Under the pieces are notes generated by a model. The model was not told the origin of the DNA, made no database searches, and saw nothing but the letters and a program-made list of their open reading frames with translations. A program made the translations under genes and the position numbers. Source: a phage. Taken from it: a DNA stretch of 49,223 nucleotides. This document shows, piece after piece, positions 1 through 49,223 of the stretch. The stretch is taken from the sequence record NC_103567.1. One strand, written 5' to 3'. Positions within the stretch are counted from its first letter, which is position 1; the number at the start of each line of letters is the position of its first letter.

Positions 1-137
1 AGATTTTGTGATTGAAATTGATTTGATTTGATTAGATTTGAGTAGTGAGAGAGCAGAAATAATCACACCTTGCCGATCAGAGAAAACTTTTCCCGCAAAA
101 CATCACTCCAGGCTCCGCGCTGTTATCTTCCGTTCAT

Positions 138-235
138 GGGTGTTCACAAATCTACCCGGCGTAGTTCTCCGACGGTTCTATGTGTTAGCCACACAAAAAG
201 AACAAAATAAAACTCTATATAATAATAATTAAAAC
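138..235 (+). repeat. copy A of a duplicated ~100-bp control-region element (GGTGTTCACAA...CCGGCGTAG...ACAAAAAGAACAAA...CTATATAATA)
   Basis: Aligns by eye with 28578-28675 at roughly 75 percent identity, followed in both places by TATATA-rich then GT-rich sequence. Confidence 0.7.
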
Positions 236-522
236 AGTAAGTTATCTATATATATGTATTTATTTGTTTCTATACTGTTTCTAATGTTCCATATGGTTAG
301 TGGTGGGTGATATATTGTTGATGGTGGTATTTGGTTAATATTTAGCCTATTGCGCCTGGTCTAGTGGTGGATTGAGAAAAATATATTTATATATAGGAAT
401 CCGCGAAAATTCATGAACGCATGAACAGCCAAAGAACGCGTTTTCAATTTCAAGTAAAACATTAACTTACGCTGAAAATTTGTTCCACTATAGGTATGGA
501 ACGTAAGCACACAAAAAACTAC

Positions 523-550
523 TTGACGAGAACAAATGGCGGCGATAATA
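523..550 (+). promoter_or_regulatory. sigma70-like early promoter (TTGACG-N16-ATAATA); -10 sits in the loop of inverted repeat GGCGGCG / GCCGCC
   Basis: Near-consensus -35 and -10 with proper spacing about 40 bp upstream of the ATG at 588. Confidence 0.6.
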
Positions 551-587
551 TGCCGCCACGAACTAACCAACAGGAGGATAACCAATC

Positions 588-1040
588 ATGGCAACTACCA
601 AAGAGTTTTGCGACAGCTTGCGTGAACTGGCGAAGAAGTTAGCAAGCGGAGAGCTTGATAATTACATCATTGCCGATGCTCTTATCGAGGACAATCTCGA
701 CGAGCAAGACAGGAAGAAGGTTAACGCCTCATACATTCGCACGATCATGAATCGCGTCCCTGACGTGAAGGAGATCGGAACGGTTTCAATTACTCGCACT
801 GATCCGGTTGAGGAAGCGCCAGGGTTTAAGGTGGCAATCAACCGCGAGGCAAAGCGACAGGTATTCACAAAAAATGATATTCCGGCACTGGAAAAGAGGA
901 TCGGTGAGCGAATCGCCAAGCGACTGCTAAACACAATGCCAAATATCACGGATCTGGAAGGTGAACAACTCCAGGGCGCGGCAATCGGAATTAAGCGTTA
1001 TCAGGATCTGATTAAGTCAATGGTTGAGCAAGGGGAATAA
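588..1040 (+). CDS. hypothetical early protein, first gene of the rightward early block
   Basis: 150-aa ORF; AGGAGG about 11 nt upstream of ATG; directly downstream of the promoter at 523-550. Confidence 0.75.
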   Translation: MATTKEFCDSLRELAKKLASGELDNYIIADALIEDNLDEQDRKKVNASYIRTIMNRVPDVKEIGTVSITRTDPVEEAPGFKVAINREAKRQVFTKNDIPALEKRIGERIAKRLLNTMPNITDLEGEQLQGAAIGIKRYQDLIKSMVEQGE

Positions 1041-1042
1041 TC

Positions 1043-1276
1043 ATGTTTTGTCCGATCCGTTTTAATGGTGTAGACCTGCTGAAAGAATCCAGGATGTGTA
1101 CAACTGCAATTGTTAATCGCCTATATCTAAGAAGTGGCGGCAACATAGTAAAGCTGGAATATCGTTCCGGTCGCATAATCCGCACAGACACCGGAAGATG
1201 GATAGAAACAAATGAATTGCTATGGCACAACGCAAAAGGCCGCTTATACTTCAAAACGTTTGAGGATATCCGCTAA
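1043..1276 (+). CDS. hypothetical protein
   Basis: 77-aa ORF starting 3 nt after the previous stop; stop overlaps the next start (TAATG). Confidence 0.55.
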   Translation: MFCPIRFNGVDLLKESRMCTTAIVNRLYLRSGGNIVKLEYRSGRIIRTDTGRWIETNELLWHNAKGRLYFKTFEDIR

Positions 1277-1389
1277 TGAATACGAAATATATTGAGTTAT
1301 GTTTATGCTTGCTTATCCTTGCGATTGCGGCAACTTTCGGATCGCTTGCATTCCTGGTTTTTGCTGACGCTATCGGGAGACTTCAATGA
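1276..1389 (+). CDS. small hydrophobic single-pass membrane peptide (37 aa), first of three translationally coupled peptides
   Basis: Hand translation MNTKYIELCLCLLILAIAATFGSLAFLVFADAIGRLQ; start overlaps upstream stop; not in ORF track because under 60 aa. Confidence 0.5.
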   Translation: MNTKYIELCLCLLILAIAATFGSLAFLVFADAIGRLQ

Positions 1390-1493
1390 AAACATTCGCA
1401 TTTGTCGCTGCAATGTGGTGCGTTGCAATCGGTCATCCTGGCGTGGCGCTTGTTGTTCTTGGTTTGATATTGTTGGGGGCGTTTGATGAATAA
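1386..1493 (+). CDS. small hydrophobic membrane peptide (about 34 aa), second of three
   Basis: Hand translation MKTFAFVAAMWCVAIGHPGVALVVLGLILLGAFDE; ATGA start/stop overlap with the previous peptide. Confidence 0.5.
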   Translation: MKTFAFVAAMWCVAIGHPGVALVVLGLILLGAFDE

Positions 1494-1599
1494 GAAACTT
1501 TTAGATCATGCCGTGGTGTTCTTTATCGCTGCTGCTGGATTTTCGCTGTTGTCAATTGCTTTTTCAATCCTTGCTTTTGCCGTGTCAATGCTGAAATGA
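1486..1599 (+). CDS. small hydrophobic membrane peptide (about 37 aa), third of three
   Basis: Hand translation MNKKLLDHAVVFFIAAAGFSLLSIAFSILAFAVSMLK; start overlaps previous stop. Confidence 0.5.
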   Translation: MNKKLLDHAVVFFIAAAGFSLLSIAFSILAFAVSMLK

Positions 1600-1620
1600 C
1601 GGATTACATCCTGATTGGCA

Positions 1621-1641
1621 AATAGCACTTTTTGTTAAAAC
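1621..1641 (+). promoter_or_regulatory. 21-bp early-promoter-associated motif, class I (AATAGCACTTTTTGTTAAAAC)
   Basis: Matches the dispersed motif; TGG-CATAAT extended -10-like element about 22 bp downstream; gene follows. Confidence 0.6.
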
Positions 1642-1696
1642 TCGATTGGGGTAGTTTGGCATAATTACCACATCGAAACGAAACGAGGAAAACACA

Positions 1697-1855
1697 ATGA
1701 CTACCTTAATCACCTGGGAACACGAAACAAGCCAGCCAGTAACCCGCGAGTTTGAAACTCTTAGCCAGGCTTATCTGCTTGCTGCTAACGGTGGTTATTA
1801 CAAGGCGCAAGTTGTTGATGAAATGGGAGTGATTGTTTATGAGTTCCATGCATAA
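1697..1855 (+). CDS. hypothetical small protein (about 52 aa)
   Basis: ATG preceded by GAGGA; hand translation MTTLITWEHETSQPVTREFETLSQAYLLAANGGYYKAQVVDEMGVIVYEFHA; coordinates approximate. Confidence 0.4.
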   Translation: MTTLITWEHETSQPVTREFETLSQAYLLAANGGYYKAQVVDEMGVIVYEFHA

Positions 1856-2120
1856 TTTCCGCAGCTACACGCAGGAAGTGGATTTTGATGGGATCAAGTT
1901 ACCAATTCCTAACATATACCGCTATATCACTCGTGATGAATACGGATTTATAAACGCCTGGAGAGATAAGCCCAAAAAGGTTGGCAATGAATACGGCGAC
2001 GGCTCAGAGATGCCGATCACGTTAGGTCATCAAACTGGCGAGAATGTAGCGGCTGTAATGCGCAAATATCGCCGCAGCCGCACAAACTCATTAATTTCTA
2101 TCTTTGGCATACCGGAGTAA
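1839..2120 (+). CDS. hypothetical protein
   Basis: ORF track 1833-2120; first ATG at 1839 has GGAGTG about 8 nt upstream. Confidence 0.6.
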   Translation: MSSMHNFRSYTQEVDFDGIKLPIPNIYRYITRDEYGFINAWRDKPKKVGNEYGDGSEMPITLGHQTGENVAAVMRKYRRSRTNSLISIFGIPE

Positions 2121-2125
2121 TAAAA

Positions 2126-2383
2126 ATGTTTGAACTGAAACGCGTAACTGTTGAGATCCTGAATGATGGCTCTTACGATGGAATGAAACACTTAACCTTC
2201 CCGATCCGCATTGAGAATTGCATTGATTACGGTATTGAAGTTGGCATGGTTGACGTTCCTCTTGATGCACTTATCGCGGCTGGCTATGACAAAGAGAAAG
2301 GCCAATGTGCTGATATACCGGATAGCTATGAAAGCGACACACATTTCCCGTTCACCTATGGCGAATGCCGGATTGTTGATTGA
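2126..2383 (+). CDS. hypothetical protein
   Basis: 85-aa ORF immediately after the previous gene, same strand. Confidence 0.6.
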   Translation: MFELKRVTVEILNDGSYDGMKHLTFPIRIENCIDYGIEVGMVDVPLDALIAAGYDKEKGQCADIPDSYESDTHFPFTYGECRIVD

Positions 2384-2455
2384 GGTGATAAAGTGAGCAG
2401 TTGGCACAATGAGCACGTAATGCAATTCTACCGACACAGAATAAAAAAAATGATC

Positions 2456-2476
2456 AATAGCACGAATTGCTAAAAC
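2456..2476 (+). promoter_or_regulatory. 21-bp motif, class II (AATAGCACGAATTGCTAAAAC)
   Basis: Motif followed by inverted repeat GGGCTT...AAGCCC with TATAGT in its loop; gene at 2533. Confidence 0.6.
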
Positions 2477-2532
2477 AGAATTTTGGGCTTGCGGTATAGT
2501 AAGCCCATACCAAACAACGAGAGGATCACAAA

Positions 2533-2859
2533 ATGGAATTAGCACGCAACGCGGTTTATGGATTACACCTTAAAGGCGGCAAAGGCTCAACTTATGCGCA
2601 CCTGTTTCATGTTAACGAGCGCGGTCAAATTGATATTGCAATGTTTGTTGACCAAAGGGTTAAGAAAGGCGGTGAGGGTGATTGTGATACATTCCGACCG
2701 GATTTGGTTGAATACGATCACACATACAGTCATGATCACTGGATTGGTCACGGTCGCAAGTTTGTAATGGTTAATAGCCACGTTACCGACACAAGCAAAA
2801 TCACTGCATCGCAGTATAAGCGCATGGCTCGCAAGGTTATGAAGTTAGAAGCGCAATAG
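2533..2859 (+). CDS. hypothetical protein
   Basis: 108-aa ORF downstream of a motif copy; GAGAGGA-like RBS. Confidence 0.6.
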   Translation: MELARNAVYGLHLKGGKGSTYAHLFHVNERGQIDIAMFVDQRVKKGGEGDCDTFRPDLVEYDHTYSHDHWIGHGRKFVMVNSHVTDTSKITASQYKRMARKVMKLEAQ

Positions 2860-2931
2860 CACAAAATGTTAAGCGGTCATGTGTGCTGATGGGTATAATG
2901 ACCGCATCAACCAACCAAAGGAGAAGTAAAA

Positions 2932-3039
2932 ATGTCTAAAGAGTCTATCAAGCAGTTTCTGAAATACGGTTCTATGATTGTGCTCGCTACCGTTGTGCTG
3001 GCTGGCATCGCGTATAGCATTATTGAGTTTGCGGGGTAA
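2932..3039 (+). CDS. small membrane peptide (35 aa)
   Basis: AAGGAGAAG RBS, ATG, hand translation MSKESIKQFLKYGSMIVLATVVLAGIAYSIIEFAG; TATAAT-containing promoter-like sequence about 40 bp upstream. Confidence 0.5.
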   Translation: MSKESIKQFLKYGSMIVLATVVLAGIAYSIIEFAG

Positions 3040-3042
3040 TTG

Positions 3043-3606
3043 ATGTTTACGATCAACTTGTGGGGAAGGGATTATGTTAATCCATATGTTGCGACAAAAC
3101 AGCGTTTCGTTATTTTCGACCTAGACGGCACATTGTCAAATGGTGAGCACCGCTTGCACCTGTTGCCAACTGTTGATTTGCATCTTACTGAAAGCTGGAG
3201 TGAGTTTAATCGCGCCGCAAAGGATGATTCACCATTCAGCAATAACATTTCCGTGTGCAACGCCATGTTTGACGCCGGATACCTGGTTATCATCCTAACA
3301 GGACGTAGTGATGAAGTTGAAGCAGAAACGCGAGCCTGGTTAGCTGAAAACGGCGTTTCTTTCGATTGGCTAATTATGCGCCGCGCGGAGGACAACCGGA
3401 AAGATACAGTAATCAAAGAGGAAGTTTTACGGACTATCGGACTAGATCGCATTGTCGCATGTTGGGATGACTCGCCAAACGTTATTGCACACCTTCGCGG
3501 CCTGGGCTTGACTGTTTACCAGGTAATTGACTACGGCGAGCAGTTACACGATCACTTAAAATCTCACGGCGTGGAGGAATTGAGCGATGACAGCAAAGCT
3601 AATTGA
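3043..3606 (+). CDS. HAD-superfamily phosphatase (nucleotidase or polynucleotide 3-phosphatase-like)
   Basis: N-terminal FVIFDLDGTLS matches HAD motif I (DxDGT); 187 aa. Confidence 0.7.
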   Translation: MFTINLWGRDYVNPYVATKQRFVIFDLDGTLSNGEHRLHLLPTVDLHLTESWSEFNRAAKDDSPFSNNISVCNAMFDAGYLVIILTGRSDEVEAETRAWLAENGVSFDWLIMRRAEDNRKDTVIKEEVLRTIGLDRIVACWDDSPNVIAHLRGLGLTVYQVIDYGEQLHDHLKSHGVEELSDDSKAN

Positions 3607-3775
3607 AGATCGGCATGGTGATAACGTGCTTATTTACATCGAAGGGAAATCGGTGTGGATTGACTGCAAATATGAGGATGACACACATTTGCAGTTTCGC
3701 GGAATTTTTGACAAGAAAGGCGCATTGGAGTTAGCGGAACACATCAAGCGTCTTGCTGAAGAATTACCGGAATAG
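3587..3775 (+). CDS. hypothetical protein
   Basis: 62-aa ORF overlapping the end of the phosphatase gene. Confidence 0.5.
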   Translation: MTAKLIEDRHGDNVLIYIEGKSVWIDCKYEDDTHLQFRGIFDKKGALELAEHIKRLAEELPE

Positions 3776-3785
3776 AGGATTTATT

Positions 3786-3971
3786 ATGTTGACTTTTATC
3801 TTGATCGCTATCGTTTTAATTCTGTATGTTTGCGGCGCTTTCCTGATGCGAGCACTACTAAAAGAGGCTGACGCTGATGATAAGGATAGTTGGAAGCCGA
3901 TTCTTTTATGGCCTGGTTATATCATCGTGCCAATTTACGAGCTAATCCGCGATGGTGAGTTTAAATGGTAA
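3786..3971 (+). CDS. small membrane protein
   Basis: ORF track 3753-3971; internal ATG at 3786 with AGAGGA RBS; N-terminal hydrophobic helix LTFILIAIVLILYVCGAFLM. Confidence 0.55.
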   Translation: MLTFILIAIVLILYVCGAFLMRALLKEADADDKDSWKPILLWPGYIIVPIYELIRDGEFKW

Positions 3972-3991
3972 ATAGCACTTTTTGCTAAAAC
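3971..3991 (+). promoter_or_regulatory. 21-bp motif, class I
   Basis: AATAGCACTTTTTGCTAAAAC then inverted repeat GGCACA...TGTGCC enclosing TGATAAAGT. Confidence 0.6.
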
Positions 3992-4048
3992 TTGCTAAGG
4001 CACATTTGATAAAGTGTGCCTTGTCGAGACAAGCAAGGAGAATGACAA

Positions 4049-4360
4049 ATGAAAGTATTTACCACTGTTGGATTTAGAACTAACCATTATTACATTGTTA
4101 ACGATGACGGCGTTATTTTTGCCTCACAAAAACCGTTCTTTGATGGTGATAATTTTTTCAAGAGCGTATTTCAATCGCCTGGTGTTTTGGTAAGTATGTG
4201 CAATCGTGGCTCGTTAGCGCCTTACAACAAAGAGGCTAAGGATTTTGTTAATAAGGCAAACGGCATCAAGAGAAAGCGAGAAATGAATAAACACGTTATC
4301 GCCGTTATTGTTTGTGTGGCAATTGCCGTTGGTTCTATTTTCATGGGGGTTTGGTCATGA
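4049..4360 (+). CDS. hypothetical protein with C-terminal transmembrane anchor
   Basis: 103-aa ORF; AAGGAGAA RBS; C-terminal VIAVIVCVAIAVGSIFMGVW. Confidence 0.6.
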   Translation: MKVFTTVGFRTNHYYIVNDDGVIFASQKPFFDGDNFFKSVFQSPGVLVSMCNRGSLAPYNKEAKDFVNKANGIKRKREMNKHVIAVIVCVAIAVGSIFMGVWS

Positions 4361-4539
4361 CGCTTGATAATAAATTAGAAACGCAAAAGACGATCAACTA
4401 TTTACTCGCTCTTGCTGATGCACTTGAAAAAGGCGAGGCAGCATTAAACGATGTTTGCATTGAGTCTAGAAATCAAGGGTGGAGTCAGATCGAAGAAACG
4501 TTAACGGTGCAATATTTTAAGGTGAACAAAGATGGCTAA
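4357..4539 (+). CDS. hypothetical protein
   Basis: ORF track 4312-4539; likely start at internal ATG 4357 (MTLDNK...). Confidence 0.45.
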   Translation: MTLDNKLETQKTINYLLALADALEKGEAALNDVCIESRNQGWSQIEETLTVQYFKVNKDG

Positions 4540-5107
4540 AATTATTATCCTCAACGCGCCGCCTGGTGCTGGCAAAGATACGATTGGCAAGATGATTTCT
4601 GTCTATTCGCCTGGTAAGCAATGCCGAATCATTAGCTTTAAAGAGCCAATGTTTGATATTGCATTAGCTATCCTGGGCAAAGAGAACTATCAGCGTTTCA
4701 TGCTGGCTTACGATTACAGAGAGCAGAAAGAAAGGCCGCAAACATTCCTGATGGGTATGTCACCGCGCGAGTTCATGATCTGGATTAGCGAGGATGTGAT
4801 CAAGCCTAAATTCGGTAAGGATTATTTCGGCGTAAGGTTTAATCAGAAAGTAAAAGAGTGTGATGCTCCTGTTGTTTGCACTGATGGCGGTTTTCCAGAT
4901 GAAATTATAGCGCTAATCAATGCTGGTAATGAGGTGAAGTTATGCCGCTTGCACCGCGACGGGTTCACGTTTGCAGGTGATAGCCGCAACTACATTCGAA
5001 TAAATCCATACTACCAGAAAAACGGATATAGCGAGCACGATTATAAATTGGTTGATAAACAACCAAATGTAACGGTAAAGGAAATCATTCGCGATCACCT
5101 TAAATAG
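4532..5107 (+). CDS. P-loop nucleotide kinase (deoxynucleoside monophosphate kinase-like)
   Basis: N-terminal IIILNAPPGAGKDT Walker A in the arrangement seen in phage dNMP kinases; 191 aa. Confidence 0.7.
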   Translation: MAKIIILNAPPGAGKDTIGKMISVYSPGKQCRIISFKEPMFDIALAILGKENYQRFMLAYDYREQKERPQTFLMGMSPREFMIWISEDVIKPKFGKDYFGVRFNQKVKECDAPVVCTDGGFPDEIIALINAGNEVKLCRLHRDGFTFAGDSRNYIRINPYYQKNGYSEHDYKLVDKQPNVTVKEIIRDHLK

Positions 5108-5123
5108 CACGAATTGCTAAAAC
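5103..5123 (+). promoter_or_regulatory. 21-bp motif, class II
   Basis: AATAGCACGAATTGCTAAAAC then AAGGCC...GGCCTT enclosing TGTTATAGT. Confidence 0.6.
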
Positions 5124-5187
5124 TTGCGCAAGGCCATTTGTTATAGTGGCCTTATTCAAGAGAAGCAACCAATCAGAGGAATAAACG

Positions 5188-5385
5188 ATGAAAATCAAAT
5201 GCACCAAATCAAACACAATGAATCTGACAGTTGGCGCGATTTACCATATGGAAGAAGGTGTAAACGGGTTTAGCCCAACTGTTACGCATGAGTACGGCGG
5301 TCACTTCTTCTTAAACGGTAAAGACGGATTATCTGTAAATGTTGGCTCTTTCGTTCTGGCAGAATTTGAGATCGTGGAGGAATAA
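5188..5385 (+). CDS. hypothetical protein
   Basis: 65-aa ORF with GAGGAA RBS. Confidence 0.55.
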   Translation: MKIKCTKSNTMNLTVGAIYHMEEGVNGFSPTVTHEYGGHFFLNGKDGLSVNVGSFVLAEFEIVEE

Positions 5386-5387
5386 AA

Positions 5388-5552
5388 ATGTTCTGGATTC
5401 ATTCGCCGCAAGGTTTGCTTTATGTGCCTGGCGTTGAATTTGAAGAACGACGCGACGGCGACACGGTAAACATCATAACTAAGGATTCAAAAGGCCACAC
5501 TCTTAAAACGTATGTTTTAAACACTCCGGTTAAGGTCGAAAAAGATGATTAA
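5388..5552 (+). CDS. hypothetical small protein (about 54 aa)
   Basis: GGAGGAA RBS and ATG directly after previous stop; hand-translated; coordinates approximate. Confidence 0.4.
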   Translation: MFWIHSPQGLLYVPGVEFEERRDGDTVNIITKDSKGHTLKTYVLNTPVKVEKDD

Positions 5553-5727
5553 ATTTATTGGTTTTGTGGCATTGCTTGTGTGCGGCATATGGCTTACTGA
5601 CAATGACACTTGGCAAAGTGCTGTTGGAGGATTACTTATTTTTCTTGCTGGTGGCATGGTTGGCAGTGATGACGCAACAAATAAGAACAAACTTTCGGAT
5701 CATTTACGCAGAGAGACAAAACGATGA
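5545..5727 (+). CDS. small membrane protein (two predicted helices)
   Basis: 60-aa ORF, hydrophobic segments FIGFVALLVCGIWL and LLIFLAGGMVG. Confidence 0.5.
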   Translation: MIKFIGFVALLVCGIWLTDNDTWQSAVGGLLIFLAGGMVGSDDATNKNKLSDHLRRETKR

Positions 5728-5969
5728 ATAGAAAAATGCTGGTACGCGCCTTTGCTAAGATTGCTAAAAGGTGGGGAGACTCTAACAAATCGCCTTACAC
5801 GTTTAGCCGCTACGGTTATAAAAATGCTCGCGACTGGGGTCGCTGCATTGCGGATAACTACAACTCCGAAATTCTGGAAGATTTCGCAAAGTGGATTGAT
5901 ACGCCTTTGAAGGATTGGTGTCAATTTGACTATGACTATTTCGCAGAAGAAGAAATTTCTTGTTTGTAA
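5724..5969 (+). CDS. hypothetical protein
   Basis: 81-aa ORF overlapping previous stop. Confidence 0.55.
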   Translation: MNRKMLVRAFAKIAKRWGDSNKSPYTFSRYGYKNARDWGRCIADNYNSEILEDFAKWIDTPLKDWCQFDYDYFAEEEISCL

Positions 5970-5981
5970 GGAGAATAAAAT

Positions 5982-6494
5982 ATGAAAGCTAAAAATGATT
6001 TTTATAACTACCTGACAAAAGGCCGCGACTATACCGTTTTGAATAGCATAGATACTCTTTACCTGGTTGTTGCTGATAATGGCGTTAGAGTTTGGCTTGA
6101 TAAAACTCTTTTCGAAAGCGAGCACCTAAGCAATGCAAAGCGGATCGCAGATGAAGCAAGTGCATTAGCAGAGCGTGAAAGAATTCGCGATATCGTTGCG
6201 GAGCAGGTGAGAAATTCATGTTCGCCTGGTGGCGATATCTTCAAATCAATGCGCGGTGAAATGACTGTTGGAATTCAAGATCGCGTAATTGCAAAATCAG
6301 TTGATTCTGTAATTGAGAATGCGAAATTCAATGCGTTGATTAACTCAGAGCCTAACGAATACGTCAAAGTGTTAGAGCAACTGCGTGAAGTGCTGAGAGT
6401 GCCGGAAGGTGAGAATATAGTGACTCATGCAAAGGTTGTAAGGACGTTGGCTGATGCTTTGCTTGACGTTTACCCAGGAATGAAGTGCAAATAG
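5982..6494 (+). CDS. hypothetical protein
   Basis: 170-aa ORF, AAGGAGAA RBS. Confidence 0.65.
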   Translation: MKAKNDFYNYLTKGRDYTVLNSIDTLYLVVADNGVRVWLDKTLFESEHLSNAKRIADEASALAERERIRDIVAEQVRNSCSPGGDIFKSMRGEMTVGIQDRVIAKSVDSVIENAKFNALINSEPNEYVKVLEQLREVLRVPEGENIVTHAKVVRTLADALLDVYPGMKCK

Positions 6495-6510
6495 CACTTT
6501 TTGTTAAAAC
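6490..6510 (+). promoter_or_regulatory. 21-bp motif, class I
   Basis: AATAGCACTTTTTGTTAAAAC then GAGGGCA...GTCCTC enclosing TGTTAAAGT. Confidence 0.6.
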
Positions 6511-6568
6511 TTCCGCGAGGGCATTTGTTAAAGTGTCCTCATTGAAGCGAAACACGGAGATTTAGAAA

Positions 6569-6772
6569 ATGGCTGTATACACTGGCAAGATGTTTGAAAG
6601 CGAAAACCCGATTTACGGCGGCACTTATGAGCTAATCATTGATGAAGATCGCGTTATCCTGGCTGATGACGACAGCGAGGAATATTATGAAGTAGAGGCC
6701 GACAAATGGGATAACGACGTTATGTTTCTTGTTGATAACAACCGCATCAAGTTTTACGCAGTGGAGGAATAA
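6569..6772 (+). CDS. small strongly acidic protein
   Basis: 67-aa ORF with about 30 percent Asp+Glu (DEDRVILADDDSEEYYEVEADKWDND); ACGGAGA RBS. Confidence 0.6.
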   Translation: MAVYTGKMFESENPIYGGTYELIIDEDRVILADDDSEEYYEVEADKWDNDVMFLVDNNRIKFYAVEE

Positions 6773-6775
6773 CAG

Positions 6776-7027
6776 ATGATCGCAATCAACCTATCAGAAG
6801 AACAAGCGAAATCGTTGCTAAATAGCTTGGGATGGCGTTATGGCTCTGGTGAATATGAGCGATTGGATGTTAAAAGCGATGTTGCAAAAGAGGTTTTCAT
6901 CCAGCTTGAGCAGCAATTAATGCCACGCTCAACAAGTGCGGCAGAGTTAGCAGTGTGGCGGCACGAAAACGGATTGAACGAAATGGATGTTGAAAAGTGG
7001 AAGCGTAAAAACGAGGTGTTAGCATGA
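6776..7027 (+). CDS. hypothetical protein
   Basis: 83-aa ORF tightly packed after previous gene. Confidence 0.55.
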   Translation: MIAINLSEEQAKSLLNSLGWRYGSGEYERLDVKSDVAKEVFIQLEQQLMPRSTSAAELAVWRHENGLNEMDVEKWKRKNEVLA

Positions 7028-7338
7028 TTTACATTCACTCTTACGGAGTTGGCAAGTTTGGCAGCAAGCAGATCAGAAACATTCACGACACGTTAGAAGA
7101 AGCGCAAGCACAGCAACGCGTTTTAGGTGGAGTTGTTCAGGCTTTTGAATCGGTTGAGAATTTAGGCATTAACGAGCAGATAAAGGAAATCGTTGTTGAT
7201 GAAGTAGCATGTATCATTGACGATTTCAGCACGAAAGCGCCAGGTTCGGCGCGTGAGCTTGAGCCAGGTTCTATCGAGTGGGATTTATACAAGGTTGGAG
7301 TGCTAAACCGCCTCCGCGAGCTACTCGCAGAAATTTAA
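7024..7338 (+). CDS. hypothetical acidic protein
   Basis: 104-aa ORF with start overlapping previous stop. Confidence 0.6.
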   Translation: MIYIHSYGVGKFGSKQIRNIHDTLEEAQAQQRVLGGVVQAFESVENLGINEQIKEIVVDEVACIIDDFSTKAPGSARELEPGSIEWDLYKVGVLNRLRELLAEI

Positions 7339-7359
7339 CGAATTTGCATCGATTTTAAT

Positions 7360-7393
7360 CGCCTCCAGACGAATTCTAAGAGGCGAATTTTTT
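7360..7393 (+). terminator. rho-independent terminator
   Basis: CGCCTC...GAGGCG hairpin followed by a T-run. Confidence 0.6.
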
Positions 7394-7407
7394 AGGAAGG
7401 TGATTCT

Positions 7408-7536
7408 ATGCCTGAATACATAAAACCGTCGCAGTGGTGCGCACATAAGCAAGAAGAAGCATTAGAGCGCGGCGACACTGACACAGCATTGCACTACTTT
7501 GAAATGTTTCAACTTTGGAAATCAAGAGGACTTTAA
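7408..7536 (+). CDS. hypothetical small protein (about 42 aa)
   Basis: AAGGTGA RBS and ATG after the terminator; hand translation MPEYIKPSQWCAHKQEEALERGDTDTALHYFEMFQLWKSRGL; coordinates approximate. Confidence 0.35.
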   Translation: MPEYIKPSQWCAHKQEEALERGDTDTALHYFEMFQLWKSRGL

Positions 7537-7537
7537 A

Positions 7538-7765
7538 ATGTTTGGACTTAATGAGGCTGAATACAACATTGTTAAACGCGCTGCAAAAGAGTGCATGAAG
7601 GATCTGAAAGTTGAAGTTACGAGCGGCAACAAATACGATCATATTGCGGCTGGCATTATCACCAAACATCACACGCCAATTTCTACCTTAATCACTCGCA
7701 CAAAGTTTGTATGGCTTGCTGGTTATATAGCTGGTCGATGGGGTAAGCCTGGCGAGTATGAATAA
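7538..7765 (+). CDS. hypothetical protein
   Basis: ORF track 7499-7765; internal ATG 7538 with AAGAGGA RBS. Confidence 0.5.
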   Translation: MFGLNEAEYNIVKRAAKECMKDLKVEVTSGNKYDHIAAGIITKHHTPISTLITRTKFVWLAGYIAGRWGKPGEYE

Positions 7766-7787
7766 TAAGCACTTGAATCAATGAAGG

Positions 7788-7816
7788 TTGACGGCGTGTT
7801 GTCTGATTGGTAGATT
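7788..7816 (+). promoter_or_regulatory. sigma70-like promoter (TTGACG-N17-TAGATT) flanked by inverted repeat ACGGCG / CGCCGT
   Basis: Consensus-like -35 with 17-bp spacer; followed by a ~130-nt GC-rich leader before the ATG near 7948. Confidence 0.5.
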
Positions 7817-7947
7817 AAACGCCGTGAACATAAGAGGCTCAATAGAGCAAAGCGCGGCGCGTTAGCCGTAAAACCTAATCGGATGGGATTGCATAGCAAA
7901 CGACCATCGCGGGAACCGTAACCCGCAACCATTCAGGAGAATTCACG

Positions 7948-8109
7948 ATGCAAAACAAAGAAATCGCAAAGGTAACTATCATCGTCGAGCGTGACGGAAA
8001 GAAAACGCGATACAAGAAGCGATTTAAACAAGGTGAGGCGATGTTAGGCCGGATCGGTGATTTCATGGTGAAATTGCAAGAGGATAAACCGGATGAAATT
8101 CAAGGTTAA
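7948..8109 (+). CDS. hypothetical small basic protein (about 53 aa)
   Basis: CAGGAGAA RBS then ATG; hand-translated; not in ORF track because under 60 aa. Confidence 0.45.
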   Translation: MQNKEIAKVTIIVERDGKKTRYKKRFKQGEAMLGRIGDFMVKLQEDKPDEIQG

Positions 8110-8275
8110 GCTAACTATCCGGCGCATGGGTCGCAATTGCGGATCATGTAAACAAGATTTCGAATGCGAGGTTGAAGCGCTAAACACTGTTGATGCGGTT
8201 AAATGCGCTAAAGTTCTTTCAGGTGCTAACCCTGAAACACACCAATTTTCAATCAATTATGTGAGGGCTATATAA
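8093..8275 (+). CDS. hypothetical Cys-containing small protein
   Basis: 60-aa ORF overlapping the previous gene end. Confidence 0.45.
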   Translation: MKFKVKLTIRRMGRNCGSCKQDFECEVEALNTVDAVKCAKVLSGANPETHQFSINYVRAI

Positions 8276-8505
8276 TGCTGATGTTCATTGCTGGTTTTGG
8301 TTTTTGTGCGATTATCTGTTTCTTTCTCTATCTTTGTTTTTCGTGGGGTGTGCAGCGTTGCGTAAAAGACAACGAATTAGTGATCGCCATTTACGAAAAC
8401 AAAGCTGATAAATGGAAGATTACTAAAAACTTTGAAAAGATTGCTGATGAAATTGCATTCCGTCGCAAGTTTGGCAAGCCTGGAAGCATCAAGTATATTG
8501 ATTGA
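8275..8505 (+). CDS. small membrane protein
   Basis: 76-aa ORF with N-terminal hydrophobic helix MLMFIAGFGFCAIICFFLYLCF. Confidence 0.55.
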   Translation: MLMFIAGFGFCAIICFFLYLCFSWGVQRCVKDNELVIAIYENKADKWKITKNFEKIADEIAFRRKFGKPGSIKYID

Positions 8506-8522
8506 TTCAACGAAAAAAAGAC

Positions 8523-8547
8523 AACCCGCCTTGCGCGGGTTTTTTTG
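8523..8547 (+). terminator. rho-independent terminator followed by a TATAAT-containing late-promoter-like sequence
   Basis: CCCGCCTTGCGCGGG hairpin plus T7 run; TATAAT about 20 bp downstream. Confidence 0.65.
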
Positions 8548-8593
8548 TGTCTGCAATTTAGCTATAATCACGCCTCAACAGGAGGATTTTATT

Positions 8594-9118
8594 ATGGCTA
8601 AAAAAACAGAAGCGCCAGCGGCGGAAAGTCTAAACTTTAAAAAGTTATGGAATAAGCGATATTCCGATCTGGTAGGTATTGAGATTGATAAACGCGCAAC
8701 GCTAACGCCGGAACAAGTCATGAACCTGATTGTTCAGTATTTTGAGTGGGCGGAGCTAAACGCCATTAAAGCAGGTGAGACTACATCCTTTCAGGGTCGA
8801 GTGTATCAGGATACGATTCACAAGCCGCGTATTTTTACATGGGAAGGGTTAAAGCTGTTTTGCGGTTTTTCAGGCACAGCACTAGCAAAGTGGAAACTTA
8901 AACCAGGCTATGATGTTGTTATTGAGTTTGCGGAATCGGTAATCAAAGAACAAAAATACCAGTTAGCTGCAAACGGAATGATTAACAGCACCATGATCGC
9001 AAAAGAGCTTGGCATTGATAAAGGCGACACGTTCAATATTAGCGCCAATGCTGAAACGGAAGTTAACACGGAAGAAGCAATGAAAAACGCCGTCGCAAGC
9101 GTTCTAAGTAAAATTTAA
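8594..9118 (+). CDS. terS: terminase small subunit (putative)
   Basis: About 174-aa ORF immediately upstream of the large terminase; CAGGAGGA RBS; position-based call. Confidence 0.6.
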   Translation: MAKKTEAPAAESLNFKKLWNKRYSDLVGIEIDKRATLTPEQVMNLIVQYFEWAELNAIKAGETTSFQGRVYQDTIHKPRIFTWEGLKLFCGFSGTALAKWKLKPGYDVVIEFAESVIKEQKYQLAANGMINSTMIAKELGIDKGDTFNISANAETEVNTEEAMKNAVASVLSKI

Positions 9119-9129
9119 GGGTGAATGCT

Positions 9130-10701
9130 ATGTTGATATGGGAAGATTTAAGCAAGTTAGAAAAGCTGGCTATTAAAGAATTGAGTACACACGATTTTGA
9201 TACTTTCGTTAAAATCTGGTTCCCGATCCAGCAAGGGGAAAAATGGATTCCTAACTGGCATCACCTTTATATCGCAAGAGCGATTGATGAAATTATTGAA
9301 GGTACGCGGAAAGATACGATCTTTAATGTAACTCCAGGCTCAGGTAAGACGGAATTACTTTCTATCCATTTCCCTCCGTATTCTTATTTAAAACTTAATA
9401 AGGTGCGGAACCTAAATATTTCATTTGCCGATACGCTTGTTAAACGAAACAGTAAGCGTGTGCGTGATCTGGTTAATTCGCGAGAATGGCAAGAGCTTTT
9501 CCCTGCAAAAACTGGTACAAGCAAAGATGATGAATTTCAGGTTTTAAATGACGCTGGCAAAGTTCGACTTGAAATGATTAGTAAATCAATGGGCGGTCAA
9601 ATTACTGGTAGCCGTGGCGGTTATATCACTCCTGGTATTTATTCCGGTTGCGTTACGCTTGACGATCCAGAAAAGCCCGATGATATGTTTTCGAAGGTGA
9701 AGCGTGAGCGCGGTCAGATGATAGCGAAGAACACCATTCGATCACGTCGCGCACATTCAGAAACGCCAATTATCGTTATCCAGCAGCGTTTACATGCGCA
9801 GGATATGACATGGTTTCTGATGAATGGCGGAATGGGTATTGAATTTGATCAGATATCAATTCCGGCTATGGTTACAGAGGAGTACGGGAAATCACTTCCT
9901 GATTGGTTGCAGCCGCACTTTGAAAAGGATGTGCTTTCGTCTGAATACATCGTTATTGACGGCGTGAAGTATTATTCTTTTTGGCCTAGCAAGGAAAGCA
10001 TTCATGACTTGAAAGCGCTACGCGATGCGGATTTGTACACGTTCCTTTCTCAGTATCAGCAAGATCCAATTGCTCTTGGAGGTAACGCAATTAACGTTGG
10101 ATGGTTCCAGTATTACGGAACCGGAGAAAAATCAACTATGCCAAAACCGGATCGCTTTGATTATACGTTTATTACAGCAGATACCGCTCAGAAAGAAGGT
10201 GAGCTAAACGACTACAGCGTTTTATGTTATTGGGGCATGTTCAAAGGCCGTATATATTTTATTGACGGTGTGCGCGGAAAATGGGAAGCGCCAATGTTAG
10301 AAACGCAGTTTAAAGCGTTTGTTAAACAGTGCTGGAACCGTAACAAAGAATGCGGAAACTTGCGTAAAATTTACGTGGAAGATAAAGCGAGCGGTACAGG
10401 TTTGATCCAGAATTGCCGCAAAGCATTTCCGATAGAAATTACGCCAGTGCAACGCGATAAAGACAAAGTAACGCGCTGCATGGACGCTCAGCCAGTGATC
10501 AAGAATGGTTATGTTGTATTGCCTGAATCGCATCACATGCTTGCTGAATTTCTGGCAGAGGCGGCGGCATTCACTTATGATGATAGCCATCCTCATGATG
10601 ATATTATGGATAACCTTTTTGATGCGGTTAATATTGAGCTTAACCTTGCTGATAATGCGGTTGATAGAATGAAGCGTTTAGCTGGATTAGCGAAGCGTTA
10701 A
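9130..10701 (+). CDS. terL: terminase large subunit
   Basis: About 523 aa with Walker A-like PGSGKT and the size and position expected for a TerL ATPase-nuclease. Confidence 0.85.
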   Translation: MLIWEDLSKLEKLAIKELSTHDFDTFVKIWFPIQQGEKWIPNWHHLYIARAIDEIIEGTRKDTIFNVTPGSGKTELLSIHFPPYSYLKLNKVRNLNISFADTLVKRNSKRVRDLVNSREWQELFPAKTGTSKDDEFQVLNDAGKVRLEMISKSMGGQITGSRGGYITPGIYSGCVTLDDPEKPDDMFSKVKRERGQMIAKNTIRSRRAHSETPIIVIQQRLHAQDMTWFLMNGGMGIEFDQISIPAMVTEEYGKSLPDWLQPHFEKDVLSSEYIVIDGVKYYSFWPSKESIHDLKALRDADLYTFLSQYQQDPIALGGNAINVGWFQYYGTGEKSTMPKPDRFDYTFITADTAQKEGELNDYSVLCYWGMFKGRIYFIDGVRGKWEAPMLETQFKAFVKQCWNRNKECGNLRKIYVEDKASGTGLIQNCRKAFPIEITPVQRDKDKVTRCMDAQPVIKNGYVVLPESHHMLAEFLAEAAAFTYDDSHPHDDIMDNLFDAVNIELNLADNAVDRMKRLAGLAKR

Positions 10702-10715
10702 TGTGTAAAATCAAA

Positions 10716-10740
10716 GGCTGGAATATTCCGGCCTTTTTTA
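10716..10740 (+). terminator. palindromic hairpin plus T-run (AGGCTGGAATATTCCGGCCT); near-identical to the element at 14331
   Basis: GC-rich stem, AATATT loop, T6; lies between terminase and portal genes. Confidence 0.5.
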
Positions 10741-10754
10741 TTATGGGGGTATTT

Positions 10755-12050
10755 ATGAGCGACAAGGTAAAGGCCATTACTAAAGAAGATGGTTACAACG
10801 AAATTTTCGGATCTAAAGATGGAACGTTTAGGCCAAATGCTTTTTACATGCAAAGTGCGGCATTTAAAACGTTATCGCAATTTTATGAAGAAGATGGAAT
10901 GGCGCGGCGCATTGTCGATGTTATTCCAGAAGAAATGGTGACGCCTGGTTTTAAAGTTGACGGCGTGAAAAATGAAAAGTCTTTTAAATCGCGCTGGGAT
11001 GAATTGCGATTAAACGCTAAAATTATTGATGCGCTTTCATGGTCGCGTTTATTTGGCGGTTCTGCAATTCTTGCTGTTGTTGCTGATAACAGAATGCTGA
11101 AATCACCTGTAAAGCCTGGTGCACAACTTGAAGATATTCGCGTATATGATCGCTATCAGATCACCATTCAGGAACGTGAAACTAATGCGCGGAGTGTTCG
11201 TTACGGTGAGCCGAAACTTTATAAGATCTCACCTGGCGGAGATATACCGGAATTCTTTGTTCATTACTCGCGTATTTGCATCATTGATGGTGAGCGAGTA
11301 TCGAATGAAAAACGCCGTCAAAATGATGGTTGGGGCGCAAGCATTTTAAACAAGCGTTTGATTGAGGCGATTGTTGATTATAACTATTGCCAGGAATTAG
11401 CAACGCAATTGCTACGCCGAAAACAACAAGCAGTATGGAAAGCGCGTGATCTGGCTTTGATGTGCGACGATGAAGAAGGGCGCTACGCGGCGCGTTTGCG
11501 TTTGGCTCAGGTTGATGACGAAAGCGGAGTTGGTAAGGCAATTGGTATTGATGCCACAGATGAAGAATATGAGGTTCTCAATTCTGACGTTTCCGGCGTT
11601 CCAGAGTTCTTACAGGAAAAGATTGATCGAATTGTTGCCCTAACTGGCATTCATGAAATCATCCTTAAAAATAAGAACACTGGCGGAGTTTCAGCGAGTC
11701 AAAACACGGCGCTAGAGACTTTCTATAAGTTGATTGATCGCAAGCGCGTAGAGGATTACAAGCCGATTCTTGAATTCCTTTTGCCGTTCATGATCTCAGA
11801 ATCCGAATGGTCTATTGAATTCGAACCGTTAAGCGTTCCGAGCGATAAGGACAAAGCTGAAATTATGGCTAAGAACGTTGAATCTGTTGTAAAATTGAAA
11901 GCTGAACAGGCAATTAATCTCAAAGAAACAAGAGACACTTTGCGATCCATTTGTCCAGATCTTAAAATCATGGACAATGACAACATTGAATTGCCAGAGC
12001 CGGAAGATTTAGATCCAGAGCCAGGGCAAGAGGGGGGATTGAATAAATGA
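10755..12050 (+). CDS. portal protein
   Basis: About 431 aa directly after TerL in canonical order. Confidence 0.8.
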   Translation: MSDKVKAITKEDGYNEIFGSKDGTFRPNAFYMQSAAFKTLSQFYEEDGMARRIVDVIPEEMVTPGFKVDGVKNEKSFKSRWDELRLNAKIIDALSWSRLFGGSAILAVVADNRMLKSPVKPGAQLEDIRVYDRYQITIQERETNARSVRYGEPKLYKISPGGDIPEFFVHYSRICIIDGERVSNEKRRQNDGWGASILNKRLIEAIVDYNYCQELATQLLRRKQQAVWKARDLALMCDDEEGRYAARLRLAQVDDESGVGKAIGIDATDEEYEVLNSDVSGVPEFLQEKIDRIVALTGIHEIILKNKNTGGVSASQNTALETFYKLIDRKRVEDYKPILEFLLPFMISESEWSIEFEPLSVPSDKDKAEIMAKNVESVVKLKAEQAINLKETRDTLRSICPDLKIMDNDNIELPEPEDLDPEPGQEGGLNK

Positions 12051-12718
12051 TGTTTCCCGATATGACAGAGAGCGACGTTGAAAAGGCGCTTAATGATCTG
12101 GCGGTTGATATCACTGAAAACAATGCTGATGTAGAGGCGGCAATTGCCGCCTTTATGTTGCTGGTTTACGGGTTCGCCGTTAGTGCATACAAATACCACA
12201 CTCGCCAATTTATCAGAATGGCAAAGCAAACAGGAGGTGCAAATAATCGATCCGTTATCCTTCTGATTGGTGGCGTTTACGGAAATATGAATGAACGTTG
12301 GTTCAATTCAAAATACATAACCTGGCGATCACTTATTGAGGCATCAGTAAGTAAATTTGCGTATAATGTGCTTGATGATTGGGAAGTACAACAGCGTTTA
12401 AATGAGTTACGCGAGCAAGCAGAAACAAGAGCGCAGATCCGAAAGCGCCTAAGAAAATATAAGGCGTGGGCTAAAAATAGGGCGTCTGGTTTTGTTGGTT
12501 CGTGGTATTCCGTGTTAATGTATCAACGCGTGGTTGATACCGGAGTTACCCATTATATTTGGCGCACTCAGGAAGATAACAGGGTTAGACCTGAACACGC
12601 TAAATTGGATATGAAACGGATCTCATTGGCAATAAAGCACATATTCCCAGGGCAGGAATATAATTGTCGCTGTTGGGCGCAACCGGATTGGGAAACAGAG
12701 CAAGAGGTATATTTATGA
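12047..12718 (+). CDS. head morphogenesis protein (SPP1 gp7-like minor head protein)
   Basis: 223-aa ORF overlapping the portal stop; canonical position after portal. Confidence 0.65.
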   Translation: MMFPDMTESDVEKALNDLAVDITENNADVEAAIAAFMLLVYGFAVSAYKYHTRQFIRMAKQTGGANNRSVILLIGGVYGNMNERWFNSKYITWRSLIEASVSKFAYNVLDDWEVQQRLNELREQAETRAQIRKRLRKYKAWAKNRASGFVGSWYSVLMYQRVVDTGVTHYIWRTQEDNRVRPEHAKLDMKRISLAIKHIFPGQEYNCRCWAQPDWETEQEVYL

Positions 12719-13824
12719 AGAAGGTGCAACGTTTTGATAGTGTCAGAGTAAAGGCGCATTTTGATGAACACGGCTTTTTAGTGGATCGTCCTATTGTGGC
12801 GCGAATTGGTTTGCAGATTTATCAAACGCCATACGGCGAGCGCAGAGAATTCAGGCCAGCAAGTGAAGTGTTTAAAGCTGATAGCCTGGCGACTTACGCA
12901 GGTAAACCAATCACAGTAGGTCACGTCACCGTAACGCCGGAAAATGCGCGTGATGTTGTAGTTGGTACTTGTTCAGGCGCTGGCATTCCAAATGGGATCG
13001 GAGTTGAAGCGCCTTTGAATATTTACGCAAAGGATGCAATTGAAAGCGCGAAGAAAAAACAAACGGCTGAAATCAGCGTTGGCTATACTTCAATTGATAT
13101 TGATAAGCCAGGTTGGGGGTCTAATGAAACGGGCGAATACATCTTTGAAGAAGATCTAAAAGATGGTGAGCAGCCGCCGAAAGATTGGGTTAAGTTTGAT
13201 GCGCTACAAACAAACATTAGCGTAAACCATATCGCGCTTGTTTTTAAAGGTCGTGCCGGAATTGCAAAATTGAATCTTGATAGCGAGCAGGAATTCCCGT
13301 ATGATACTGACGTTAAATTAAATAAAGAGGACGAAGTTATGACCGTTAAAATTAAACTGGATGGTGCTGTTGAATTTGACGTACCAAAAGAGGTTGCTAC
13401 CTTTATCGAAACCGTAAAGGCAGATGCTGAAAAAGCCAAAACCAAAGCCGACAGCCTGGAGGCAGAGCGTGACGCGCTACAGTCGAAAGTTGACGGCATT
13501 CCGGCGCAGATTGAAGAAGCAGTGAAAAAAGCAAAAGCTGACGCTGATGAACATGCCGCACTGGTCGCTACCGCTTCCGAAGTTGGCGTAAAATGCGACG
13601 GACTAACAGCCAAAGAAATTAAGATCGCATATGTGAAAGAGGTCATGGGTAATGACATTAGCGCAAAGGCTGATGCATATATTGATACCGCTTTTGATAT
13701 CGCGAAAGAATCTGATAAAATGGCGGCTCAACGTATTGCACTGAAAGGCGATTCAGCAAAAGAAAAAGAAGATGGCGCGGATTCTGTTTTAAATCCTTCC
13801 GCGCGTCTGAACAAAGCTAAATAA
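12715..13824 (+). CDS. scaffolding protein, possibly fused to a prohead protease domain
   Basis: C-terminal half is Ala/Lys/Glu-rich predicted coiled coil (AEKAKTKADSLEAERDALQSKV...); located between portal and capsid genes. Confidence 0.6.
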   Translation: MKKVQRFDSVRVKAHFDEHGFLVDRPIVARIGLQIYQTPYGERREFRPASEVFKADSLATYAGKPITVGHVTVTPENARDVVVGTCSGAGIPNGIGVEAPLNIYAKDAIESAKKKQTAEISVGYTSIDIDKPGWGSNETGEYIFEEDLKDGEQPPKDWVKFDALQTNISVNHIALVFKGRAGIAKLNLDSEQEFPYDTDVKLNKEDEVMTVKIKLDGAVEFDVPKEVATFIETVKADAEKAKTKADSLEAERDALQSKVDGIPAQIEEAVKKAKADADEHAALVATASEVGVKCDGLTAKEIKIAYVKEVMGNDISAKADAYIDTAFDIAKESDKMAAQRIALKGDSAKEKEDGADSVLNPSARLNKAK

Positions 13825-13836
13825 GGAGAAAATATT

Positions 13837-14325
13837 ATGGCTCAGATTTCAGCAAGTTATCATGTTGCAATGGCTCGCGCCTTGCCTGGTCAAGTTTCCG
13901 ACACTTCCGCGTATAACATCGACGGAGCTTGTGTTCTTGAGAATGCAGCAGGCAATCAGAATAAGCCTGTTTTTGTTGGTGTGGCGGTCCAGCATGGCGG
14001 CGTTGATGCCATGGGCAATAAGCTGATTAAGCCGATGGCGGCAAGCGGCAAGGCTTACGGCGTTGCTATTCGATCCAACTTCCAGACCACATCTAAAGAT
14101 GGTCGCATGGTTTATGAAGCTGGTAGCGGAATTAACGTAATGACTAAAGGGCGCGTTTGGATGTTATCTGTAGAGTCGGAAGCGCCAGCATTCAAAACAG
14201 CTATCAAACTTGATGATTCAGGACAGGTTGATTTAACGTCTGGATTAATTGAAACCACTTGGATCGCAACTGGAGACTTTACGGAATTCCAAGGTCTAAA
14301 ACTCGTTGAGGTTCAACTGGTATAA
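13837..14325 (+). CDS. head protein, paralog A of a tandem pair
   Basis: 162 aa; shares AYNIDGA, YGVAIRS, INVMTKGRVWM and a C-terminal EVQL with the next ORF. Confidence 0.6.
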   Translation: MAQISASYHVAMARALPGQVSDTSAYNIDGACVLENAAGNQNKPVFVGVAVQHGGVDAMGNKLIKPMAASGKAYGVAIRSNFQTTSKDGRMVYEAGSGINVMTKGRVWMLSVESEAPAFKTAIKLDDSGQVDLTSGLIETTWIATGDFTEFQGLKLVEVQLV

Positions 14326-14330
14326 TAATA

Positions 14331-14354
14331 AGGCCGGATTATTCCGGCCTTTTA
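14331..14354 (+). terminator. palindromic hairpin plus T-run (AGGCCGGATTATTCCGGCCT)
   Basis: Near-identical to the 10716-10740 element. Confidence 0.5.
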
Positions 14355-14368
14355 TATATGGTGGTTTT

Positions 14369-14809
14369 ATGTCTGATTACGGTTCTATAATAGGTATAGT
14401 TGAAAATGGGTGCTTGGTAGATTCAAGCCTTTATAATATAGATGGCTCGCCAGTTATGGATGTTTCAGCCGTGATAGGTAAGGCCGTATGTGTTGATCGC
14501 ATATCTTGCGGTTACAAAATAATCAGCCACAATTTTAATGAAAACTCAAAGCATTACGGAATCGTTACGCGTGATTATATGGATTTTTGCAAAGAATATT
14601 ACGACGCCGGAGATCCTGTTAACGTAATAACTCATGGTCGAATTTGGGTAATCACTCAGGACGAACATGATATTCCATCGTATAAAGATCCTGTTTTTGT
14701 TAAAGACAATGGCTCTATATCAACAAGTGGATTTCCTACTAGTTGGTTTTTTACTGGCGAATACGTAAGATATTCACACGGATATATTTTACTATCAGTT
14801 CAGTTGTAG
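14369..14809 (+). CDS. head protein, paralog B of the tandem pair
   Basis: About 146 aa; motifs LYNIDGS, YGIVTRD, VNVITHGRIWV, C-terminal SVQL match paralog A. Confidence 0.6.
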   Translation: MSDYGSIIGIVENGCLVDSSLYNIDGSPVMDVSAVIGKAVCVDRISCGYKIISHNFNENSKHYGIVTRDYMDFCKEYYDAGDPVNVITHGRIWVITQDEHDIPSYKDPVFVKDNGSISTSGFPTSWFFTGEYVRYSHGYILLSVQL

Positions 14810-14858
14810 CGTGCTAACACAAAAAACACTTGAACGTTTAACAAAAAATGCTATATTA

Positions 14859-14883
14859 AAGCCGTTATTGTGACGGCTTTTCT
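14859..14883 (+). terminator. hairpin plus short T-run upstream of the capsid gene
   Basis: AAAGCCGTTATTGTGACGGCTTTT. Confidence 0.4.
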
Positions 14884-14898
14884 ATGAGGGGAAATATT

Positions 14899-15876
14899 AT
14901 GTCTAAAGAAAAAATTAAATTTGATGAATTTGAAGCGTCTGTGATTTCTAATCACCTGCAACTGCAAGGCGCTAAAAACGATGCGTCTGATATGGGGATT
15001 TGGACGGCTCAAGAGCTACACAAAATTAAGTCTCAGGCTTATGAGAAAGAATATCCGGCAGGTTCCGCACTGCGTGTATTCCCTGTAACGTCCGAGCTTT
15101 CCGATACTGATAAAACTTTTGAATACCAGACTTTCGACAAAGTAGGTCACGCAAAAATCATCGCTGATTATACTGATGATCTGCCAACTGTTGACGCGAT
15201 GATGACTTCTGAATTTGGTAAAGTGTTCCGACTTGGTAATGCGTTCCTGATTTCCATTGACGAAATCAAAGCAGGTCAACGCACTGGCAAGAGCCTTTCC
15301 ACTCGCAAGGCAAACGCCGCACAGAATGCGCATGATCAGCTTGTCAATCACCTGGTTTTCAAAGGCTCTAAGCCGCACAAAATTATCAGTGTGTTTGAAC
15401 ATCCGAACATCACAACTATCAACTCCGCAGGTTGGAACAACGCCGCAGGTACTGGTAAAAAGCCGGAAACAGCACAGGATGAATTAGAGCAAGCGATTGA
15501 AAAAATCGAAACGCTGACCAACGGGCAGCACCGCGCTACTCACATTCTGATCCCGCCGTCAATGCGTAAGGTTTTGAGCGTTCGTATGCCGGAAACCACC
15601 ATGAGCTATCTTGATTACTTCAAGCAGCAGAATGGAGGTATCACTATCGAATCCATTTCCGAGCTTGAAGATATTGACGGCGCAGGGACTAAAGCGGCGC
15701 TGGTTTACGAAAAAGATCCGATGAACATGAGCATTGAGATTCCAGAAGCGTTTAACATGCTGACCGCGCAACCTAAAGACCTGCATTTCAAAGTGCCTTG
15801 CACCTCTAAATGTACTGGCCTGACGATTTACCGTCCGTTGACGCTGGTTCTGATTAAAGGTCTTGTAGTAGGCTGA
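14899..15876 (+). CDS. major capsid protein
   Basis: About 325-aa ORF with GAGGGG RBS, bracketed by terminator hairpins, in the canonical position. Confidence 0.8.
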   Translation: MSKEKIKFDEFEASVISNHLQLQGAKNDASDMGIWTAQELHKIKSQAYEKEYPAGSALRVFPVTSELSDTDKTFEYQTFDKVGHAKIIADYTDDLPTVDAMMTSEFGKVFRLGNAFLISIDEIKAGQRTGKSLSTRKANAAQNAHDQLVNHLVFKGSKPHKIISVFEHPNITTINSAGWNNAAGTGKKPETAQDELEQAIEKIETLTNGQHRATHILIPPSMRKVLSVRMPETTMSYLDYFKQQNGGITIESISELEDIDGAGTKAALVYEKDPMNMSIEIPEAFNMLTAQPKDLHFKVPCTSKCTGLTIYRPLTLVLIKGLVVG

Positions 15877-15892
15877 TAATTCAATTAATATA

Positions 15893-15919
15893 GGGAACCG
15901 TTAAAAGGTTCCCTTTTTT
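15893..15919 (+). terminator. rho-independent terminator
   Basis: GGGAACC...GGTTCCC hairpin plus T6. Confidence 0.7.
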
Positions 15920-15937
15920 ATATATGGAGAAAAACAA

Positions 15938-16210
15938 ATGGCTAAAGAAAAAGAAATTACACTGGTTAACACTGGCGTTGCACTGATTATTATTGATCGC
16001 GTTGACGTTATGCCAGGTAAAGAAATTACCGTTGCGGAAAGCGTGTTAGAGCGGCAAGGCACTAAAGCACTTATGGCAGAAGGTAAGCTAACAATCAAAG
16101 ATAACAGCGATCTCAATGCTGAAATCGTTGAAGCGTTTAAGAGCAAGCGCAAAAAAGATCCGAACGAAGGCAAGACAAAAAAAGAGCTTGAGGACGGCGG
16201 CGAGTATTAA
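15938..16210 (+). CDS. hypothetical head-associated protein
   Basis: 90-aa ORF between two terminators in the late block. Confidence 0.55.
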   Translation: MAKEKEITLVNTGVALIIIDRVDVMPGKEITVAESVLERQGTKALMAEGKLTIKDNSDLNAEIVEAFKSKRKKDPNEGKTKKELEDGGEY

Positions 16211-16216
16211 TTAATA

Positions 16217-16242
16217 AAGGCGCTTATTTAGCGCCTTTTTTA
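16217..16242 (+). terminator. rho-independent terminator
   Basis: AAGGCGCTTATTTAGCGCCTT plus T-run. Confidence 0.7.
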
Positions 16243-16255
16243 TTGGGGGTAAATC

Positions 16256-16660
16256 ATGAATGATATTGAGATCTTAGAGCAGATTTATAAACTTGCTCCA
16301 GCATTTAAAAAAGTAGATCCTGAATTGATTCAGGCATGGATCGAATTAGCAAAAGATTTCGTTTGCGTTAACCACTTCAAAGACAAGTACAATCGCGCTG
16401 TTGCTCTTTATACGTTGCACCTGATGACTCTTGACGGCGCAATGAAACAGGAAGGTGAAAGCGTAGAAAGCTACTCGCATCGTATAGCGTCATTTTCCCT
16501 GACTGGTGAGTTTTCTCAGACATTCAGCAAAGTTAGTGACGACACAAGCGGTAACACGTTGCGCCAAACGCCGTGGGGTAAAATGTATGAAGTTCTTAAC
16601 AAGAAAAAAGGCGGCGGATTTGGCCTTACAACTGCCTTTCGTCGGAGGTGCTCACGATGA
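16256..16660 (+). CDS. head-tail connector/adaptor protein (putative)
   Basis: 134-aa ORF in the connector region. Confidence 0.55.
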
Positions 16661-17028
16661 ATTATGAACAAATCAGATCTATGGCATCGGCTGGAATTAA
16701 TTTTTTTAGCGATGGAACTGGTGAATTTGATTGCATTACTCAGCCTGGAAGCGTTGAAATTGTTGGCGGTATTGAGGTTGAAAAACCTGAAATAAAGGTG
16801 AAGATTAAAGGTCTTGTGAGAGCACCACGGACGCGAGAAGTTGACGGAGAGACAATTAGAGTTACCGACAAGTTAGGCGTTTTTAATGCTGATGTAGAGC
16901 TTAAAAACGGATATCAGATTGATATCGACGGCGAGCGTTATGTTATGGTTGAAACAAGACCAATCAGACCAACAAGCATTACCGTTGCTTACCGTCCAAT
17001 AATGCGGAGGGTTGCGGTTCATGGCTGA
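16657..17028 (+). CDS. head closure / neck protein (putative)
   Basis: About 123-aa ORF overlapping neighbours. Confidence 0.5.
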
Positions 17029-17461
17029 TTATTCGATCCGAGAATTTCATGGCAATGTTGATAAATGGATCGAGCAAGTAGAAAGCGGATTGAATGACGT
17101 GATTCAGATTTTTGGTGAAAAGGTTCACGGCGCATTAGTTGATATTGCGCCAGTGGATACAGGACGATTCAAAGCCAATATGCAGATCACAGCAAACAAG
17201 CCGCCTCTTTACGCGCTCAATCAATATGATCCTGATGGTGAGAAAACAAAAGCTGAAGGTCGCAGGGCGCTTTATGCTTTATTGCATGGCGGCGGCGCTA
17301 TTAAATCAATATACTTTTCCAATATGCTGATTTACGCTAATGCTCTTGAATATGGTCATTCAAAGCAAGCGCCAGCTGGGGTATTTGGTATCGTTGCGAT
17401 CCGGTTGCGCTCTTACATGGCGGAAGCGATAAGGGAGGCGAGAAAGAAAAATGCACTATGA
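17021..17461 (+). CDS. HK97 gp10-like tail component (putative)
   Basis: About 146-aa ORF; VDIAPVDTGRFKANMQ resembles the gp10-family PxDTGxL motif. Confidence 0.55.
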   Translation: MADYSIREFHGNVDKWIEQVESGLNDVIQIFGEKVHGALVDIAPVDTGRFKANMQITANKPPLYALNQYDPDGEKTKAEGRRALYALLHGGGAIKSIYFSNMLIYANALEYGHSKQAPAGVFGIVAIRLRSYMAEAIREARKKNAL

Positions 17462-17843
17462 ATTATCTGTTGCGGCAAGAATGGCGCTGGCTCAAGAATA
17501 CGAAAGCGAATATATGATAGCTTATGAAAACGTTGAATTTACGCCACCAAAAGGCGGAGGCATTTGGCTTAAATATGACTACAAAGAAGCAGATACAATA
17601 ATTCATGATCTGAAAAGGAAATGCATTAGCTATATTGGAATGGTTCAGATCGGAATTGAATTCCCGCCAGGTTCAGGAATTGATAAGGCTCGCAAGCTGG
17701 CAAAAAATATTGCTGATTTCTTTGAAGATGGTAAAATGCTTTCGAATGGCTATATTTCAGAAGGTGCAAAAGTGCATCAAGTTCAGAAATCAGAATCAGG
17801 CTGGTTTTATCCAGTACGTTTTTATGTTCGTTATGATGGTTAA
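17451..17843 (+). CDS. tail terminator / completion protein (putative)
   Basis: 130-aa ORF immediately upstream of the tail tube gene. Confidence 0.5.
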   Translation: MHYELSVAARMALAQEYESEYMIAYENVEFTPPKGGGIWLKYDYKEADTIIHDLKRKCISYIGMVQIGIEFPPGSGIDKARKLAKNIADFFEDGKMLSNGYISEGAKVHQVQKSESGWFYPVRFYVRYDG

Positions 17844-17857
17844 TAAAGGGGGCTATT

Positions 17858-18520
17858 ATGCACTTACCTAACGGAGCACAGATTTTTATTGAGAATACTC
17901 GCGCACAGGCAGTAAGCGCAACCAACGTTAGCAACGCTGAAAAACCGGAGTTCACTGTTGCAAGTGGCGGAACTGACTTTAAAAAGGGTGATTACATTAT
18001 CGTTACCGCCTCAAGTTGGGGTAAATTGCTTGATCGCGTTCTGCGTGTGACGGCGGCTGAAGAAACTAAGGTTACTGTTGAAGGTATCGACACAACCGAT
18101 ACTAACGTTTTCCCGGCTGGCGCTGTAACTGCGAGCTTTGCGAAAATCAACGGTTGGACAGAGATCCCATGCGTACAGGACTTGGGGCAGGACGGAGGCG
18201 AGCAACAGTATTACAATTACCAGTGCTTGAGCGATGACCAGGAGCAGCAGTTACCAACCTATAAAAGCGCGGTATCACTGACTTACACATTTGCGCATGA
18301 ATACGATAACCCGATTTATCCGCTATTGCGTAAGGCTGACGAATCCGGCGACGTTAAAGCATTGCGCATGTATGTACCAAAAGCGAAAGAAATGCGCCTT
18401 TGGGCTGGTGTGCTTTCTTTCAACGAGATCCCACAAACGGCGGTAAACGAAATGGAAACCGTTTCTTTGTCGGTATCCCTGAAAGGTCGCTTTACTTTCC
18501 TCCCTGCTAACCAGGATTAA
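17858..18520 (+). CDS. major tail (tube) protein
   Basis: 220-aa ORF with AAGGGGG RBS, followed by a terminator and the chaperone/tape-measure genes. Confidence 0.7.
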   Translation: MHLPNGAQIFIENTRAQAVSATNVSNAEKPEFTVASGGTDFKKGDYIIVTASSWGKLLDRVLRVTAAEETKVTVEGIDTTDTNVFPAGAVTASFAKINGWTEIPCVQDLGQDGGEQQYYNYQCLSDDQEQQLPTYKSAVSLTYTFAHEYDNPIYPLLRKADESGDVKALRMYVPKAKEMRLWAGVLSFNEIPQTAVNEMETVSLSVSLKGRFTFLPANQD

Positions 18521-18526
18521 TATTAA

Positions 18527-18549
18527 GGGGCGCATTGCGTCCCTTTTTT
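18527..18549 (+). terminator. rho-independent terminator
   Basis: GGGGCGCATTGCGTCCC plus T6. Confidence 0.65.
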
Positions 18550-18591
18550 ATTTGATGTAATATCACCTCAATATTTAACCACTCAGGAGAA

Positions 18592-18912
18592 ATGACAATG
18601 GCTAAAATGAAATTGACTCTTGCCCCGCTTCCAGATTTCAAACTTCCAGTTAAATTTGTATTGCCGGATGGTAACGAGCAAAAAATTGTGTTTACCGTTA
18701 AGCATAAAAAGGCCAGCGAGATTCAAGAGCTTTACCAGAAAGAAGGTATTAAAGATCCTGAATTCATCATGAATGTTGCCGTGGGTTGGGATCTGGAGGA
18801 AGAATTCAACGAAGAAAACGCGCAACTGTTAGTTGATTATTATCCTGGCGCGGCGCTGGCTCTTATGGGATCTTATTTAAGTGCGCTGGCAGGGCAACGC
18901 GTAAAAAACTAA
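18592..18912 (+). CDS. tail assembly chaperone (lambda G-like)
   Basis: 106-aa ORF upstream of the tape measure gene; ends just after an A_AAA_AAC heptamer. Confidence 0.7.
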   Translation: MTMAKMKLTLAPLPDFKLPVKFVLPDGNEQKIVFTVKHKKASEIQELYQKEGIKDPEFIMNVAVGWDLEEEFNEENAQLLVDYYPGAALALMGSYLSALAGQRVKN

Positions 18913-19229
18913 AACGGGCGGTTTATCTGTATTATCAGAAACCGCCGACAGATGCAGAATTGCAAGCCGTAGGATTAACCCGCGCAGACTATGAAGGAGA
19001 AGATCCGCCAGAGGTCATATTTGATGAAAGTATGATGCAATCATGGGATATATTTTGCGCGATGGGTACACAGTGGCGTAGTGCTGGCGCTGGTGCTTAC
19101 GGTTTTGATTATAATGTTTTGCCTATGTTATTCAGAATCTATAAAATAGAAGATGAAGAAATGGCCTTAAATGACTTGCGCATCATGGAACAAAAAGCAC
19201 TGGAAATGATGCAAGCAAATAACAAATAA
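18592..19229 (+). CDS. tail assembly chaperone -1 frameshift product (lambda GT-like)
   Basis: -1 frame is open from about 18837 through 19229; slippery heptamer at 18903-18909 sits 1 nt before the zero-frame stop. Confidence 0.55.
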
Positions 19230-19252
19230 AGCGCCTACGGGCGCTTTTTTTT
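19229..19252 (+). terminator. rho-independent terminator / attenuator before the tape measure gene
   Basis: AAGCGCCTACGGGCGCTT plus T8. Confidence 0.6.
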
Positions 19253-19267
19253 ATGAGGGTAAAATAT

Positions 19268-22177
19268 ATGGCTGAACAATTTGCAGGTTTAACACTTGGC
19301 GTGAACGTCGAGCAGTTAAACAAAGCTGTTAAGTCGTTACAGGACTTTAAAAAAGCCAACGACGAAGCAAAGAAAGGCGTTGAGAGCTTTGTTAACGAGG
19401 AAGAAGTTGCAAAGCAAAAGGCTAAACAGTTAGCCGATGAATTAGCGAAACAGAGCCGTGAATTTAAGAGAATTCAGGATACAGTTGATCCGACAGCGGC
19501 AAAAATGCGCAAGCTGTCACAGGCAGCAAGTGATCTTGATAAGCTATGGCAAAAAGGGATTGTACCTGATGAAACATTCTTCCAATTAGGGAGCATGTTG
19601 GAAACTCAGATCAGTAAATTGGAGCGCAACAAAAAGGCTCTTACGGAAGAAGGCCGCGCAGCGTTGGAAGAATCACGCGCCAAAGAGAAAGCAGCGGCAG
19701 CAGGAAAGAGCTTCCTTGCGGATCTAGAATCACAGGCGGCGGCTCTTGGAAAAACCAAATCTGAATTACTGGAAATGAAAGCCGCGCAACTTGGCGTAAG
19801 TGCTCAGGCCGCGCCATTCATTGCACAGCTTAAAGCGCAAGAGCGCCAGATGAAATTAACCGGAATTAGCGCGGGGCAATATAACCAGGCAATGCGACAA
19901 CTTCCGGCTCAGATCACTGACGTTGTAACGTCGCTGGCTTCCGGCATGCCTGTTTGGTTGGTTGCAATCCAGCAGGGTGGGCAGATTAAAGATTCTTTCG
20001 GCGGCGTTGGTAATACGTTTAAAGTGCTGTTGTCGTTTCTTAATCCGGTAAACGTTGGCCTTGCCGCATTAGCCGTTTCAATGGGTGCTCTTGTTAAGGC
20101 TGGTTATGATGCGTATAAGTCGCAACGTGACTTGCAAGAGGCGTTGGTGCTGACTGGTGGCTATGCTGGCACAAGCGGCGCACAGTTCGATAAGCTGGCG
20201 CAGGACATTAATAACAGCACTGATGCGACGATAGGAAACATCCGATCCATCGCAACAGAGCTTGCAAAATCCGGCAAATTCACGATTGATCAGATTAAAT
20301 CGATCACAAAGACTACCGCTCAGTGGTCAACGGTAACGGGTGAATCAAGCGACAAGATAACCGATTACTTTAATAAGATTGCTGGCGATCCGGTTAAAGG
20401 TCTTGCAGAGCTAAACGAGCAATTCAACTTTTTAAGCGAAGGGCAGTTAACTTATATTGCAGACCTGGAGAAAACGAAAGGAAAAACGGAAGCAGTGACG
20501 GCGGCGACAAAGTTATTTGCTGATGTTATGGATAAGAGATTAGCTAAACTGGCAGACTCCGCAACGCCATTAGAAAAGATGTGGACGAACATTAAAAAAT
20601 GGGCGTCAGATGCTTGGGGATGGGTTGGAGATCACACGCTGGCGGCGCTTAACCTGATTATCGACGTTGTAGCCGGAACTGTTGAGCAGGTTAGATACTT
20701 GCTTAATCAGGGTGATATTCTCATTGGTGAATTTATTGTGTCGGCAACTAAGACGATGCAAAAAATCCCAGGTCTTGATAATGTTGGCAATTCTGTAATT
20801 TCGCAACAACAGAAGATCATTAATAACGCCAAAGAGAACAACAAGGAGCTATTAAAATCAATTGCAGAACGTAACGAGCGAGTCAAAAAAGGCGAGCAGG
20901 GTTACATTGACATGATGAAAAATCGTGCGGCGGTTGAACAGCAATATGCTACTAAAACAAAGGAGAATATCAGGAAGGAAGCCGAGGAATTAGCCAAACG
21001 CGATAAAAAGCAAAAGGCTGAAAAAGTTAAGGTATCGGCTGGCGATAAGCTGGAAGAACAATATCAGCGTGATATCCTGGCGTTAGAAACTCAATTAAGA
21101 GTTTTGAAAGAGCACAAGACGATCACAGATACCATAAGCCAGCAACGTAAATCTTTATGGGCTGAACAAGCTAAAATTCAGATTCTGCAAGAGGCCTCAA
21201 CAAAACGGCAACTTACTGATGAAGAAAAAAGCATTTTAGCAAACAAAGATAAGATCCTGGCGATGGCTGAACAAAAAGCTATTTTAGGAGATCAGATTGT
21301 TGCACAAACGCGACTTAATCAGTTGCAAGATAGCTCAATCAAGTTTATCCAGCAGCAGAAAGCAGCAACAGAAGCACTAGCCAAAACCAGAGGGTTAAGC
21401 GAGCGTGAAGCAGCAAGAGCGGCTGAACGTGCAAAGGTTGAGGCTGATTATCTTGCCAAAGGAGGTAAGGAAGGAGATCCGCAACTCACCGCCATGATGG
21501 ATGAATTAGACAACCGCTATAAAGAGGAAGATGCTAAACGTGCTGATTGGTTATCTGGTGCAAAACATGCCTTTGCGGAGTACGGCGAAGAAGCAATGAA
21601 CATGTATGATAATATCGGCAACATTGCGAGCCAGGCGTTAAACGGCCTATCTCAACAAATGGCTGATTTCTTGACTACTGGACAAGCAAACTTCAAAGAC
21701 TTTGCAAAATCGATCATTAGCCTTATTGTTCAGATGATCACAAAGATGGTTATCTTCAATAGCATTTCCGGCATGATGGGCGGCTCAACCTGGACACTTG
21801 GAAGCCTTTTAAGCGGTGCTGGTTTTGCTGGCGGCGGTTATACTGGCGACGGTGGCAAATATGATCCGGCTGGCGTTGTTCATAAGGGTGAGTTTGTTTT
21901 CACCAAAGAGGCAACGCAAAGAATCGGAGCTAAAAACCTGTATCGCATGATGCGAGGTTATGCAAACGGCGGTCAAGTAGGAAGCGTGACAACTGGCGGC
22001 GCTGGCATCAATCGCGGTGCATCGCAATTTGCATTTGGTGATATCAACGTTAACATTGACAACGGTCAAGATCCAAAAGGGATGGAAACTGGTATCAAGA
22101 TGATTTTCACTGAAATGATTCAACGGTCATGCTCGCAAGGTGGCGAGGTTTATAATTTTGTTCATGGGAGGGCTTAA
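19268..22177 (+). CDS. tail tape measure protein
   Basis: About 969 aa, long Ala/Lys/Glu/Gln-rich predicted coiled coil, C-terminal Gly-rich segment. Confidence 0.85.
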   Translation: MAEQFAGLTLGVNVEQLNKAVKSLQDFKKANDEAKKGVESFVNEEEVAKQKAKQLADELAKQSREFKRIQDTVDPTAAKMRKLSQAASDLDKLWQKGIVPDETFFQLGSMLETQISKLERNKKALTEEGRAALEESRAKEKAAAAGKSFLADLESQAAALGKTKSELLEMKAAQLGVSAQAAPFIAQLKAQERQMKLTGISAGQYNQAMRQLPAQITDVVTSLASGMPVWLVAIQQGGQIKDSFGGVGNTFKVLLSFLNPVNVGLAALAVSMGALVKAGYDAYKSQRDLQEALVLTGGYAGTSGAQFDKLAQDINNSTDATIGNIRSIATELAKSGKFTIDQIKSITKTTAQWSTVTGESSDKITDYFNKIAGDPVKGLAELNEQFNFLSEGQLTYIADLEKTKGKTEAVTAATKLFADVMDKRLAKLADSATPLEKMWTNIKKWASDAWGWVGDHTLAALNLIIDVVAGTVEQVRYLLNQGDILIGEFIVSATKTMQKIPGLDNVGNSVISQQQKIINNAKENNKELLKSIAERNERVKKGEQGYIDMMKNRAAVEQQYATKTKENIRKEAEELAKRDKKQKAEKVKVSAGDKLEEQYQRDILALETQLRVLKEHKTITDTISQQRKSLWAEQAKIQILQEASTKRQLTDEEKSILANKDKILAMAEQKAILGDQIVAQTRLNQLQDSSIKFIQQQKAATEALAKTRGLSEREAARAAERAKVEADYLAKGGKEGDPQLTAMMDELDNRYKEEDAKRADWLSGAKHAFAEYGEEAMNMYDNIGNIASQALNGLSQQMADFLTTGQANFKDFAKSIISLIVQMITKMVIFNSISGMMGGSTWTLGSLLSGAGFAGGGYTGDGGKYDPAGVVHKGEFVFTKEATQRIGAKNLYRMMRGYANGGQVGSVTTGGAGINRGASQFAFGDINVNIDNGQDPKGMETGIKMIFTEMIQRSCSQGGEVYNFVHGRA

Positions 22178-22524
22178 TGTTAGATGAATTTACCTGGTGT
22201 ACGCAGATTCAGAGCGGCGGCGGTGTAATGACAACTACCAATAACGACAGGGAAGTTGTTTTTGGTAACGGCTATCGCCAAAAGGCATCTTCTGGATTTA
22301 ACACGGAAAGGAGGGAGTTTTCTATTGTATATGTTGGCAATGATTATAAGGCTGTTAAAGCATTTATGACGGATCACAGGTTAAAGCCTTTCTTGTGGAA
22401 AACTCCAGACGGTAGTTTTGGGTTGTTTACCGTAAAAGCCGGAACGGTTGGACTAACGCCAATTAGCCGAACCGCTCAGGAAGTCAAAGCAACTTTTACG
22501 GAAGAATTTACATCAATGCGATAA
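22177..22524 (+). CDS. minor tail protein (lambda M-like)
   Basis: 115-aa ORF overlapping the tape measure stop. Confidence 0.6.
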   Translation: MLDEFTWCTQIQSGGGVMTTTNNDREVVFGNGYRQKASSGFNTERREFSIVYVGNDYKAVKAFMTDHRLKPFLWKTPDGSFGLFTVKAGTVGLTPISRTAQEVKATFTEEFTSMR

Positions 22525-22528
22525 ATCA

Positions 22529-22551
22529 AAGCCGCCTTGTGCGGCTTTTTT
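22529..22551 (+). terminator. rho-independent terminator followed by a TATAAT late-promoter-like element
   Basis: AAGCCGCCTTGTGCGGCTT plus T-run, then TGTGTCTATAATGG. Confidence 0.6.
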
Positions 22552-22590
22552 ATTGTGTCTATAATGGTGCTTTATTGGAGGGCATAAAAT

Positions 22591-23349
22591 ATGGATGAAA
22601 AACAGATCAAAAAGACTTTTGAAAATTGTCTGCAATCGCTTTTTCCTGGTGAGATTATTACTCTTGTCGAGGTTGACGGCACAAAATTTGGTGCTCAGGT
22701 TTACCGCTTTCATGCTGAAAATATCGCGTACACGCCAGAGGAATTAATGCAAGCGCGTGAAACTGGAATATTGCCGCCTAAAGACATTAAATTCCGTGGT
22801 GAGGTTTACGGGGCGCGGCCTTTTGGGATTACTGGCATAGGATTTACAAGTAACGGAAAGGCAGAGAAACCACAATTAGCGCTTTCAAATTTAGATAGCC
22901 GCGTATCTGCATTAATCAGATCATATAATGGCATGATGCAAGCCAAAGTAACAATTTGGGTTACATCGGCTGATTTAATTGATGATGAAGGTAATGTGGA
23001 GGACGGCGCATATAGAAAACTGGTTTATTATATTGAGCGTCCAAATTTTGTTAATCAGACGGTTGCACGTTTTGAATTAACATCACCTTATGATATGGAT
23101 GGAATTATGATCCCGCCACGACTTACGCAAAGCGTTTGTTATTGGGCGCAACGTGGATGGTATAGAAGCGGTAAAGGTTGCGGATATAACGGATCTGCAA
23201 TGTTCGATAAAGATAATAATCCTGTAACAGATCCGAGTAAGGATTATTGCGCCGGAACGGTAACAGCTTGCAAATTGCGTTTTGGTCCTGAAAATGAATT
23301 AGATTTCGGCGGAGCGGCTGTTGCTTCACTGTTGAGGAAAAACCAATGA
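22591..23349 (+). CDS. minor tail protein (lambda L-like)
   Basis: 252-aa ORF with Cys-containing C-terminal region, canonical position. Confidence 0.6.
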   Translation: MDEKQIKKTFENCLQSLFPGEIITLVEVDGTKFGAQVYRFHAENIAYTPEELMQARETGILPPKDIKFRGEVYGARPFGITGIGFTSNGKAEKPQLALSNLDSRVSALIRSYNGMMQAKVTIWVTSADLIDDEGNVEDGAYRKLVYYIERPNFVNQTVARFELTSPYDMDGIMIPPRLTQSVCYWAQRGWYRSGKGCGYNGSAMFDKDNNPVTDPSKDYCAGTVTACKLRFGPENELDFGGAAVASLLRKNQ

Positions 23350-24068
23350 TTAATGCAAAAATTAAACTTGAAATTATGCGACACGCTAATGATGTTTATC
23401 CTAATGAATGTTGCGGCCTGGTAACTCAAAAATCACGCGTCCAGAAATATCACCGGATCGATAACGTAAGCAAAGAGCAGGAAAAGCATTTTGAAATGGA
23501 CGCGACACAATACGCAGAGGTTGAGGATAGCGGCGCGGATATTATCGCCATAGTTCACAGCCACACAGGGGAAGGGGCAACCACAATCCCTAGCGCACAC
23601 GATTTGTGCATGTGTGATGAAACTGGTGTTTCTTGGGTTATCGTTTCGATACCAGAAGGAGACATGAGAATCATAGAGCCACAATCACGGCCTTTGATTG
23701 GTCGCCCCTGGTCGCTTGGTGCTTATGATTGTTGGGGTCTTATTATGGCATGGCATAAAGAGCAAGGCGTGATCCTGAATGATTTCCGTAAGCCGTATGA
23801 ATGGTGGAAGCCGGAACATGGTGAAAACCTTTATCAAGATAATTACTTGAAAGAAGGTTTTATAGAAACAGGAGAGCCACCAAAGCCAGGTGATATGATC
23901 ATAATGCAGTTGCAAGCGCCAGTATGGAACCACGCAGGAATTTATTTAGGCAACAATCAACTATTGCATCATGCATTCGGCAAGTTGTCGCGAGTTGATT
24001 TATATTCTGGATGGTATCAGGAACACACAACAATGATTTGCAGACATAAGGATCTGAAAAATGAATAA
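23346..24068 (+). CDS. tail assembly protein (lambda K-like, MPN/JAB plus NlpC/P60 domains)
   Basis: HSHTGEGATTIPSAHD resembles a JAMM motif; YDCWGL resembles the NlpC/P60 catalytic Cys. Confidence 0.7.
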   Translation: MINAKIKLEIMRHANDVYPNECCGLVTQKSRVQKYHRIDNVSKEQEKHFEMDATQYAEVEDSGADIIAIVHSHTGEGATTIPSAHDLCMCDETGVSWVIVSIPEGDMRIIEPQSRPLIGRPWSLGAYDCWGLIMAWHKEQGVILNDFRKPYEWWKPEHGENLYQDNYLKEGFIETGEPPKPGDMIIMQLQAPVWNHAGIYLGNNQLLHHAFGKLSRVDLYSGWYQEHTTMICRHKDLKNE

Positions 24069-24660
24069 GGTTATCAACGTAAAATTATCAGGCTCATTAG
24101 GTCGCCGCTTTGGTGTTTTCCATAAATACGCCGTTGAGAGTTGGCCTGAATGCGTAAGGGCATTATCAAGCCAGGTTGAAGGATTCAAAGAATTTATGCA
24201 AAGTGAAATCGGATCAAAGATGAAATTTGCAATTTTCGTTGATGGTAAAAATGTTGGCTTGAATAATGATAGCGCATGGCGTTGCGCTCGCGAGGTTCGA
24301 ATTGTTCCGGTTCCAACAGGTTCAAAAAGCGGCGGTTTATTTCAGGTTGTATTGGGTGCTGTTATTATGGTCACTGCGTTTTTCACTGGTGGTGCATCGC
24401 TGGCGGCTATGGGTGCTTTTTCATCGGCTGCATTTATGATGGGTGGTGCAATGGCTCTTGGCGGAGTAATGCAGATGATTAGCCCACAACAAGGAGGAAT
24501 GAGAATGGAAAGCCAGAGCGCAGCTAACAAGCCGTCTTATGCGTTTGGCGGTGCTGTTAATACCACGGCGGCAGGTTATCCGGTTCCGTTGCCTTATGGT
24601 TATAGAACGGTTGGCGGCGCTATATTTAGTGCTGGATCATACGCAGAAGATAAACTCTAA
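24061..24660 (+). CDS. tail assembly protein (lambda I-like)
   Basis: 199-aa ORF with Gly/Ala-rich hydrophobic C-terminal half. Confidence 0.6.
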   Translation: MNKVINVKLSGSLGRRFGVFHKYAVESWPECVRALSSQVEGFKEFMQSEIGSKMKFAIFVDGKNVGLNNDSAWRCAREVRIVPVPTGSKSGGLFQVVLGAVIMVTAFFTGGASLAAMGAFSSAAFMMGGAMALGGVMQMISPQQGGMRMESQSAANKPSYAFGGAVNTTAAGYPVPLPYGYRTVGGAIFSAGSYAEDKL

Positions 24661-24668
24661 TTATATTA

Positions 24669-24691
24669 ACCCGCCGTTGCGCGGGTTTTTT
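24669..24691 (+). terminator. rho-independent terminator
   Basis: ACCCGCCGTTGCGCGGGT plus T6. Confidence 0.65.
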
Positions 24692-24740
24692 GTTACATGT
24701 ACAATGACAGCACGTTAAATAGCAAGAAAGGTTAAACGCT

Positions 24741-27700
24741 ATGGTTAAAAATATGATAACTGGCAGTAAGGGCGGTTCATCTAAACCGCACACACCTGTT
24801 GAAATGGAAGATAACTTGATTTCAATTAACAGGATCAGAATTCTTTTAGCTGTTTCTGATGGTGAAGTTGATCCAGACTTTTCATTAAAAGATTTATATT
24901 TTGATGACGTTCCGGTTATGAATCAGGACGGGTCACTAAACTTTCAGAATGTTAAAGCCGAATTCAGACCAGGATCACAAACGCAAGATTATATTCAGGG
25001 ATTCACTGACACGGCGAGTGAGATTACTGTTGCTCGCGATCTGACGGCTGCAACTCCTTATATTATTTCCGTGACTAATAAAAACCTTTCCGCGATCCGT
25101 ATTAAAATTTTAATGCCGCGAGGGTTTACGCAGGAGGATAACGGAGATTTAACAGGCGTTCGCGTTGAATATGCTGTTGATATGGCTGTTGATGGTGCTG
25201 AATATAAAGAGGTTTTGTATGATGTAATTGAAGGTAAAACAATGAGCGGTTACGACAGAAGCCGCCGAATTGATTTACCTGCTTTCAATGAGCGTGTTTT
25301 ATTGCGCGTCCGTCGCCTGACAGATAGCACGTCAGCAAGGGTAACGGATCTGATTAAAATGCAAAGCTATGCTGAAGTTGTAGACGCTAAATTTCGTTAC
25401 CCACTGACTGGTTTAGTATATGTTGAGTTTGACAGCGAATTATTCCCTAATGCGTTGCCGAATATCAGCATTAAGAAAAAATGGAAAATCATTAATGTTC
25501 CGTCAAATTATGATCCTATTTCCCGCACTTACTCAGGGTCATGGGATGGAACCTGGAAAAAGGCATGGAGTAATAACCCTGCTTTTGTTCTGTATGATTT
25601 GATTACCAATCAGCGTTACGGACTCGATCAAAGAGAATTAGGCATCGCGCTTGATAAATGGAGCATTTACGAATGTGCGCAGTATTGCGATCAGATGGTT
25701 CCAGACGGTAAAGGCGGAACAGAGCCGCGCTATCTTTGCGACGTTGTGATCCAGAGCCAGGTAGAAGCGTATCAGCTTGTCCGTGATATTTGCTCAATCT
25801 TTCGAGGAATGAGTTTTTGGAACGGTGAAAGCCTTTCAATTGTGATCGATAAGCCGCGCGATGCGTCATACATCTTTACCAATGACAACGTGGTTAATGG
25901 TGAGTTTACTTACACGTTTGCCAGCGAGAAAAGCATGTACACGCAATGTAACGTGACTTTCGACGACGAACAAAACATGTATCAACAGGATGTTGAGGGA
26001 GTTTTCGAAACGGAGGCGGCGTTACGCTTTGGATATAACAGCACGTCAATAACTGCTATCGGTTGCACTCGACGTAGTGAGGCTAATCGCCGTGGGCGCT
26101 GGATTCTGAAAACCAACGTCAAGAGCACAACAGTAAACTTTGCTACTGGCCTGGAAGGTATGATCCCAACGGTAGGCGATGTAATTGTTGTTTCGGATAA
26201 CTTCTGGTCAAGCGCTTTGACGCTGAATCTATCAGGTCGATTGATGGAGGTTAACGGGTTGCAGGTGTTCACGCCGTTTAAGGTTGACGCAAGAGCGGGT
26301 GATCGCATTCTGGTAAATAAGCCGGATGGTAAGCCAGTTGGTCGAACCATTGCGCGTGTGAGCGATGACGGCAAAACGCTAACGCTAAACACAACGTTTG
26401 GCTTTGACGTTAAGCCGGATGCGGTTTTTGCAATTGAGCGCACAGATATAGCCCAGCAACGCTATGTAGTAACAGGAATAACTAAAGGTGATGGTGATGA
26501 AGAATTTGTATACAACATCACGGCTGTTGAATACGACGCTAACAAGTACGATGAAATTGATTATGGTGTGAACATTGATGATCGCCCTACTTCCATTGTG
26601 CAGCCTGACATTCTGCCAGCACCTGAAAACGTCAAGATCGAATCTTATTCGCGAGTTGTTCAGGGCGCGAGCGTGGAAACAATGCACGTTTCATGGGATA
26701 AAGTTGAATACGCAAGTCTGTATGAAATGCAGTGGCGAAAAGACAATGGCAACTGGAACAATACGCCGCGAACCGCGAACAAGGAAACGGAAGTTGAAGG
26801 TATTTATGCGGGTAACTATCACGTAAGGGTTAGATCTGTTGCGGCTAATGGTTCAGCGTCTGGATGGTCTGCAATAGTAAGCGCAGGATTAACCGGAAAA
26901 GTGGGAGAGCCGGAAAAGCCAATTAACCTTACAGCGTCAGATAATGAGGTTTTCGGAATTCGCGTAAAATGGGGTATGCCGGAGGGAAGCGGAGACACGG
27001 CCTATATAGAGTTGCATCAAGCGCCAAACGGTGCTGATGGTCATCCTATAGTTGACGAAGCAACGCTATTAACGCTTGTTCCGTTCCCGCAATATGAGTA
27101 TTGGCATTCAATACTGCCAGCGGGTCATGTTGTCTGGTACAAGGCAAGGGCAGTTGACAAAATCGGGAATGTGTCTGATTGGACTGACTTTGTGCGCGGC
27201 ATGGCTTCCGACGATACGAGCATTATCACGGATCATATTAAGGTCGATATTGAAAATTCTGATGGATATAAGTGGTTACAGGAAAACGCAATAAAGGCCA
27301 ATGATAAGATCCACAGCACAGCGGAATCAGTGATTGAAAACGCATTAGCGAATGATAAAGATGTGCGACGTATGCGAGTTGAAAACGGCAAGCGTAAAGC
27401 GGAGTTCTTGCAATCGCTGAAACTCATTGCAGACGAAACAGAAGCAAGGGTAACGCAGGTCACTCAAATGAGTGCGCAATTTGACGAGAAATTAACGGCT
27501 CAAAATAGCGAATTGAGAGAGGTAATTGCTAACAGCACTGAAACCATTAGCCAAAGGATTGATCAGCTTACAGCTACGTTTGAGAGCGAAATTGATGGTG
27601 TTAAGCAGGATATCAAAGCACAGATAACTGATGTTAACAAGGCAATCACCAATGAAGCGGAAGCGCGAGCGTCAGCGGATAGGGCGTTATCAACTCAAAT

Positions 27701-28517
27701 TGGTGATACCCAATCAGCGGTTAACCAGAAACTTGATTCTTGGGTTAATGCCGATAGCGTAGGCGCGATGTACGGCGTTAAGTTGGGGTTACGTTACAAC
27801 GGGCAGGAATATAGCGCTGGTATGGCTCTTTCCCTTGTTGGTGACGGATCAGGAGTTAAATCACAATTCCTGTTTGATGCTGGACGATTTGCGATCATAA
27901 ACAACCAACAGAGCGGAGGTTTTACACTACCGTTTGTTGTTGAGAATAATCAGGTGTTTATCAACAGCTTGCTTGTGAAAAATGGCTCTATTGGTAACGC
28001 TCAGATTGCGGATCAGATTAACTCTAACAACTGGAGCAGCGGCGCGGCTGGATGGATGATTAATAAGAATGGTTATGCTGAATTTAACCAGATAACGGTA
28101 AGGGGTACAGTGTACGCAAACGCCGGATCATTCACTGGTAACGTTTACGCTACTGATGGTTGGTTTAGGGGTACTGTTTACGCTGAAAAAATCGAGGGCG
28201 ACGTTGCAAAGGCTGTTGTGCTTGGGTTTAACGGATCGGTTCACATTCCGGCAGTAAACTACGACAGACACCTTGTGATTCCTTATGTTGGTTTGCATGG
28301 CTATACCTATTCAGGCGGTACGTGGGGCGGTGGTACTGTTTGGGTTGATTCATCATATGGCGGTCGCTTGGCTAACGTTCAAGCTACGGCTATGCATGGC
28401 GGTTCAAGTGGATACCTTCTGTTACCAGCGGGTAACGCAACAACGCTTTCATATGGTGGCAACCTGAACCACGCTAACGCGGTTCCAGTATTAACAATAC
28501 TGCTATTCAAAGCATAA
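24741..28517 (+). CDS. tail tip / host specificity protein (lambda J-like central fibre)
   Basis: 1258-aa ORF at the end of the tail block. Confidence 0.8.
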   Translation: MVKNMITGSKGGSSKPHTPVEMEDNLISINRIRILLAVSDGEVDPDFSLKDLYFDDVPVMNQDGSLNFQNVKAEFRPGSQTQDYIQGFTDTASEITVARDLTAATPYIISVTNKNLSAIRIKILMPRGFTQEDNGDLTGVRVEYAVDMAVDGAEYKEVLYDVIEGKTMSGYDRSRRIDLPAFNERVLLRVRRLTDSTSARVTDLIKMQSYAEVVDAKFRYPLTGLVYVEFDSELFPNALPNISIKKKWKIINVPSNYDPISRTYSGSWDGTWKKAWSNNPAFVLYDLITNQRYGLDQRELGIALDKWSIYECAQYCDQMVPDGKGGTEPRYLCDVVIQSQVEAYQLVRDICSIFRGMSFWNGESLSIVIDKPRDASYIFTNDNVVNGEFTYTFASEKSMYTQCNVTFDDEQNMYQQDVEGVFETEAALRFGYNSTSITAIGCTRRSEANRRGRWILKTNVKSTTVNFATGLEGMIPTVGDVIVVSDNFWSSALTLNLSGRLMEVNGLQVFTPFKVDARAGDRILVNKPDGKPVGRTIARVSDDGKTLTLNTTFGFDVKPDAVFAIERTDIAQQRYVVTGITKGDGDEEFVYNITAVEYDANKYDEIDYGVNIDDRPTSIVQPDILPAPENVKIESYSRVVQGASVETMHVSWDKVEYASLYEMQWRKDNGNWNNTPRTANKETEVEGIYAGNYHVRVRSVAANGSASGWSAIVSAGLTGKVGEPEKPINLTASDNEVFGIRVKWGMPEGSGDTAYIELHQAPNGADGHPIVDEATLLTLVPFPQYEYWHSILPAGHVVWYKARAVDKIGNVSDWTDFVRGMASDDTSIITDHIKVDIENSDGYKWLQENAIKANDKIHSTAESVIENALANDKDVRRMRVENGKRKAEFLQSLKLIADETEARVTQVTQMSAQFDEKLTAQNSELREVIANSTETISQRIDQLTATFESEIDGVKQDIKAQITDVNKAITNEAEARASADRALSTQIGDTQSAVNQKLDSWVNADSVGAMYGVKLGLRYNGQEYSAGMALSLVGDGSGVKSQFLFDAGRFAIINNQQSGGFTLPFVVENNQVFINSLLVKNGSIGNAQIADQINSNNWSSGAAGWMINKNGYAEFNQITVRGTVYANAGSFTGNVYATDGWFRGTVYAEKIEGDVAKAVVLGFNGSVHIPAVNYDRHLVIPYVGLHGYTYSGGTWGGGTVWVDSSYGGRLANVQATAMHGGSSGYLLLPAGNATTLSYGGNLNHANAVPVLTILLFKA

Positions 28518-28531
28518 AAGGAGGTAAATCA

Positions 28532-28570
28532 ATGCCCTGGCTTAACGGTCGGGGCATTTTGTTTTCTTTT
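28532..28570 (+). terminator. terminator-like hairpin with long loop plus T-rich tail after the J-like gene
   Basis: ATGCCC...GGGCAT stem followed by TTTTGTTTTCTTTT. Confidence 0.45.
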
Positions 28571-28577
28571 GTTCTAC

Positions 28578-28675
28578 GGTGTTCACAACTTAATCCGGCG
28601 TAGAATTGAGAACGTTATGACAACAAAAAGAACAAATTAAATATCTATATAATACATACACTTAGAGTTTAATTA
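28578..28675 (+). repeat. copy B of the duplicated ~100-bp control-region element
   Basis: Aligns with 138-235 and is followed by similar TATATA-rich and GT-rich blocks. Confidence 0.7.
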
Positions 28676-28921
28676 TTATTATATATATCTATTTGTATCC
28701 TTCTTGTTTCCATTGTTCTCTATGGTTTGTAGTGGTTGTGTGTTTTGTGTTGGTTGATGGTTATATATCACATGGTATGTATTTATATATGGTATGCGGC
28801 GTAAATGCGTGAACAATGGAACACAAAAACAACAATTAGTAAAATCATAAACTTACGATGTGATTTTGTTGTCAATGCTAGTTGTAAACGTATTCAAAAC
28901 AAAAAGAACACTTAAATGGTA

Positions 28922-28949
28922 TTGACTACATGAAACATTCACATATAAT
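28922..28949 (+). promoter_or_regulatory. strong sigma70-like early promoter (TTGACT-N16-TATAAT)
   Basis: Near-consensus hexamers about 30 bp upstream of the exonuclease gene. Confidence 0.65.
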
Positions 28950-28977
28950 GCAGACATACCAACGAGAGGATGAATAA

Positions 28978-30033
28978 ATGAGCGATTTTAAAGTTTACAC
29001 CTTTGACCAGTTAACCAACGGTGAATATCACGATCCGAAAGGCTGGGCGGCTGAATACGTTAGCGGTTCAAGCCTGGCAGAAATCTTTGCAAGTTGTCCG
29101 GCAGCGTGGAAATACAGACCACGCGAGGAAAGCAAAGCGCTTGTTTTCGGTACGCAGTCACACACAAACTTCCAGAGTAGTGAGCTATTCGCAAAAGAGT
29201 ACCGCAGAGCGCCAGCGCCGGAAGATTATGAAAACCTGATTACGAGCCAGGCAGCATTGGCAGCGAAATTAAAATCTTTTGGCCTGACTGGTACAAGCGG
29301 GAAAACGTATCCAGATCTGATTAAGATGATGGTTGATTGTGGTGAGGATCTAAATGTGCAATGGCTCATTGAAATGATCGCAGAAAGCCAGGCGCGAGCG
29401 GATAACGTTGAATTGGTTCCGGCTAAAGATTACGACGCTTGCGTTACCATGCGCCGCGTACTGGAAAGCATACCTGAACACAACGCTTGCATGAATAGCC
29501 CAACAGCACAACGCGAGCTATCAATTTTCGGAACTATCAAAGGCGTGAAAGTCAAAGTAAGGCTTGACCATGTTGATATTTGCAAAGATGTGCTTGCAAC
29601 GGTGATTTCCGGTTATGATGGTGAAGGTAATCCGGTATATGAAACAACGCGATTTGATGAAGCGATTGTGATCACGGATTATAAAACAACGTCAAGCGCT
29701 AACCCGTCAGAGTTTGCAAGGCTGGCATTCAATCACGGCTACTACTTGAAAATGGCATTGCAACATGACTTATTCAAGAAAGCGTATCCAGAAGAAACGC
29801 GCCCCGTAGTAGTCAGATTGCTGGCGCAGGAAAAGAAAGAGCCTTATTTACCGATTGCATACCGCATGACGGATGAACAATTGAAGATCGGACGACTTCA
29901 ATACATGAGCGTGATAAACCAGTTTGCAGAATGCCAGGTAAATGACGTTTGGCCTTCATACGCAAACGGAGAGCCGGAAATTGACCTTCAAACGCCTGAT
30001 TGGGTTCGTCGTCAATACAAAGGTTTTTTATAA
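28978..30033 (+). CDS. recombination exonuclease (PD-(D/E)xK, RecE/RecB-family-like)
   Basis: 351 aa; RLDHVD ... VITDYKTT fits a D...(D/E)xK nuclease core; GAGAGGA RBS; first gene of the exo-annealase-SSB module. Confidence 0.7.
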   Translation: MSDFKVYTFDQLTNGEYHDPKGWAAEYVSGSSLAEIFASCPAAWKYRPREESKALVFGTQSHTNFQSSELFAKEYRRAPAPEDYENLITSQAALAAKLKSFGLTGTSGKTYPDLIKMMVDCGEDLNVQWLIEMIAESQARADNVELVPAKDYDACVTMRRVLESIPEHNACMNSPTAQRELSIFGTIKGVKVKVRLDHVDICKDVLATVISGYDGEGNPVYETTRFDEAIVITDYKTTSSANPSEFARLAFNHGYYLKMALQHDLFKKAYPEETRPVVVRLLAQEKKEPYLPIAYRMTDEQLKIGRLQYMSVINQFAECQVNDVWPSYANGEPEIDLQTPDWVRRQYKGFL

Positions 30034-30053
30034 ATAGCACTTTTTGCTAAAAC
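30033..30053 (+). promoter_or_regulatory. 21-bp motif, class I
   Basis: AATAGCACTTTTTGCTAAAAC then 8-bp inverted repeat GATGCGTG...CACGCATC enclosing TGGTATACT. Confidence 0.6.
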
Positions 30054-30110
30054 TGCCATTCGATGCGTGGTATACTACACGCATCAACCAACGAGAGAGA
30101 GGAAACAAAA

Positions 30111-30401
30111 ATGGAACAGCAATTCAATGAGCAAGACATTCAAGATGTGCGCGATCACGTAGGCGGATTTGTAAACGCATTAGGAATTATGCAACGCCAG
30201 TTCTTGCGCGTAATTGATCCAAGCGAATCACCGGAAACTCTTGAATATGTTCGCAAGGTTGCATATTCGATTGATAACGTTGTGTTAACGGTTCTTCAAA
30301 TGGAAAATAACGAAGAACACCGCAAGATGATTAATCAGGCAAGTGAAATCATGATCCAGAATTTGATTGATTATCACAACGATAACGAAGAAAAGCATTA
30401 A
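30111..30401 (+). CDS. hypothetical acidic protein
   Basis: ORF track 30063-30401; internal ATG 30111 has GAGAGAGAGG RBS. Confidence 0.55.
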   Translation: MEQQFNEQDIQDVRDHVGGFVNALGIMQRQFLRVIDPSESPETLEYVRKVAYSIDNVVLTVLQMENNEEHRKMINQASEIMIQNLIDYHNDNEEKH

Positions 30402-30447
30402 TTAACACGGCGGCGCAAGCCGCCATTATTAAACCGGAGTCAATGAA

Positions 30448-31110
30448 ATGAAATTATCAGATCAAAACGCAAACGTAATTAAGGCATTGTTTGAGGCGCG
30501 TCAGTTATTCACAAAAGTAAAAAAGGATAAGCAAAATACGCACCTTAAAAATAAATATGCAACGCTTGACAGTGTTCTTGATGCAATTATGCCTGGGCTT
30601 ACTGATAAGGGTTTATTCCTGACGCAAGATCAGAAAGTCAGTGAAGATCTTAAATCAATGACTGTATTCACGCGATTCATTCATGTTGAATCAAATGAAT
30701 GGGTTGAATATAGTTTCACGTTGCCAATGCAGAAATTAGATCCACAAGGCGGCGGCTCAACAAACAGCTATGCGAGACGTTATGCTCTTTGCACGGCTCT
30801 TGGCCTGGCAACGGCTGACGATGACGCAAATCTTGCCACCAAAAACGCGCAGGATTGGAAAAAAGATCTTGATGTTTGCGATAACCTTACAGACTTGCAA
30901 GAAACGTTTAAAACGGCTTACAAGCAATCTGACGCGGCTAACAGGAGAATCATTAAAGAGCATTACGACAAGCTAAAAGCAAAAATGGAAATCGGAAAGG
31001 CTCGCGGTTTTAATCCGGCAGCGCCAGCGGCTAATGTTGCGAAGAAGGAAAATGTTGAAAACGAGCCGCAACAGGAAGTAAAATCTCAATCTATCACAGA
31101 CTTTGAATAA
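30448..31110 (+). CDS. erf: Erf-family single-strand annealing protein
   Basis: 220 aa; HLKNKYATLDSVL...KGLFLT and GGSTNSYARRYALCTALGLATADDD resemble conserved Erf segments recalled from P22 Erf. Confidence 0.7.
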   Translation: MKLSDQNANVIKALFEARQLFTKVKKDKQNTHLKNKYATLDSVLDAIMPGLTDKGLFLTQDQKVSEDLKSMTVFTRFIHVESNEWVEYSFTLPMQKLDPQGGGSTNSYARRYALCTALGLATADDDANLATKNAQDWKKDLDVCDNLTDLQETFKTAYKQSDAANRRIIKEHYDKLKAKMEIGKARGFNPAAPAANVAKKENVENEPQQEVKSQSITDFE

Positions 31111-31148
31111 ATTAACGTGGGGCGGTAACGCCCCAATAAGGATTAAGA

Positions 31149-31574
31149 ATGCACGTAATCACCGGAGAAATTCGCAAAGAGCCATTTGTAAAGCAAGGCG
31201 CAAACGGCACATTATACATCGTTGAGCTTTCGGAGTCATTTAAAGATCGTGAAGGTAATCGACAATACACCAATTACAAATTCTTCTTTAATGCTAAAAG
31301 CGACGGCATGAATAATTGGTATCGTGAAGCATTTCAGCAGGGTAAAGTTATTTCTGTATCATGCGATCAGTTACGCATTGATAGCCAGGAATACAACGGG
31401 CAGATTTATAACACATTGACGGCGGCGGGTTTTCCTAATCTTTTATTCAGTCAACGCGGAGAAGGGCAAGCGCCACAACAGCAGCAACCTCGACAGCAAC
31501 AACAAGCGCCACGCCAGCAAGCGCCTCAAAACAACGAGCCGCCTATGGATTTTGATGATGATATCCCATTCTGA
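31149..31574 (+). CDS. ssb: single-stranded DNA-binding protein
   Basis: 141 aa with Gln/Pro-rich linker and C-terminal acidic tail DFDDDIPF. Confidence 0.8.
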   Translation: MHVITGEIRKEPFVKQGANGTLYIVELSESFKDREGNRQYTNYKFFFNAKSDGMNNWYREAFQQGKVISVSCDQLRIDSQEYNGQIYNTLTAAGFPNLLFSQRGEGQAPQQQQPRQQQQAPRQQAPQNNEPPMDFDDDIPF

Positions 31575-31575
31575 T

Positions 31576-31606
31576 AAAAGAAAAGGAGCCGAAAGGCTCC
31601 TTTTTT
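31576..31606. terminator. bidirectional rho-independent terminator between convergent ssb and tail fibre genes
   Basis: GGAGCCGAAAGGCTCC hairpin flanked by an A-run upstream and a T-run downstream. Confidence 0.7.
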
Positions 31607-31607
31607 A

Positions 31608-33980
31608 TTACTTAGCAATCTGAATAAACATTGATTGCATTTCCTCGATCATCTTTTTCATTTCTGCTACTTCATTTTTTAGCTCATTGATTTCATCTTG
31701 TTGCTTCTGAATGGTTTCATTCTGCTTATCTGAATCATCAATCATTTCATTAATTGCGTTAACCAAAAGAGCAGTTACACCGCCATAGCTAACGCCTAAA
31801 ATTTCAGAATCAGATACCTTGTAAACCGCTTCCGGCAAAACAGTCTGAACATCTTGAGCTATTACGCCAGCTTCCTCAGAGTAGAAAGAATTTTCATCTT
31901 CTTCTAGGCTATTGCGCTTAAAGTAAGTGTATCCCTTAATTGATTTAACTTTATCTTTGGCGCTTTTAATCTCCTTTAGATTTGCCTTTAGTCGAATATC
32001 AGATGTATTAACCCATTGAACAGCGCTTGCATAACCAGCATCATTAAAAGTGTATGATGTACCTCTTACGTTTAGGTGAGCTTCGCAACCTCCAGCGCCA
32101 TATCTGGCAACATCTATACCAAAAACCCAATCATAACCCCACCTTACAACCTTAACAACGTTAACGGCTACATCATCGCCTGGAAGTTCAACAAGCATAC
32201 CAGCGGCGCGATCACGCCATGCAGTAAAAGCACCACCCTCAACATGCCCACCTATAAAGCAATTCGCACCACCCCTCCTAACACCTTCAACATAAGCAAA
32301 ACGTGCATCTTCTGGAGCAAATGATTGAATAGTTCTGTATGCAACATTGCCACTCTTTGTAAATGCAAACATCACTTGATTATCAGCAATAGCTTGAAGA
32401 ATGCCATCTCCATTTTGCCTAAATCCAGTATCAGTATCTCCAATTACTATAGAGTTACTACCAAGAGCATTACCAATCCCCCTACCGATTGTTATTGAGT
32501 TGTAATTCAGCGCGTTGCCACTTTCATCAAACTGATAATAGTTTGTGTCGCCACCTTCTCTAGTTACTTGAATAGTTGCCTTTGCAATCCCACCCTGAAT
32601 TTCGTTGTAAACCCTTGAATACGAAATCTGTACTCCTTCTGCATTTTTGTTTAACAAATAAAGTATGCCGGAGTTTGCAGAGTTTTTTTCTGTTAGGCTT
32701 ATTCCTCTAAAAACAGGAATGTCAGTTTCACCAATGCCAAAATTACTCCTTGCTTGCCCTATGCTTTGAGCGCCAGTGCCTCCTCGTTCGATGTGTAATG
32801 GTTTGATGTTTCCATAATCATCTTGAACACCCCACACACCATTGTTAGCTACAAGCATATTTAGTTTTCCATCAGGTGATTTTATGGAGTTAAAATCTCC
32901 TGGTGTTTCGCTAGTAATGCAAAAAACACCTTGCACACGAAAGTTTTTTCTTGCACCTTCAATATTTTCCGCACCAGTGCCGCCAGCACCAACAGAAAGA
33001 GCGGATGTGCTGTTATCGCTATTTCTTGCAACTCGCCACTCGCCGTTGTTTGCGATCCGTAATTCATAAGTCCATGCAGGGTTACGAAATGAGTTATAAT
33101 CACCTGGATTTTGCCCCTTAACTGAATTAACAGCCTCAACTTTCAGCGCCTCCCTTGCTAAATCTTTATTAGCAAGATCATTAAGATTCTGATCCTTATG
33201 CAGAAGGTTTTCAGGGTTAACTTGTTGTGCCCATTGGCGAGCTTCATCACGCGCAGTTTCAGCTCCAGCCTTTGCAGAGTCGGCGGCAATCTTTGATTGT
33301 TCAGCGGCAAGTTGTGATTCCTTTGCTGCATCGCGAGCATTAACAGCCTCGTTTTTAATTGATCCAATTTCAGCAACGGCGCTATCTTTTATTTGTTGCG
33401 TCTGCGTTTTTATTGCGTCAGTGTCTGCCTTAATCTGATTGGTTTCATAAACAGCAGCATCCTTAATCCGTTGAGTTTCTGCAATCGCAGTATCTTTAAT
33501 TTGCGTAGTCTCAGAAACAGCGGCATCCTTAATAGCTTGCGTGTCGTTTTTTAATTGCTCAGTTGCGGCGCGATCTGCATCCGTTTTTTGTGCGGAAGAC
33601 TCAGCGCGAGCAACAAGATCCTGTAATGTTTTAAGGTCAAAGTTTTTGAAGAATTCAATTGCTTCCTCAATAACCGTTTCTTTACTTTGGTAATATCTCA
33701 GCGTTTCCGCTACATCTTGCGCCATTCCATCGACAGTTAGCGAGTCATTCAACAGGATTACATAATTTCCGTTTGCTACTGGCTCGCCGTCAGTCTGGAT
33801 CGCTTTCATTTCCGTGTCGCTTACAATATCGCTGATAACCGCCAGCTTTAAAGGCGTGGTTAAAAAAACGATTGTTGCGCCAGTGCGAATAAGAGAAAGC
33901 GGCTCACGCCATTTTGTGCCAGTACCAGTGATAACGCCTTGTGCGTCCATTGCAGCCGTACCAGTGCGATATAAAGCCAT
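31608..33980 (-). CDS. tail fibre with C-terminal intramolecular chaperone (peptidase S74-like) domain
   Basis: 790 aa; internal ~11-aa repeats (IKDAAVSETTQIKDTAIAETQRIKDAAV...); C-terminal SDIRLKANLKEI...coiled coil resembles the auto-cleaving chaperone domain. Confidence 0.7.
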   Translation of the reverse strand: MALYRTGTAAMDAQGVITGTGTKWREPLSLIRTGATIVFLTTPLKLAVISDIVSDTEMKAIQTDGEPVANGNYVILLNDSLTVDGMAQDVAETLRYYQSKETVIEEAIEFFKNFDLKTLQDLVARAESSAQKTDADRAATEQLKNDTQAIKDAAVSETTQIKDTAIAETQRIKDAAVYETNQIKADTDAIKTQTQQIKDSAVAEIGSIKNEAVNARDAAKESQLAAEQSKIAADSAKAGAETARDEARQWAQQVNPENLLHKDQNLNDLANKDLAREALKVEAVNSVKGQNPGDYNSFRNPAWTYELRIANNGEWRVARNSDNSTSALSVGAGGTGAENIEGARKNFRVQGVFCITSETPGDFNSIKSPDGKLNMLVANNGVWGVQDDYGNIKPLHIERGGTGAQSIGQARSNFGIGETDIPVFRGISLTEKNSANSGILYLLNKNAEGVQISYSRVYNEIQGGIAKATIQVTREGGDTNYYQFDESGNALNYNSITIGRGIGNALGSNSIVIGDTDTGFRQNGDGILQAIADNQVMFAFTKSGNVAYRTIQSFAPEDARFAYVEGVRRGGANCFIGGHVEGGAFTAWRDRAAGMLVELPGDDVAVNVVKVVRWGYDWVFGIDVARYGAGGCEAHLNVRGTSYTFNDAGYASAVQWVNTSDIRLKANLKEIKSAKDKVKSIKGYTYFKRNSLEEDENSFYSEEAGVIAQDVQTVLPEAVYKVSDSEILGVSYGGVTALLVNAINEMIDDSDKQNETIQKQQDEINELKNEVAEMKKMIEEMQSMFIQIAK

Positions 33981-33991
33981 AATTTCACCTC

Positions 33992-34011
33992 ATAGCATTT
34001 TTTGTTAAAAT
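33992..34011 (+). promoter_or_regulatory. 21-bp motif variant (ATAGCATTTTTTGTTAAAAT), orphan copy pointing antisense to the primase gene
   Basis: Plus-strand orientation between two minus-strand genes; followed by CCATTTGTTACATG and GC hairpin CCCCGCCGAAGCGGGG. Confidence 0.45.
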
Positions 34012-34050
34012 AGGTCATGTAATTATGCTACAGCCATTTGTTACATGCAA

Positions 34051-34073
34051 TAAAAAACCCCGCCGAAGCGGGG
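34051..34073 (-). terminator. rho-independent terminator for the primase transcript
   Basis: On the minus strand CCCCGCTTCGGCGGGG followed by T6. Confidence 0.65.
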
Positions 34074-34140
34074 CATCGTTAACGACAACGAGAAGTCAAT
34101 GAAACAGATTCATCGAAAAGTGTTAGTAGCAGGATGAATA

Positions 34141-35067
34141 TTATAATAAGTCACTTGCCTTGTAAAGCCTCCGCTCTATTCCATTTTTGAATTTACCGTT
34201 AATTGGTAACATTACGTCTAATTCGCGATCATCAGCAGCAATCAAAGTATCGCGATCATTAGCATGGCACACAACGCGCATTTTGCGATCACCTTTGTAG
34301 CGATACGCTACTATTTCAAGATTCGACGCAGAGAAGCAAGCCCATACTTCTTGTCCCGTAGCTAGGTGGATATGTTGCGCATCAATCCAATCAACGCAAA
34401 GGTAAATTGTTTTGTCAGTCTTGCCAGTTACCGCAACGGAGCCGCGCGTGTAATCCTTAGCGTAAAAACTGCTTTGACCTTCCTCATTGACGAAAAGAAT
34501 ATTACACATTTCATCATCCAGTTCATCGCTATGCACCAAGTGGCAAGGAATTGCGTGTATATGCTCGCAATATCCATTGTCATGAGTTTTTACTCCAACT
34601 TGATACGATTCGCCGTCTAATGGATAAAACGCCTCAAAAACGCTTAGATTTGTTATTTCCATGCGTTCAGTTTTATCCATCACCTCAACACATTTTTCAT
34701 GTGGTGCTTGCGATCCGAAATTGTAACCTGAGTCACGTTTTGCCGCTTTGTTGGCCTTGTTGACAACCTCAACCGGAACCAGGTTTAACCATTCTCCTAG
34801 AGTGTCGATTGCTTCACTGTAATTTTCACCACGTATGCGCATGAATAATCCGATCCCTGAATCATTCCCGCATTGGTTGCAAATGTTTCCGCCGTCGCCT
34901 TTCTCGTTGATTTTGTCAGTCCAACGAAAGCGATCTTTACCGCCGCAATAAGGGCAAGGCTGATGCTTTCCGTTAAAGGTTAATTGAGGAATATCGCAAA
35001 GTTTCATCAATGCCGCTTGCCACATGCCGCGCATCTTTGGGATTACTTCTTCTTTTTGATAATGCAT
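34141..35067 (-). CDS. DNA primase (zinc-ribbon plus Toprim-like)
   Basis: 308 aa; CPYCGGKDRFRW...CNQCG matches the primase zinc-ribbon pattern CPxCGGxDRF...CxxCG. Confidence 0.7.
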   Translation of the reverse strand: MHYQKEEVIPKMRGMWQAALMKLCDIPQLTFNGKHQPCPYCGGKDRFRWTDKINEKGDGGNICNQCGNDSGIGLFMRIRGENYSEAIDTLGEWLNLVPVEVVNKANKAAKRDSGYNFGSQAPHEKCVEVMDKTERMEITNLSVFEAFYPLDGESYQVGVKTHDNGYCEHIHAIPCHLVHSDELDDEMCNILFVNEEGQSSFYAKDYTRGSVAVTGKTDKTIYLCVDWIDAQHIHLATGQEVWACFSASNLEIVAYRYKGDRKMRVVCHANDRDTLIAADDRELDVMLPINGKFKNGIERRLYKASDLL

Positions 35068-35082
35068 TTCTCAACATCCAAA

Positions 35083-35116
35083 TAAAAAAAACTGGCACGA
35101 TGATAAACCATGCCAG
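35083..35116 (-). terminator. rho-independent terminator between the HTH gene and the primase gene
   Basis: On the minus strand CTGGCATGG...CGTGCCAG hairpin followed by a long T-run. Confidence 0.6.
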
Positions 35117-35126
35117 GCCGGAATTT

Positions 35127-35735
35127 TTAGCAATCAGTGCTATCGACGGAAATCACAACGCGTTTCTTCTGATTGGCTTCCTTTGCTTTGCGCCGTTCTT
35201 CTTTCGCCTTGTCTCGTTCAGCCTTGCGCCGCGCTTTCTCCTTCTCGCGTTCTTCTGGACTCATAGACCGCAACGGATCGTAAGGACGCACAAATCCTCT
35301 TGCTTCCGCTTCCTCTTTGGTTACAAATCGCATGAGCTTTCTGTTGCTGCAACGATTCTCTAATGGCTTGCCGTTGTTGTCAAAGCGCAAATCTGGACGG
35401 CAATATGAAGCGCGGAAGCCGTTAAAACCTTTGCGGCGGTAATCCTTTTGGATCAGTTCAGCGCCTTTAGCTGAAATCATGCCGCGCTCTTTCCATCCCC
35501 ACACTGTTTTAAGGTTAACGCCAATCTCACGCGCCAACGCAGCACAGCCGCCATAAGCGCTAACCACCTCATCAAGCCTCGCTTTTAATCCTGCCCTTAC
35601 TTCTTCCTTTAGTACCAGATAACCGCTAACAGGTGCGCGGCGCTTCCGGTCTTTACCACGCCTTACGCCGTTGTTACCATTGATTGTGCGTTTGTCGATT
35701 TCGCCCGTTGAGGCCGCAATTTTGATTTCGCTCAT
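35127..35735 (-). CDS. DNA-binding protein with predicted helix-turn-helix and highly basic C-terminal tail
   Basis: 202 aa; GCAALAREIGVNLKTVWGWKERG looks like an HTH; C-terminus KEKARRKAERDKAKEERRKAKEANQKK. Confidence 0.6.
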   Translation of the reverse strand: MSEIKIAASTGEIDKRTINGNNGVRRGKDRKRRAPVSGYLVLKEEVRAGLKARLDEVVSAYGGCAALAREIGVNLKTVWGWKERGMISAKGAELIQKDYRRKGFNGFRASYCRPDLRFDNNGKPLENRCSNRKLMRFVTKEEAEARGFVRPYDPLRSMSPEEREKEKARRKAERDKAKEERRKAKEANQKKRVVISVDSTDC

Positions 35736-35745
35736 ATTTTCACCT

Positions 35746-35767
35746 ATAGCACTTTTTGCTAAAAAAC
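35746..35767 (+). promoter_or_regulatory. 21-bp motif, class I variant
   Basis: TATAGCACTTTTTGCTAAAAAAC, then TGTGTATGAT -10-like element; helicase gene follows. Confidence 0.55.
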
Positions 35768-35823
35768 TTGATTAAGTTTGTGTATGATATGCCGCAAATG
35801 GCATTTAGTCAAAAGGATAAAAA

Positions 35824-37797
35824 ATGATTCCTAACATTGAAAAGCAGATTGCAGATCTGGGAGAGGAAAGGATTAAGGCAATCCAGAAGCGTTTCACGGT
35901 TGGTGAGATTGTCCCGTATGAATACCAATGCGTTGCTTACGCTGAAATTGCAAAGCGCTTGAGTAAGTATGTTGATCCGTTTTTCGTTAAAGCGGCGGTG
36001 TCGGCAGGTAAAACAATCATCTTTGCTATGGTTGCGGCTCAGTGCAGGAAAATGGGATTGAAAGCGTTATTTCTGGCGCGTCAATCTGAAATTGTGGATC
36101 AGGATTCAAAAGAGATTAGCGCCTTTGGTGTTCCGAATTCCGTTTATTGCGCTGGCCTGAATACCAAAAGCGCTTATTTCCCGATTGTTGTAGGATCGGA
36201 AGGTACTGTAATTGGCGGATTGAATAAGGCGTTAGGTGATTACGTCCCACAGGTTTTAGGTATAGATGAATGTCATCAAGTCAACTGGAATGATATTGTT
36301 GAAGCCGAGGAAAACGGCGAAAGCATAGAGCAAATGATGACACCGAAAGGTGAACCAGTTGAAGGCAATCCGTTGCTGATTGGTTCAGGCCGCGCACAAT
36401 ACACCATTATCATTGCAGAAATGCGCCGCCGTTGTCTTGAGACTTACGGTCATCAGTTGCGTATATTTGGAATGACAGGATCGGAATATCGCGGAATTGA
36501 GCCGATACTTGTCGAAGATAAAAGAATTCCTGGGTTTTGGCGTGAGCAGATCACAAACATTGATACTGATTACCTGGTAAAATTTGGTTCAGTTGTTCCC
36601 ACTTATTTTGGCAATGTTGGTGATTTGGGTTACGACTTATCAGAATTTACGCCAGTGAATGAATTTGGCGTTGCTGATTATGACCAGAAGCAATTAAAGG
36701 CCATGAGTGACAAGATTCACCAATCAGGAACCATGACGCAGAAAATAATGCAGATGGTTCACGAGGTGATGAAAAACCGCTTGTGCGCTCTTGTTACTTG
36801 CGCTGACGAAAGGCACTGCAAAGAGGCAGCGGCGGCGCTTCCTCCTGGCACGAAATATCACATTATTACCGGAAAAACTGGAGAGAAACAGAGGCGCTTA
36901 TGGCTTGAGGATGCTTATGAAGGCAGGGTGAAATATATTTTTCAGGTTCAGGCGCTAACAACTGGCGTGAACGTGCCGCCGTGGGATACTTCTGTTATTT
37001 TGCGTAAGATCGGAAGTCTCACGCTATTAACTCAGCTTTTGGGGCGTGGTATGCGTCAATTAAAAACATACCATAAAGAAGTATTGGGGATGCACAAAAC
37101 GGATCACCTTGTTTTGGATTTTTCAGGCACGATGTTTGAAATGGGTAATTTGTATTTCGATCCGATGTTAGAGCAAGCGCAATTCCAGTTACGTAAATCA
37201 CAGGACAAAGATCCGAAATATTGCCCGATTTGCGGTACAGAAAATTCATTCTATGCTCGCCGTTGCATTAATGAGGATGAAAACGGAAATCGTTGTGAAC
37301 ATTTCTGGACGTTCCAGGAATGTGAGGATCAGATTGATGACCGCACAAAGAAAGTTATTGTAAAAGGTTGCGGCGCAAAAAATGACGTTGCGGCGCGTGT
37401 ATGCCGTTGCTGTAATGTTCAGTTACGCGATCCAAATGATAACTTATCCGGCAAGATGTACCGTAAAAACGATTGGTGCGACGTGTTAGATTTTAATGTG
37501 ACGCTGACAAAAAACCAGGCTGGCGTAATATTCTGCTACACGTTACGTGATAGTGGCGGCGTAGAATTCAGGGCATACGAAAAATATTTCCCTGAATCAG
37601 AACACAAGATATGTAAAACGCTTTGGACAAAGGCGGTTAGAACACATGTTATAGATCGCCAAGCCGCAAACTTTATGATCGCTTGCCGCAATGCAATTAA
37701 GATCATGAGTTATGCGGGGCAAATATTGCCGCCAAAACGTGTTACCCATCGCAAGAACACAAAGAAAGAAGATTTGATCGCACAGAAGGAGTTTTAA
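35824..37797 (+). CDS. superfamily-2 ATP-dependent helicase with C-terminal zinc-ribbon motifs
   Basis: 657 aa; Walker A VSAGKT, DExH-like LGIDECHQV; C-terminal CPICG...C..C and CGAKN...CRCC pairs. Confidence 0.8.
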   Translation: MIPNIEKQIADLGEERIKAIQKRFTVGEIVPYEYQCVAYAEIAKRLSKYVDPFFVKAAVSAGKTIIFAMVAAQCRKMGLKALFLARQSEIVDQDSKEISAFGVPNSVYCAGLNTKSAYFPIVVGSEGTVIGGLNKALGDYVPQVLGIDECHQVNWNDIVEAEENGESIEQMMTPKGEPVEGNPLLIGSGRAQYTIIIAEMRRRCLETYGHQLRIFGMTGSEYRGIEPILVEDKRIPGFWREQITNIDTDYLVKFGSVVPTYFGNVGDLGYDLSEFTPVNEFGVADYDQKQLKAMSDKIHQSGTMTQKIMQMVHEVMKNRLCALVTCADERHCKEAAAALPPGTKYHIITGKTGEKQRRLWLEDAYEGRVKYIFQVQALTTGVNVPPWDTSVILRKIGSLTLLTQLLGRGMRQLKTYHKEVLGMHKTDHLVLDFSGTMFEMGNLYFDPMLEQAQFQLRKSQDKDPKYCPICGTENSFYARRCINEDENGNRCEHFWTFQECEDQIDDRTKKVIVKGCGAKNDVAARVCRCCNVQLRDPNDNLSGKMYRKNDWCDVLDFNVTLTKNQAGVIFCYTLRDSGGVEFRAYEKYFPESEHKICKTLWTKAVRTHVIDRQAANFMIACRNAIKIMSYAGQILPPKRVTHRKNTKKEDLIAQKEF

Positions 37798-37799
37798 AA

Positions 37800-38207
37800 A
37801 TGGTTACTGATAAAGGCGATTATCTGGAGTATTACGACAAATCAGATCCAGATGACAGAAAAGAGGAAGCGCACCAGGTTGATTCTTATTCATGGTTAAC
37901 ATATGAGTTTCCAATGTGGCTTGTTTGGCACACTAAAAACGAAGGGAAGAAAACAATAGGCACAGCAGTAAAGGATCAGCAAGCAGGTGTAAAAAAAGGA
38001 GTAAGCGACATTCTAATCCTGACTGGTTTTATTGGCTGCAAATATGCATTCATTGCAATTGAGCTTAAACGAGCCAACAAGAAAGGAACTAAAGTAAGCC
38101 AGGAACAAAGGGAATTCTTGCGCCGCGTTAGGGAATGCGGAGGATTTGCCGCAGTATGCTATGGTGTAGATCAAGTAAAATTGGCTATCGCAGACGCTAC
38201 AAAATAG
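37800..38207 (+). CDS. VRR-NUC-like PD-(D/E)xK nuclease
   Basis: 135 aa; DILILTGF...IAIELKRAN fits a D...ExK core; immediately follows the helicase. Confidence 0.6.
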   Translation: MVTDKGDYLEYYDKSDPDDRKEEAHQVDSYSWLTYEFPMWLVWHTKNEGKKTIGTAVKDQQAGVKKGVSDILILTGFIGCKYAFIAIELKRANKKGTKVSQEQREFLRRVRECGGFAAVCYGVDQVKLAIADATK

Positions 38208-38223
38208 CACTTTTTGTTAAAAC
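38203..38223 (+). promoter_or_regulatory. 21-bp motif, class I
   Basis: AATAGCACTTTTTGTTAAAAC then GGCGC...GCGCC and CATAAT. Confidence 0.6.
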
Positions 38224-38278
38224 AGGCGCGACGGAATGCGCCATAATGCACACATCAGAACGAAACGGAGAATTAACC

Positions 38279-38557
38279 ATGAAAAAGATGTTATCAGTAG
38301 TTGCTTTATCACTTGCCATTGTTGGTTGCATGGATAAACCAAAAACATATATTTGCGGAAATGAAGCGTTTGAGGTTACAAGCGAATATATGAAAGTTGT
38401 GCAAGGTAAAAGCACAGGCGTTGTAATGGATAATATCAGCAAAAATCAATATAAGCTGTTTACGCCAATTGGAACGGCTTTTTACACTGTTAACGATAGC
38501 ACCATTGATATTAAAGTTGGCGTTTATCAGAACACTCTAACTTGCGAGGTAAAATAA
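38279..38557 (+). CDS. lipoprotein (possible superinfection-exclusion protein)
   Basis: ORF track 38135-38557; internal start gives MKKMLSVVALSLAIVGC with lipobox; GGAGAA RBS. Confidence 0.6.
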   Translation: MKKMLSVVALSLAIVGCMDKPKTYICGNEAFEVTSEYMKVVQGKSTGVVMDNISKNQYKLFTPIGTAFYTVNDSTIDIKVGVYQNTLTCEVK

Positions 38558-38558
38558 A

Positions 38559-39299
38559 ATGGCTAAGGATTTTCAGGACAAAGCAACCATTGATACTTTT
38601 GAGCCGGAAATGGATTTTCATGAACTGCAACACGGCAGATATTCAGATATTGCTTTACGTTCAGGCGGTCATTATCAGCCAGTTAGAGAAAACCCATTAT
38701 TTAAGGTTAGCGGCAACCGTTATGCAGGAAGTAAAACGCCGGACGTAGTGCGCGACTTGTGGGAAACTCCAGATGAAATTGTTGAATACCTTGCTGAACG
38801 TTACGGCAAATATGATCTTGACGCAGCAGCAACGGAAGATAATAAAAAATGCGATAAATTTTACAGCAAAGAAACAAACTGCTTAAAGCGTTGGTGGGGT
38901 AGCAATAAGCACGTTTGGTTAAATCCACCATACAGCAATCCAGATCCATTTATCAAAAAAGCAATTGAGCAGATGGAACACGGAAACCAGATTGATATTT
39001 TACTTCCGGCTGATAATTCAACTGCATGGTTTAGTGACGCACAAAAACATGCGGCAGAAATTATCTGGATTACTGGTGAAACCTGGAAGGATGAAGAAGG
39101 TCGCGAATATTCCAGAACTGGTCGAGTGGCGTTTATTTCTGGCATGACAGGTGAGCCAGTTAGCGGAAACAATAAAGGTAGTGTAATTTTTATCATGCGC
39201 CAATTGGAAGAAGGTGAGCAACAGCAAACGCACTATGTGAAGATTAGCGACATTTGCCCTTCCGTAAAAAATAAACGAGCCAAAGCGCGGAGTATTTAA
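38559..39299 (+). CDS. dam: DNA N6-adenine methyltransferase (phage Dam-like)
   Basis: 246 aa; VWLNPPYS carries the (D/N)PPY catalytic motif of N6-adenine methyltransferases. Confidence 0.8.
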   Translation: MAKDFQDKATIDTFEPEMDFHELQHGRYSDIALRSGGHYQPVRENPLFKVSGNRYAGSKTPDVVRDLWETPDEIVEYLAERYGKYDLDAAATEDNKKCDKFYSKETNCLKRWWGSNKHVWLNPPYSNPDPFIKKAIEQMEHGNQIDILLPADNSTAWFSDAQKHAAEIIWITGETWKDEEGREYSRTGRVAFISGMTGEPVSGNNKGSVIFIMRQLEEGEQQQTHYVKISDICPSVKNKRAKARSI

Positions 39300-39300
39300 A

Positions 39301-39531
39301 ATGAGCATTCGATTAGCCGATCACATGAAATGGGATTTATTTGTCGGTATGACAATTCGCTTACTTGATAAGCATGGTTATAACGATGATAAAATGGAGT
39401 TGATAAACTGCCTGGATATGACATTTGACGAAATCAAAGTTGCGCCTTTGTACATGTGGGAAAGAAAAATTGAGCACGACCTGATACAATACAAACGCAG
39501 AGAGGGCGCACGATTTTTCAATGTGAAATAG
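39301..39531 (+). CDS. hypothetical protein
   Basis: 76-aa ORF directly after dam. Confidence 0.55.
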   Translation: MSIRLADHMKWDLFVGMTIRLLDKHGYNDDKMELINCLDMTFDEIKVAPLYMWERKIEHDLIQYKRREGARFFNVK

Positions 39532-39547
39532 CACTTTTTGTTAAAAC
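39527..39547 (+). promoter_or_regulatory. 21-bp motif, class I
   Basis: AATAGCACTTTTTGTTAAAAC then CCCGC...GCGGG and TATTAT. Confidence 0.6.
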
Positions 39548-39602
39548 CCGCTACGGCGGGTTTTGTATTATGTGCTTAACGGAAAACAAGAGGATTTCAA
39601 AA

Positions 39603-39767
39603 ATGAAAATCGTAAACGTCGAATACTTCAAAGATGCGCAATGGCTGGCTAAAGAATCATTGTTTATGCTTGATCGCAAAAATCCAAAGGTTATTGCACA
39701 AATACTTTGGAATGACGCAATGGAGTTACTTAAAAAGGCTTACGGTTATGAAAGTGAAGAAAGGTAA
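39603..39767 (+). CDS. hypothetical small protein
   Basis: ORF track 39570-39767; internal ATG 39603 has AAGAGGA RBS. Confidence 0.5.
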   Translation: MKIVNVEYFKDAQWLAKESLFMLDRKNPKVIAQILWNDAMELLKKAYGYESEER

Positions 39768-39990
39768 AAAGGAAACTTGGGAGCTTGCTAAAAAAGGCGG
39801 TCTTGATGAAGGGATCGCCAAAATAGCAAAGTATTTCGATATTAAAGACGTGTGCGTTATTGTTGGTGACGAAATGGCGTATGTTGAAGAAAAGCCGCGA
39901 CGTGTTCACCGTGTTCCAGCAATACCAACAACAATCGACTATAAAGAAGTTATTAACAAAACCAAAGAGCAGAAGAAATATTACAAATGA
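39748..39990 (+). CDS. hypothetical protein
   Basis: ORF track 39634-39990; likely start at internal ATG 39748 (MKVKKGKK...). Confidence 0.4.
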   Translation: MKVKKGKKETWELAKKGGLDEGIAKIAKYFDIKDVCVIVGDEMAYVEEKPRRVHRVPAIPTTIDYKEVINKTKEQKKYYK

Positions 39991-40073
39991 GATACATTTC
40001 TGTTATTTTGTTGCCGCCTGTTATCGCTTGGGTTATTATGTACGCCGTTGTTATGAATTAAGAGGATGTTAAA

Positions 40074-41189
40074 ATGAGTTTAAAAAAGATTACCGACGAG
40101 CAATTGATCGCTGAACGTGAGGCGGGTTTAAAACTGCGTGAGATTGCGGAAAAATACGGAATGAGCTTGCGCCAGGTTGAGCACCGCCACAGCAAATTAG
40201 CAAAGCGTGGCGAGATCTCAACTATCGGATCACCTGGCTTTGCGGTAATTGGCGAGTCAAAGTTAGTTGATAAAAACGGCAATACTAAACTAACCTGGAT
40301 TAAGACGCACAAAGATAAAGACCAGTTAGAGGCAATAATGCAAGCGGCTATGGCTGCATTTTCTGACGAGTTGCCACGCCTGGAACCACAGCCGGAAAAG
40401 ATTACTGACTATTCGAAAACCCTTGCGCTATATCCGATCTTTGATATTCATATTGGTGCAATGGCTCATAAGCATGAAAGCGGAGAGAATTACGACACAG
40501 CAACGGCAGAAAAGATCATGAATGAATTCTTTGATTATGCCGTCGATAAAGCACCGAATAGCGAAAAGGCTGTATTGCTGATTGGTGGTGATATGATTCA
40601 CAGCGACGGCCTGGAGGCTGTAACACCTGCAAGCGGTCACGTTTTGGATCAGGATTCGCGATATGCGAAACTTGTTTATGTTGCCATTCGAGCCACGCGC
40701 AGAGCAGTAAGCAGAATGCTGGAAAAACATAAAGAGGTTGAATTGCAGATCATTGAAGGTAATCACGACCAATCAGGAATGATCTGGCTACGTGCTGCAA
40801 TGGCGGCGGCGTATGAGAATGAGCCACGCGTAAAGGTTGATGTTTCTCCGCGCGTCGTGCATCACACTCAATATGGTAAAACTTTCCTGGCTTATCATCA
40901 TGGTCACACTGTACGCAAGCCAGAAACGCTTTTAATGATGTGTGCAGCGGATTGGCGGGAAGATTTCGGAAACTCCAATTCAATGTATGCGCATGTAGGG
41001 CATTGGCATCACCAGACTGTTACAGAAACGAGCCTTGGCATTGTTGAGGTGCATAGCACTATGGCAGCAAAAGACGCTTACGCCGCGCGTGGTGGCTGGC
41101 GTTCACGTCGCAGGGCGGCGGTAATTATTTATGATAAGGAATATGGCGAAATAGGGCGGTTTATGTTTTACCCTGAAATGATTGCTTAA
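40074..41189 (+). CDS. HTH domain fused to a calcineurin-like metallophosphoesterase
   Basis: 371 aa; N-terminal LKLREIAEKYGMSLRQVEHRH; then DIH, GGDMIHSD, EGNHDQ, HHGH, GHWHH in the order of metallophosphoesterase motifs; AGAGGA RBS. Confidence 0.65.
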   Translation: MSLKKITDEQLIAEREAGLKLREIAEKYGMSLRQVEHRHSKLAKRGEISTIGSPGFAVIGESKLVDKNGNTKLTWIKTHKDKDQLEAIMQAAMAAFSDELPRLEPQPEKITDYSKTLALYPIFDIHIGAMAHKHESGENYDTATAEKIMNEFFDYAVDKAPNSEKAVLLIGGDMIHSDGLEAVTPASGHVLDQDSRYAKLVYVAIRATRRAVSRMLEKHKEVELQIIEGNHDQSGMIWLRAAMAAAYENEPRVKVDVSPRVVHHTQYGKTFLAYHHGHTVRKPETLLMMCAADWREDFGNSNSMYAHVGHWHHQTVTETSLGIVEVHSTMAAKDAYAARGGWRSRRRAAVIIYDKEYGEIGRFMFYPEMIA

Positions 41190-41207
41190 TTAAATTATCA
41201 AGAAAAA

Positions 41208-41237
41208 GGCTGGCTAAGTGCTGGCCTTTTTTTGTTT
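41208..41237 (+). terminator. terminator-like hairpin plus T-run before the lysis cassette
   Basis: AAGGC...GCCTT stem followed by T7. Confidence 0.45.
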
Positions 41238-41300
41238 TTGTGGTTAACATATTCACACTAATTTTGGCATTGACATTTTAATTTAATTGAGGATCAGATT

Positions 41301-41525
41301 ATGAGAGACTTTCTTTTAATGGCGCAAAACTCTTTCGGAGGTGCAACGGTAGTTGGATCTTTTACTGGTGAGTTTTTGCTTGCACTTGCTACGTTTATTT
41401 TGTTCGCTATTTTCGGCTGTTGGGGCGCATGGCTGAAATGGCGTGATAGTAAAGCGATCCGAGAGGCTTTAGATTCAGGGGATTTAAAAACGGCGCTTAA
41501 TCTACGGCAGAAAGAGAGGGTGTAA
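41301..41525 (+). CDS. holin (pinholin-like, two transmembrane helices)
   Basis: 74 aa with two hydrophobic helices and a charged C-terminus; immediately upstream of the endolysin. Confidence 0.7.
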
Positions 41526-42016
41526 TGACAATCAAGAAAGGTATAGCCGCCACCGTCACAGGGGCGGCTTTAATGTTGGCATCGCCTTTGATTGAAGAAA
41601 TTGAGGGCGTAAAGTATAAGCCTTACAAGGATATTGCTGGAATCTGGACGGTATGCCACGGCATTACCGGAAAGGATGTGATTCTTGGAAAGGAATATAC
41701 CAGGCGAGAATGTGACGCGCTATTAGCAAAACACATGAAAGTAGCGGCTGACGCTGTTGATAAGGCGGTTAAGGTTGAAATTCCTTTATCAATGCGAGCG
41801 GCTCTATACTCATTCACTTTTAATGCTGGTACTGGCGCGTTTCGTAAGTCAACCATGCTGAAAAAGATCAACAATGGTGATCTATGGGGCGGTTGTGGTG
41901 AGCTATGGAACTGGACATATTACCGGAACCCTAAAACTGGTAAAAAGGAAAAATCAAGAGGATTGAAGAACCGCCGCGCCGTCGAATATAAATATTGCGT
42001 AAGGGATCTTAAATGA
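41525..42016 (+). CDS. SAR endolysin (lysozyme)
   Basis: 163 aa; N-terminal weakly hydrophobic [18 protein letters not shown] then [24 protein letters not shown], resembling phage P21-type SAR lysozymes. Confidence 0.8.
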
Positions 42017-42402
42017 AAAAGAAATTAATGGCTGTTTTGATGTGCGTTATGCTTTCCGGTTGTTCTGCGTCGAGCTTGTTACCTGGCCTGATTGGTAGCA
42101 AGCCCGATATAACAGCACAGGCAGGATCTGAAAATGTGAAACAAACTGTTGGTGTAACTGCAAAGCATGATACATCAAGCAAGCAGGAAACCACATTTAA
42201 AGAATCGGCTGTTGGAAAGGTTGACACGTCGAATAAAAAACAGGTGAGCACTTCAAGCATTAAGGCAGATAACATCACAGCGGAAAGAATAGAGATCCGA
42301 AATAATGATGGTCTTAATGTTCCGGCAATCGCAATGGGTATATTGATGTTTATTGCGGGTATGCTGGCAGGGTGGGCACTTAAACGTAACAAGGCGGCAT
42401 AA
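42013..42402 (+). CDS. unimolecular spanin
   Basis: 129 aa; N-terminal lipoprotein signal [17 protein letters not shown] and C-terminal helix [18 protein letters not shown], the architecture described for the T1 unimolecular spanin. Confidence 0.7.
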
Positions 42403-42418
42403 GCCGCCTTTTCTTTTA
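42391..42418 (+). terminator. rho-independent terminator after the lysis cassette
   Basis: AAGGCGGCATAAGCCGCCTT followed by a T-rich run. Confidence 0.6.
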
Positions 42419-42637
42419 AAAAATATTGTTCATTAAGTCTTGGAAACTATTACCGCTATAATCCTTTTCCTCAATAATGTGAGCGCCTTTCTTTTTTATA
42501 TCCCACAGCATTTTTTCATATTCGCAGCGGTTAATGCCAAACGTACTACCATCATCAACATATGCGGTTCCTTTGTTGTTGAAAACGTCAAATGTAACAT
42601 TAACAACGCGAATTGTTTTGATAGTGCATTTTAACAT
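42416..42637 (-). CDS. hypothetical protein
   Basis: 73-aa ORF; AAAGGA RBS on the minus strand; motif copy at 42698 upstream. Confidence 0.55.
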   Translation of the reverse strand: MLKCTIKTIRVVNVTFDVFNNKGTAYVDDGSTFGINRCEYEKMLWDIKKKGAHIIEEKDYSGNSFQDLMNNIF

Positions 42638-42697
42638 TTTGTTTTCCTTTTGTTGCTACGTTTCGTTAAAACAAATATACCCGATACAAGATCGGGT

Positions 42698-42718
42698 GTT
42701 TTAACAAAAAGTGCTATT
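42698..42718 (-). promoter_or_regulatory. 21-bp motif, class I (reverse complement)
   Basis: GTTTTAACAAAAAGTGCTATT on the plus strand; an inverted repeat lies downstream in the direction of transcription. Confidence 0.6.
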
Positions 42719-42834
42719 CAAAGCGCCTGACGTGAATTAGTAGTTCACCGTCATCATTTGTTAACTGGTGCTCATTATCTTCAAACGCTCGCATATCACT
42801 GTAAAGCAACAACATTAGTGCATAGACAAAATCA

Positions 42835-43227
42835 TCATGCGAAATTTGCATTGCTGAACTTTCTTTCAAAATAAGATCTATCAAATGCTGGCTTGCTGAA
42901 TAATTCTTCATCGCTCATTTTCTCAATGTTCATCATCTCCCACACATAACGATTGGAATCACCTTCCAGGCTATGCAACTCAAAATTAAACGGCCTTTTC
43001 ATCTTGTTTTTGCACCAGTACACGCAATGAACGCCGTCAAGATATCCATAACCCATCATTCGCGCTATAAACTCTTTGCTTGAGCTTGAAGCGAAATAGC
43101 GGGGCGTTACCCCCGCATTTTTGGCGAGCCTTTCACATTCACGGTGACGGAATATAAATCTTGCTAACTCTTGGCGGTTGAATTTCTCGCGAGACTCGCA
43201 AAAGCGATACAGATCTAATAAGAACAT
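42835..43227 (-). CDS. hypothetical protein, translationally coupled to the upstream P-loop ATPase gene
   Basis: 130-aa ORF starting 2-3 nt after the stop of the 526-aa gene. Confidence 0.55.
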   Translation of the reverse strand: MFLLDLYRFCESREKFNRQELARFIFRHRECERLAKNAGVTPRYFASSSSKEFIARMMGYGYLDGVHCVYWCKNKMKRPFNFELHSLEGDSNRYVWEMMNIEKMSDEELFSKPAFDRSYFERKFSNANFA

Positions 43228-43229
43228 GA

Positions 43230-44810
43230 TTACCCCATTAACGCCGGATTTACATAAACAAATTTACCAACGCTGCAAACATAATTCTTTTCTTCAAGCA
43301 TTGGCAATAATTGTTCCTCAATTCGTTTCATCACTCCTGATTGACCTGTAAACGGCTTAACCTTACGCGCACTTTCATAGATAGCTCTTGCATTGGTAAC
43401 GCCTTTATTTTGACGTGAGATCTTAATGATTATTTCAATTAACTTGCTCATTTCTGCATCATCTCCAGCGTGACCGGAAGCATTCGCGGCGTTGATATAT
43501 GTTTTGCTTAATTCGCTGAACATCACCAAAGCCTCTTGCATTGTCTCAACTTCAATTTCTCGCGACTTTTGCGGCGTACCGTTTGGATTAAACCAATTGC
43601 GGATCGTGTGCAATACTGACGCAATGCGGATCACTTGCTTATCCATTTTACCCAAAGCACCACGCAACATTGTATGTGAATATTTCCCGCCGTCTGCTAA
43701 ATCTGGCTCTAATTGCTGGCGAGCAATATTAAGAACACGCATTGCAGAACGTGACGGCTTCAATACCACATTTTGTTCAGTCATGATGTTATGAATCAAC
43801 TGGAAATATTGCGCCTTTAATTCTTTATCAACTGGCGTGTAATCAAGATCACCATTTTCATCAATAAATACACGCTCGCCTAACATTGTTTTTTCACGTA
43901 CAAGCAAGAAACGTTCACTAACACCGATACCACGCGCCCCTGCATCCATGATCCCTTTTATCGTTTCATCCTGGGCAATTACGCTCATGCAGCCCAACGC
44001 AACAAAACTCATATTGTTTTCAGAGTTGGCGCGAGCTATTGAAACGTGTCCGGCGTCCCATGCTTTTAGAACCAATTCGCTGTTAGTCTTGCGATCACTA
44101 TTAGCGTAAGTCAATCCGAGTAAGCTGTTGATGCTTGTTGCTTCATCGGAAATGACAGCAAAGTTACCCTGGCGATTGTTGATCTTTGCTAACCCTTCCG
44201 GCGTGGTGTCTGATACCGGAAAAACGATATCGCACATTTTTTCTAACTTTTCCTCTAATTCCTCCTTTTCCTCAAACAGCGCCGCTAACTCAGTGCCGGA
44301 ACGTTCAGCTTTCAATTCCTTTTCAACGCCTTTTAATTTCGCTGCGATCTTCTTTCGCTCTTTCTTGCGTTGTTCGTTGATGCGCTCAACTTCACAGACC
44401 ATTGGCGCAATAGCCAGGCTGTTGATTGCTGATTTACCAGTTGATGGCGGCTGACTGGTTACAACATAAAGCGCCGTTGGTTGTTCAGTGCCGTGGTACT
44501 CAACTTGGAAGCGTCCAACCATAGCGGCGGAAACGCAACCAATGAAATGCATATAGGCCGATGATTCAGGAAATTGAACAGATTGCGCAATGCTACGTGA
44601 CAGTTTACCCACAACATCAACATCATTACCCAAAGAGATCACAGGATAGCGGTCATTAGCGCCGTTGATATCCTTTACAGGTTCCCAAAAGCTGGACGAT
44701 TGGCGGTAGCCGTTAGACTGAATAGCAACGCGAAGCGGCGATGTTCCCTGCGATTCTGCAATGGCTATAACTTGTTGAGGTGTCAATTTGTTGGTGTCAA
44801 AGTCAAACAT
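43230..44810 (-). CDS. P-loop NTPase, possibly a replicative-helicase or primase-associated ATPase
   Basis: 526 aa; Walker A-like SQPPSTGKSA, charged coiled-coil stretch, Walker B-like FAVISDE; own motif-type promoter. Confidence 0.55.
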   Translation of the reverse strand: MFDFDTNKLTPQQVIAIAESQGTSPLRVAIQSNGYRQSSSFWEPVKDINGANDRYPVISLGNDVDVVGKLSRSIAQSVQFPESSAYMHFIGCVSAAMVGRFQVEYHGTEQPTALYVVTSQPPSTGKSAINSLAIAPMVCEVERINEQRKKERKKIAAKLKGVEKELKAERSGTELAALFEEKEELEEKLEKMCDIVFPVSDTTPEGLAKINNRQGNFAVISDEATSINSLLGLTYANSDRKTNSELVLKAWDAGHVSIARANSENNMSFVALGCMSVIAQDETIKGIMDAGARGIGVSERFLLVREKTMLGERVFIDENGDLDYTPVDKELKAQYFQLIHNIMTEQNVVLKPSRSAMRVLNIARQQLEPDLADGGKYSHTMLRGALGKMDKQVIRIASVLHTIRNWFNPNGTPQKSREIEVETMQEALVMFSELSKTYINAANASGHAGDDAEMSKLIEIIIKISRQNKGVTNARAIYESARKVKPFTGQSGVMKRIEEQLLPMLEEKNYVCSVGKFVYVNPALMG

Positions 44811-44861
44811 CTAAAAATCTCCTTCTTGTTGCCGCTAATTATAACGGCAACATTCTACAGC

Positions 44862-44882
44862 CTTTTAGCAATTCGTGCTATT
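44862..44882 (-). promoter_or_regulatory. 21-bp motif, class II (reverse complement)
   Basis: CTTTTAGCAATTCGTGCTATT on the plus strand upstream of the 526-aa gene. Confidence 0.6.
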
Positions 44883-45126
44883 TGATCGGCTCAACCCTGG
44901 CTAATAACCTTCCATCTATAATGCTATGACATTCAAGAGTTTTAGGATCGAATGCAAGCGAACGATGGAACGTATGACCAATCAGCAAATATGAATGCTT
45001 ATCCCTGATGCGATAGACCGTTTCACCTTCCTTTAATGACGATATCGCACTAAAAACAACCTTGTAACGATATTTTTGCATAGCCTCAGAACGGTGAGGC
45101 GTATAGTCTTTTTCTGGTAAACTCAT
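44878..45126 (-). CDS. hypothetical protein
   Basis: 82-aa ORF overlapping the upstream gene stop. Confidence 0.5.
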   Translation of the reverse strand: MSLPEKDYTPHRSEAMQKYRYKVVFSAISSLKEGETVYRIRDKHSYLLIGHTFHRSLAFDPKTLECHSIIDGRLLARVEPIK

Positions 45127-45485
45127 GAGTATTTGGCCTCAAACAGATAAGCACCGCCAGCGGCTGAAAATCCAACTTCTTCACGATACAGCGTGAAACG
45201 GTCGCCGTTTTCGTCGAACACGTATCCAGCAACAGCACCTAACACGCGGCCTTGTTCGATCTGGTAACGCTTATCGGCTTTGAAAGTTTTCTTGATCTGC
45301 ATGGAGTGGTTTACCCATGTGCATTTAATGGTTTTGGTCTTAACATTTCGGAATGTTAATCCGGTTAAGTTGGCGTGAATCCATTTCCCATCTAACTTAA
45401 CGAAAGTATCATCATTTTCGTCTACCCGCGCTTTGTATAGGCGGTTATCAGATCCGATAAGTTTGATTGATTTGAATTTAGCCAT
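45123..45485 (-). CDS. hypothetical protein
   Basis: 120-aa ORF; AAAGGAGA RBS on the minus strand; motif copy upstream. Confidence 0.6.
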   Translation of the reverse strand: MAKFKSIKLIGSDNRLYKARVDENDDTFVKLDGKWIHANLTGLTFRNVKTKTIKCTWVNHSMQIKKTFKADKRYQIEQGRVLGAVAGYVFDENGDRFTLYREEVGFSAAGGAYLFEAKYS

Positions 45486-45541
45486 TTGATTTATCTCCTT
45501 TTGTTTTCGTTGAAAGCATTATGCCGGATACGTGATCCGGC

Positions 45542-45562
45542 GTTTTAACAAAAAGTGCTATT
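45542..45562 (-). promoter_or_regulatory. 21-bp motif, class I (reverse complement)
   Basis: GTTTTAACAAAAAGTGCTATT on the plus strand. Confidence 0.6.
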
Positions 45563-46253
45563 TCTGATTTGCCAGGCATACAGCAAGCGCAAAGCCGCGC
45601 GGAGTGAGTGAGCGGATCAGCTTTGTTCGCTTAGACTTGCCGCCGAGCTTTTGCCAGCCTGGATTGTTGTTCCCTGTTTGCAATACTGCGTTTGTATCCG
45701 GCATTACAAAGCCGTTACCCGTCCAAAGACAAGTTTTTTTGGTGTACGCATCGCGAGCGGGAATGATTTCAGGAAAGTGAGGATGTTTATCATCTTCCGG
45801 CAACAGACCTCCAAACGCGCAAGGATGAAAGATAAAATCAGGTTGCCGCCACATTGACGACAGAACACTAACAGGATTCTCAATCATGTATGGAACGTTA
45901 AACCGATCCGCAATATTGGCAGCAATCTTTGCCGTTTCAACCGCCTTTTTCTGGAAGTCTGGATCACGTTCACGCTTTGCTGCAAAGTGACGCGATCCGC
46001 TAACAGCTAAATCAGTGCATGGAGGGAATGCAATAATAAAATCTGGAGTGCCAAAGACGCGCATCATTGCGTTATGCTGGAATGATAATCCGATCCACTC
46101 ATTCAAATAAACTATGTTGGGATGAGTCACGCGCACTGATTGGTAATCACCATGATCAGCACCGTCGAAATTAAAGCACAGCACTTTGTGACCACGTTCA
46201 GCCCACGGCAACGCAGCATAACCAGAACCATCAAATAGTGAGAAAATAAGCAT
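45558..46253 (-). CDS. truncated C5-cytosine-methyltransferase-like protein (motifs I, IV, VI present; no recognisable target-recognition domain)
   Basis: 231 aa; SLFDGSGYA (motif I FxGxG-like), FPPCTDLAVSG (motif IV, catalytic Pro-Cys), MIENPVS (motif VI ENV-like), spaced as in C5-MTases. Confidence 0.5.
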   Translation of the reverse strand: MLIFSLFDGSGYAALPWAERGHKVLCFNFDGADHGDYQSVRVTHPNIVYLNEWIGLSFQHNAMMRVFGTPDFIIAFPPCTDLAVSGSRHFAAKRERDPDFQKKAVETAKIAANIADRFNVPYMIENPVSVLSSMWRQPDFIFHPCAFGGLLPEDDKHPHFPEIIPARDAYTKKTCLWTGNGFVMPDTNAVLQTGNNNPGWQKLGGKSKRTKLIRSLTPRGFALAVCLANQK

Positions 46254-46361
46254 GTTTAAATCCTTTCTGTATTACCTTGCAAGGCATTTTGTTTGTAGGT
46301 GTGACAATCGTATTAGTTACGGCCTGAAATCGCGACATAATGCGAAACAGGCCTCTATTTT

Positions 46362-46439
46362 TTACTTACAGAATGGGCATGTTGTTTTATCCCCGCTTCC
46401 GCCGTGTTTTGGACAGCAAATTTTTTCGATAGGTGTCAT
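46362..46439 (-). CDS. 25-aa zinc-ribbon-like micropeptide
   Basis: AAGGAG RBS overlapping the upstream stop; hand translation MTPIEKICCPKHGGSGDKTTCPFCK; coordinates approximate. Confidence 0.35.
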   Translation of the reverse strand: MTPIEKICCPKHGGSGDKTTCPFCK

Positions 46440-46451
46440 TTTAAATACTCC

Positions 46452-46694
46452 TTAGAATGGGAAACAACGCTTGCAAGATGGATCGAAGTTACAACCGCAA
46501 TCATTGATTATTGCGTTAGGATCAGCAAGCATCACGCTACTTTCTTGATCCATATCCATAGCGCCTAATGCGTCATCAAGCGTTATTTCAAGATAGGCAA
46601 CTTTAAGCGCCCATTCCTTGTTGAGTCCAGCCGCCTCCGCTTCATGTAGGCGAGCAAAGAAAGCATCTTGAACCATATCAACCCCACTTCTCAA
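46452..46694 (-). CDS. hypothetical protein with C-terminal Cys cluster
   Basis: 80-aa ORF ending CGCNFDPSCKRCFPF; overlaps the upstream gene. Confidence 0.5.
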   Translation of the reverse strand: MRSGVDMVQDAFFARLHEAEAAGLNKEWALKVAYLEITLDDALGAMDMDQESSVMLADPNAIINDCGCNFDPSCKRCFPF

Positions 46695-46899
46695 TAAACA
46701 TGCTCATTTCGTCAATCATCGCGTAAGCATCGCTTTCAGTCATGCGACGTATTCTTCCGCCTGGGTGTTCGCCAACAGCGTAACCAGTTTTTACGCGGGT
46801 AATCGTTAACTGATGGAATCCAGAATCGCGATCCATTTTCAAAACTACTTTCCCGTGAGCTTTGACAATGTTCATGATGGATTCAGTTTTCAGTTTCAT
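46678..46899 (-). CDS. hypothetical protein
   Basis: 73-aa ORF; GGAGAA RBS on the minus strand; motif copy upstream. Confidence 0.55.
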   Translation of the reverse strand: MKLKTESIMNIVKAHGKVVLKMDRDSGFHQLTITRVKTGYAVGEHPGGRIRRMTESDAYAMIDEMSMFIEKWG

Positions 46900-46953
46900 T
46901 TTTGATTCTCCATTTTGTTTGTGTGAAAGTATGATACCAGTCAGAGCGATATC

Positions 46954-46975
46954 GTTTTTAGCAATTCGTGCTGTT
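46954..46975 (-). promoter_or_regulatory. 21-bp motif, class II variant (reverse complement)
   Basis: GTTTTTAGCAATTCGTGCTGTT on the plus strand. Confidence 0.5.
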
Positions 46976-47121
46976 TACGGCGATAAACGGATAGCCTGTT
47001 AAATCTGCATTTCTATAACGTGCAGACCTAACCCAACAGCCTCCTTTGCTCATAATTAAAGCGTTTTTATGACGCAGGTTCACGCGGTAAATTCTTCCGG
47101 TTTTTATATTTTTGAAGTAGG

Positions 47122-47367
47122 TCATAATTTAACCTCATGATATTCTATGAATTCTTGCACATATGCGCATTCGCGCGGCGACTCTTGGCCTTTTAGCACT
47201 TCACAGCCACTATTAAACAGATAGCAGTGCTGGCAAAGGTTGCCGCCTACGTTTTCCTCAGCGATCTGAATTCCGGTACACAAGCCGCCGCCAAACCTAT
47301 GAACGAAATGATAAGCGGAACACCTGCAATTAATTTGCCTACGCTTTCTTTTTGCCGTGGTTTTCAT
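47122..47367 (-). CDS. hypothetical Cys-rich protein (uncertain)
   Basis: 81-aa ORF with 8 Cys; overlaps the 3-prime end of the HNH gene by about 29 nt. Confidence 0.35.
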   Translation of the reverse strand: MKTTAKRKRRQINCRCSAYHFVHRFGGGLCTGIQIAEENVGGNLCQHCYLFNSGCEVLKGQESPRECAYVQEFIEYHEVKL

Positions 47368-47851
47368 GAAAACCCCTGTTTATTTTTTCTCTCTCAATAG
47401 CCATGCTAGCTAATTCAGGAGAATCAAAAAGACCAATATGGATTTCTTTTCCTTCTACTTTTAATCTTGCTCTCCATTTTTTAGCTACGGAATGCCACGA
47501 AACACCGTTAAACCCTGATTTATTTGCTTTGCAATATGATTGATTTTTACCGTTTTCATTTGCACTAACAAGGCGTAGGTTTTCTATCCTGTTATCAATT
47601 CTGTCGTGGTTTATATGATCAATCTGCATTCCTTCTGGAATTTTGCCATTATGCATTTCCCAAACGATTCGATGCGCAAGATAACTTTTATCATTCAATG
47701 TTATCTCTATGTATCCATCATTTCTAATGCTTCCTGCAACTTTTCCAGCCCACTTTTTATTCCATGCAGAATCTCTATATGATCTTATGTTTGTGCGCGG
47801 CTTTCTTATAAGATTACCGCAATCATATATAAAAAAGTCGTGCCAATTCAT
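47339..47851 (-). CDS. HNH homing endonuclease with AP2-like DNA-binding domain
   Basis: 170 aa; YLAHRIVWEMHNG...DHINHDRIDNRIENLRLVSANEN is an HNH motif; C-terminal FNGVSWHSVAKKWRARLKVEGKEIHIGLF looks like an AP2 domain. Confidence 0.75.
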   Translation of the reverse strand: MNWHDFFIYDCGNLIRKPRTNIRSYRDSAWNKKWAGKVAGSIRNDGYIEITLNDKSYLAHRIVWEMHNGKIPEGMQIDHINHDRIDNRIENLRLVSANENGKNQSYCKANKSGFNGVSWHSVAKKWRARLKVEGKEIHIGLFDSPELASMAIEREKINRGFHENHGKKKA

Positions 47852-47905
47852 TTTAAATTCTCCGGTTCGTTTCGATGAATGTATTATGCCAAAACAAACC
47901 GGATC

Positions 47906-47926
47906 GCTTTTAACAAAAAGTGCTAT
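47906..47926 (-). promoter_or_regulatory. 21-bp motif, class I (reverse complement)
   Basis: CTTTTAACAAAAAGTGCTATT on the plus strand upstream of the HNH gene. Confidence 0.6.
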
Positions 47927-48027
47927 TTAATTAAAATACGAATACCTTTTCGCACGCTTTCCGTCGCCTCCGTAATGGTCATTAGCAACAGCAAGAATCC
48001 AAGCGTTAGGAATAAAAAATAGCTCCA

Positions 48028-48222
48028 TCAATCACTCTCCATGACAATTACAGGCTCAAGGCGCTCAAGCACCACTTTGAAATCGGAGTAAAAAGTAGGG
48101 CGACGTTTTGTTAATTCCTCATATGTATCAGTTGCCAGGCAAGCGCGATCACCTTCATAGCACACAACTCGCTTACCATTTGCGCGACTGATTGCAACGA
48201 CGCGATAAGTATTATTGATCAT
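48028..48222 (-). CDS. hypothetical protein
   Basis: 64-aa ORF overlapping the upstream gene stop. Confidence 0.5.
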   Translation of the reverse strand: MINNTYRVVAISRANGKRVVCYEGDRACLATDTYEELTKRRPTFYSDFKVVLERLEPVIVMESD

Positions 48223-48455
48223 TTCATCACCTCAATTGAATAAATACTTTCAACGCCTGGCGCGTATAACCGCTTTCCATCTTCAGTTATGCAAAGACAA
48301 AGGGCAAGGCCGCGATTGTCTGAAATATGCAAGTCATTTTGTCTATCCATCAAAATTTCATATTCGCGATCTTCATCAAAGCGCCAAACTCTTAACATGC
48401 ACTTTCCAGATGATTTAACTTTTACTTTCTTTCCGATGAAATTTAAACGACTCAT
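48219..48455 (-). CDS. hypothetical protein
   Basis: 78-aa ORF overlapping neighbours in operon-like packing. Confidence 0.5.
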   Translation of the reverse strand: MSRLNFIGKKVKVKSSGKCMLRVWRFDEDREYEILMDRQNDLHISDNRGLALCLCITEDGKRLYAPGVESIYSIEVMK

Positions 48456-48670
48456 TGTGCAGCCTCCACAGTTTCAAATACGGTATTGAATGCCAGAAGT
48501 TTAAATTTCTTGCCTGGCTCAACAACCTGAATATTCCAGGTAATGCCGCCGTGATATGCAACCATATCATCAATATCAACAGTAACCTCAGTACCTTTTT
48601 TGAACAATCCTTTTTCGTGGCTCGCATCGCGTACAGTAACCACAGTTTCGAATTGAGTTTGAATTTCCAT
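48452..48670 (-). CDS. hypothetical protein
   Basis: 72-aa ORF; AGGAG RBS on the minus strand; motif copy upstream. Confidence 0.6.
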   Translation of the reverse strand: MEIQTQFETVVTVRDASHEKGLFKKGTEVTVDIDDMVAYHGGITWNIQVVEPGKKFKLLAFNTVFETVEAAQ

Positions 48671-48724
48671 CGTTAATCTCCTGATTGGTTTCGATGGGGC
48701 AACTATATCAAGATACCCCGATCC

Positions 48725-48746
48725 TTTTTTAGCAATTCGTGCTATT
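48725..48746 (-). promoter_or_regulatory. 21-bp motif, class II (reverse complement)
   Basis: TTTTTTAGCAATTCGTGCTATT on the plus strand. Confidence 0.6.
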
Positions 48747-49029
48747 AGCCAAACGCTTTAATTTCGAAATCTTCTTCTGCCTGATTAGCAACCGCCGTGA
48801 ACATTTGCTCAAGAGTTTCAAAGCCGAAATGTTTAGCGATCTCATAAGCCGCTTTACCTTCCGTCTGCATGTTTAGCGCTTCGCAATAGTGCATTTCCAG
48901 ATTGTTCAGGTATTTGTTGCCAGTTGGGATTGCTGCGTCGATTTTGTCCCACACGATCCAAAAGTTTGTTTTGTCAGCCGCTGCGAGTACAAAGTTTGTC
49001 TTGTCTACTGCAATCACTAAGTTTTCCAT
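48745..49029 (-). CDS. hypothetical protein with internal short duplication
   Basis: ORF track 48745-49065; likely start at internal ATG 49029 with GAGGA RBS; contains VIAVDKTNFVLAAADKTNFWIVW. Confidence 0.55.
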   Translation of the reverse strand: MENLVIAVDKTNFVLAAADKTNFWIVWDKIDAAIPTGNKYLNNLEMHYCEALNMQTEGKAAYEIAKHFGFETLEQMFTAVANQAEEDFEIKAFG

Positions 49030-49062
49030 CGTGTAATCCTCAGTTCGTTTCGTTGAGGTAAT

Positions 49063-49080
49063 CATAGCAATTCGTGACTG
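49063..49080 (-). promoter_or_regulatory. 21-bp motif, degenerate class II copy, in tandem with the next copy
   Basis: CATAGCAATTCGTGACTG on the plus strand. Confidence 0.4.
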
Positions 49081-49084
49081 ATTG

Positions 49085-49105
49085 GTTTTAACAAAAAGTG
49101 CTATT
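49085..49105 (-). promoter_or_regulatory. 21-bp motif, class I (reverse complement)
   Basis: GTTTTAACAAAAAGTGCTATT on the plus strand; outermost leftward promoter candidate. Confidence 0.6.
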
Positions 49106-49223
49106 CATGCAGTATCAGCAAAATTACCAACGTTCATCTTAACGAACAATCAGTTCGACGTATCGACCAGGCTCATGATCCTGTTATGTGATCGTTATAT
49201 GATCAGATGATGATTGATGTGTG

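Follow-up and report, generated by a model that had tools for sequence, protein, structure and literature searches.

The replication origins of staphylococcal pathogenicity islands (SaPIs) consist of 5-6-nt iterons that flank an AT-rich region in opposed orientation; a self-loading helicase binds them through its winged helix (PMC9371898). The Bacillus phage SPP1, a pac-type siphovirus, carries two separated elements, oriL and oriR, each combining direct repeats with an AT-rich unwinding element, and a single origin-binding protein serves both (PMC6316719). The second SPP1 copy has been proposed to stall the replication fork and to lead into recombination-dependent replication by way of an exonuclease, an annealing protein, an SSB and a resolvase (PMC6316719; PMC3485210). 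The satellite phage P4 has two cis regions, ori and crr, bound by its alpha protein, with iterons given in the P4 record as TGTTCACC or TGTTCACA at a spacing of ~10 bp. In T1-like phages, an origin has been sought and none was found (PMC11447400; PMC7718038). The literature that we searched, which did not cover the 2004 T1 genome paper, contained no mapping of a T1 origin or of T1 transcription starts, and among the papers searched on T1-like phages we found no description of the module presented here.

The stretch of DNA that we analyzed, here called the window, is the 49-kb genome (49,223 nt) of a Tlsvirus (T1-like, Drexlerviridae). It contains a non-coding module of ~430-470 bp in exactly two copies, A and B (Table 1), which are the sole matches in the window to an nhmmer profile built from 10 module copies. 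Copy A occupies a ~700-bp gap between a leftward operon, whose first gene is at 48745-49065 on the minus strand, and the first rightward gene. Copy B follows the tail-tip gene (24741-28517) and its terminator (28531-28558), and precedes recE (28978-30033). Local alignment of 121-342 with 28560-28769 yields 160 identities in 224 columns and a score of 107, compared to 22.0 +/- 2.6 (maximum 34) for 500 dinucleotide shuffles (z ~33); within the whole window, the best-scoring partner of copy B is copy A. The similarity is thus far higher than base composition gives, and all four motifs quoted in the earlier note, which had proposed a duplicated element at the two early control regions, are found in both copies. 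That note described an alignable block of ~100 bp. The block does align, but the similarity extends further and includes a second block that pairs 381-484 with 28777-28870. Recent gene conversion between the two copies was considered and rejected: copy A scores 107 against its own copy B and 100-109 against other Tlsvirus copy Bs.

Table 1. Features of the two module copies and of associated genes in the window
Feature	Position	Strand	Evidence or remark
Copy A, whole profile match	112-578	+	nhmmer E 2e-101; alignments
Copy A block I: three YGTTYN units (TGTTAT, CGTTCA, TGTTCACA), exact 10-bp phase	121-148	+	
TGTTCACA, copy A	141-148		
CCGGCGTAG, copy A, conserved CCGCAG-type block	156-164	+	conserved in relatives
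Copy A block III: ACAAAAAGAACAAA, inverted (GAAC) repeat unit left of AT-rich core	193-206	+	conserved
Copy A AT-rich core, candidate DNA-unwinding element	215-264	.	-46.8 kcal/mol, second least stable 50 bp
CTATATAATA within copy A core	215-224		
Degenerate IHF-like position, copy A core	231-245		
TATATAT run, copy A core	247-255		
Copy A block VI: TGTTTC, TGTTTC, TGTTCC, right of core, orientation opposite to block III	263-290	+	
Copy A GT-rich tract with both AGTGGTGG	291-380	+	base composition
Copy A second AT block, TATTTATATATAGG	384-397	.	fifth least stable 30-bp stretch
Copy A block IX: GCGAAAATTCATGAACGCATGAACA..AAAGAACG, three GAAC-orientation units	403-440	-	
Copy A block X: AAAACATTAACTTACG and AATTTGTT	456-484	+	exact IHF consensus here in relatives
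Copy A sigma70 early promoter, TTGACG-17-TAATAT	523-551	+	9/12 consensus positions; P01 of TLS
DUF7174 gene (gp01), first after copy A, candidate repeat binder	588-1040	+	copy A promoter
Copy B, whole profile match	28550-28976	+	nhmmer E 4e-91
Copy B block I: TGTTTT, TGTTCT, TGTTCACA (28580-28587), 10-bp phase	28560-28587	+	
CCGGCGTAG, copy B	28595-28603	+	
Copy B inner imperfect dyad	28605-28724	.	self reverse-complement alignment score 60
ACAAAAAGAACAAA, copy B	28623-28636		
Copy B AT-rich core, including CTATATAATA (28645-28654)	28638-28687	.	least stable 50 bp, -46.5 kcal/mol
Copy B second AT block, TATTTATATATGG	28780-28792	.	
Copy B block IX: GCGTAAATGCGTGAACAATGGAACA	28799-28823	-	conserved in relatives
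Copy B block X: AAAATCATAAACTTACG, then ATTTTGTT	28841-28870	+	AAAATCATAAACTTACG one mismatch from IHF consensus
Copy B sigma70 early promoter, TTGACT-16-TATAAT	28922-28949	+	11/12 consensus positions; P51 of TLS
DNA primase, related to N-terminal part of P4 alpha	34141-35067	-	BLASTP E 6e-15, alpha residues 31-262; Pfam Zn_Ribbon_Prim
DUF3987 protein, MCM-like AAA+ helicase with C-terminal winged helix (residues 450-520)	43230-44810	-	predicted fold

Each copy combines phased 5-6-nt repeats in inverted sets, the least stable DNA of the genome, two IHF positions at which the consensus is found in relatives, and a sigma70 early promoter. The two 300-bp intervals richest in YGTTC/GAACR genome-wide are copies A and B, with seven units each compared to 1.15 expected. 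In both copies, the repeat units on the two sides of the AT-rich core are oppositely oriented; the copy B core, for example, is flanked by GAAC units (28610, 28630) on one side and by GTTC units (28692-28719) on the other. The phased triplet of block I is also present in other genera, and block IX of copy A is its inverted counterpart (a weak reverse profile match of 123-162 to this block, E 6.2). The GT-rich tract differs in length among copies, and copy A has a 34-bp insertion relative to copy B. As the earlier note had observed, AGTGGTGG occurs twice in this tract, at 299 and 363, which are its sole occurrences in the window, but it is not a conserved part of the module because it is absent from copy B and from the copy A of TLS. 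Chi (GCTGGTGG), from which AGTGGTGG differs at two positions, occurs in the window once, at 5647, and in neither module.

No other 50-bp or 100-bp stretch in the 49-kb genome is less stable than the two cores, which lie nearly 5 sd from the mean (-67.5 kcal/mol per 50 bp, sd 4.3 kcal/mol). The IHF consensus WATCAANNNNTTR has no exact match in either copy of the window, where one-mismatch versions are found at ~28843-28855 and 458-470. Of 14 related lineages, 10 carry the exact consensus at two positions that are roughly constant relative to the recE start (133-141 and 312-345 nt before it), the two T1-type loci having it on the other strand; the flanking sequence, ~30 kb in all, has only one match. 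DnaA boxes (TTATNCACA) form no cluster (a single one-mismatch box in copy A at 185-193, none in copy B), and their genome-wide count is below the shuffle mean. The cumulative GC skew has its minimum at 235, within copy A. We dropped this measure as an origin marker: the skew follows transcription direction, and the minimum has no independent weight because it coincides with the switch of that direction.

The module pair is found at the same two places, before the first rightward early gene and before recE, in six other Drexlerviridae genomes, with A/B alignment z-scores of 13.7 in T1, 32 in ESCO41, 15 in Henu7, 23 in an uncultured contig and 14 in DanielBernoulli. Copy B precedes recE in 43 of the 44 Drexlerviridae loci recovered; in one locus, L058, the alignment is confined to the blocks that lie before the second AT-rich block. 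Copy A precedes the first rightward gene in TLS, DanielBernoulli, SorkZaugg/ZerotoHero, Henu7, three Hanrivervirus phages, ESCO41 and T1. The element is therefore present in relatives as a unit at both locations, and this presence, together with the alignment, supports the earlier proposal that two early operons are preceded by a common module with a role in regulation or replication. The A/B pairing rests on seven genomes because a DUF7174-based search of viral contigs gave only 3-4 copy A loci. Within Tlsvirus, copy B is 92-95% identical, compared to 87-95% for recE, and is on par with its flanking genes. Copy A is highly variable within the genus and partly degenerate in SorkZaugg/ZerotoHero, which is unexpected for an essential origin.

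The repeat unit itself differs by lineage, being GTTC in this phage and GTAAC in T1-type phages. Counting over the 450 bp upstream of recE, loci with a RecE at least 73% identical contain 1-9 GTTC/GAAC and 0-1 GTAAC/GTTAC, and at least four GTTC/GAAC are found in 22 of these 27 loci (the window included). T1-type loci contain 0-3 GTTC/GAAC, and 16 of 17 contain 6-9 GTAAC/GTTAC; the exception, L042, has one GTAAC/GTTAC and a GTAAT-type unit. Copies A and B have a unit in common in the window (13 and 8 GTTC/GAAC), in T1 (3 and 8 GTAAC/GTTAC) and in ESCO41 (5 and 9; also GTATAC and ATACGC). The units of the two copies do not match exactly in Henu7 (GTAACA in A, GTGAACA in B) or in the uncultured contig (GTCAAC in A, GGAACA in B). 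T1, TLS and ESCO41 all grow on Escherichia coli; therefore, a protein that binds the repeats is more likely to be phage-encoded than host-encoded.

Two replication proteins are predicted in the window (Table 1). The DUF3987 protein, with its predicted MCM-like fold, is presumed to be the replicative helicase that an origin would load. Of its domains, the winged helix differs most between T1 and this phage (47% identical). We considered this domain as the determinant of repeat specificity, but ESCO41, in which a TLS-like winged helix occurs together with T1-like repeat units, speaks against it. P4 alpha was rejected as a model of the binding protein, since the primase domain alone is shared.

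In comparison to SaPI origins, both module copies similarly place short opposed iterons, two or more per side, around an AT-rich region predicted to melt easily, and the phage similarly has an AAA+ helicase with a C-terminal winged helix and a separate primase, one SaPI Rep class being MCM-like (PMC9371898). In contrast, the SaPI origin is single and directly downstream of rep, whereas the module occurs twice, 14-20 kb from the helicase gene; it spans ~400 bp, contains two AT-rich blocks and is joined to a sigma70 promoter, and its repeat unit does not covary with the helicase's winged helix. The layout resembles SPP1 in its two copies with the same organization of repeats and AT-rich DNA, and in that copy B lies directly before recE, the recombinase gene and ssb. 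However, oriL is inside the initiator gene while neither module copy is inside a gene, and SPP1 uses a DnaB-type helicase and a loader. The likeness to P4 lies in a primase homologous to the alpha primase domain (E 6e-15) and possibly in two cis regions, several kb apart in P4, that have a short iteron in common. Each module copy has one exact TGTTCACA and degenerate YGTTC units in 10-bp phase, though one such 8-mer is within chance for 49 kb. Unlike P4, T1-type relatives have GTAAC units, and the MCM-like helicase has no similarity to alpha, whose SF3 helicase and Pox_D5 winged helix were not detectable in the window proteins scanned or compared (ten window proteins were scanned for Pox_D5, which was found in P4 alpha itself). 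Iteron plasmids of the mini-F RepE type offer a further parallel: their initiator gene lies beside the iterons, its promoter is itself overlapped by repeats, and both an IHF site and an AT-rich unwinding element are found; DUF7174 would be the initiator here. Unlike these plasmids, the module has no DnaA boxes, its units are far shorter than the 19-22-bp plasmid iterons, and DUF7174 is predicted to fold into one winged-helix-like domain with long helices rather than two winged helices.

We propose, with a probability of roughly 45%, that the two copies are a family-wide cis-acting module, each copy a replication-origin region joined to an immediate-early promoter; the module is the best candidate so far for the replication origins of this phage family. 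Counting for an origin are the inverted repeats around an AT-rich core, its extreme meltability, the constraint on non-coding DNA and the precedents for paired elements, in a phage with an MCM-like helicase and a P4-alpha-like primase and in a family without a known origin. Counting against it, the module is not beside the helicase gene, in contrast to SaPI origins; the helicase winged helix does not track the unit, and A and B do not always have the exact unit in common; DnaA boxes are not enriched, and the IHF positions in the window are one-mismatch only.

The proposed origin would operate as follows. Once the DNA enters the cell, host RNA polymerase would fire both early promoters. An early phage protein, for which the winged-helix-like DUF7174 encoded directly after copy A is the best candidate, would then bind the phased, opposed YGTTC/GAACR sets that flank the TATATA cores. 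Binding would melt the two cores, possibly aided by IHF bending and nearby transcription, and the MCM-like helicase and P4-alpha-like primase would be loaded there, with recruitment of host DNA polymerase III. Units in or beside the promoters would simultaneously turn off early transcription. For the second copy, three roles are conceivable: another origin, a cis enhancer comparable to P4 crr, or a barrier that is bound in the manner of SPP1 oriR.

The same region is also quite possibly a purely transcriptional control region, although the odds are somewhat against it. The ~400 bp before each immediate-early promoter would then be an array of operators and enhancers, in which AT-rich, bendable DNA and IHF strengthen the promoter by contacts of the UP type or by opening driven by supercoiling. 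An early phage protein, such as DUF7174 as a Cro-like repressor or autorepressor, would use the repeats as operators and switch both early promoters off (or on) jointly, and replication would start elsewhere or by recombination. Both copies have the same orientation and a near-equal distance to a sigma70 promoter, and their alignment reaches that promoter; these observations count against an origin and are exactly what a purely transcriptional region predicts. The near-consensus promoter that the earlier note placed after each copy is found in both cases and corresponds to P01 and P51 of phage TLS, for which only three sigma70 promoters are predicted in all; support for these promoters comes from conservation and the TLS annotation because sites of this kind are no more numerous in the region than in shuffles. 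One GAACA unit (530-534) falls between the two hexamers of the copy A promoter, and a second (28906-28910) precedes the copy B -35 by 11 bp; in copy A of T1, GTGTAACAC extends over part of the -10 region. Transcription from the copy A promoter always reaches the DUF7174 gene first or second. The copy B promoter drives recE, an erf-like recombinase gene and ssb. In relatives, an exact IHF consensus lies ~95 bp upstream of the -35. However, the third early promoter (~35770-35800, minus strand) is without such a module; early promoters in general thus do not require it. Inverted iterons at the two most meltable sites, 250-300 bp upstream, also exceed the known upstream needs of a promoter, and the family has no other origin candidate.

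A more specific form of the origin reading, fairly unlikely in our view, joins both functions in a coupled switch that would be new for a classical T phage. DUF7174 would bind both sites, stop immediate-early transcription and open the cores for the MCM-like helicase, and copy B would be a second origin or a fork barrier. T1 is known for recombination-dependent concatemer synthesis, and a barrier at copy B would turn early circle-type replication into synthesis of this kind.

It is improbable that the module instead encodes an RNA, either an ncRNA or a long GU-rich leader starting from the -10-like CTATATAATA, with a regulatory or priming role. A TATAAT-like hexamer is kept across the family (variants TATAAT, TACTAT and TAAAAT), and a strong strand asymmetry follows it, with 6-11% C in the next 100 nt. 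Yet CTATATAATA has no -35 partner, a promoter scan gave no plus-strand promoter there, no terminator was found ahead of the known promoter, and an Rfam search gave no match. U-rich transcripts form weak RNA-DNA hybrids, and a transcript of this region would be U-rich. RNAalifold on nine sequences found 0 conserved pairs, and copy A folds with nearly the energy of shuffled sequences (z -0.7), copy B with a modestly lower one (z -1.8, -2.9). Because of these folding results, we also rejected a hairpin, a cruciform or a structured RNA from the inner dyad, and read the dyad symmetry as inverted protein sites.

Hardly credible, and already largely refuted by conservation, is a packaging, recombination or RecBCD site (a secondary pac or hotspots resembling Chi) or a neutral leftover from an old duplication: copy A does lie ~120 bp from the mapped pac end of TLS and its GT-rich tract contains TGGTGG three times besides the two AGTGGTGG, but TLS is reported to give a single series of pac fragments, GATT-rich repeats of the pac kind are absent from copy B, the Chi-like motif is confined as described above, and coding-level conservation with a coordinated change of the repeat unit excludes a neutral remnant.

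The seven classical T phages include T1, and T1-like phages are both frequent contaminants in laboratories and fermentations and candidates for therapy. Their host-type promoters are few, and their control is unexplained in the literature searched (PMC11447400, PMC7718038). The module supplies two precise, conserved candidate sites and two candidate proteins, DUF7174 and the MCM-like helicase. Its lineage-specific units could account for modular exchange of the early region, and are relevant to engineering T1-like phages. Should the two copies prove to be origins, the phage would be a bacterial virus in which an MCM-like helicase is loaded at unwinding elements flanked by iterons, and a useful model for self-loading helicases; if they are operators, the modules would define the early-to-middle switch of the family.

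The window carries exactly two copies of a non-coding module, copy A and copy B, each ~430-470 bp long and reaching a promoter, because the alignments and a profile built from ten copies match 112-578 (E 2e-101) and 28550-28976 (E 4e-91) only; a search of the window with this profile gave no match beyond the two. The local alignment of 121-342 with 28560-28769 has 160 identities in 224 columns and a score of 107, against 22.0 ± 2.6 for 500 dinucleotide shuffles, and the similarity is therefore far above chance for this composition. The best match to copy B is copy A, with the rest of the window far poorer. The earlier note had described a shared block of ~100 bp with a sigma70 promoter behind each copy: the sharing and both promoters are borne out, and every motif quoted occurs at both sites, but the block is longer than claimed, as a second aligned block (381-484 with 28777-28870) and the profile matches show. 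It had also counted AGTGGTGG twice in copy A, which is correct (299 and 363, its only occurrences in the window), but the motif is not conserved, being missing from copy B and from copy A of phage TLS. Relative to copy B, copy A has three insertions, of 9 bp (165-173), 34 bp (343-377) and 11 bp (~441-451), and the second AGTGGTGG sits in the 34-bp one.

Block order is identical in the two copies, at an offset of 28385-28439 bp, and the inner module forms an imperfect dyad centred on an AT-rich core (self reverse-complement score 60, copy B). The two copies are the genome's richest 300-bp windows in YGTTC/GAACR repeat units, with seven each compared with 1.15 expected. Their cores hold the least stable 50-bp duplexes of the genome, at 215-264 (-46.8 kcal/mol) and 28638-28687 (-46.5 kcal/mol), the next lowest being -54.1 and the genome mean -67.5 (sd 4.3) kcal/mol; the two least stable 100-bp stretches likewise lie there.

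Positions of the module blocks, promoters, repeats and genes
Feature	Position	Strand	Description
Block 1	121-148; 28560-28587		three YGTTYN units, exact 10-bp phase, last is TGTTCACA
Block 2			CCGGCGTAG, both copies
Block 3			ACAAAAAGAACAAA, both copies
Block 4			CTATATAATA then TATATAT run, both copies
Block 5	263-290; 28692-28719		TGTTTC/TGTTCC units
Block 6			GT-rich tract of variable length, both copies
Block 7			second TATATA block, both copies
Block 8	403-427; 28799-28823		GCG.AAAT.C.TGAAC...GAACA, block 1 inverted
Block 9			AAA(A)TCAT.AACTTACG then ATTTTGTT, both copies
Block 10			A-rich stretch and one further GAACA, then promoter, both copies
Copy A promoter	523-551		TTGACG-17-TAATAT; corresponds to P01 of TLS
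Copy B promoter	28922-28949		TTGACT-16-TATAAT; corresponds to P51 of TLS
First gene of leftward operon, beside copy A	48745-49065	-
First rightward gene, beside copy A	588-1040	+	Pfam DUF7174
Tail-tip gene, upstream of copy B	24741-28517
Terminator of tail-tip gene	28531-28558
recE, downstream of copy B	28978-30033
Primase	34141-35067	-	homologous to primase part of P4 alpha
202-aa helix-turn-helix regulator	35127-35735	-	expressed from third sigma70 promoter; 58% identity in T1
22-nt repeat	1619-1642, 2454, 3969, 5101, 6488, 30031, 35743, 38201, 39525	+
22-nt repeat	42697, 45542, 46956, 47908, 48726, 49084	-

Judged by its sequence, the window is a complete Tlsvirus genome (Drexlerviridae, T1-like), because its first 1.2 kb share 98% identity with Citrobacter phage Stevie, and its start base is that of the TLS record. 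Copy A occupies part of the ~700 bp that separate two operons; after recE come an erf-like recombinase gene and ssb. For TLS, the pac end is at position 1, only three sigma70 promoters were predicted (P01, P51 and P57), eighteen 21-nt repeats were listed without an assigned role, and no replication origin was reported (PMC11447400). GATT-rich short repeats at 49190-49223 and 1-124 adjoin the mapped pac end, and bases 1-124 are ~97% identical to Salmonella/Escherichia phages whose following 450 bp are unrelated, which points to a packaging signal that is conserved on its own and to an abrupt mosaic boundary at ~124. Within a probable lateral tail fibre gene of 790 aa (31608-33980, -), a repeat of 33-nt period occurs in three copies (33430-33545).

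The module is retained at both locations in relatives, a check that the earlier note had asked for. Across more than 50 Tlsvirus records copy B shows 93-98% identity, and in other genera it can still be recognised at 65-68%; inside the genus its conservation equals that of recE and exceeds that of the tail-tip gene's 3' end. Among 44 recE loci collected by a RecE search of viral contigs, 43 keep the module upstream of recE in the same block order, T1-type phages included; the exception, L058, aligns only over the blocks that precede the second AT-rich block. Copy A is much more variable (alignment scores to the window's copy A of 280 in TLS, 81 in DanielBernoulli and 50 in SorkZaugg), and is present in every genome examined: TLS, DanielBernoulli, SorkZaugg/ZerotoHero, Henu7, three Hanrivervirus phages, ESCO41 and T1. 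The pairing of A with B was compared in seven genomes, and the within-genome similarity is significant in T1 (z 13.7), ESCO41 (z 32), Henu7 (z 15), an uncultured contig (z 23) and DanielBernoulli (z 14); T1 copy A was also recovered by a T1-type copy B profile (E 5e-8). GenBank records named 'Streptococcus phage MBBL140' (copy B at 93% identity) and several 'Campylobacter phage A1xx' are 74-93% identical to parts of the window; probably either the hosts are misnamed or these records are contaminants.

Which repeat unit the module uses depends on the lineage. We counted units in the 450 bp upstream of recE, grouping loci by RecE identity to the window. Loci at ≥73% identity have 1-9 GTTC/GAAC (at least four in 22 of 27, window included) and 0-1 GTAAC/GTTAC. 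T1-type loci (63-69%) have 0-3 GTTC/GAAC and, in 16 of 17, 6-9 GTAAC/GTTAC versus a background of 0.2-1.0; the remaining locus, L042, has one, its unit being GTAAT-type. The switch affects all blocks jointly, and copies A and B share their unit in three genomes: the window (GTTC/GAAC, 13 in A and 8 in B), T1 (GTAAC/GTTAC, 3 and 8) and ESCO41 (GTAAC/GTTAC, 5 and 9; GTATAC, 2 and 3; ATACGC, 2 and 4, the latter two motifs being scarce elsewhere). Constant across lineages are the TATAAT-like block, the CCGCAG block, the promoter and two IHF-consensus (WATCAANNNNTTR) positions. In 10 of 14 lineages the consensus is matched exactly at 133-141 nt and 312-345 nt before the recE start, in the two T1-type loci on the opposite strand, compared with a single exact match in ~30 kb of flanking sequence; the window's own positions are one-mismatch versions.

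Because T1, TLS and ESCO41 have E. coli as a common host, the units are more likely read by a phage protein than by a host protein. The winged helix of the MCM-like helicase is its most divergent part between T1 and the window (47% identity), but would not be an obvious determinant of unit specificity, because ESCO41 combines a TLS-like winged helix with T1-like units. The predicted structure of DUF7174 comprises a winged-helix-like N-terminal domain, which differs strongly between lineages, and two long C-terminal helices, which remain similar even in ESCO41. Its most conserved helix appears to vary with the copy A unit: SYIRTIMNR accompanies (G/A)TGAAC, SYMRQVVNR GTCAAC and SHIRTTMAR GTAACA, with SYIYNTAAR in ESCO41 and SFITPIVSR in T1. 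This match is no more than suggestive, since the gene and its element move together in a single cassette and the units of copy B sometimes differ. The 202-aa regulator more likely reads the 21-nt repeats than the lineage-specific units, since T1 retains these repeats.

The 22-nt repeat AAATAGCACnnnTTGyTAAAAC, already listed unexplained in TLS (PMC11447400), precedes many genes, always in the orientation of transcription, with an inverted core TAGCA..TGCTA and a -10-like hexamer ~22 nt downstream. Its appearance is that of a dimeric-activator site, with the 202-aa protein as a possible activator. The third sigma70 promoter (-; 35736-35823 region), in the 88-bp divergent gap between the regulator and SF2 helicase genes, overlaps an oppositely facing 22-nt repeat, a possible autoregulatory arrangement.

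Rfam has no family for the module, RNAalifold on nine sequences found no conserved base pairs, and, as single strands, copy A folds about as well as shuffled sequence and copy B only modestly better. The module shows no enrichment of DnaA boxes and contains no Chi. GC skew was discarded as evidence on origins, since it tracks transcription direction.

The layout matches iteron-type origins: short opposed repeats around a meltable AT-rich core, an adjacent promoter, a lineage-specific unit and candidate sites for a host bending protein. The closest published description is that of the SaPI origin, which a self-loading helicase recognises through its winged helix; one class of these helicases is MCM-like (PMC9371898). 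Paired elements are also known in SPP1, where a single protein binds both oriL and oriR, which are organised alike, and where oriR is proposed to block forks and so set off recombination-dependent replication (PMC6316719, PMC3485210), and in P4 (ori and crr), whose units TGTTCACC or TGTTCACA happen to equal the module's best unit. From this layout, these parallels and the statements of two papers that they found no origin in T1-like phages (PMC11447400; PMC7718038), we rank first the reading that the pair are putative replication origins fused to early promoters, with a probability of roughly 0.45.

The main rival, to which we give a real but lesser chance, is an array of operators and enhancers with a purely transcriptional role. 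Both copies keep a fixed orientation and distance relative to their promoters, and units lie inside or beside the promoters, as an array of operators would have it; however, the third early promoter has no module, and the complexity and meltability sit 250-300 bp upstream of the promoter. The putative origin pair and the operator array are compatible readings rather than exclusive ones. In iteron plasmids, as in RepE-type systems, the initiator as a rule also acts as repressor of the promoter of its own gene.

Follow-up and report, generated by a model that had tools for sequence, protein, structure and literature searches.

A tandem array of predicted membrane micropeptides with a conserved member and an exchangeable slot in phage U136B

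The exclusion proteins Imm and Sp of T4, gp15 of HK97, Llp of T5, and Cor of T1 and phi80 are encoded by small, non-essential accessory genes of virulent and temperate coliphages and are made early; Imm, Sp, and gp15 measure 80-170 aa and have extramembrane parts. On a smaller scale, the bacterial small membrane-protein regulators AcrZ, MgrB, MgtS, KdpF, and CydX and the host-takeover protein gp56 of SPO1 are single-pass peptides of 29-79 aa that bind larger membrane proteins; the gene for gp56 is one of a group of small early genes that have a promoter each. Closest of all to the locus described here are the hypothetical proteins of Tlsvirus phages labelled 'TMD' (CPT_Sazh_003/004/005, Stevie gp60-62, U136B_003/004, and DanielBernoulli bas08_0067/0068, with PHROG 22353 corresponding to p2), which are the same genes as p1, p2, and p3 below, being 97-100% identical and having the same positions and overlaps, with no difference in kind.

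Phage U136B is a model for TolC-linked evolutionary trade-offs. It is a TolC- and LPS-dependent Tlsvirus of E. coli whose record has been reopened so as to be syntenic with TLS (PMC8104045). The window, i.e., the whole stretch of DNA analysed (49,223 nucleotides, NC_103567.1), has its nearest phage-collection records over positions 1000-1700 in the Citrobacter phages Sazh (97.3%) and Stevie (96.2%). The p1-p3 genes are already known as 'TMD' hypothetical proteins in Sazh and Stevie, and p1 and p2 also in U136B; what is added here is the correction of the strand and frame of p3, the missing p2 of TLS, and an architecture in which a constant p2 precedes a swappable slot.

Three overlapping micro-ORFs and their operon

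The sequence and the ORF list agree on three consecutive plus-strand ORFs of 35-37 residues each in U136B. The first, p1 (1276-1389; 37 aa, MNTKYIELCLCLLILAIAATFGSLAFLVFADAIGRLQ), has an ATG whose A is also the last base of the TAA that ends the preceding 77-aa gene (TAATG); p2 (1386-1493; 35 aa, U136B_004, phrog_22353) overlaps the p1 stop through ATGA, and p3 (1486-1599; 37 aa from its ATG) overlaps the end of p2, stop included, by 8 nt (ATGAATAA). A TTG at 1483 lies just 5' of the p3 ATG, and the p3 frame is closed upstream of 1483 in U136B. Shine-Dalgarno-like motifs stand 6-9 nt 5' of the starts, namely GAGGA for p1 (1262-1266), GGGAG for p2 (1375-1379), and GGGGG for p3. Each peptide contains one hydrophobic stretch of bilayer-spanning length (about 19 residues or more), with best Kyte-Doolittle means over 19 residues of 2.60 for p1, 2.36 for p2, and 2.37 for p3, followed by a C-terminus of 3-4 residues (GRLQ, FDE, and SMLK, respectively); the annotators of Sazh likewise called one TMD for each of them. 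The first-pass annotation, which had proposed three tandem hydrophobic micro-ORFs arranged for translational coupling, is thus borne out on both points, as all three are present with the overlapping stop/start junctions that it described and with a single strongly hydrophobic 19-mer each.

The array exceeds chance. A six-frame search of the 49-kb window for ATG-initiated ORFs of 30-59 aa with a 19-mer mean of at least 2.3 returns four, three of which are p1-p3, while random genomes drawn from a first-order Markov model hold 0.9 +/- 0.9 of them, and 0 of 40 have three on one strand within 400 nt. The further claim that the three genes were missing from the ORF track is correct insofar as they are absent from it, which is due solely to its 60-aa cut-off; they are not new to annotation, since p1 and p2 are already in GenBank as exact peptides (QRV71203.1, U136B_003, and QRV71204.1, U136B_004) and all three are annotated in Sazh and Stevie.

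The three genes are the last cistrons of the first rightward operon of U136B, which runs from a promoter-like site through the DUF7174 gene and the 77-aa gene to p1, p2, and p3. The putative sigma-70-like promoter (TTGACG-17-TAATAT, 523..551, plus strand) lies upstream of the operon and was found by a consensus scan with 9/12 matches. The first cistron (588..1040, plus strand) codes for a 150-aa DUF7174 protein (Pfam PF23796, E=4.5e-51; phrog_4841), whose homolog stands first in the operon of every relative examined; its AF2 model (pLDDT 75) has no PDB fold match under E=0.04 and gives faint PadR/winged-helix-like matches. The second (1043..1276, plus strand; phrog_18849) codes for a 77-aa soluble protein that in relatives is swapped for unrelated genes of 81-95 aa or is missing. 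The junctions measure 2 nt between the DUF7174 and 77-aa genes and 1 nt between the 77-aa gene and p1, and the chain of closely joined genes reaches further 5' than the first-pass annotation had noted.

Downstream of the array, 1-2 kb in the 3' direction, lie a homolog of Stp (2393-2473) and a polynucleotide kinase gene (3040-3606). Both are counter-defence genes in T4. The p3 unit is closed, and the next one opened, by a DR element of repeat family D1 (aaATAGCACnnnTTGnTAAAA, 1616..1642, plus strand), which occurs in 16 copies in the window and has been described for phage TLS (PMC11447400). The label 'early region' is inferred from this context, i.e., from the promoter-like repeats and from the nearby Stp and polynucleotide kinase genes; in the literature, no expression or functional data were found for p1-p3 or for the early genes of any Tlsvirus.

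Selection on the reading frames and the competing ORFs

About 45 loci with the homologous region were compared, drawn from 20 annotated phage records, from IMG/VR loci, from metagenome and Logan contigs reached via DUF7174 homologs, and from a degenerate DNA pattern search. The p2 frame is open in all 39 loci that carry p2 (27 distinct DNAs, 25 peptide variants) and is the sole frame of the six that is open in every sequence; with a pS of 0.336 and a pN of 0.120 by the pairwise Nei-Gojobori method, its pN/pS is 0.36. Residues W11, C12, and P18 and the LILLG motif are nearly invariant, the hydrophobic-helix character is kept across the variants, and p2 matches phrog_22353 over 35/35 positions (E=2.8e-25). 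The p3 frame is open in 29/29 loci with a pN/pS of 0.14 and an identical peptide in 22 of them. In the p3 frame, 11 of the 15 distinct base variants are silent (binomial p=8e-5), and in KKP3830 and GJL01 seven changes fall in p3, 7/7 of them silent. The p3 DNA is unusually uniform (pS 0.11 vs 0.34 for p2), which fits a recent spread of the segment formed by p3 and the DR element.

The record of p1 is more mixed. Intact copies are those of U136B, Sazh, Stevie, GSP032, and one contig (L048), with a pN/pS of 0.20 at a pS of 0.36; the gene is broken in UTK0006 by a 1-nt deletion at codon 4 and in DanielBernoulli by a 10-bp duplication. From GJL01, KKP3830, and PHB07 it is precisely missing, p2 there following immediately on the 77-aa gene. 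All other frames contain stops or have pN/pS values of 0.5-1.8. These patterns argue that p1, p2, and p3 are genuine genes under purifying selection in exactly these frames, as the first-pass annotation had held for single-helix coding genes (pN/pS 0.14-0.36 in these frames only). As to frame-breaking changes in relatives that keep the flanking genes, which that annotation had named as evidence against its proposal, p2 and p3 are open throughout (39/39 and 29/29 loci), and p1 is broken in UTK0006 and DanielBernoulli, which for p1 tells in part against the proposal. Judged from sequence comparison, p2 and p3 are solid genes; p1 is real as well, yet dispensable and in decay in some lineages.

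The same data bear on the idea that all three ORFs, or p1 and p2 at a minimum, lack a function at the protein level and are leader-type cistrons kept solely to pass ribosomes downstream, or decaying remnants. A strictly kept overlap geometry regardless of the downstream gene would suit such cistrons, as would the frameshifts of p1 in 2/7 lineages and the tolerance of p2 to substitution, with its 25 variants; yet amino acids are under purifying selection (pN/pS 0.20-0.36 at a pS of about 0.34), helix hydrophobicity is retained in all p2 variants, and W11, C12, P18, and LILLG hardly vary, which makes this explanation quite improbable.

Two other ORFs compete for the same DNA. The 64-aa ORF at 1292..1486 (plus strand), which overlaps p1 and p2, had been dismissed as spurious, and rightly so: it starts with TTG, it is not hydrophobic (GRAVY 0.17), relatives carry it cut short (46 aa in Sazh) or interrupted, and its frame has no excess of silent changes. 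The second is an antisense ORF of 40 aa (1506..1628, minus strand), also judged spurious, whose exact sequence is QRV71205.1 and which appears to be U136B_005, since that accession directly follows U136B_004 in order; p3 itself appears to be unannotated there. Were this ORF the real gene over 1506-1628, p3 would be the artefact. In its favour, ten or more GenBank records annotate it (among the relatives, those of ZerotoHero, UTK0006, LL5, GJL01, KMB25, SorkZaugg, phSE-2, CF1, and Brooksby), and it is open in all relatives with some excess of silent changes (8/15). Its third-codon positions are, however, those of p3, so that the silent changes are explained by shared wobble positions and the signal is inherited from p3; in the nine codons outside p3, its pN/pS is 1.80, against 0.25 inside. 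Moreover, it would start at a GTG read from the CAC of the conserved DR element, with no Shine-Dalgarno motif, it runs against the direction of transcription of every neighbouring gene, and it is gone wherever p3 is replaced. A real antisense gene in place of p3 is thus extremely improbable.

The practical value of these comparisons lies mainly in annotation. A spurious antisense gene appears to take the place of the well-conserved p3 in the records of U136B and of nine or more relatives; p3 itself is annotated in Sazh, Stevie, DanielBernoulli, and Mishu. In TLS, the archetype, p2 (TTG start) is left without annotation and gp03 is over-extended, being a 59-aa protein, retained in the 2024 reannotation, that consists of p3 and an unconserved N-terminal extension overlapping p2.

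Database searches place the peptides in few families. No match to p1-p3 was found in Pfam and NCBIfam (E<=1-5) or in PADLOC, and p1 and p3 are also without a PHROG match. A homology query with p1, p2, and p3 concatenated returned only TLS gp03, a similar 63-aa form, and a 70-aa p2-p3 fusion. The IMG/VR search anchored on the flanking genes gave known isolates only, and among nine matches of the degenerate p2 DNA pattern in JGI metagenomes two were true, the remainder being unrelated genes with FAFVAAMWC. Paralogy of p1 and p3 was considered and is unproven: their ungapped alignment spans 37 residues and has 11 identities (shuffle p about 0.001), but the unrelated pairs p3-p4 and p4 with the 24-codon ORF score alike, and the shuffle null is therefore too lenient for this purpose. 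Neither a lipoprotein nor a signal peptide could be assigned to p1-p3, which are without a lipobox.

Two further small peptides had been pointed out elsewhere in the window, and both are there. The first, p4 (2932..3039, plus strand), is a 35-aa membrane peptide and a widely annotated real gene (TLS gp08, '1 TMD'; phrog_17726, E=4.6e-28 over 35/35 positions); it lies directly 5' of the polynucleotide kinase gene, and its exact sequence is found on 104 contigs. Alignments of p4 with p1-p3 indicate no convincing relationship. The second is a 24-codon hydrophobic ORF (39987..40061, plus strand), joined to the gene before it by a stop/start overlap (ATGA). TLS and SP-126 keep the frame open at an identity of 70-75%, more distant relatives at 43-57%, and the ORF is probably real; it is without annotation in Stevie, and its exact peptide is absent from the protein collection.

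The constant p2 and the exchangeable slot

Across the loci examined, p2 keeps its place while its neighbours change. It starts with ATG, GTG, or TTG, always abutting or overlapping the upstream stop, and the gene directly 5' of it may be p1, the 77-aa gene, an 81-82-aa gene, a 64-aa gene, or the DUF7174 gene itself. On the other side, the gene 3' of p2 starts 8 nt before the end of the p2 stop in 26 of the 28 distinct configurations (ATGAATAA or ATGATTGA), and the two exceptions are indels of the G5 run (1475..1479, plus strand), a Shine-Dalgarno-like element for p3 and an indel hotspot, both of which would leave p3 translated. Specifically, G6 in SorkZaugg gives a 33-aa p2 and a TGATG junction, and G4 in one metagenome contig (L040) gives a natural p2-p3 fusion, the 70-aa protein P0001, with both helices in one polypeptide. 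The fusion could be an error, as it comes from one metagenome assembly and a homopolymer run. The -8 geometry, in turn, may persist simply because the shared GATGA encodes both the C-terminus of p2 and the next start codon.

Behind p2 stands p3, one of three unrelated short TM peptides of 22-24 aa (MIEWLIVLMGIATILIVALSSK or MNDLEWLIVLMGAFTVAIVLWCSK) or 28 aa (MNEEIERLLLLIGVSWFVYHCVISITKM), or a 100-aa lipoprotein with a lipobox (MNKKIIGVCLAALFLIGC..., phrog_16585), so that every occupant is a predicted TM peptide or lipobox lipoprotein. The swapped segment begins right behind the start codon held in common and reaches as far as the DR element (1616), and cassette swaps coincide exactly with ORF borders. 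The p1-p3 module is restricted to Tlsvirus-like phages among the loci examined; in more distant Drexlerviridae, the place after the DUF7174 gene belongs to an 87-90-aa lipoprotein (DUF4884; Warwickvirus) or to other small TM ORFs (two Klebsiella phages). On this comparative evidence, p2 is the conserved core of the array, the slot after it is exchangeable, and p1 is an optional add-on. The array is a clean example of tiny-gene evolution, in which ORF-exact cassettes are held in a fixed translational register beside a conserved partner. Turnover at the locus is fast, with cassettes swapped and p1 gained, lost, or decayed. No co-variation was seen between the central motif of p2 (IGHPG, IDSPG, or IGSPF) and the slot occupant, which counts against a specific interface between p2 and its partner.

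A more specific proposal, put forward as speculative and unlikely, is that p2 serves as a constant 35-aa membrane anchor whose co-translated partner can be exchanged among four unrelated TM micropeptides and a lipoprotein, each suited to its own competitor phage or envelope target in the host; the G run, found in nature as G4, G5, and G6, would toggle between separate, fused, and truncated forms. If it were true, p2 and the slot would form a compact diversity-generating locus for exclusion or anti-defence, shuffled via flanking DR promoter cassettes.

Candidate functions and comparison with known systems

As to function, for which the first-pass annotation had suggested membrane-targeted host takeover or superinfection exclusion, searches of Pfam, NCBIfam, PADLOC, and the PHROGs give unknown families or nothing. 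The tentatively preferred reading, which may well give way to another, is that p1-p3 form an accessory module acting on the host envelope, in a conflict between phages or of the phage with its host, that excludes or hinders the DNA entry of other phages or protects the membrane of the infected cell. Its accessory character agrees with the fast turnover and narrow distribution of the locus, and its aim at the envelope with the occupants of the slot and with the lipoprotein or small TM ORFs behind the DUF7174 gene in more distant Drexlerviridae. It fits because p2 is constant, because it stands in obligate register with a swappable envelope partner, and because counter-defence genes are its neighbours. 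The five cistrons would be read from one promoter, and coupled translation would fix the ratios of their products; p1-p3 would insert as single helices into the inner membrane early in infection, and p2, made in a fixed ratio with its swappable envelope partner, would together with it change a property of the envelope, the likeliest effect being exclusion of the DNA entry of other phages or protection of the membrane. The searches gave no PHROG or Pfam match annotated as one of the known exclusion families (Imm, Sp, Cor, Llp, and gp15), and no PADLOC defence model matched p1-p4. According to the BASEL paper, the known lipoproteins of T1-like phages that exclude at the receptor level reportedly lie near the receptor-binding genes and not at this locus, which counts against exclusion. 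The missing co-variation of p2 with the slot occupant and the simpler account of the -8 geometry also weigh against the module. If the slot turned out to serve exclusion or anti-defence, a small and easily engineered system would be at hand for studying the action of bare TM helices on the bacterial envelope.

Alternatively, p1-p3 may inhibit or modulate specific inner-membrane proteins of the host by binding to the TM helices of these targets, in the manner of AcrZ, MgrB, or SPO1 gp56, with the slot tracking variation in the targets. Candidates would be transporters, cell-division proteins, and membrane-bound effectors or sensors of anti-phage defence. The near-invariance of the p3 protein, identical in 22/29 loci, and its stripe of Ser and Ala residues (S20, S23, S27, A30, and S34), typical for helix-helix packing, would agree with a defined partner, as would the arms-race-like turnover of cassettes at the locus and the adjoining counter-defence genes for Stp and polynucleotide kinase. 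There is, however, no match to known families of small-protein regulators or anti-defence proteins, the lipoprotein that can take the slot would suit a target in the periplasm or outer membrane better than an intramembrane one, and the sequence allows no inference of a host partner. Such targeting is conceivable, if on the unlikely side.

The first-pass annotation had also mentioned toxin-like functions, i.e., that p1-p3 might damage the membrane as type I toxin- or holin-like peptides, depolarising the host early and shutting down its metabolism. Their size and hydrophobicity do resemble those of TisB-, Ldr-, and Ibs-type peptides, and Keweloh & Bakker 1984 is said to have found that T1 infection alters the permeability of the cytoplasmic membrane early, which would count for a toxin. 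Against this, no toxin or holin model of Pfam or NCBIfam is matched, the type I toxin families (Hok, Ldr, TisB, Ibs, etc.) included, at E<=1-5, and an Rfam search of positions 1-4500 returned no match, whether to an antisense RNA or a long structured leader of known families. The peptides lack a charged, hydrophilic C-terminal domain or tail, and early depolarisation would hurt a phage that needs an energised cell. A holin or antiholin was likewise rejected, as the array does not lie in a lysis cassette beside an endolysin; the holin homolog of U136B (MRDFLLM...) is at 41301-41525, 40 kb from the array, and the lysis genes of TLS are gp67-69. Membrane-damaging toxins are therefore improbable, and the best guess is that the array serves neither lysis, given the position of the holin homolog, nor a classical toxin-antitoxin system, and belongs to no known toxin family.

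Set beside the known systems, the proposed accessory envelope module resembles several in part. The p3 slot recalls the PeSL promoter-terminator cassettes of T4-like phages (PMC2839356, PMC4122927), in which small-ORF swaps are bounded by conserved regulatory repeats, much as the slot ends exactly at the DR element; PeSLs are defined in myoviruses and their consensus differs from the Tlsvirus DR, so that the link is one of analogy. Type I toxins (Hok, Ldr, TisB, Ibs, and ShoB) are like p1-p3 in length and hydrophobicity, whereas here no model is matched, Rfam is silent over 1-4500, and the genes belong to a coupled operon of five cistrons. With AcrZ, MgrB, MgtS, KdpF, CydX, and SPO1 gp56, the likeness is of form only, with no family match. 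Finally, the exclusion proteins of T4, HK97, T5, and T1/phi80 have no sequence similarity to p1-p3, which are bare helices; yet both are small, membrane- or lipoprotein-anchored accessory genes, and one variant of the slot is itself a lipoprotein.

Divergence and exchange downstream of p2

Synonymous divergence (pS) across the related loci is 0.11 for p3 (1486-1599, + strand), the last of the three tandem single-helix membrane peptide genes, versus 0.34 for the adjoining p2 (1386-1493, + strand), and, because the p3 value is only about one third of that of its neighbour, it suggests either a recent horizontal spread of the segment from p3 to the DR element or an additional constraint at the nucleotide level. 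The 90%-identity protein cluster that contains p3 has as its representative a 2106-aa protein of Trichoderma viride and also includes p2-like members of 35 aa, a composition that is evidently a clustering artefact of very short hydrophobic sequences.

Upstream of p3, a run of five G residues (G5, 1475-1479) varies in length among relatives: G4 fuses p2, G5 keeps it separate, and G6 truncates it. The run may function as a slippage-prone switch or may simply be a site of sequencing error.

In some relatives, the place of p3 is taken by a 100-aa lipoprotein (L043:2298-2600; L046:1432-1734; L047:2283-2585) that contains a GIY-YIG-like motif (YRGIYIITDKKTGKEYIGVSG), an odd pairing of a secreted lipoprotein with a nuclease-like motif. 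Its profile matches are weak (Pfam SegE_GIY-YIG, E=0.02; PADLOC UzuA, E=9e-5).

Other small genes of the window

The T4 peptide Stp activates the host anticodon nuclease PrrC. A 26-aa Stp homolog with a GTG start (MSSWHNEHVMQFYRHRIKKMINSTNC) is encoded at 2393-2473 (+ strand; PF08133, E=1e-8; phrog_6763, E=9e-15), its counterpart in the archetype phage TLS is annotated as stp (gp05), and the polynucleotide kinase gene (3040-3606, + strand) lies about 570 nt downstream of it in the window. Moreover, a protein of 72 aa (TTG start) or 62 aa with an N-terminal TM helix (MLTFILIAIVLILYVCGAFLMRALLK...GEFKW) is encoded at 3753-3971 (+ strand); since both Klebsiella phage K50 and PeterMerian, a Warwickvirus, carry recognisable homologs at the equivalent position, this protein is far more widely conserved across the Drexlerviridae than p1-p3. 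Lastly, the sole small ORF of the window outside the array that passes the hydrophobicity filter is a 55-aa frame at 10505 (+ strand; MVMLYCLNRITCLLNFWQRRRHSLMMIAILMM...), which looks like an off-frame artefact within a larger gene.

The DR repeat at cassette borders

The repeat ATAGCAC-N3-5-TTGnTAAAA, itself previously reported in TLS (PMC11447400), is present in the window in 16 copies, located on the + strand in the 1616-1700 region and at 2457, 3972, 5104, 6491, 30034, 35746, 38204 and 39528, and on the - strand in 7 further copies. A -10-like hexamer enclosed by inverted-repeat arms lies about 21-22 nt 3' of the repeat. More than 700 phage records match window positions 1618-1700 alone; among them are T4-like phages of 176 kb from Klebsiella and Enterobacter, in which identity is about 82-84%. 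Cassette swaps have the DR element as their endpoint, an arrangement that recalls the promoter-terminator cassettes known as PeSLs in T4-like phages (PMC2839356).

Follow-up and report, generated by a model that had tools for sequence, protein, structure and literature searches.

The 49,223-nt stretch of phage DNA analysed here (the window) represents the complete genome of a TLS-like member of the Drexlerviridae, and the 21-nt repeat dispersed over it raises the question of what the repeat does and which factor recognises it. A search with the query AATAGCACNNNTTGYTAAAAC, allowing up to 3 mismatches, found 18 strong copies of AATAGCACnnnTTGYTAAAAC compared to 0.18 expected; none of 100 dinucleotide shuffles of the window reached at least 18. 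Ten copies are on the plus strand (1621, 2456, 3971, 5103, 6490, 30033, 33991, 35745, 38203 and 39527) and eight on the minus strand (35124, 42698, 44862, 45542, 46955, 47907, 48726 and 49085). All of them are intergenic. Most positions in the list of copies given by an earlier note on this DNA were correct; its '49063', however, proved to be no more than a partial second core (CACGAATTGCTATGAT) belonging to the 49085 unit, and the note had omitted 35124(-), a 19th copy of the 'AAA' class at 2855(+) and one reversed copy at 14835(-). The two classes it distinguished, here named TTT and GAA after the central triplet, are real, but the AAA class and a TGA variant exist as well. Temporal control by TTT and GAA found no support, as the two classes are intermixed on both early arms and the variable triplet coincides with degenerate W positions of the marbox discussed below. 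The stop codon of the upstream gene often lies within the motif, its TAG forming motif positions 3-5 in 8 copies.

A Shine-Dalgarno sequence and an ATG follow on the same strand in 18 of the 19 copies, 72-85 nt from the motif start, which supports the view that the copies mark transcription-unit starts and agrees with the orientation noted earlier for all but one copy; the exception, 33991(+), is the sole copy without a downstream gene. The motif is separated from a TAnnnT-type -10 hexamer by 18 nt in 16 copies and by 17 nt in 3 (the weak hexamer of 33991 among them). Measured from the TTGYTA core the distance is 21-22 nt, within the 20-23 bp noted earlier and too far for TTGYTA to be a -35, as had been argued. 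The extended -10 TG, previously described as frequent, is present in 10 of the 18 gene-linked copies, while the other 8 have neither TG nor a -35. The motif spans about -51 to -31 with its centre near -40/-41 and no -35, which agrees with the activator-type location proposed for it. Transcription is predicted to start at a conserved A 7 nt downstream of the -10; a conserved A-rich leader, CATCGAAACGAAAC, comes next, and then the Shine-Dalgarno sequence and ATG. The putative promoter also holds a G+C-rich hairpin of variable sequence, which either surrounds the -10 or immediately precedes it. The units, regarded below as putative marbox promoters, and the two deviating copies are:

1621..1672, +: unit, TTT; motif 1621-1641, -10 TGgCATAAT 1660-1665, predicted +1 A 1672; gene 1697..1855
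2456..2507, +: unit, GAA; -10 TATAGT 2495-2500 inside hairpin GGGCTT/AAGCCC; gene 2533..2859
2855..2906, +: 19th unit, AAA (AATAGCACAAAATGTTAAGCG); -10 TATAAT 2894-2899; small ORF 2932..3039
3971..4023, +: unit, TTT; -10 TGaTAAAGT 4010-4015 in the loop of AAGGCACA/TGTGCCTT; gene 4049..4360
5103..5154, +: unit, GAA; -10 TGtTATAGT 5142-5147; gene 5188..5385
6490..6541, +: unit, TTT, last before the late region; -10 TGtTAAAGT 6529-6534; gene 6569..6772
30033..30083, +: unit, TTT, 17-nt gap; -10 TGgTATACT 30071-30076; gene 30111..30401
33991..34011, +: degenerate copy CATAGCATTTTTTGTTAAAAT, without convincing -10 or downstream gene
35093..35144, -: unit, TGA variant; -10 TATCAT 35100-35105 in hairpin loop, then T8 (terminator-like); primase gene 34141..35067
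35745..35796, +: unit of helicase gene 35824..37797; -10 TATGAT 35783-35788, overlapping the opposite-strand P57 -10 face to face
38203..38254, +: unit, TTT; hairpin directly 5' of -10 CATAAT 38242-38247; gene 38279..38557
39527..39578, +: unit, TTT; hairpin CCCGC/GCGGG, TTTTG, then -10 TATTAT 39566-39571; gene 39603..39767
42667..42718, -: unit, TTT; -10 TATATT 42674-42679; gene 42416..42637
44830..44882, -: unit, GAA; -10 TATAAT 44838-44843 in the loop of GTTGCCG/CGGCAAC; helicase-like gene 43230..44810
45511..45562, -: unit, TTT; -10 CATAAT 45518-45523; gene 45123..45485
46924..46975, -: unit, GAA (AACAGCAC...); -10 TGgTATCAT 46931-46936; gene 46678..46899
47876..47927, -: unit, TTT; -10 TGgCATAAT 47883-47888; gene 47339..47851
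48695..48746, -: unit, GAA; -10 TGaTATAGT 48702-48707; gene 48452..48670
49054..49105, -: unit, TTT; spacer with partial second core CACGAATTGCTA, giving -10 TGcTATGAT 49061-49066; gene 48745..49029
14835..14855, -: reversed copy TATAGCATTTTTTGTTAAACG, directly upstream of the major head gene (14884)

The 5' end of the reversed copy reads TGcTATATT on the plus strand, i.e. an extended -10, and this copy is also kept in TLS (DR7), phSE-2, T1 and Vc1.

Related T1-like genomes, in which a search for the motif had been suggested, contain the same units: 16-22 in each of phSE-2, T1, TLS and Rtp, 12 in Vc1, 16 in Motto and 17 in a Klebsiella Webervirus with 51% G+C. The window copies are orthologous to those of TLS, for which 18 such 21-nt direct repeats (DR1-DR18, consensus aaATAGCACnnnTTGnTAAAA) were described in 2024, with similar repeats in T1, Rtp and Rogue1 (PMC11447400). 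DR1-DR18 are the same element: they too lie between genes, point in the direction of transcription, precede start codons by about 76 nt and are split by the central triplet (T, G, A). The repeat itself is thus already published and not the undescribed, phage-specific signal it had been taken for. The TLS paper names its function as an open question, offers a stoperator, an enhancer site or a UP element as ideas, and does not mention a marbox, a fixed -10, a hairpin or a leader (PMC11447400).

The link to the marbox comes from the consensus GCAHWWWWTGYYAAA, which was derived from host genes (PMC6900184). All 18 repeat copies match this consensus, 12 without a mismatch and 6 with one; the window as a whole holds 13 perfect matches versus 0.038 expected by chance, and 21 matches at up to one mismatch versus 3.2 expected. 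The invariant motif positions are those that the marbox specifies. Class II marbox sites are in forward orientation, overlap the -35 region and cluster near -41 in promoters with no recognisable -35 and a canonical -10 (PMC10268841, PMC8811837, PMC12052159). In the E. coli genome sequence, the core GCACTGAATGTCAAA of micF, the archetype of class II, has its centre at -41, and 20 nt separate its end from the -10 TAGAAT. In the window, the gap between the 15-nt marbox core and the -10 is 20 nt in 16 of 19 copies and 19 nt in 3. Five other phages have 76 units with a strong -10, and the gap is 20 nt in 59 of these, whereas no preferred distance emerged for random positions. The micF and phage 20-mers are identical at 15 of 20 bases. 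Class II mar/sox/rob (ram) promoters such as micF and the repeat units therefore share an asymmetric 20-bp site matching GCAHWWWWTGYYAAA, its forward orientation, its centre near -41, the lack of a -35 next to a canonical -10 and, with micF, the identical gap. They differ in that host marboxes are single and degenerate, whereas about 19 near-identical copies occur in one virulent genome, and in that the phage motif fixes three further positions (A before GCAC, TT before G). This much lower degeneracy counts against reading the repeat as a marbox.

On balance, the agreement with the marbox of host MarA, SoxS and Rob in sequence, direction and spacing makes a marbox the reading we favour, and the copies are probably the upstream halves of early phage promoters built like class II marbox promoters. 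From these sequence features we infer start sites, MarA/SoxS/Rob binding and activation as follows. Motif positions 2-21 (ATAGCACnnWTTGYTAAAAC) would form an asymmetric site for the monomeric AraC-family regulators MarA, SoxS and Rob, with RamA as an additional candidate activator in Salmonella and Klebsiella. If the units work as micF and other class II promoters do, the activator bound there would contact sigma-70 region 4 and alpha-CTD, and would recruit or stabilise host RNA polymerase. Most early phage promoters thus appear tied to the host's stress and antibiotic-resistance activators; if so, no phage protein would be needed to switch on most early and middle operons, and these would track the antibiotic, oxidative and bile stress state of the host.

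Could a phage protein bind the motif instead? Five phage genomes, translated in all six frames, gave no match to a MarA/SoxS/Rob profile whose MarA query had been checked against PDB 1BL0. Two phage HTH proteins had been pointed to in the earlier note. One of them, 40074-41189, is a poor candidate, as related genomes annotate it as a DNA repair exonuclease or phosphoesterase and its HTH hit is sub-threshold. The other lies among the following features; canonical sigma-70 sites are depleted across the early region, and TLS has only three such promoters.

523..551, +: canonical sigma-70 promoter P01 (TTGACG-17-TAATAT), one of only three; inverted repeat brackets the -10
28922..28949, +: canonical sigma-70 promoter P51 (TTGACT ... 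TATAAT), second of three; upstream of exonuclease VIII (recE-like) gene 28978..30033
35784..35812, -: canonical sigma-70 promoter P57 (TTGACT-17-TATCAT), driving the regulator gene
35127..35735, -: conserved phage 'transcriptional regulator', Cro-type HTH, rival candidate binder

This Cro-like regulator, made at once from P57, or alternatively the early protein behind P01, might control the 19 units, either turning them on in the manner of a class II activator or shutting them off like a stoperator-type repressor, the marbox resemblance being coincidence or mimicry. All motif-bearing phages examined keep this conserved regulator, expressed from a canonical promoter, a fact that also counts against the marbox reading; its promoter is one of only three canonical ones, two motif copies flank it, and its -10 overlaps that of the helicase unit. 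Cro-type proteins bind dyads, and the motif contains the 5-bp dyad TAGCA-N5-TGCTA. However, this dyad is already part of the marbox consensus (GCA...TGY), its right half-site is TGTTA in about half of the copies, and the conserved sequence on its two sides is not symmetric, with C at position 8 and AAAAC versus AA. Moreover, in this Cro-type fold with its single HTH, the HTH helices are the least conserved part and the recognition helix is the most variable segment (2.1 bits entropy, up to 13 residue types), in contrast to a DNA motif that does not vary between subfamilies, which makes the regulator a poor candidate. The protein behind P01, gp01 (DUF7174), is poorly conserved and has no convincing DNA-binding fold. 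Since chance is very unlikely to produce a motif that matches a host consensus of independent origin at 15/15 positions, is correctly oriented and has exactly the spacing of micF, we regard a phage-encoded binder as unlikely.

Other observations also count against control by host activators. T1-like phages grow vigorously in ordinary broth, and the 10 of 18 gene-linked units with an extended -10 could fire without an activator. MarA and SoxS are stress-induced and not constitutively active (PMC12052159, PMC10268841), and Rob is reported to be mostly sequestered in unstressed cells (PMC2787020). A Keio screen with the TLS-like phage LL5 found tolC, LPS genes, ppiB and secB, and not rob, marA or soxS (PMC7229145), so that no single one of the three is essential for plating; the lack of a host activator requirement would also suit a phage factor. 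A search of the accessible literature found no binding or start-site data for any T1-like phage. The motif also occurs in T1-like records labelled as Vibrio and Pseudomonas phages, host labels that are doubtful.

Good growth of T1-like phages in cells free of stress, and on hosts lacking rob, marA or soxS singly, would also fit promoters used by host RNA polymerase alone on the (extended) -10, with the motif as a UP-element-like or DNA-bending enhancer contacted by alpha-CTD; a UP-element-type role is among the ideas in the TLS paper (PMC11447400). The TG before the -10, found in 30 of 76 units elsewhere in addition to those of the window, points the same way, and the TTT class reads TTTTTGTTAAAA, like the T-tract/A-tract of UP elements. 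The GAA class, however, lacks the T-tract yet is equally conserved, UP elements do not specify the invariant G and C (GCAC, TTG), and the motif lies at -51 to -31 rather than -59 to -38. As 8 of 18 units have neither TG nor -35, and the identity with the marbox would be left unexplained, we find this explanation quite improbable.

Homology-block ends between the window and TLS fall inside units in 11 of 52 cases (2.2 expected, p ~1e-5), and those between the window and phSE-2 in 5 of 22 (0.9 expected). Furthermore, the module 1695-2107 is located at the other genome end and on the other strand in TLS, and the PeSLs of T4-like phages, located between small early ORFs, combine promoter and terminator in one cassette (PMC4122927). 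The repeat might thus be kept mainly as a recombination or module-boundary sequence, with promoter activity secondary. Recombination, however, needs identity only, and not a fixed -10 distance, gene orientation or a match to a host-regulator site. We therefore give this very little weight as the main reason for the repeat; as an added role it is compatible with the marbox explanation and does not replace it.

Among known phage systems, T4 middle promoters depend on a phage-encoded activator and co-activator, and 11-13 bp separate their -10 from the MotA box, which has its centre at about -30. Homologues of this activator and co-activator were not detected in the window phage, and the TTGYTA element of the repeat units, 21-22 nt from the -10, is farther away than the MotA box. 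T4 middle promoters (MotA box plus AsiA sigma appropriation) likewise lack a -35, keep the -10 and have an activator box with TGCT (PMC4122927). The PeSL/PmSL cassettes of T4-like phages resemble the repeat units in being repeated combinations of promoter, stem-loop and Shine-Dalgarno sequence between small early ORFs and in their enrichment for rearrangement breakpoints, and PmSLs also put an activator box in place of the -35 (PMC2839356, PMC4122927). Unlike the repeat units, PeSLs rely on sigma-70 promoters with a -35 and a -10, or on the MotA box of the phage itself, and their stem-loop is upstream of the promoter, whereas the hairpin of the repeat units is nested in spacer and discriminator, often with the -10 in its loop (PMC2839356, PMC4122927). 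The stoperators of mycobacteriophage L5 are likewise asymmetric sites in many copies oriented with transcription (cited in PMC11447400). They bind the repressor of a temperate phage and act inside transcription units, whereas the repeat-bearing phages are described as virulent (PMC11447400) and their copies occupy a fixed promoter position.

Searching the window for AATAGCACNNNTTGYTAAAAC with three or fewer mismatches recovered 18 copies, against 0.18 expected, a number that no shuffle attained. In a weight-matrix scan, one of the checks suggested in the earlier note, these copies scored 23.8–34.4 bits and were clearly separated from 50 shuffled genomes, the best of which reached 16.9; the scan also yielded a reversed copy at 14835(−) (19.7 bits). 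A complete 19th unit, with AAA as its central triplet, lies at 2855(+). A Shine-Dalgarno sequence and an ATG follow on the same strand, 72–85 nt from the motif start, in 18 of the 19 copies, while the copy at 33991 is degenerate and has no downstream gene. A −10-like hexamer (TATAAT, TATAGT, CATAAT, TAAAGT and similar) follows the motif at a distance of 18 nt (16 copies) or 17 nt (three copies). It conforms to TAnnnT or CATAAT in all copies but one (18/19), and an extended −10 TG is present in 10 of the 18 gene-linked copies. A conserved C-A is found 6–7 nt past the hexamer, followed by the conserved leader CATCGAAACGAAAC. The copy counts, the shuffle scores and the spacing to genes and −10 hexamers therefore confirm, far beyond chance, that the motif is oriented with the downstream gene at a set distance before its start codon and is followed by a −10-like hexamer, as had been noted from the sequence. 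The earlier list of copies was mostly right; the entry at 49063 is merely a partial second core within the 49085 unit, and a copy at 35124(−) had been overlooked. No support was found for a temporal role of the two classes TTT and GAA, which differ in the central triplet.

The genes upstream terminate at or within the motif, using its own TAG (motif positions 3–5) in eight cases and its TAA (positions 16–18) in three. As a result, no spacer separates the promoter from the upstream coding sequence, which it adjoins or overlaps. Examples of such stop codons are:

5105-5107, motif-borne stop codon
6492-6494, motif-borne stop codon
38205-38207, motif-borne stop codon

The repeat itself is not new, and the observation, though confirmed, had already been published. 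In phage TLS a 21-nt repeat with the consensus aaATAGCACnnnTTGnTAAAA is found about 76 bases before start codons, directed with transcription and divided into groups T, G and A (PMC11447400, with the repeats listed in its Table S1). The same authors reported similar repeats for T1, Rtp and Rogue1, found just three canonical sigma-70 promoters in TLS, and proposed stoperators, enhancer-binding sites or UP elements, leaving the function among the unanswered questions (PMC11447400). The window copies are of this TLS type, as they have the aaATAGCACnnnTTGnTAAAA consensus, are intergenic and transcription-oriented, and precede the start codon by about 76 nt. A text search of the accessible literature found the string ATAGCAC in no other relevant paper, a literature search for start-site data from T1-like phages found none, and Rfam revealed no known RNA family in the window.

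A scan of the window for canonical promoters detected none of the motif units, in which AAAACn or TAAAAC occupies the −35 position. Using TTGYTA as a sigma-70 −35 is ruled out, since it lies 21–22 nt from the −10 in every copy, compared with the 16–18 nt required of a TTGACA-like hexamer. UP elements are A/T-only tracts that span −59 to −38 and specify neither G nor C; such an element is ruled out by the invariant G5, C6, C8 and G14 of the motif, by its span from −51 to −31 and by the GAA class, which has no T-tract. An analogy to the T4 MotA box is likewise ruled out by the wrong distance and by the lack of MotA/AsiA homologues.

When checked against published statements, the motif fits the marbox, the binding site of the host activators MarA, SoxS and Rob. 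The marbox consensus is 5′-GCAHWWWWTGYYAAA-3′, in which seven bases separate RE1 (GCAC) from RE2 (AAA) (PMC6900184, PMC8811837); sites of class II point forward and overlap the −35 (PMC6900184). For the class II site of micF, the top strand reads CACT-7X-AAA and the RamA site lies near −41 (PMC8811837). ChIP-seq combined with cappable-seq in Salmonella showed that forward sites cluster near −41 and that class II promoters have canonical −10 elements and no recognisable −35 (PMC10268841). The phage motif reads CACT-7X-AAA or CACG-7X-AAA; its TTT class, GCACTTTTTGTTAAA, fits the marbox consensus at 15 of 15 positions and its GAA class at 14 of 15. Across subfamilies the central triplet is variable (TTT, GAA, AAA, TAA, CTT), as the W positions of the marbox permit. 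When the host-derived GCAHWWWWTGYYAAA was searched in the window with at most one mismatch, 21 matches were obtained versus 3.2 expected, and all 18 repeat copies were recovered, 12 of them perfectly and 6 with one mismatch. Perfect matches numbered 13, versus 0.038 expected from base composition. All 18 gene-linked copies point forward: GCAC is the element far from the −10 and AAA the one near it, which is also the arrangement of micF in E. coli MG1655. The units share the class II trait of a canonical −10 without a recognisable −35.

The spacing was compared with the same archetype. In MG1655 micF (positions of the extracted micF locus, L125), transcription starts at 135, the −10 TAGAAT occupies 122–127 and the marbox core GCACTGAATGTCAAA occupies 87–101; this core has the forward orientation, its centre is at −41, and a gap of 20 nt separates it from the −10. 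Since the phage core corresponds to motif positions 5–19, its gap to the −10 is 2 + 18 = 20 nt, identical to that of micF, and its centre falls at −40/−41 in the window when the conserved A is taken as the predicted +1. The micF 20-mer ACAGCACTGAATGTCAAAAC and the phage ATAGCACTTTTTGTTAAAAC have 15 of 20 bases in common. Similar distances were obtained for five other phages (T1, TLS, Rtp, Vc1 and Motto, the window being excluded from these counts): 76 of their 87 consensus matches have a strong −10 within 14–26 nt, and among these the gap measures 20 nt in 59 cases, 19 nt in 8 and 21 nt in 2. Such a hexamer accompanies 13% of random positions, at uniformly spread distances. The best-supported explanation of the units, and one that we consider probable, is that they represent early phage promoters based on idealised marboxes of the host. 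A literature search for a connection between marboxes and phages found this link in no paper.

Over a stretch of 12 kb, the window shares 98% identity with the Salmonella phages phSE-2 and phSE-5 and about 94–96% with Citrobacter phages of the Stevie/CF1 group. These relatives belong to the genus Tlsvirus, family Drexlerviridae, and from its first gene on the window is colinear with TLS. A search of related T1-like genomes, which had also been suggested, found the motif in multiple copies in T1, TLS, Rtp, phSE-2, Vc1 and Motto. Matches to the host consensus numbered 22 in phSE-2, 22 in T1, 21 in TLS and 16 in Rtp (about 1 expected per genome), 12 in Vc1, 16 in Motto (half of the genome) and 17 in the Klebsiella Webervirus KpKT21phi1, which has 51% G+C. 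An exact-pattern scan of viral contigs gave multi-copy matches almost only in contigs of about 46–53 kb, and ATAGCAC and TTGYTAAA are the positions that are invariant across subfamilies. More tentatively, and as a proposal that falls somewhat short of probable, nearly all early and middle promoters of Drexlerviridae (T1, TLS, Rtp and the Klebsiella Weberviruses) may be idealised class II marboxes, with expression driven and tuned by host activators.

Several results restrain the marbox reading of the units. A Keio screen with phage LL5, whose identity to TLS exceeds 90%, found tolC, LPS-core genes, ppiB and secB, and the rob, marA and soxS single knockouts were not among the hits (PMC7229145). 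Plating thus requires none of the three activators individually, a point against dependence on any one of them; this outcome could be explained by redundancy of the three paralogues or by basal activity from the extended −10 elements. Rob is constitutive, yet it is reportedly mostly sequestered without inducers (PMC2787020). The motif also occurs in T1-like records labelled as Vibrio cholerae and Pseudomonas aeruginosa phages, which we count as a further restraint. Near-identical T1-like genomes have been deposited under Streptococcus agalactiae (MBBL140), Campylobacter jejuni (about 20 records), Vibrio cholerae (Vc1) and Pseudomonas aeruginosa (Motto); the 'Streptococcus' phage is 93% identical to the window across 87% of the 12-kb query, and 19–20 'Campylobacter' phages match it too. 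The host labels in this group look doubtful. With the labels of Vc1 and Motto in doubt and their kinship to enteric phages close, the non-enteric phages are uninformative as to whether a host or a phage factor is involved.

The earlier note had read the motif as a phage-specific signal, possibly for a phage factor. One of the three canonical promoters of TLS, P57, drives a Cro-like regulator, and orthologues of these promoters exist in the window; a cascade in which the motif is operated via this regulator or another phage factor is therefore possible. The motif also contains a 5-bp dyad that such a protein might read, but the dyad GCA-N5-TGC already belongs to the marbox consensus, and the flanks are asymmetric yet conserved. 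The regulator (35127-35735, minus strand), the sole conserved predicted one, matches P22_Cro and YdaS in Pfam and is modelled by AlphaFold as an all-alpha Cro-type HTH protein (mean pLDDT 84). Its best PDB matches in Foldseek are Xfaso 1 Cro, N15 Cro, C.Esp1396I and HigA, with no AraC-family match in that search. Among 42 orthologues the HTH helices are the least conserved part (1.9–2.1 bits entropy, up to 13 residue types per position) and the recognition helix is hypervariable, whereas the site is invariant. The N-terminal basic arm IDKRTINGNNGTRRGKDKK, predicted with low confidence, and the C-terminal block GFRASFCRPDLRFDxNGKPL..RC are nearly invariant in the family, and TLS-like regulators have an additional long C-terminal helix (residues 160–199). 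The first gene behind the canonical promoter P01, gp01 (DUF7174), belongs to a narrow, fast-evolving family and gave just weak PadR-like hints with AlphaFold and Foldseek.

Nor did any phage protein resemble MarA. Pfam gave no AraC-type or HTH_18 match for ten candidate phage proteins, and a profile of MarA, SoxS and the N-terminal domain of Rob found nothing in six-frame translations of five phage genomes (best E-value 0.08; the MarA query sequence was confirmed against PDB 1BL0, E = 2e-84). Together with the Cro-type fold of the regulator, these searches led us to reject a phage-encoded MarA-like protein. A reading head as variable as that of the regulator seems unsuited to an invariant 20-bp target, which would make the conserved host family MarA/SoxS/Rob, with RamA in addition in Salmonella and Klebsiella, the most economical binder as judged from the sequences. 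The phage-factor interpretation of the motif is not the best one.

The units also contain a hairpin. The 40 nt past the motif in the window have a mean MFE of −10.9 kcal/mol versus −5.1 kcal/mol in controls, and 74% of the units versus 16% of the controls reach −8 kcal/mol or lower. The same folding in five other phages gave means of −9.8 versus −3.6 kcal/mol (p = 2e-19). Among 82 units in seven genomes, 52 have the −10 enclosed by the stem, whose 3′ arm forms the G+C-rich discriminator, and in a further 23 the hairpin ends at the −10. Examples in the window are:

4000-4022, G+C-rich inverted repeat around the −10
5132-5153, G+C-rich inverted repeat around the −10
44831-44853, G+C-rich inverted repeat around the −10

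Pairing is kept with changed sequence in related promoters (GGGCTT/AAGCCC, GGCCTT/AAGGCC, GGGGTT/AACCCC). In an alignment of six sequences all positions pair and three pairs change on both sides, a covariation score reached by 0 of 500 shuffles. For some of the unit hairpins, the T1 and TLS annotations give rho-independent terminators. The canonical P01 (536-559) has the same inverted-repeat layout, TGGCGGC-gataatat-GCCGCCA, though no sense transcription enters it from upstream. We therefore keep several roles as candidates, namely termination or 3′-end stabilisation of upstream messages, termination of antisense transcripts, or a promoter feature at the DNA level.

A number of other sites in the window were recorded:

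14835-14880, reversed motif upstream of the major head gene; the plus strand reads TGcTATATT, an extended −10, directly followed by a hairpin, then TTTTCT, then a Shine-Dalgarno sequence
8471-8499, good canonical promoter-like site, TTGGCA-17-TATATT
8523-8541, strong bidirectional terminator, 24 nt further on
35783-35812, −10 TATGAT of the helicase unit (plus strand) and −10 TATCAT of P57 (minus strand), overlapping face to face
24718, degenerate marbox-like copy directly upstream of a late gene

The reversed copy is kept in TLS (DR7/T35), phSE-2, T1 (15069−) and Vc1, and T1 has a further one at 18833(−). The site 8471-8541 stands immediately before the terminase genes and a 23-kb terminator-studded late region, a layout that recalls lambda PR'-tR' and late antitermination. 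At 35783-35812 the arrangement could represent a switch or autoregulation; the motif copy at 35745 lies in the leader of the regulator, 9 nt from its start codon. Marbox-like copies like that at 24718 are also found directly upstream of late genes (terS, tail J-like) in T1 (8365), TLS (24911) and phSE-2 (20199), about 20 nt from the start codon and with no downstream −10. Canonical sigma-70 promoter-like sites in the early left arm (1-9000) are rarer than in shuffles, with 10 versus 19.4 ± 4.7.

The class II marbox reading offers a concrete answer to the open function of the repeat, one that could be tested within a day. If true, phage expression would be tuned by MarA, SoxS, Rob and RamA, the host activators of antibiotic, oxidative and bile stress responses. 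These activators also raise TolC, the receptor of TLS. Stress inducers and multidrug-resistance mutations of the mar or ram type should then boost Drexlerviridae, a triple marA/soxS/rob deletion should cripple them, and the G+C-rich hairpin with the −10 in its loop may be an additional, undescribed promoter feature. Such a dependence would be distinctive: we know of no other virulent phage family with an early programme resting on host stress activators rather than on plain sigma-70 promoters or phage-made factors. The Drexlerviridae include many therapeutic phages of Klebsiella and E. coli, and the link would bear on phage-antibiotic synergy and on the collateral sensitivity of mar and ram mutants. 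As tools, the units would be compact, near-consensus promoters, putatively responsive to MarA/SoxS/Rob.

Compared with known systems, the units are probably functional counterparts of class II marbox promoters, and they differ from −35 elements, UP elements and MotA boxes. In organisation they are also like the PeSL/PmSL composite promoter-terminator cassettes of T4-like phages (PMC4122927), with a repeated promoter, a stem-loop and a Shine-Dalgarno sequence between small early ORFs, a cassette type associated with indels and exchanges. Like PeSLs, they coincide with rearrangement breakpoints: the ends of homology blocks fall inside units in 11 of 52 cases against TLS (2.2 expected) and in 5 of 22 against phSE-2 (0.9 expected). 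In TLS the module corresponding to 1695-2107 is found at the other end of the genome and on the opposite strand (49709-49297). The enrichment of block ends and the moved module look like modular shuffling of the PeSL type, a likeness that is functional only, as the units have no sequence relation to the PeSLs of T4.

Follow-up and report, generated by a model that had tools for sequence, protein, structure and literature searches.

A small acidic, predicted beta-barrel protein and its marbox-like promoter upstream of the small terminase gene in a T1-like phage

Does the short, strongly acidic open reading frame at 6569 to 6772 of phage sequence NC_103567.1 encode an early DNA mimic or anti-restriction factor, as a preliminary description proposed from its composition? 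The window, by which we mean the whole 49,223-nucleotide stretch that was analysed, has close relatives. Over the 1.6 kb around the gene, identity is 99.9% with Escherichia phage vB-Eco-KMB25 and 83-90% with many Tlsvirus phages, and the left 13 kb are collinear with phage TLS (NC_009540), in which the orthologue is gp20. These matches identify the window as the genome of a Tlsvirus (Drexlerviridae, Tempevirinae), one of the T1-like siphophages. The gene stands at the head of a three-gene unit with these features:

6556 to 6559, plus strand: Shine-Dalgarno GGAG, 9 nt before the ATG of the 67-aa coding sequence, read from the sequence.
6569 to 6772, plus strand: coding sequence of the 67-aa acidic protein, a predicted six-stranded beta-barrel (TLS gp20 orthologue, T1 ORF61 family, phrog_6031; from sequence, profiles and model).
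6776 to 7027, plus strand: 83-aa DUF7180 protein, second gene of the unit (Pfam PF23805, E 1.4e-30).
7024 to 7338, plus strand: 104-aa mildly acidic protein of phrog_11192, third gene of the unit (from profile and composition).
7359 to 7386, plus strand: intrinsic terminator, a hairpin with a U-run, at the end of the unit (RNA fold -12.3 kcal/mol, z = -3.45).

The coding sequence runs from an ATG at 6569 to a TAA at 6770-6772, and a single codon (AAA) separates the upstream stop from the ATG. Seven Tlsvirus orthologues give dN/dS values of 0.04-0.14 at dS 0.3-1.3. The small gene that had been called here is thus borne out, and the substitution pattern indicates that it is real, conserved and under purifying selection.

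The phrog_6031 profile matches the protein over its full length (hmmscan E 9e-33, residues 1-67), and TLS gp20 is 95.5% identical to it. No usable match to the protein or to its family profile was found in Pfam, PADLOC or PDB sequence searches. A word-indexed protein search returned eight close clusters, and a second, alignment-based search that took in distant phage homologues returned 48 proteins, all of 46-73 aa and many of them on contigs of ~50 kb. Among 1.84 billion representatives, searched exhaustively with an HMM, the only relatives were seven small clusters and one 35-aa fragment. Three large repeat proteins from that search (P0054, P0056 and P0057) were judged to be compositional matches; P0056 is repetitive, and P0054 and P0057 match the family profile in 10-15 stretches. 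Across these searches, the phrog_6031/TLS gp20 family appears narrow and confined to T1-like phages (Drexlerviridae). Copies of Tlsvirus-type sequence also occur in records labelled with unrelated hosts: OR786094 (Streptococcus phage MBBL140) and about 20 'Campylobacter phage' records carry T1-like or Tlsvirus sequence, including a 95.5%-identical copy of the 67-aa protein. The Streptococcus agalactiae and Campylobacter jejuni labels on these records likely reflect host mislabelling or contamination.

Homologues of 39-48% identity are found in Changchunvirus W011D, in Henuseptimavirus Henu7, AS5 and N5822, and in Klebsiella phage P-K7R. Each is the first gene past an intergenic gap of ~75 bp, ~2 kb upstream of the small terminase gene. 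More distant relatives emerged from structure. When the model described below was compared by Foldseek with predicted viral structures (BFVD), it matched proteins of ISF001 (TM 0.85), IME-JL8 (0.78) and CS01 (0.70), all Drexlerviridae beyond the phrog_6031 family. The ISF001 match, FLXISF001_049, is the counterpart of T1 ORF61 (CPTT1_017) and lies in the same genomic slot. A profile-profile comparison of the TLS gp20 family with the T1 ORF61 family (hhalign 95.6% probability, E 1.1e-8, 65 columns, 25% identity) identifies the 67-aa gene as the Tlsvirus version of phage T1 ORF61. T1 ORF61 (AAP49940.1) and its Tunavirinae kin (ISF001_049, bas13_0077, IME-JL8-37 and bas12_0078) are homologous to the 67-aa protein and share its predicted fold. 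T1 ORF61 also resembles it in slot (first gene past a promoter gap of ~72 bp, upstream of the small terminase gene), in size (69 aa) and in charge, but the sequences of this group have diverged to about 16-25% identity.

The neighbouring genes differ between the two sides of the family. The Tunavirus side lacks a separate 83-aa DUF7180 gene and instead has a 114-aa protein with a DUF7180-like N-terminus. ISF001_048, next to the ISF001 homologue, is similar in its N-terminus to the DUF7180 protein. In Bas11, the neighbour beside the slot is kept (gp81 matches the DUF7180 protein at E 1.9e-30), and the slot itself (47726-47938) holds a different 70-aa acidic protein, gp80, with a net charge of -7, followed by the DUF7180 gene. 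Proteins of the gp80 type are present in 454 phage records and occupy the slot in Bas11, Webervirus and other Drexlerviridae; hhalign detected no similarity between the TLS gp20 family and Bas11 gp80. The slot seems to call for 'a small acidic beta-type protein' rather than for one family.

Acidity is the property that first drew attention to the gene, and it withstands scrutiny. The content of 'about 30 percent' Asp and Glu that had been reported is 28.4% (19 of 67 residues), with five Lys or Arg, a net charge of -14 and a pI of 4.05. Against a background of 13.05% D+E in window ORFs of at least 150 aa, the binomial probability of 19 or more in 67 is 7e-4, beyond chance. The acidic residues are clustered, as was also claimed: DEDRVILADDDSEEYYEVEADKWDND, residues 25-50 of the protein, has 13 D/E in 26. 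The window has 254 stop-to-stop ORFs of 60 codons or more, and among them 6569-6772 alone reaches a D+E content of 25%. The proposed computation of pI and charge likewise makes it the most acidic ORF of the window, ranking first among 145 ATG-initiated ORFs of at least 50 aa. Two other ORFs had been called acidic too, and they are moderately so: the 7024-7338 product has 16.3% D+E, a net charge of -7 and a pI of 4.72, and the 30111-30401 product has 18.8% D+E, a net charge of -10 and a pI of 4.60.

The same character extends through the family. The 46 aligned members have net charges of -7 to -16 and pI values of 4.05-4.57, and T1 ORF61, at 25% identity, equals the 67-aa protein with a net charge of -14 and a pI of 4.05. 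E21, D45 and D48 are invariant in the 46 sequences; E10, E41 and D50 are kept in at least 90% of the alignment (D50 in 98% of the 46), and at positions 26-27 at least 91% have an acidic residue. Some acidic positions of the Tlsvirus protein, such as residues 12 and 43, are basic in other clades. The alignment supports the view that acidity has been kept across about 25-40% sequence identity. A density of negative charge typical of the DNA-mimic class (28% D+E, net -14) is therefore present, and is family-wide.

Structure prediction, also proposed in the preliminary description, gave a confident fold that has no known likeness to a DNA mimic. AlphaFold2, run on the 46-sequence alignment, predicts a six-stranded barrel (pLDDT 89.3, pTM 0.73) with strands at residues 3-11, 19-24, 29-33, 38-44, 51-54 and 61-65 and no helix as long as four residues. 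A Foldseek search of the model against the PDB gave no significant match; 9AXB appeared at TM 0.5 and E 0.45. This entry is Gp54 of Bas11 (PF25180, 'Phage antiviral trigger protein Gp54'), a non-essential 66-aa six-stranded barrel of rare topology, whose function is not known (PMC11578894). Gp54 binds and activates the defence protein CapRelSJ46, even its close homologues fail as triggers, and its authors consider that it may inhibit another defence system (PMC11578894).

Gp54 differs from the 67-aa protein in net charge (-3 versus -14) and is encoded on the other genome arm and the other strand. The 67-aa protein has no PF25180 match at E<=1, and hhalign of the gp20 family against the Gp54 family gives 0.5%. 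The window has its own Gp54 homologue, a 72-aa PF25180 protein encoded at 48452-48670 on the minus strand (hmmsearch E 1.5e-16), directly downstream of the promoter copy at 48726-48746. Because this separate PF25180 gene exists, orthology between the 67-aa protein and Gp54 is ruled out. We read the two as having the same or a very similar fold, as far as the model can be compared with the PDB entry, with homology unproven. The phage thus encodes two small barrels of similar predicted fold, on opposite arms.

The gap upstream of the 67-aa gene contains a conserved promoter element; its parts, and the copies of its box in the window, are as follows:

6491 to 6510, plus strand: 20-bp promoter box ATAGCACTTTTTGTTAAAAC, marbox-like and in forward orientation, one of 17 copies in the window.
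6526 to 6534, plus strand: extended -10 element TGT-TAAAGT, 18 bp downstream of the box and with no -35 hexamer.
6517 to 6540, plus strand: hairpin with outer stem GAGGGCA / TGTCCTC that encloses the -10 element (RNA fold -14.2 kcal/mol, z = -4.25).
1621, 2456, 3971, 5103, 6490, 30033, 35745, 38203 and 39527, plus strand: box copies from a pattern scan of the window, with 6490 being the copy of the 67-aa gene.
35124-35144, 42698-42718, 44862-44882, 45542-45562, 46955-46975, 47907-47927, 48726-48746 and 49085-49105, minus strand: box copies from the same scan.

The 17 copies compare with 0.03 expected, and each points in the same direction as the adjoining genes. The distance from box to -10 element is 18 bp in 15 of the 17 and 17 bp in the other two, and no copy has a -35 hexamer; a scan with the sigma-70 consensus missed the element at 6526-6534 because no -35 is present. 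Compared with the marbox GCAHWWWWTGYYAAA, the core, GCACTTTTTG(T/C)TAAA, is free of mismatches in 11 copies and has one in each of the other six. At 6491-6510 the core GCACTTTTTGTTAAA is a perfect match to the marbox as printed in PMC6900184. Class II promoters of MarA, SoxS and Rob have a forward marbox near -41 that overlaps the -35 position, and no -35 hexamer (PMC6900184, PMC10268841). If transcription starts ~7 nt past the -10 element, the box is centred at about -40.5 to -41, and the promoter of the 67-aa gene has this class II architecture. The box is also found upstream of the same slot in T1, ISF001, Bas11, Henu7, W011D and TLS, and the element has 12 copies in ISF001 and 14 in Bas11 and is present in T1.

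No AraC/MarA-like activator was found among the scanned non-structural ORFs of the phage, in which the only candidates were a YdaS/Cro-like HTH protein and a sub-threshold HTH_23 match. A literature search found no paper linking marboxes with T1-like phages and nothing specific on promoter sequence. The architecture suggests that T1-like phages may use host Rob, MarA or SoxS for transcription of non-structural genes. Alternatively, given the TAGCA-N5-TGCTA palindrome within it, the box could serve as operator for the Cro/YdaS-like regulator that the phage itself encodes (35127-35735, minus strand).

The hairpin around the -10 element is conserved as a structure. Across 14 phages, 94% of cells in the 6517-6540 stem are paired, versus 45-63% for slid controls, and three of the seven pairs have compensatory changes; an Rfam search returned nothing for it. 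In most other promoter copies, too, the -10 element lies within or next to an inverted repeat, whose stem sequence varies between copies. Two copies, at 35144 (minus strand) and 39527 (plus strand), bear T-runs and look like combined terminator-promoter units.

Box copies are absent between 6.5 and 30 kb, the block of terminase, head and tail genes. The promoter type is thus confined to the outside of the head and tail block, and the 67-aa gene is therefore called 'early-type'. The earlier designation as an 'early' protein holds as far as the gene lies in the non-structural region behind a promoter of this class; early timing itself we infer from the class. A literature search found no transcriptome for T1-like phages and nothing specific on the timing of early genes in Drexlerviridae.

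At the other end of the unit, the site homologous to the 7359-7386 hairpin is annotated 'terminator' in phage Stevie. PDB sequence searches with the DUF7180 protein, the 104-aa protein and the 30111-30401 product were uninformative, and the 104-aa protein has no PDB relative. Further downstream, immediately before the small terminase gene, a bidirectional terminator-like hairpin lies at 8523-8541. It is overlapped by an Rfam match to Trp_leader at 8436-8548 that falls below threshold (28 bits, gathering score 41) and probably reflects no more than this terminator.

What might the protein do? It is too small, and too devoid of motifs, to be an enzyme. A confident fold with no catalytic motif, conserved acidity, a non-structural promoter and a nearest structural relative that binds a host protein are best fitted by a protein that binds stoichiometrically to a basic surface, either of a host protein or of a phage protein, a reading that we prefer tentatively rather than regard as probable. 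Host RNA polymerase would transcribe the three genes (barrel, DUF7180 protein and 104-aa protein) from the non-structural, 'early-type' promoter, and the terminator would close the unit. The product of the first gene would be a small, stably folded acidic barrel that binds its target one-to-one, its negative surface filling a positively charged and probably nucleic-acid-binding site. The target would be a host protein, or possibly a phage protein, and the resulting role would be that of a modulator in host takeover or counter-defence; both the binding mode and the kind of target are surmised. PBS2 Ugi, phi29 p56 and T7 gp5.9 are acidic proteins of 50-85 aa that occupy a DNA-binding groove. They are like the 67-aa protein in size and acidity, and they provide the model of how it may work.

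The proposal of the preliminary description was narrower. In its specific form, the protein would be a DNA mimic like T7 Ocr or ArdA and would inhibit restriction-modification of type I, perhaps also of type III, or comparable defences directed at DNA. Ocr (T7 gp0.3) and ArdA are small and made early, and are helical dimers of 116-166 aa in which carboxylates trace bent B-DNA. The 67-aa protein resembles them in small size and in a pI of about 4 (~4 for Ocr and ArdA; 10.1101/2023.04.06.535777), but is a predicted all-beta barrel where they are helical dimers. The charge, -14 in 67 aa at pI 4.05 and conserved, would suit a mimic, as would an early-type promoter before the first gene of a unit. 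Many DNA mimics, moreover, also set off other defences (10.1101/2025.06.06.658234), and Gp54, which comes nearest in fold, has a trigger function. Against these points, searches of Pfam, PADLOC, the PDB and Foldseek PDB found no likeness in sequence or fold to known DNA mimics, including Ocr and ArdA, and two phages that carry family members are restricted. Bas13 LeonhardEuler carries bas13_0077, 96% identical to T1 ORF61, and Bas12 BrunoManser carries bas12_0078, 99% identical to the IME-JL8 protein. In the raw data of the BASEL paper, the EOP of Bas13 is 3e-4 to 3e-3 with EcoPI, 1e-4 to 1.4e-3 with EcoCFT_II and <1e-14 with EcoRV; lacking EcoKI sites, this phage says nothing about type I restriction. 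The EOP of Bas12 in the same data is 0.005-0.02 with EcoKI, with only two sites, and 2e-5 to 7.5e-3 with EcoPI. These values come from phages that bear homologues, and none of the phages plated carries the Tlsvirus-type version of the protein. Such values would not be expected if type I and type III enzymes were blocked in the manner of Ocr, which argues against a role of this kind. Because Bas12 and Bas13 carry family members and yet are subject to type I, II or III systems, Ocr-like anti-restriction is disfavoured, and the claim of an anti-restriction factor finds no support here. The 67-aa protein is probably not a general blocker of restriction-modification like Ocr or ArdA, and we regard the mimic reading as improbable. 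A literature search found nothing specific on anti-defence in Drexlerviridae. A broader version, less doubtful than the Ocr-like one and still decidedly unlikely, is that the T1 ORF61/TLS gp20 family is a new-fold barrel that mimics nucleic acid and would disable some host protein of defence or repair that binds DNA or RNA, other than the classical restriction enzymes, perhaps being itself sensed, as Gp54 is, by an immune protein of the toxin-antitoxin type.

The main rival to binding of a basic surface as set out above, somewhat unlikely in our judgement, is a role internal to the phage: the barrel could be an acidic partner, chaperone or regulator that works with the co-transcribed DUF7180 protein in DNA metabolism or a packaging switch, for instance by covering a basic, DNA-binding protein of the phage until it is required. 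The order of barrel and then DUF7180 in TLS-like phages, W011D and Bas11, with a related N-terminus after the ISF001 homologue, is consistent with such a partnership, and the position of the pair is constant, with nucleotide kinase genes before it and the small terminase gene 1.6-2 kb after it. Strong purifying selection on the gene fits as well, as does the occurrence of the family only in Drexlerviridae, since mobile anti-defence genes often spread to other phages. However, unrelated families such as Bas11 gp80 fill the slot across genera, a turnover typical of accessory genes, and the terminator parts the unit from the genes downstream. Very improbable, finally, is a small metal-binding or metal-buffering module that would take up divalent cations at its conserved D-x-[YW]-D-x-D loop and its acidic turns. 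The invariant residues D45 and D48 and the nearly invariant D50 do fall in one loop, between strands 4 and 5 of the model, but there is no match to metal-binding families, the profile matches to large repeat proteins look compositional, and the spacing is unlike a canonical EF-hand or DxDxDG motif.

As it stands, the 67-aa gene is an uncharacterised but ordinary small accessory gene. If the barrel does prove to be a charge-based inhibitor, it would be a second functionally relevant member of the rare Gp54-type fold, and would open a way to study a slot for which Drexlerviridae use any one of three different small acidic proteins; these phages are widely used in phage therapy and as models (T1, BASEL Bas01-13). 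The promoter may matter more than the protein. If class II marbox promoters drive the non-structural genes of T1-like phages, these phages would rely on Rob, MarA and SoxS, stress regulators of the host, for their early transcription.

The second of the two moderately acidic ORFs, 30111-30401 (plus strand, 96 aa), has its own promoter box at 30033-30053 and sits between the gene for a PDDEXK exonuclease (28978-30033) and that for an ERF recombinase (30448-31110). Its description as early is plausible, given this copy of the promoter and its position in the recombination module. A tail assignment (PHROG 'tail length tape measure protein', tail chaperone) was dropped: because the ORF maps between the exonuclease and ERF genes, it is a gene of the recombination module and not a tail gene. 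By position it would be analogous to lambda gam beside exo and bet, which makes it a candidate RecBCD inhibitor worth testing.

On the left arm, TLS is collinear with the window. Its annotation there includes, at TLS positions 1865-1945 and 3132-3695, an stp-like protein that activates PrrC, the anticodon nuclease of the host, and a polynucleotide kinase. By these annotations, the arm already holds defence-related genes.

Follow-up and report, generated by a model that had tools for sequence, protein, structure and literature searches.

In T1-like phages, a conserved and structured leader RNA precedes the packaging and virion genes

The phage genome studied here contains a gap of 182 nt (7766-7947) between two plus-strand genes, at 7538-7765 and 7948-8109. 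What does this gap encode, and what role could its product play in the expression of the genes behind it? The original prediction had placed here a GC-rich structured leader downstream of a sigma70-like promoter (7788-7816), and had suggested that this leader is a cis-regulatory RNA. The window, i.e. the whole stretch of DNA that was analysed, measures 49,223 nt and is the complete genome of a Tlsvirus, a T1-like siphophage (Drexlerviridae, Tempevirinae). In the 1.4 kb compared (7300-8700), its identity to Salmonella phage vB_SeTS_UALMA_PCST1 amounts to 99.8%, and the numbering of this region is shared with phage TLS.

Upstream of the gap lies a small conserved gene (7538-7765; T1p59-like, PHROG 303). 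Three small genes follow behind the leader (7948-8109, 8093-8275 and 8275-8505, together spanning 7948-8505), and then the first intrinsic terminator past the leader (8523-8549), just 5' of terS (8594-9118) and terL (9121-10701). All of these features are on the plus strand. A terminator at the position of 8523-8549 is also annotated in the phages Sazh, T1 and TLS. The small neighbouring genes belong to PHROG 6666, 2919 and 5976 and to DUF7299, all of them families without assigned function, and the neighbouring marker gene was present in 835 phage records. A search with ARAGORN found no tRNA or tmRNA genes in the whole window.

The promoter and its transcript start

The promoter consists of a -35 hexamer, TTGACG (7788-7793), and a -10 hexamer, TAGATT (7811-7816), on the plus strand, separated by a spacer of 17 nt. 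Within the spacer we found a conserved word, CTGATTGGT (7803-7811), of which the TG, upstream of the hexamer, forms an extended -10 element and the final T overlaps the -10 hexamer. This 9-mer occurs 24 times genome-wide. Taken alone, the promoter scan was unremarkable, with four sites versus 5.5 expected in shuffled sequences.

Comparison of 58 distinct upstream sequences of relatives showed that TTGAC is invariant (58 of 58), and nearly all relatives carry CTGAnnGG(G)T in the promoter spacer. The -10 hexamers of the relatives are variants of TAnnnT (TAACAT, TAGGAT, TAGTAT and TATCAT), at a constant distance from the conserved word that opens the leader. When the upstream sequences of subfamily representatives were read by eye, the word CGU(A/G)(A/G)AC started 7 nt past TAnnnT in every representative counted. 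The bases between the -10 hexamer and the CGU word vary freely. The transcription start is predicted at 7823/7824, so that about 124 nt of leader precede the AUG at 7948. The onset of conservation coincides with this predicted start, which speaks for a genuine promoter and for a role of the element as a transcript 5' end.

According to the terminator scan, the upstream genes are not separated from the promoter at 7788-7816 by any terminator. Hence, transcripts from the left arm should also arrive at the terminator at 8523. The leader stands at the 5' end only in transcripts begun at the predicted start at 7823/7824.

Structure and conservation of the leader

The plus-strand leader begins with a single-stranded, conserved 5' word, CGUGAACAUAAGAG (7823-7836), which occupies nearly invariant alignment columns and contains a Shine-Dalgarno-like GAGG in most members. 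It is followed by hairpin H1 (7837-7848), in which GCUC (7837-7840) pairs with GAGC (7845-7848) around a variable loop, AAUA. A conserved junction, AAAGC (7849-7853), leads to hairpin H2 (7854-7869), in which GCGGC (7854-7858) pairs with GCCGU (7865-7869). The relatives have AACGC at this junction, which together with the first G of H2 forms the word AACGCG, and most of them have GCGAUA in the H2 loop where the window has GCGUUA. A linker (7870-7881) ends in the conserved (A)AUCGG, the last G of which (7882) opens hairpin H3 (7882-7908). This hairpin, which varies in both sequence and length among relatives, consists of an outer helix, GAUGG (7882-7886) with CCAUC (7904-7908), and an inner helix, UUGC (7889-7892) with GCAA (7896-7899). 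Hairpin H4 (7909-7926; GCGGG 7909-7913 with CCCGC 7922-7926) carries the conserved loop AACCGUAA. In the remaining segment (7927-7947), a conserved tail, AACCAUUCA, is followed by the Shine-Dalgarno sequence AGGAG (7935-7939), and a spacer then leads to the AUG at 7948.

The predicted GC-rich structured leader after the promoter at 7788-7816 is thus borne out, with about 124 nt from the predicted start and four hairpins. It is also richer in GC than its surroundings, as had been claimed (53-54% versus 35-49% in adjacent 100-nt windows). One of the two palindromes cited in the original prediction, CGCGGGAACCGTAACCCGC, is a true inverted repeat and equals H4. The other, GCGCGGCGCG, is not an inverted repeat, as its reverse complement is CGCGCCGCGC; the actual helix at this site is H2, with GCGGC/GCCGU around its six-base loop.

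The folding z-scores of the window (-2.74 for 7817-7960 and -1.87 for 7824-7939) were modestly unusual for a single sequence, and its minus strand gave a z-score of -0.49. Both single-sequence signals, the promoter match and the folding z-score, are mild, and therefore the case depends on the comparison with relatives.

The gap at 7766-7947 is better conserved than the genes that flank it. Its identity to TLS was 95.4%, versus 89.1% for the flanking genes, and the corresponding values were 94.5% versus 87.6% for YSP2 and 97.8% versus 89.8% for phSE-5. We built a covariance model, R1, from 20 aligned leaders of several genera (Tlsvirus, Changchunvirus, Henuseptimavirus, Jhansiroadvirus, Hicfunavirus and Tunavirus, with T1 included). 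In this alignment the elements have the order 5' word, variable H1, AACGCG, H2 with GCGAUA, variable H3 and H4 with CCGUAA. The model scored 120 bits at 7821-7939 of the window and 77 bits at 7621-7745 of T1, with one copy per genome. It gave 77 hits, of which 63 were distinct sequences, in 98 mainly Drexlerviridae sources.

Covariation was analysed in a set of 43 distinct sequences. In H1, 97% of the cells were paired and all four pairs showed compensatory changes, and in H2 these figures were 100% and four of the five pairs. The variants of H1 include UGUG/CACA, GCCC/GGGU, GCGC/GCGC and CGGC/GCCG, and those of H2 CGGC/GCCG, UGGC/GCCA, CAGC/GCUG, CCAG/CUGG and CAUC/GAUG. Ten pairs were changed on both sides, compared with 5.7 ± 1.1 in shuffled alignments, none of 500 of which reached this number. 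When partners were slid by 1-3 columns as a control, pairing fell to 23-46%. The conserved structure and covariation in relatives, named beforehand in the original prediction as one point on which it could fail, are clearly present.

The other two hairpins are conserved in different ways. The register of H4 varies by subfamily, so that R1 misaligns it. A direct search recovered 17 distinct stem/loop versions of H4, every one with C(C/U)(G/A)UA(A/C) in its loop, on stems such as GCGGG/CCCGC, GUGGG/CCCAC, GAGGG/CCCUC, GCCGC/GCGGC, GCCGU/ACGGC and several stems of 9 bp. The H3 site holds a hairpin of unrelated sequence in each subfamily (GCUAC/GUAGC, GCUGUU/AACAGC, UUGC/GCAA, GGGC/GCCC) and is without hairpin in the Henuseptimavirus type. 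The Vc1/HCF1/Motto type has an additional outer helix, GUCGC/GCGUGAC or GGUGGAUGC/GCAUCACC, around H3 and H4. When distant homologues were folded singly, their minimum-energy folds consisted of the same four hairpins, with plus-strand z-scores of -1.0 to -2.4.

Two copies of the word CCGU(A/G)A are present, one in the H4 loop and the other at the 5' end, and their flanks vary in parallel and not as complements: the T1 type has CGU-AGAC with AGAC-CCGUA, and Tlsvirus has CGU-GAAC with GAAC-CGUA. This parallel variation hints that a single binder may use both sites.

Helices H1 and H2 contain 13 G-U pairs versus two A-C pairs, and this excess implies that the folded RNA is the plus strand. It also bears on the suggestion that the conserved unit is DNA, i.e. 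a pac site, a replication origin, an operator or a set of hairpins in single-stranded DNA. The proximity of the terminase genes, the GC-rich inverted repeats and the genome-wide word in the promoter spacer would agree with such an element. However, the compensatory helix changes, with G-U tolerated on the plus strand only, are unlike double-strand protein sites, and the onset of conservation exactly at the predicted transcription start points to RNA as well. The pac site was rejected for a further reason: the terminal repeat of T1, which has pac as its starting point, occupies 1-2800 of the record, whereas the leader lies at 7621-7745. The pac site of TLS has been mapped by restriction digestion, and that paper does not connect it with the leader region (PMC11447400). 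We consider a DNA-level element very improbable.

Protein coding was rejected too. The leader contains no plus-strand ORF of at least 30 aa, and a 69-aa minus-strand ORF (7723-7932) is not conserved. N-terminal extensions annotated in Sazh-like records are unconserved; the equivalent of their ATG, at 7900, is ACG in the window. The leaders of relatives are 112, 119, 122 and 124 nt long. These lengths differ by non-multiples of three, and together with the lack of a conserved start codon this implies that the leader is non-coding. Further candidates were rejected for lack of conservation. A long-range helix that joins the 5' end to the AUG region in the minimum-energy fold disappears in relatives with another downstream gene or another 5' word, and a pairing of GUGAA at the 5' end with UUCAC at the AUG is not kept in relatives. 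Pairing of the linker with the Shine-Dalgarno region (CCUAAU/AUUCAGG; CUUCC in T1) would mask the latter in some members and is absent from TLS, Stevie and P-K7R. Words resembling boxA and the ops element of RfaH were chance resemblances in single sequences, without conservation.

A search of the whole window with Rfam 15 gave no hit at gathering score, and relaxing the threshold to E = 10 for 7600-8200 yielded two chance snoRNA hits (E > 5). Hence, a match to a known family of cis-regulatory RNAs, which had been envisaged, did not emerge from the Rfam 15 covariance models. Our search of the full-text literature found neither a transcriptome of a T1-like phage nor a description of the leader RNA. 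Together with the comparative evidence, these results imply that the leader very probably represents a new family of functional structured leader RNAs, so far restricted to T1-like phages (Drexlerviridae). Its general kind is that of a promoter-proximal regulatory leader RNA, with a sequence and architecture unrelated to any described family.

The collections scanned contained no credible match to R1 outside the Drexlerviridae loci. Two pattern scans of IMG/VR returned mostly chance matches, and R1 scored only contigs of about 50 kb that resemble T1-like phages. A metagenome scan contained no true member among the matches listed (at least 120, attributable to chance), and a scan of a genome collection with the neighbouring protein gave one match, weak and unrelated. 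No second copy of the leader was found in the window or in T1; a weak hit at 19455-19480 falls within the long ORF that occupies the place of the tape-measure gene.

The 3' end of the leader differs among subfamilies. In Tlsvirus and T1 it consists of H4 and AACCAUUCA, without a terminator. In the Henuseptimavirus type, H4 is embedded in a 9-bp GC stem followed by U4-U8, which resembles a terminator. The Webervirus leader retains only the 5' word, H1 and a single GC hairpin followed by AUUUAUU, and in the Webervirus KOX1 this hairpin and AUUUAUU were flagged as terminator-like by the scan. We found no competing antiterminator pairing in the leaders of the Henuseptimavirus type or of KOX1.

The genes behind the leader vary as well. 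The first gene is the 53-aa gene in the window, gp25 in TLS and Stevie, and a CxxC gene in P-K7R, HCF1 and L025. The 53-aa gene is not always adjacent to the leader, and it is apparently missing from the block in some phages. In one IMG/VR contig, L030, a diverged copy with a weak R1 score (E = 0.68) and an H4 identical to that of the Vc1 type is followed by six tRNA genes. This variation in the first downstream gene, including tRNA genes, argues that the leader is tied to the promoter and transcript start rather than to the translation of one particular gene.

Two readings draw on these forms of the leader. One is that it is a stable, trans-acting non-coding RNA, which might bind a host factor or defence protein or serve as its decoy after release by termination (Henuseptimavirus type) or by cleavage in the conserved A(A/C)CAUUCA tail. 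Consistent with this are a compact and highly structured RNA behind a near-consensus promoter, the hairpin and U-run that end it in some subfamilies, its independence of the identity of the next gene, and the observation that the leader is kept across phages of different Enterobacteriaceae hosts. We nevertheless regard a trans-acting RNA as unlikely, since the leader ends without a terminator both in the window and in T1, and the ribosome-binding site directly adjoins the leader and is conserved together with it.

The other reading is a constitutive stabiliser of the 5' end or aid to translation, without any switching, in which the hairpins would block RNase E or 5'-end-dependent decay and GAGG would hold the ribosome. 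The anchoring of the element at the transcript 5' end, the Shine-Dalgarno-like GAGG of most members and the minimal Webervirus form of 5' word plus hairpins would suit such a role. However, simple stabilisation needs neither conserved loops and junctions nor four helices. With RNase E, an unpaired 5' end does not protect against 5'-end-dependent decay, and the conserved 13 unpaired nucleotides at the 5' end of the leader are the opposite of such protection. This makes a stabiliser improbable.

Terminators of the late operon and possible roles of the leader

The late operon behind the leader contains about ten strong plus-strand terminators between 8523 and 28558. In five cases, the next start codon (at 10755, 14369, 15938, 16256 and 19268) lies 17-23 nt past the stem and the U-run extends into the ribosome-binding site. 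No promoter fits within such a gap of 17-23 nt between stem and start codon, and hence read-through is obligatory for the genes concerned. Position 10755 is that of the annotated portal gene of T1, and 19268 belongs to a 969-aa ORF situated where T1 has its tape-measure gene. The annotation of T1 has the same terminator layout. Sigma70-like promoters showed no enrichment over shuffled sequences in the late operon.

A re-annotation of TLS published in 2024 presents a similar picture, with 12 plus-strand terminators and one predicted sigma70 promoter in 8.7-30.6 kb (PMC11447400). It lists three sigma70 promoters overall, among which the leader promoter does not appear, nor is any RNA listed at this site (PMC11447400). 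The phage encodes no polymerase or sigma factor, and the re-annotation gave no account of how the terminator-flanked late modules get expressed (PMC11447400).

The leader promoter marks the boundary between the small genes of the left arm and the packaging and virion genes. Antitermination ranks first among the roles considered, because the leader is linked to the promoter and the transcript 5' end, read-through is obligatory downstream, and the phage encodes no polymerase or sigma factor of its own. From this we infer, tentatively, that the leader may act in cis by making RNA polymerase resistant to terminators. The leader RNA would fold co-transcriptionally and act on the very RNA polymerase that produces it, either alone, as the put RNAs of phage HK022 do, or with a small phage or host protein, as in the nut/N and conAn systems. 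Transcripts from the leader promoter would then pass the terminator at 8523 and the later strong terminators of the late operon, and those that enter from the genes upstream would end at 8523. That a processive antiterminator RNA unrelated to put, alone or with one small partner protein, controls the whole packaging and virion operon of T1-like phages, in which terminators stand right before essential late genes, is a more doubtful proposition.

Several observations count against antitermination or allow other explanations of the same operon. The leader has no similarity in sequence or structure to put, and its architecture differs. Furthermore, Webervirus keeps just the 5' word, H1 and one GC hairpin; either this core suffices, or H2-H4 serve another role. 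The terminator-like end of the Henuseptimavirus leader fits regulated attenuation or the 3' end of a small RNA at least equally well. Internal late promoters may also contribute, for example at 14830-14857, ahead of the expected position of the capsid gene. Leakiness of the terminators, without an antiterminator, could suffice to set protein ratios. Alternatively, a protein antiterminator resembling Q or gp39 may operate here, with no part played by the leader RNA.

The original prediction had named an attenuator, an RNA thermometer and a protein-binding leader as forms that a cis-regulatory RNA could take. In the window, the first two do not hold. The stretch 7817-7947 contains no hairpin followed by a U-run, and the first terminator-like site is at 8523, which speaks against an attenuator. 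As for a thermometer of the ROSE or fourU type, the Shine-Dalgarno sequence (7935-7939) was unpaired in the centroid folds and the AUG was unpaired in the conserved fold, and no conserved pairing that sequesters the Shine-Dalgarno sequence was found. A protein-binding leader, or a cis-regulatory leader of another kind, is still a live option.

One version of that option is a sensor, in which AACGCG, GCGAUA and CCGUAA would bind a metabolite or a protein and thereby change termination in the leader or the use of the ribosome-binding site. The overall pattern resembles that of riboswitches, with conserved loops and junctions on stems that vary in sequence and length, and the 3' ends differ by subfamily, being terminator-like in the Henuseptimavirus types and in KOX1. 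The two copies of CCGU(A/G)A, varying in parallel, suggest one binder at two sites, and the 53-aa product of the gene next to the leader in the window has a basic patch, GKKTRYKKRFK. On the other hand, no known riboswitch or cis-regulatory family matched at E up to 10, and no mutually exclusive alternative pairing was found. The leader of the window has no U-run and its Shine-Dalgarno sequence is unpaired, and the conserved loop of H4 assigns this hairpin to the functional core, not to a free expression platform. Moreover, the downstream genes offer no metabolic clue, and the 53-aa gene is inconstant in position and apparently lost from the block in some phages. On balance, we consider a sensor rather doubtful.

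Comparison with known regulatory RNAs

If the leader does act as an antiterminator, its closest functional parallel would be put of phage HK022. Both are multi-helix nascent RNAs close to the promoter, in coliphages that use unmodified host RNA polymerase, and both combine a conserved structure with a few specific bases upstream of a long operon that contains terminators. The putL site lies just downstream of its promoter, and likewise the leader starts 7 nt past the -10 hexamer, at its predicted start. Put-related RNAs also occur in HK639. The differences are substantial, however. Put occurs in two copies per genome and the leader in one, no conserved -10-like pause element was seen in the leader, and HK022 is a lambdoid phage whereas the phages with the leader are virulent and T1-like. 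Put binds the zinc-binding domain of the beta-prime subunit and causes read-through of terminators without protein factors, whereas antitermination by the leader is a candidate function. A search with R1 over the whole HK022 genome, with filters off, gave a best score of 8.4 bits (E = 0.72), away from the put sites. Put is about 70 nt long and folds into a V of two long stem-loops that carry specific bulges (PMC9378689), whereas the leader has about 115 nt and four hairpins behind an unpaired 5' word.

The PR'/Q system of lambda offers a second parallel. There too, a single late promoter directly precedes the genes for lysis, packaging and the virion (see PMC7547250). The conserved word in the promoter spacer occupies the place where lambda has its Q-binding element. 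PR' makes a short 6S-type transcript that ends at tR', and the leaders in both cases measure 100-200 nt, with a terminator-like hairpin end in some relatives. In contrast, Q acts via DNA and a sigma-dependent pause, whereas in the T1-like leader RNA helices are under selection. The initially transcribed bases contain no conserved -10-like TAnnnT, and none of the nine neighbouring proteins tested matched a known family, so that no Q-like protein was recognised among them. Lambda has its terminator shortly downstream, whereas the window has none in the leader and its first terminator lies 700 nt further on.

With the nut/N and conAn (PMC8191782) systems, the leader shares short hairpins with conserved loops, an adjacent gene for a small basic protein and a long terminator-rich operon downstream. 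The boxB of nut has a GNRA-like pentaloop, and the H2 loops GCGAUA, GCGGA or CGAU could be GNRA-like. However, the leader has a larger architecture and its basic protein neighbour is not constant. The N protein has an arginine-rich motif, and we recognised no homologue of N or ConAn1 among the neighbouring proteins. No boxA word (like CGCUCUUA) was conserved in the leader alignment; GCUCAAUA, in H1 of the window, is lost in relatives.

Riboswitches and protein-dependent attenuators resemble the leader in their 5' position, conserved core and variable outer stems, and in the terminator-like 3' element of two subfamilies. They differ from it in that the leader matched no Rfam family and offered no alternative antiterminator pairing. 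Furthermore, the leaders of Tlsvirus and T1 are without a terminator, and in the window H4 is followed by AACCAUUCA.

T1 is a classic coliphage, and its family includes many hundreds of sequenced therapeutic candidates, yet little is known of how these phages organise their transcription. A conserved RNA anchored at the transcript start, ahead of the first late terminator, provides a testable handle on the expression of the late operon. If antitermination by the leader is true, this would be the first such antiterminator RNA outside the lambdoid phages, and it would explain how a terminator-studded late operon runs without a phage polymerase or sigma factor. For phage engineering, the promoter and leader could serve together as an insulated strong promoter plus leader or, possibly, as a read-through device. 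The leader RNA family can be used in annotation pipelines, as several GenBank records run an ORF into the leader.

A recurrent 9-mer in the genome

The 9-mer CTGAYYGGT occurs at 24 sites in the window, against an expected 0.65, and at 25 sites in phage T1. Examples in the window are found at 7803-7811, 9899-9907, 12263-12271, 21543-21551, 36376-36384 and 48681-48689. One copy makes up the spacer of the sigma70-type promoter directly ahead of the leader (7788-7816, + strand). The commonest 9-mer of the window genome is CTGATTGGT, with 17 exact copies. Copies of CTGAYYGGT lie within genes, in all three frames and on both strands, and the sequences flanking them share no consensus. This distribution makes the word look like a candidate DNA-level signal. 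Its core appears to match the eukaryotic Y-box, or inverted CCAAT word.

The most frequent 9-mers of the window genome also include TTGCTAAAA and TTTTGTTAA, which are words contained in aaATAGCACnnnTTGnTAAAA, a 21-nt direct repeat reported from phage TLS. These repeat-derived words are found in the window near 5176, 48681 and 49078.

Terminators and a possible promoter ahead of terS

The packaging and virion operon of the window contains ten strong intrinsic terminators on the + strand, at 8523, 10713, 14330, 15892, 16216, 18525, 19228, 22528, 24668 and 28531. At five of these ten sites, the next start codon follows only 17-23 nt past the terminator. Because this distance is too short for a promoter, the five genes concerned must depend on read-through.

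A perfect TATAAT is located at 8563-8568, 14 nt past the U-run of the preceding terminator (8523-8549) and 26 nt ahead of the start of terS (8594-9118). No recognisable -35 element was found ahead of this TATAAT; a weak promoter of the -10-only kind may lie here and serve the terminase genes.

Leader relatives and their annotation

The covariance model built from the aligned leaders of T1-like relatives gave a weak match at 19455-19480 in the window and at 19218-19243 in T1, consisting of GCCGUGAAUUUAAGAG, which resembles the 5' word, plus AAUUCAGGA. It was rejected as a second copy of the leader and reflects chance or coding conservation, since it lies inside a long ORF at the tape-measure position.

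In several GenBank records the first downstream ORF begins within the leader, for instance in phage Sazh (2070-2279). The ATG used in these records is located in the 3' arm of hairpin H3, equivalent to position 7900 in the window. This ATG is not conserved and reads ACG in the window; hence, the intra-leader ORF starts are probably annotation artefacts.

In a T1-like IMG/VR contig (L030), six tRNA genes (Arg, Ser, Ser, Asn, Trp and Met; 1907-2554) are placed between a diverged leader copy and the small CxxC gene.

In five records the host named is not a member of the Enterobacteriaceae, namely Streptococcus phage MBBL140 (OR786094), two Campylobacter phages (MG065667 and MG065681), Vibrio phage Vc1 (NC_054898) and Pseudomonas phage Motto (ON843697). 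These host labels may be wrong. Some of the phages so labelled are closely related to T1-like phages of enterobacteria, and MBBL140 shares 88.8% identity with the window over 1.4 kb.
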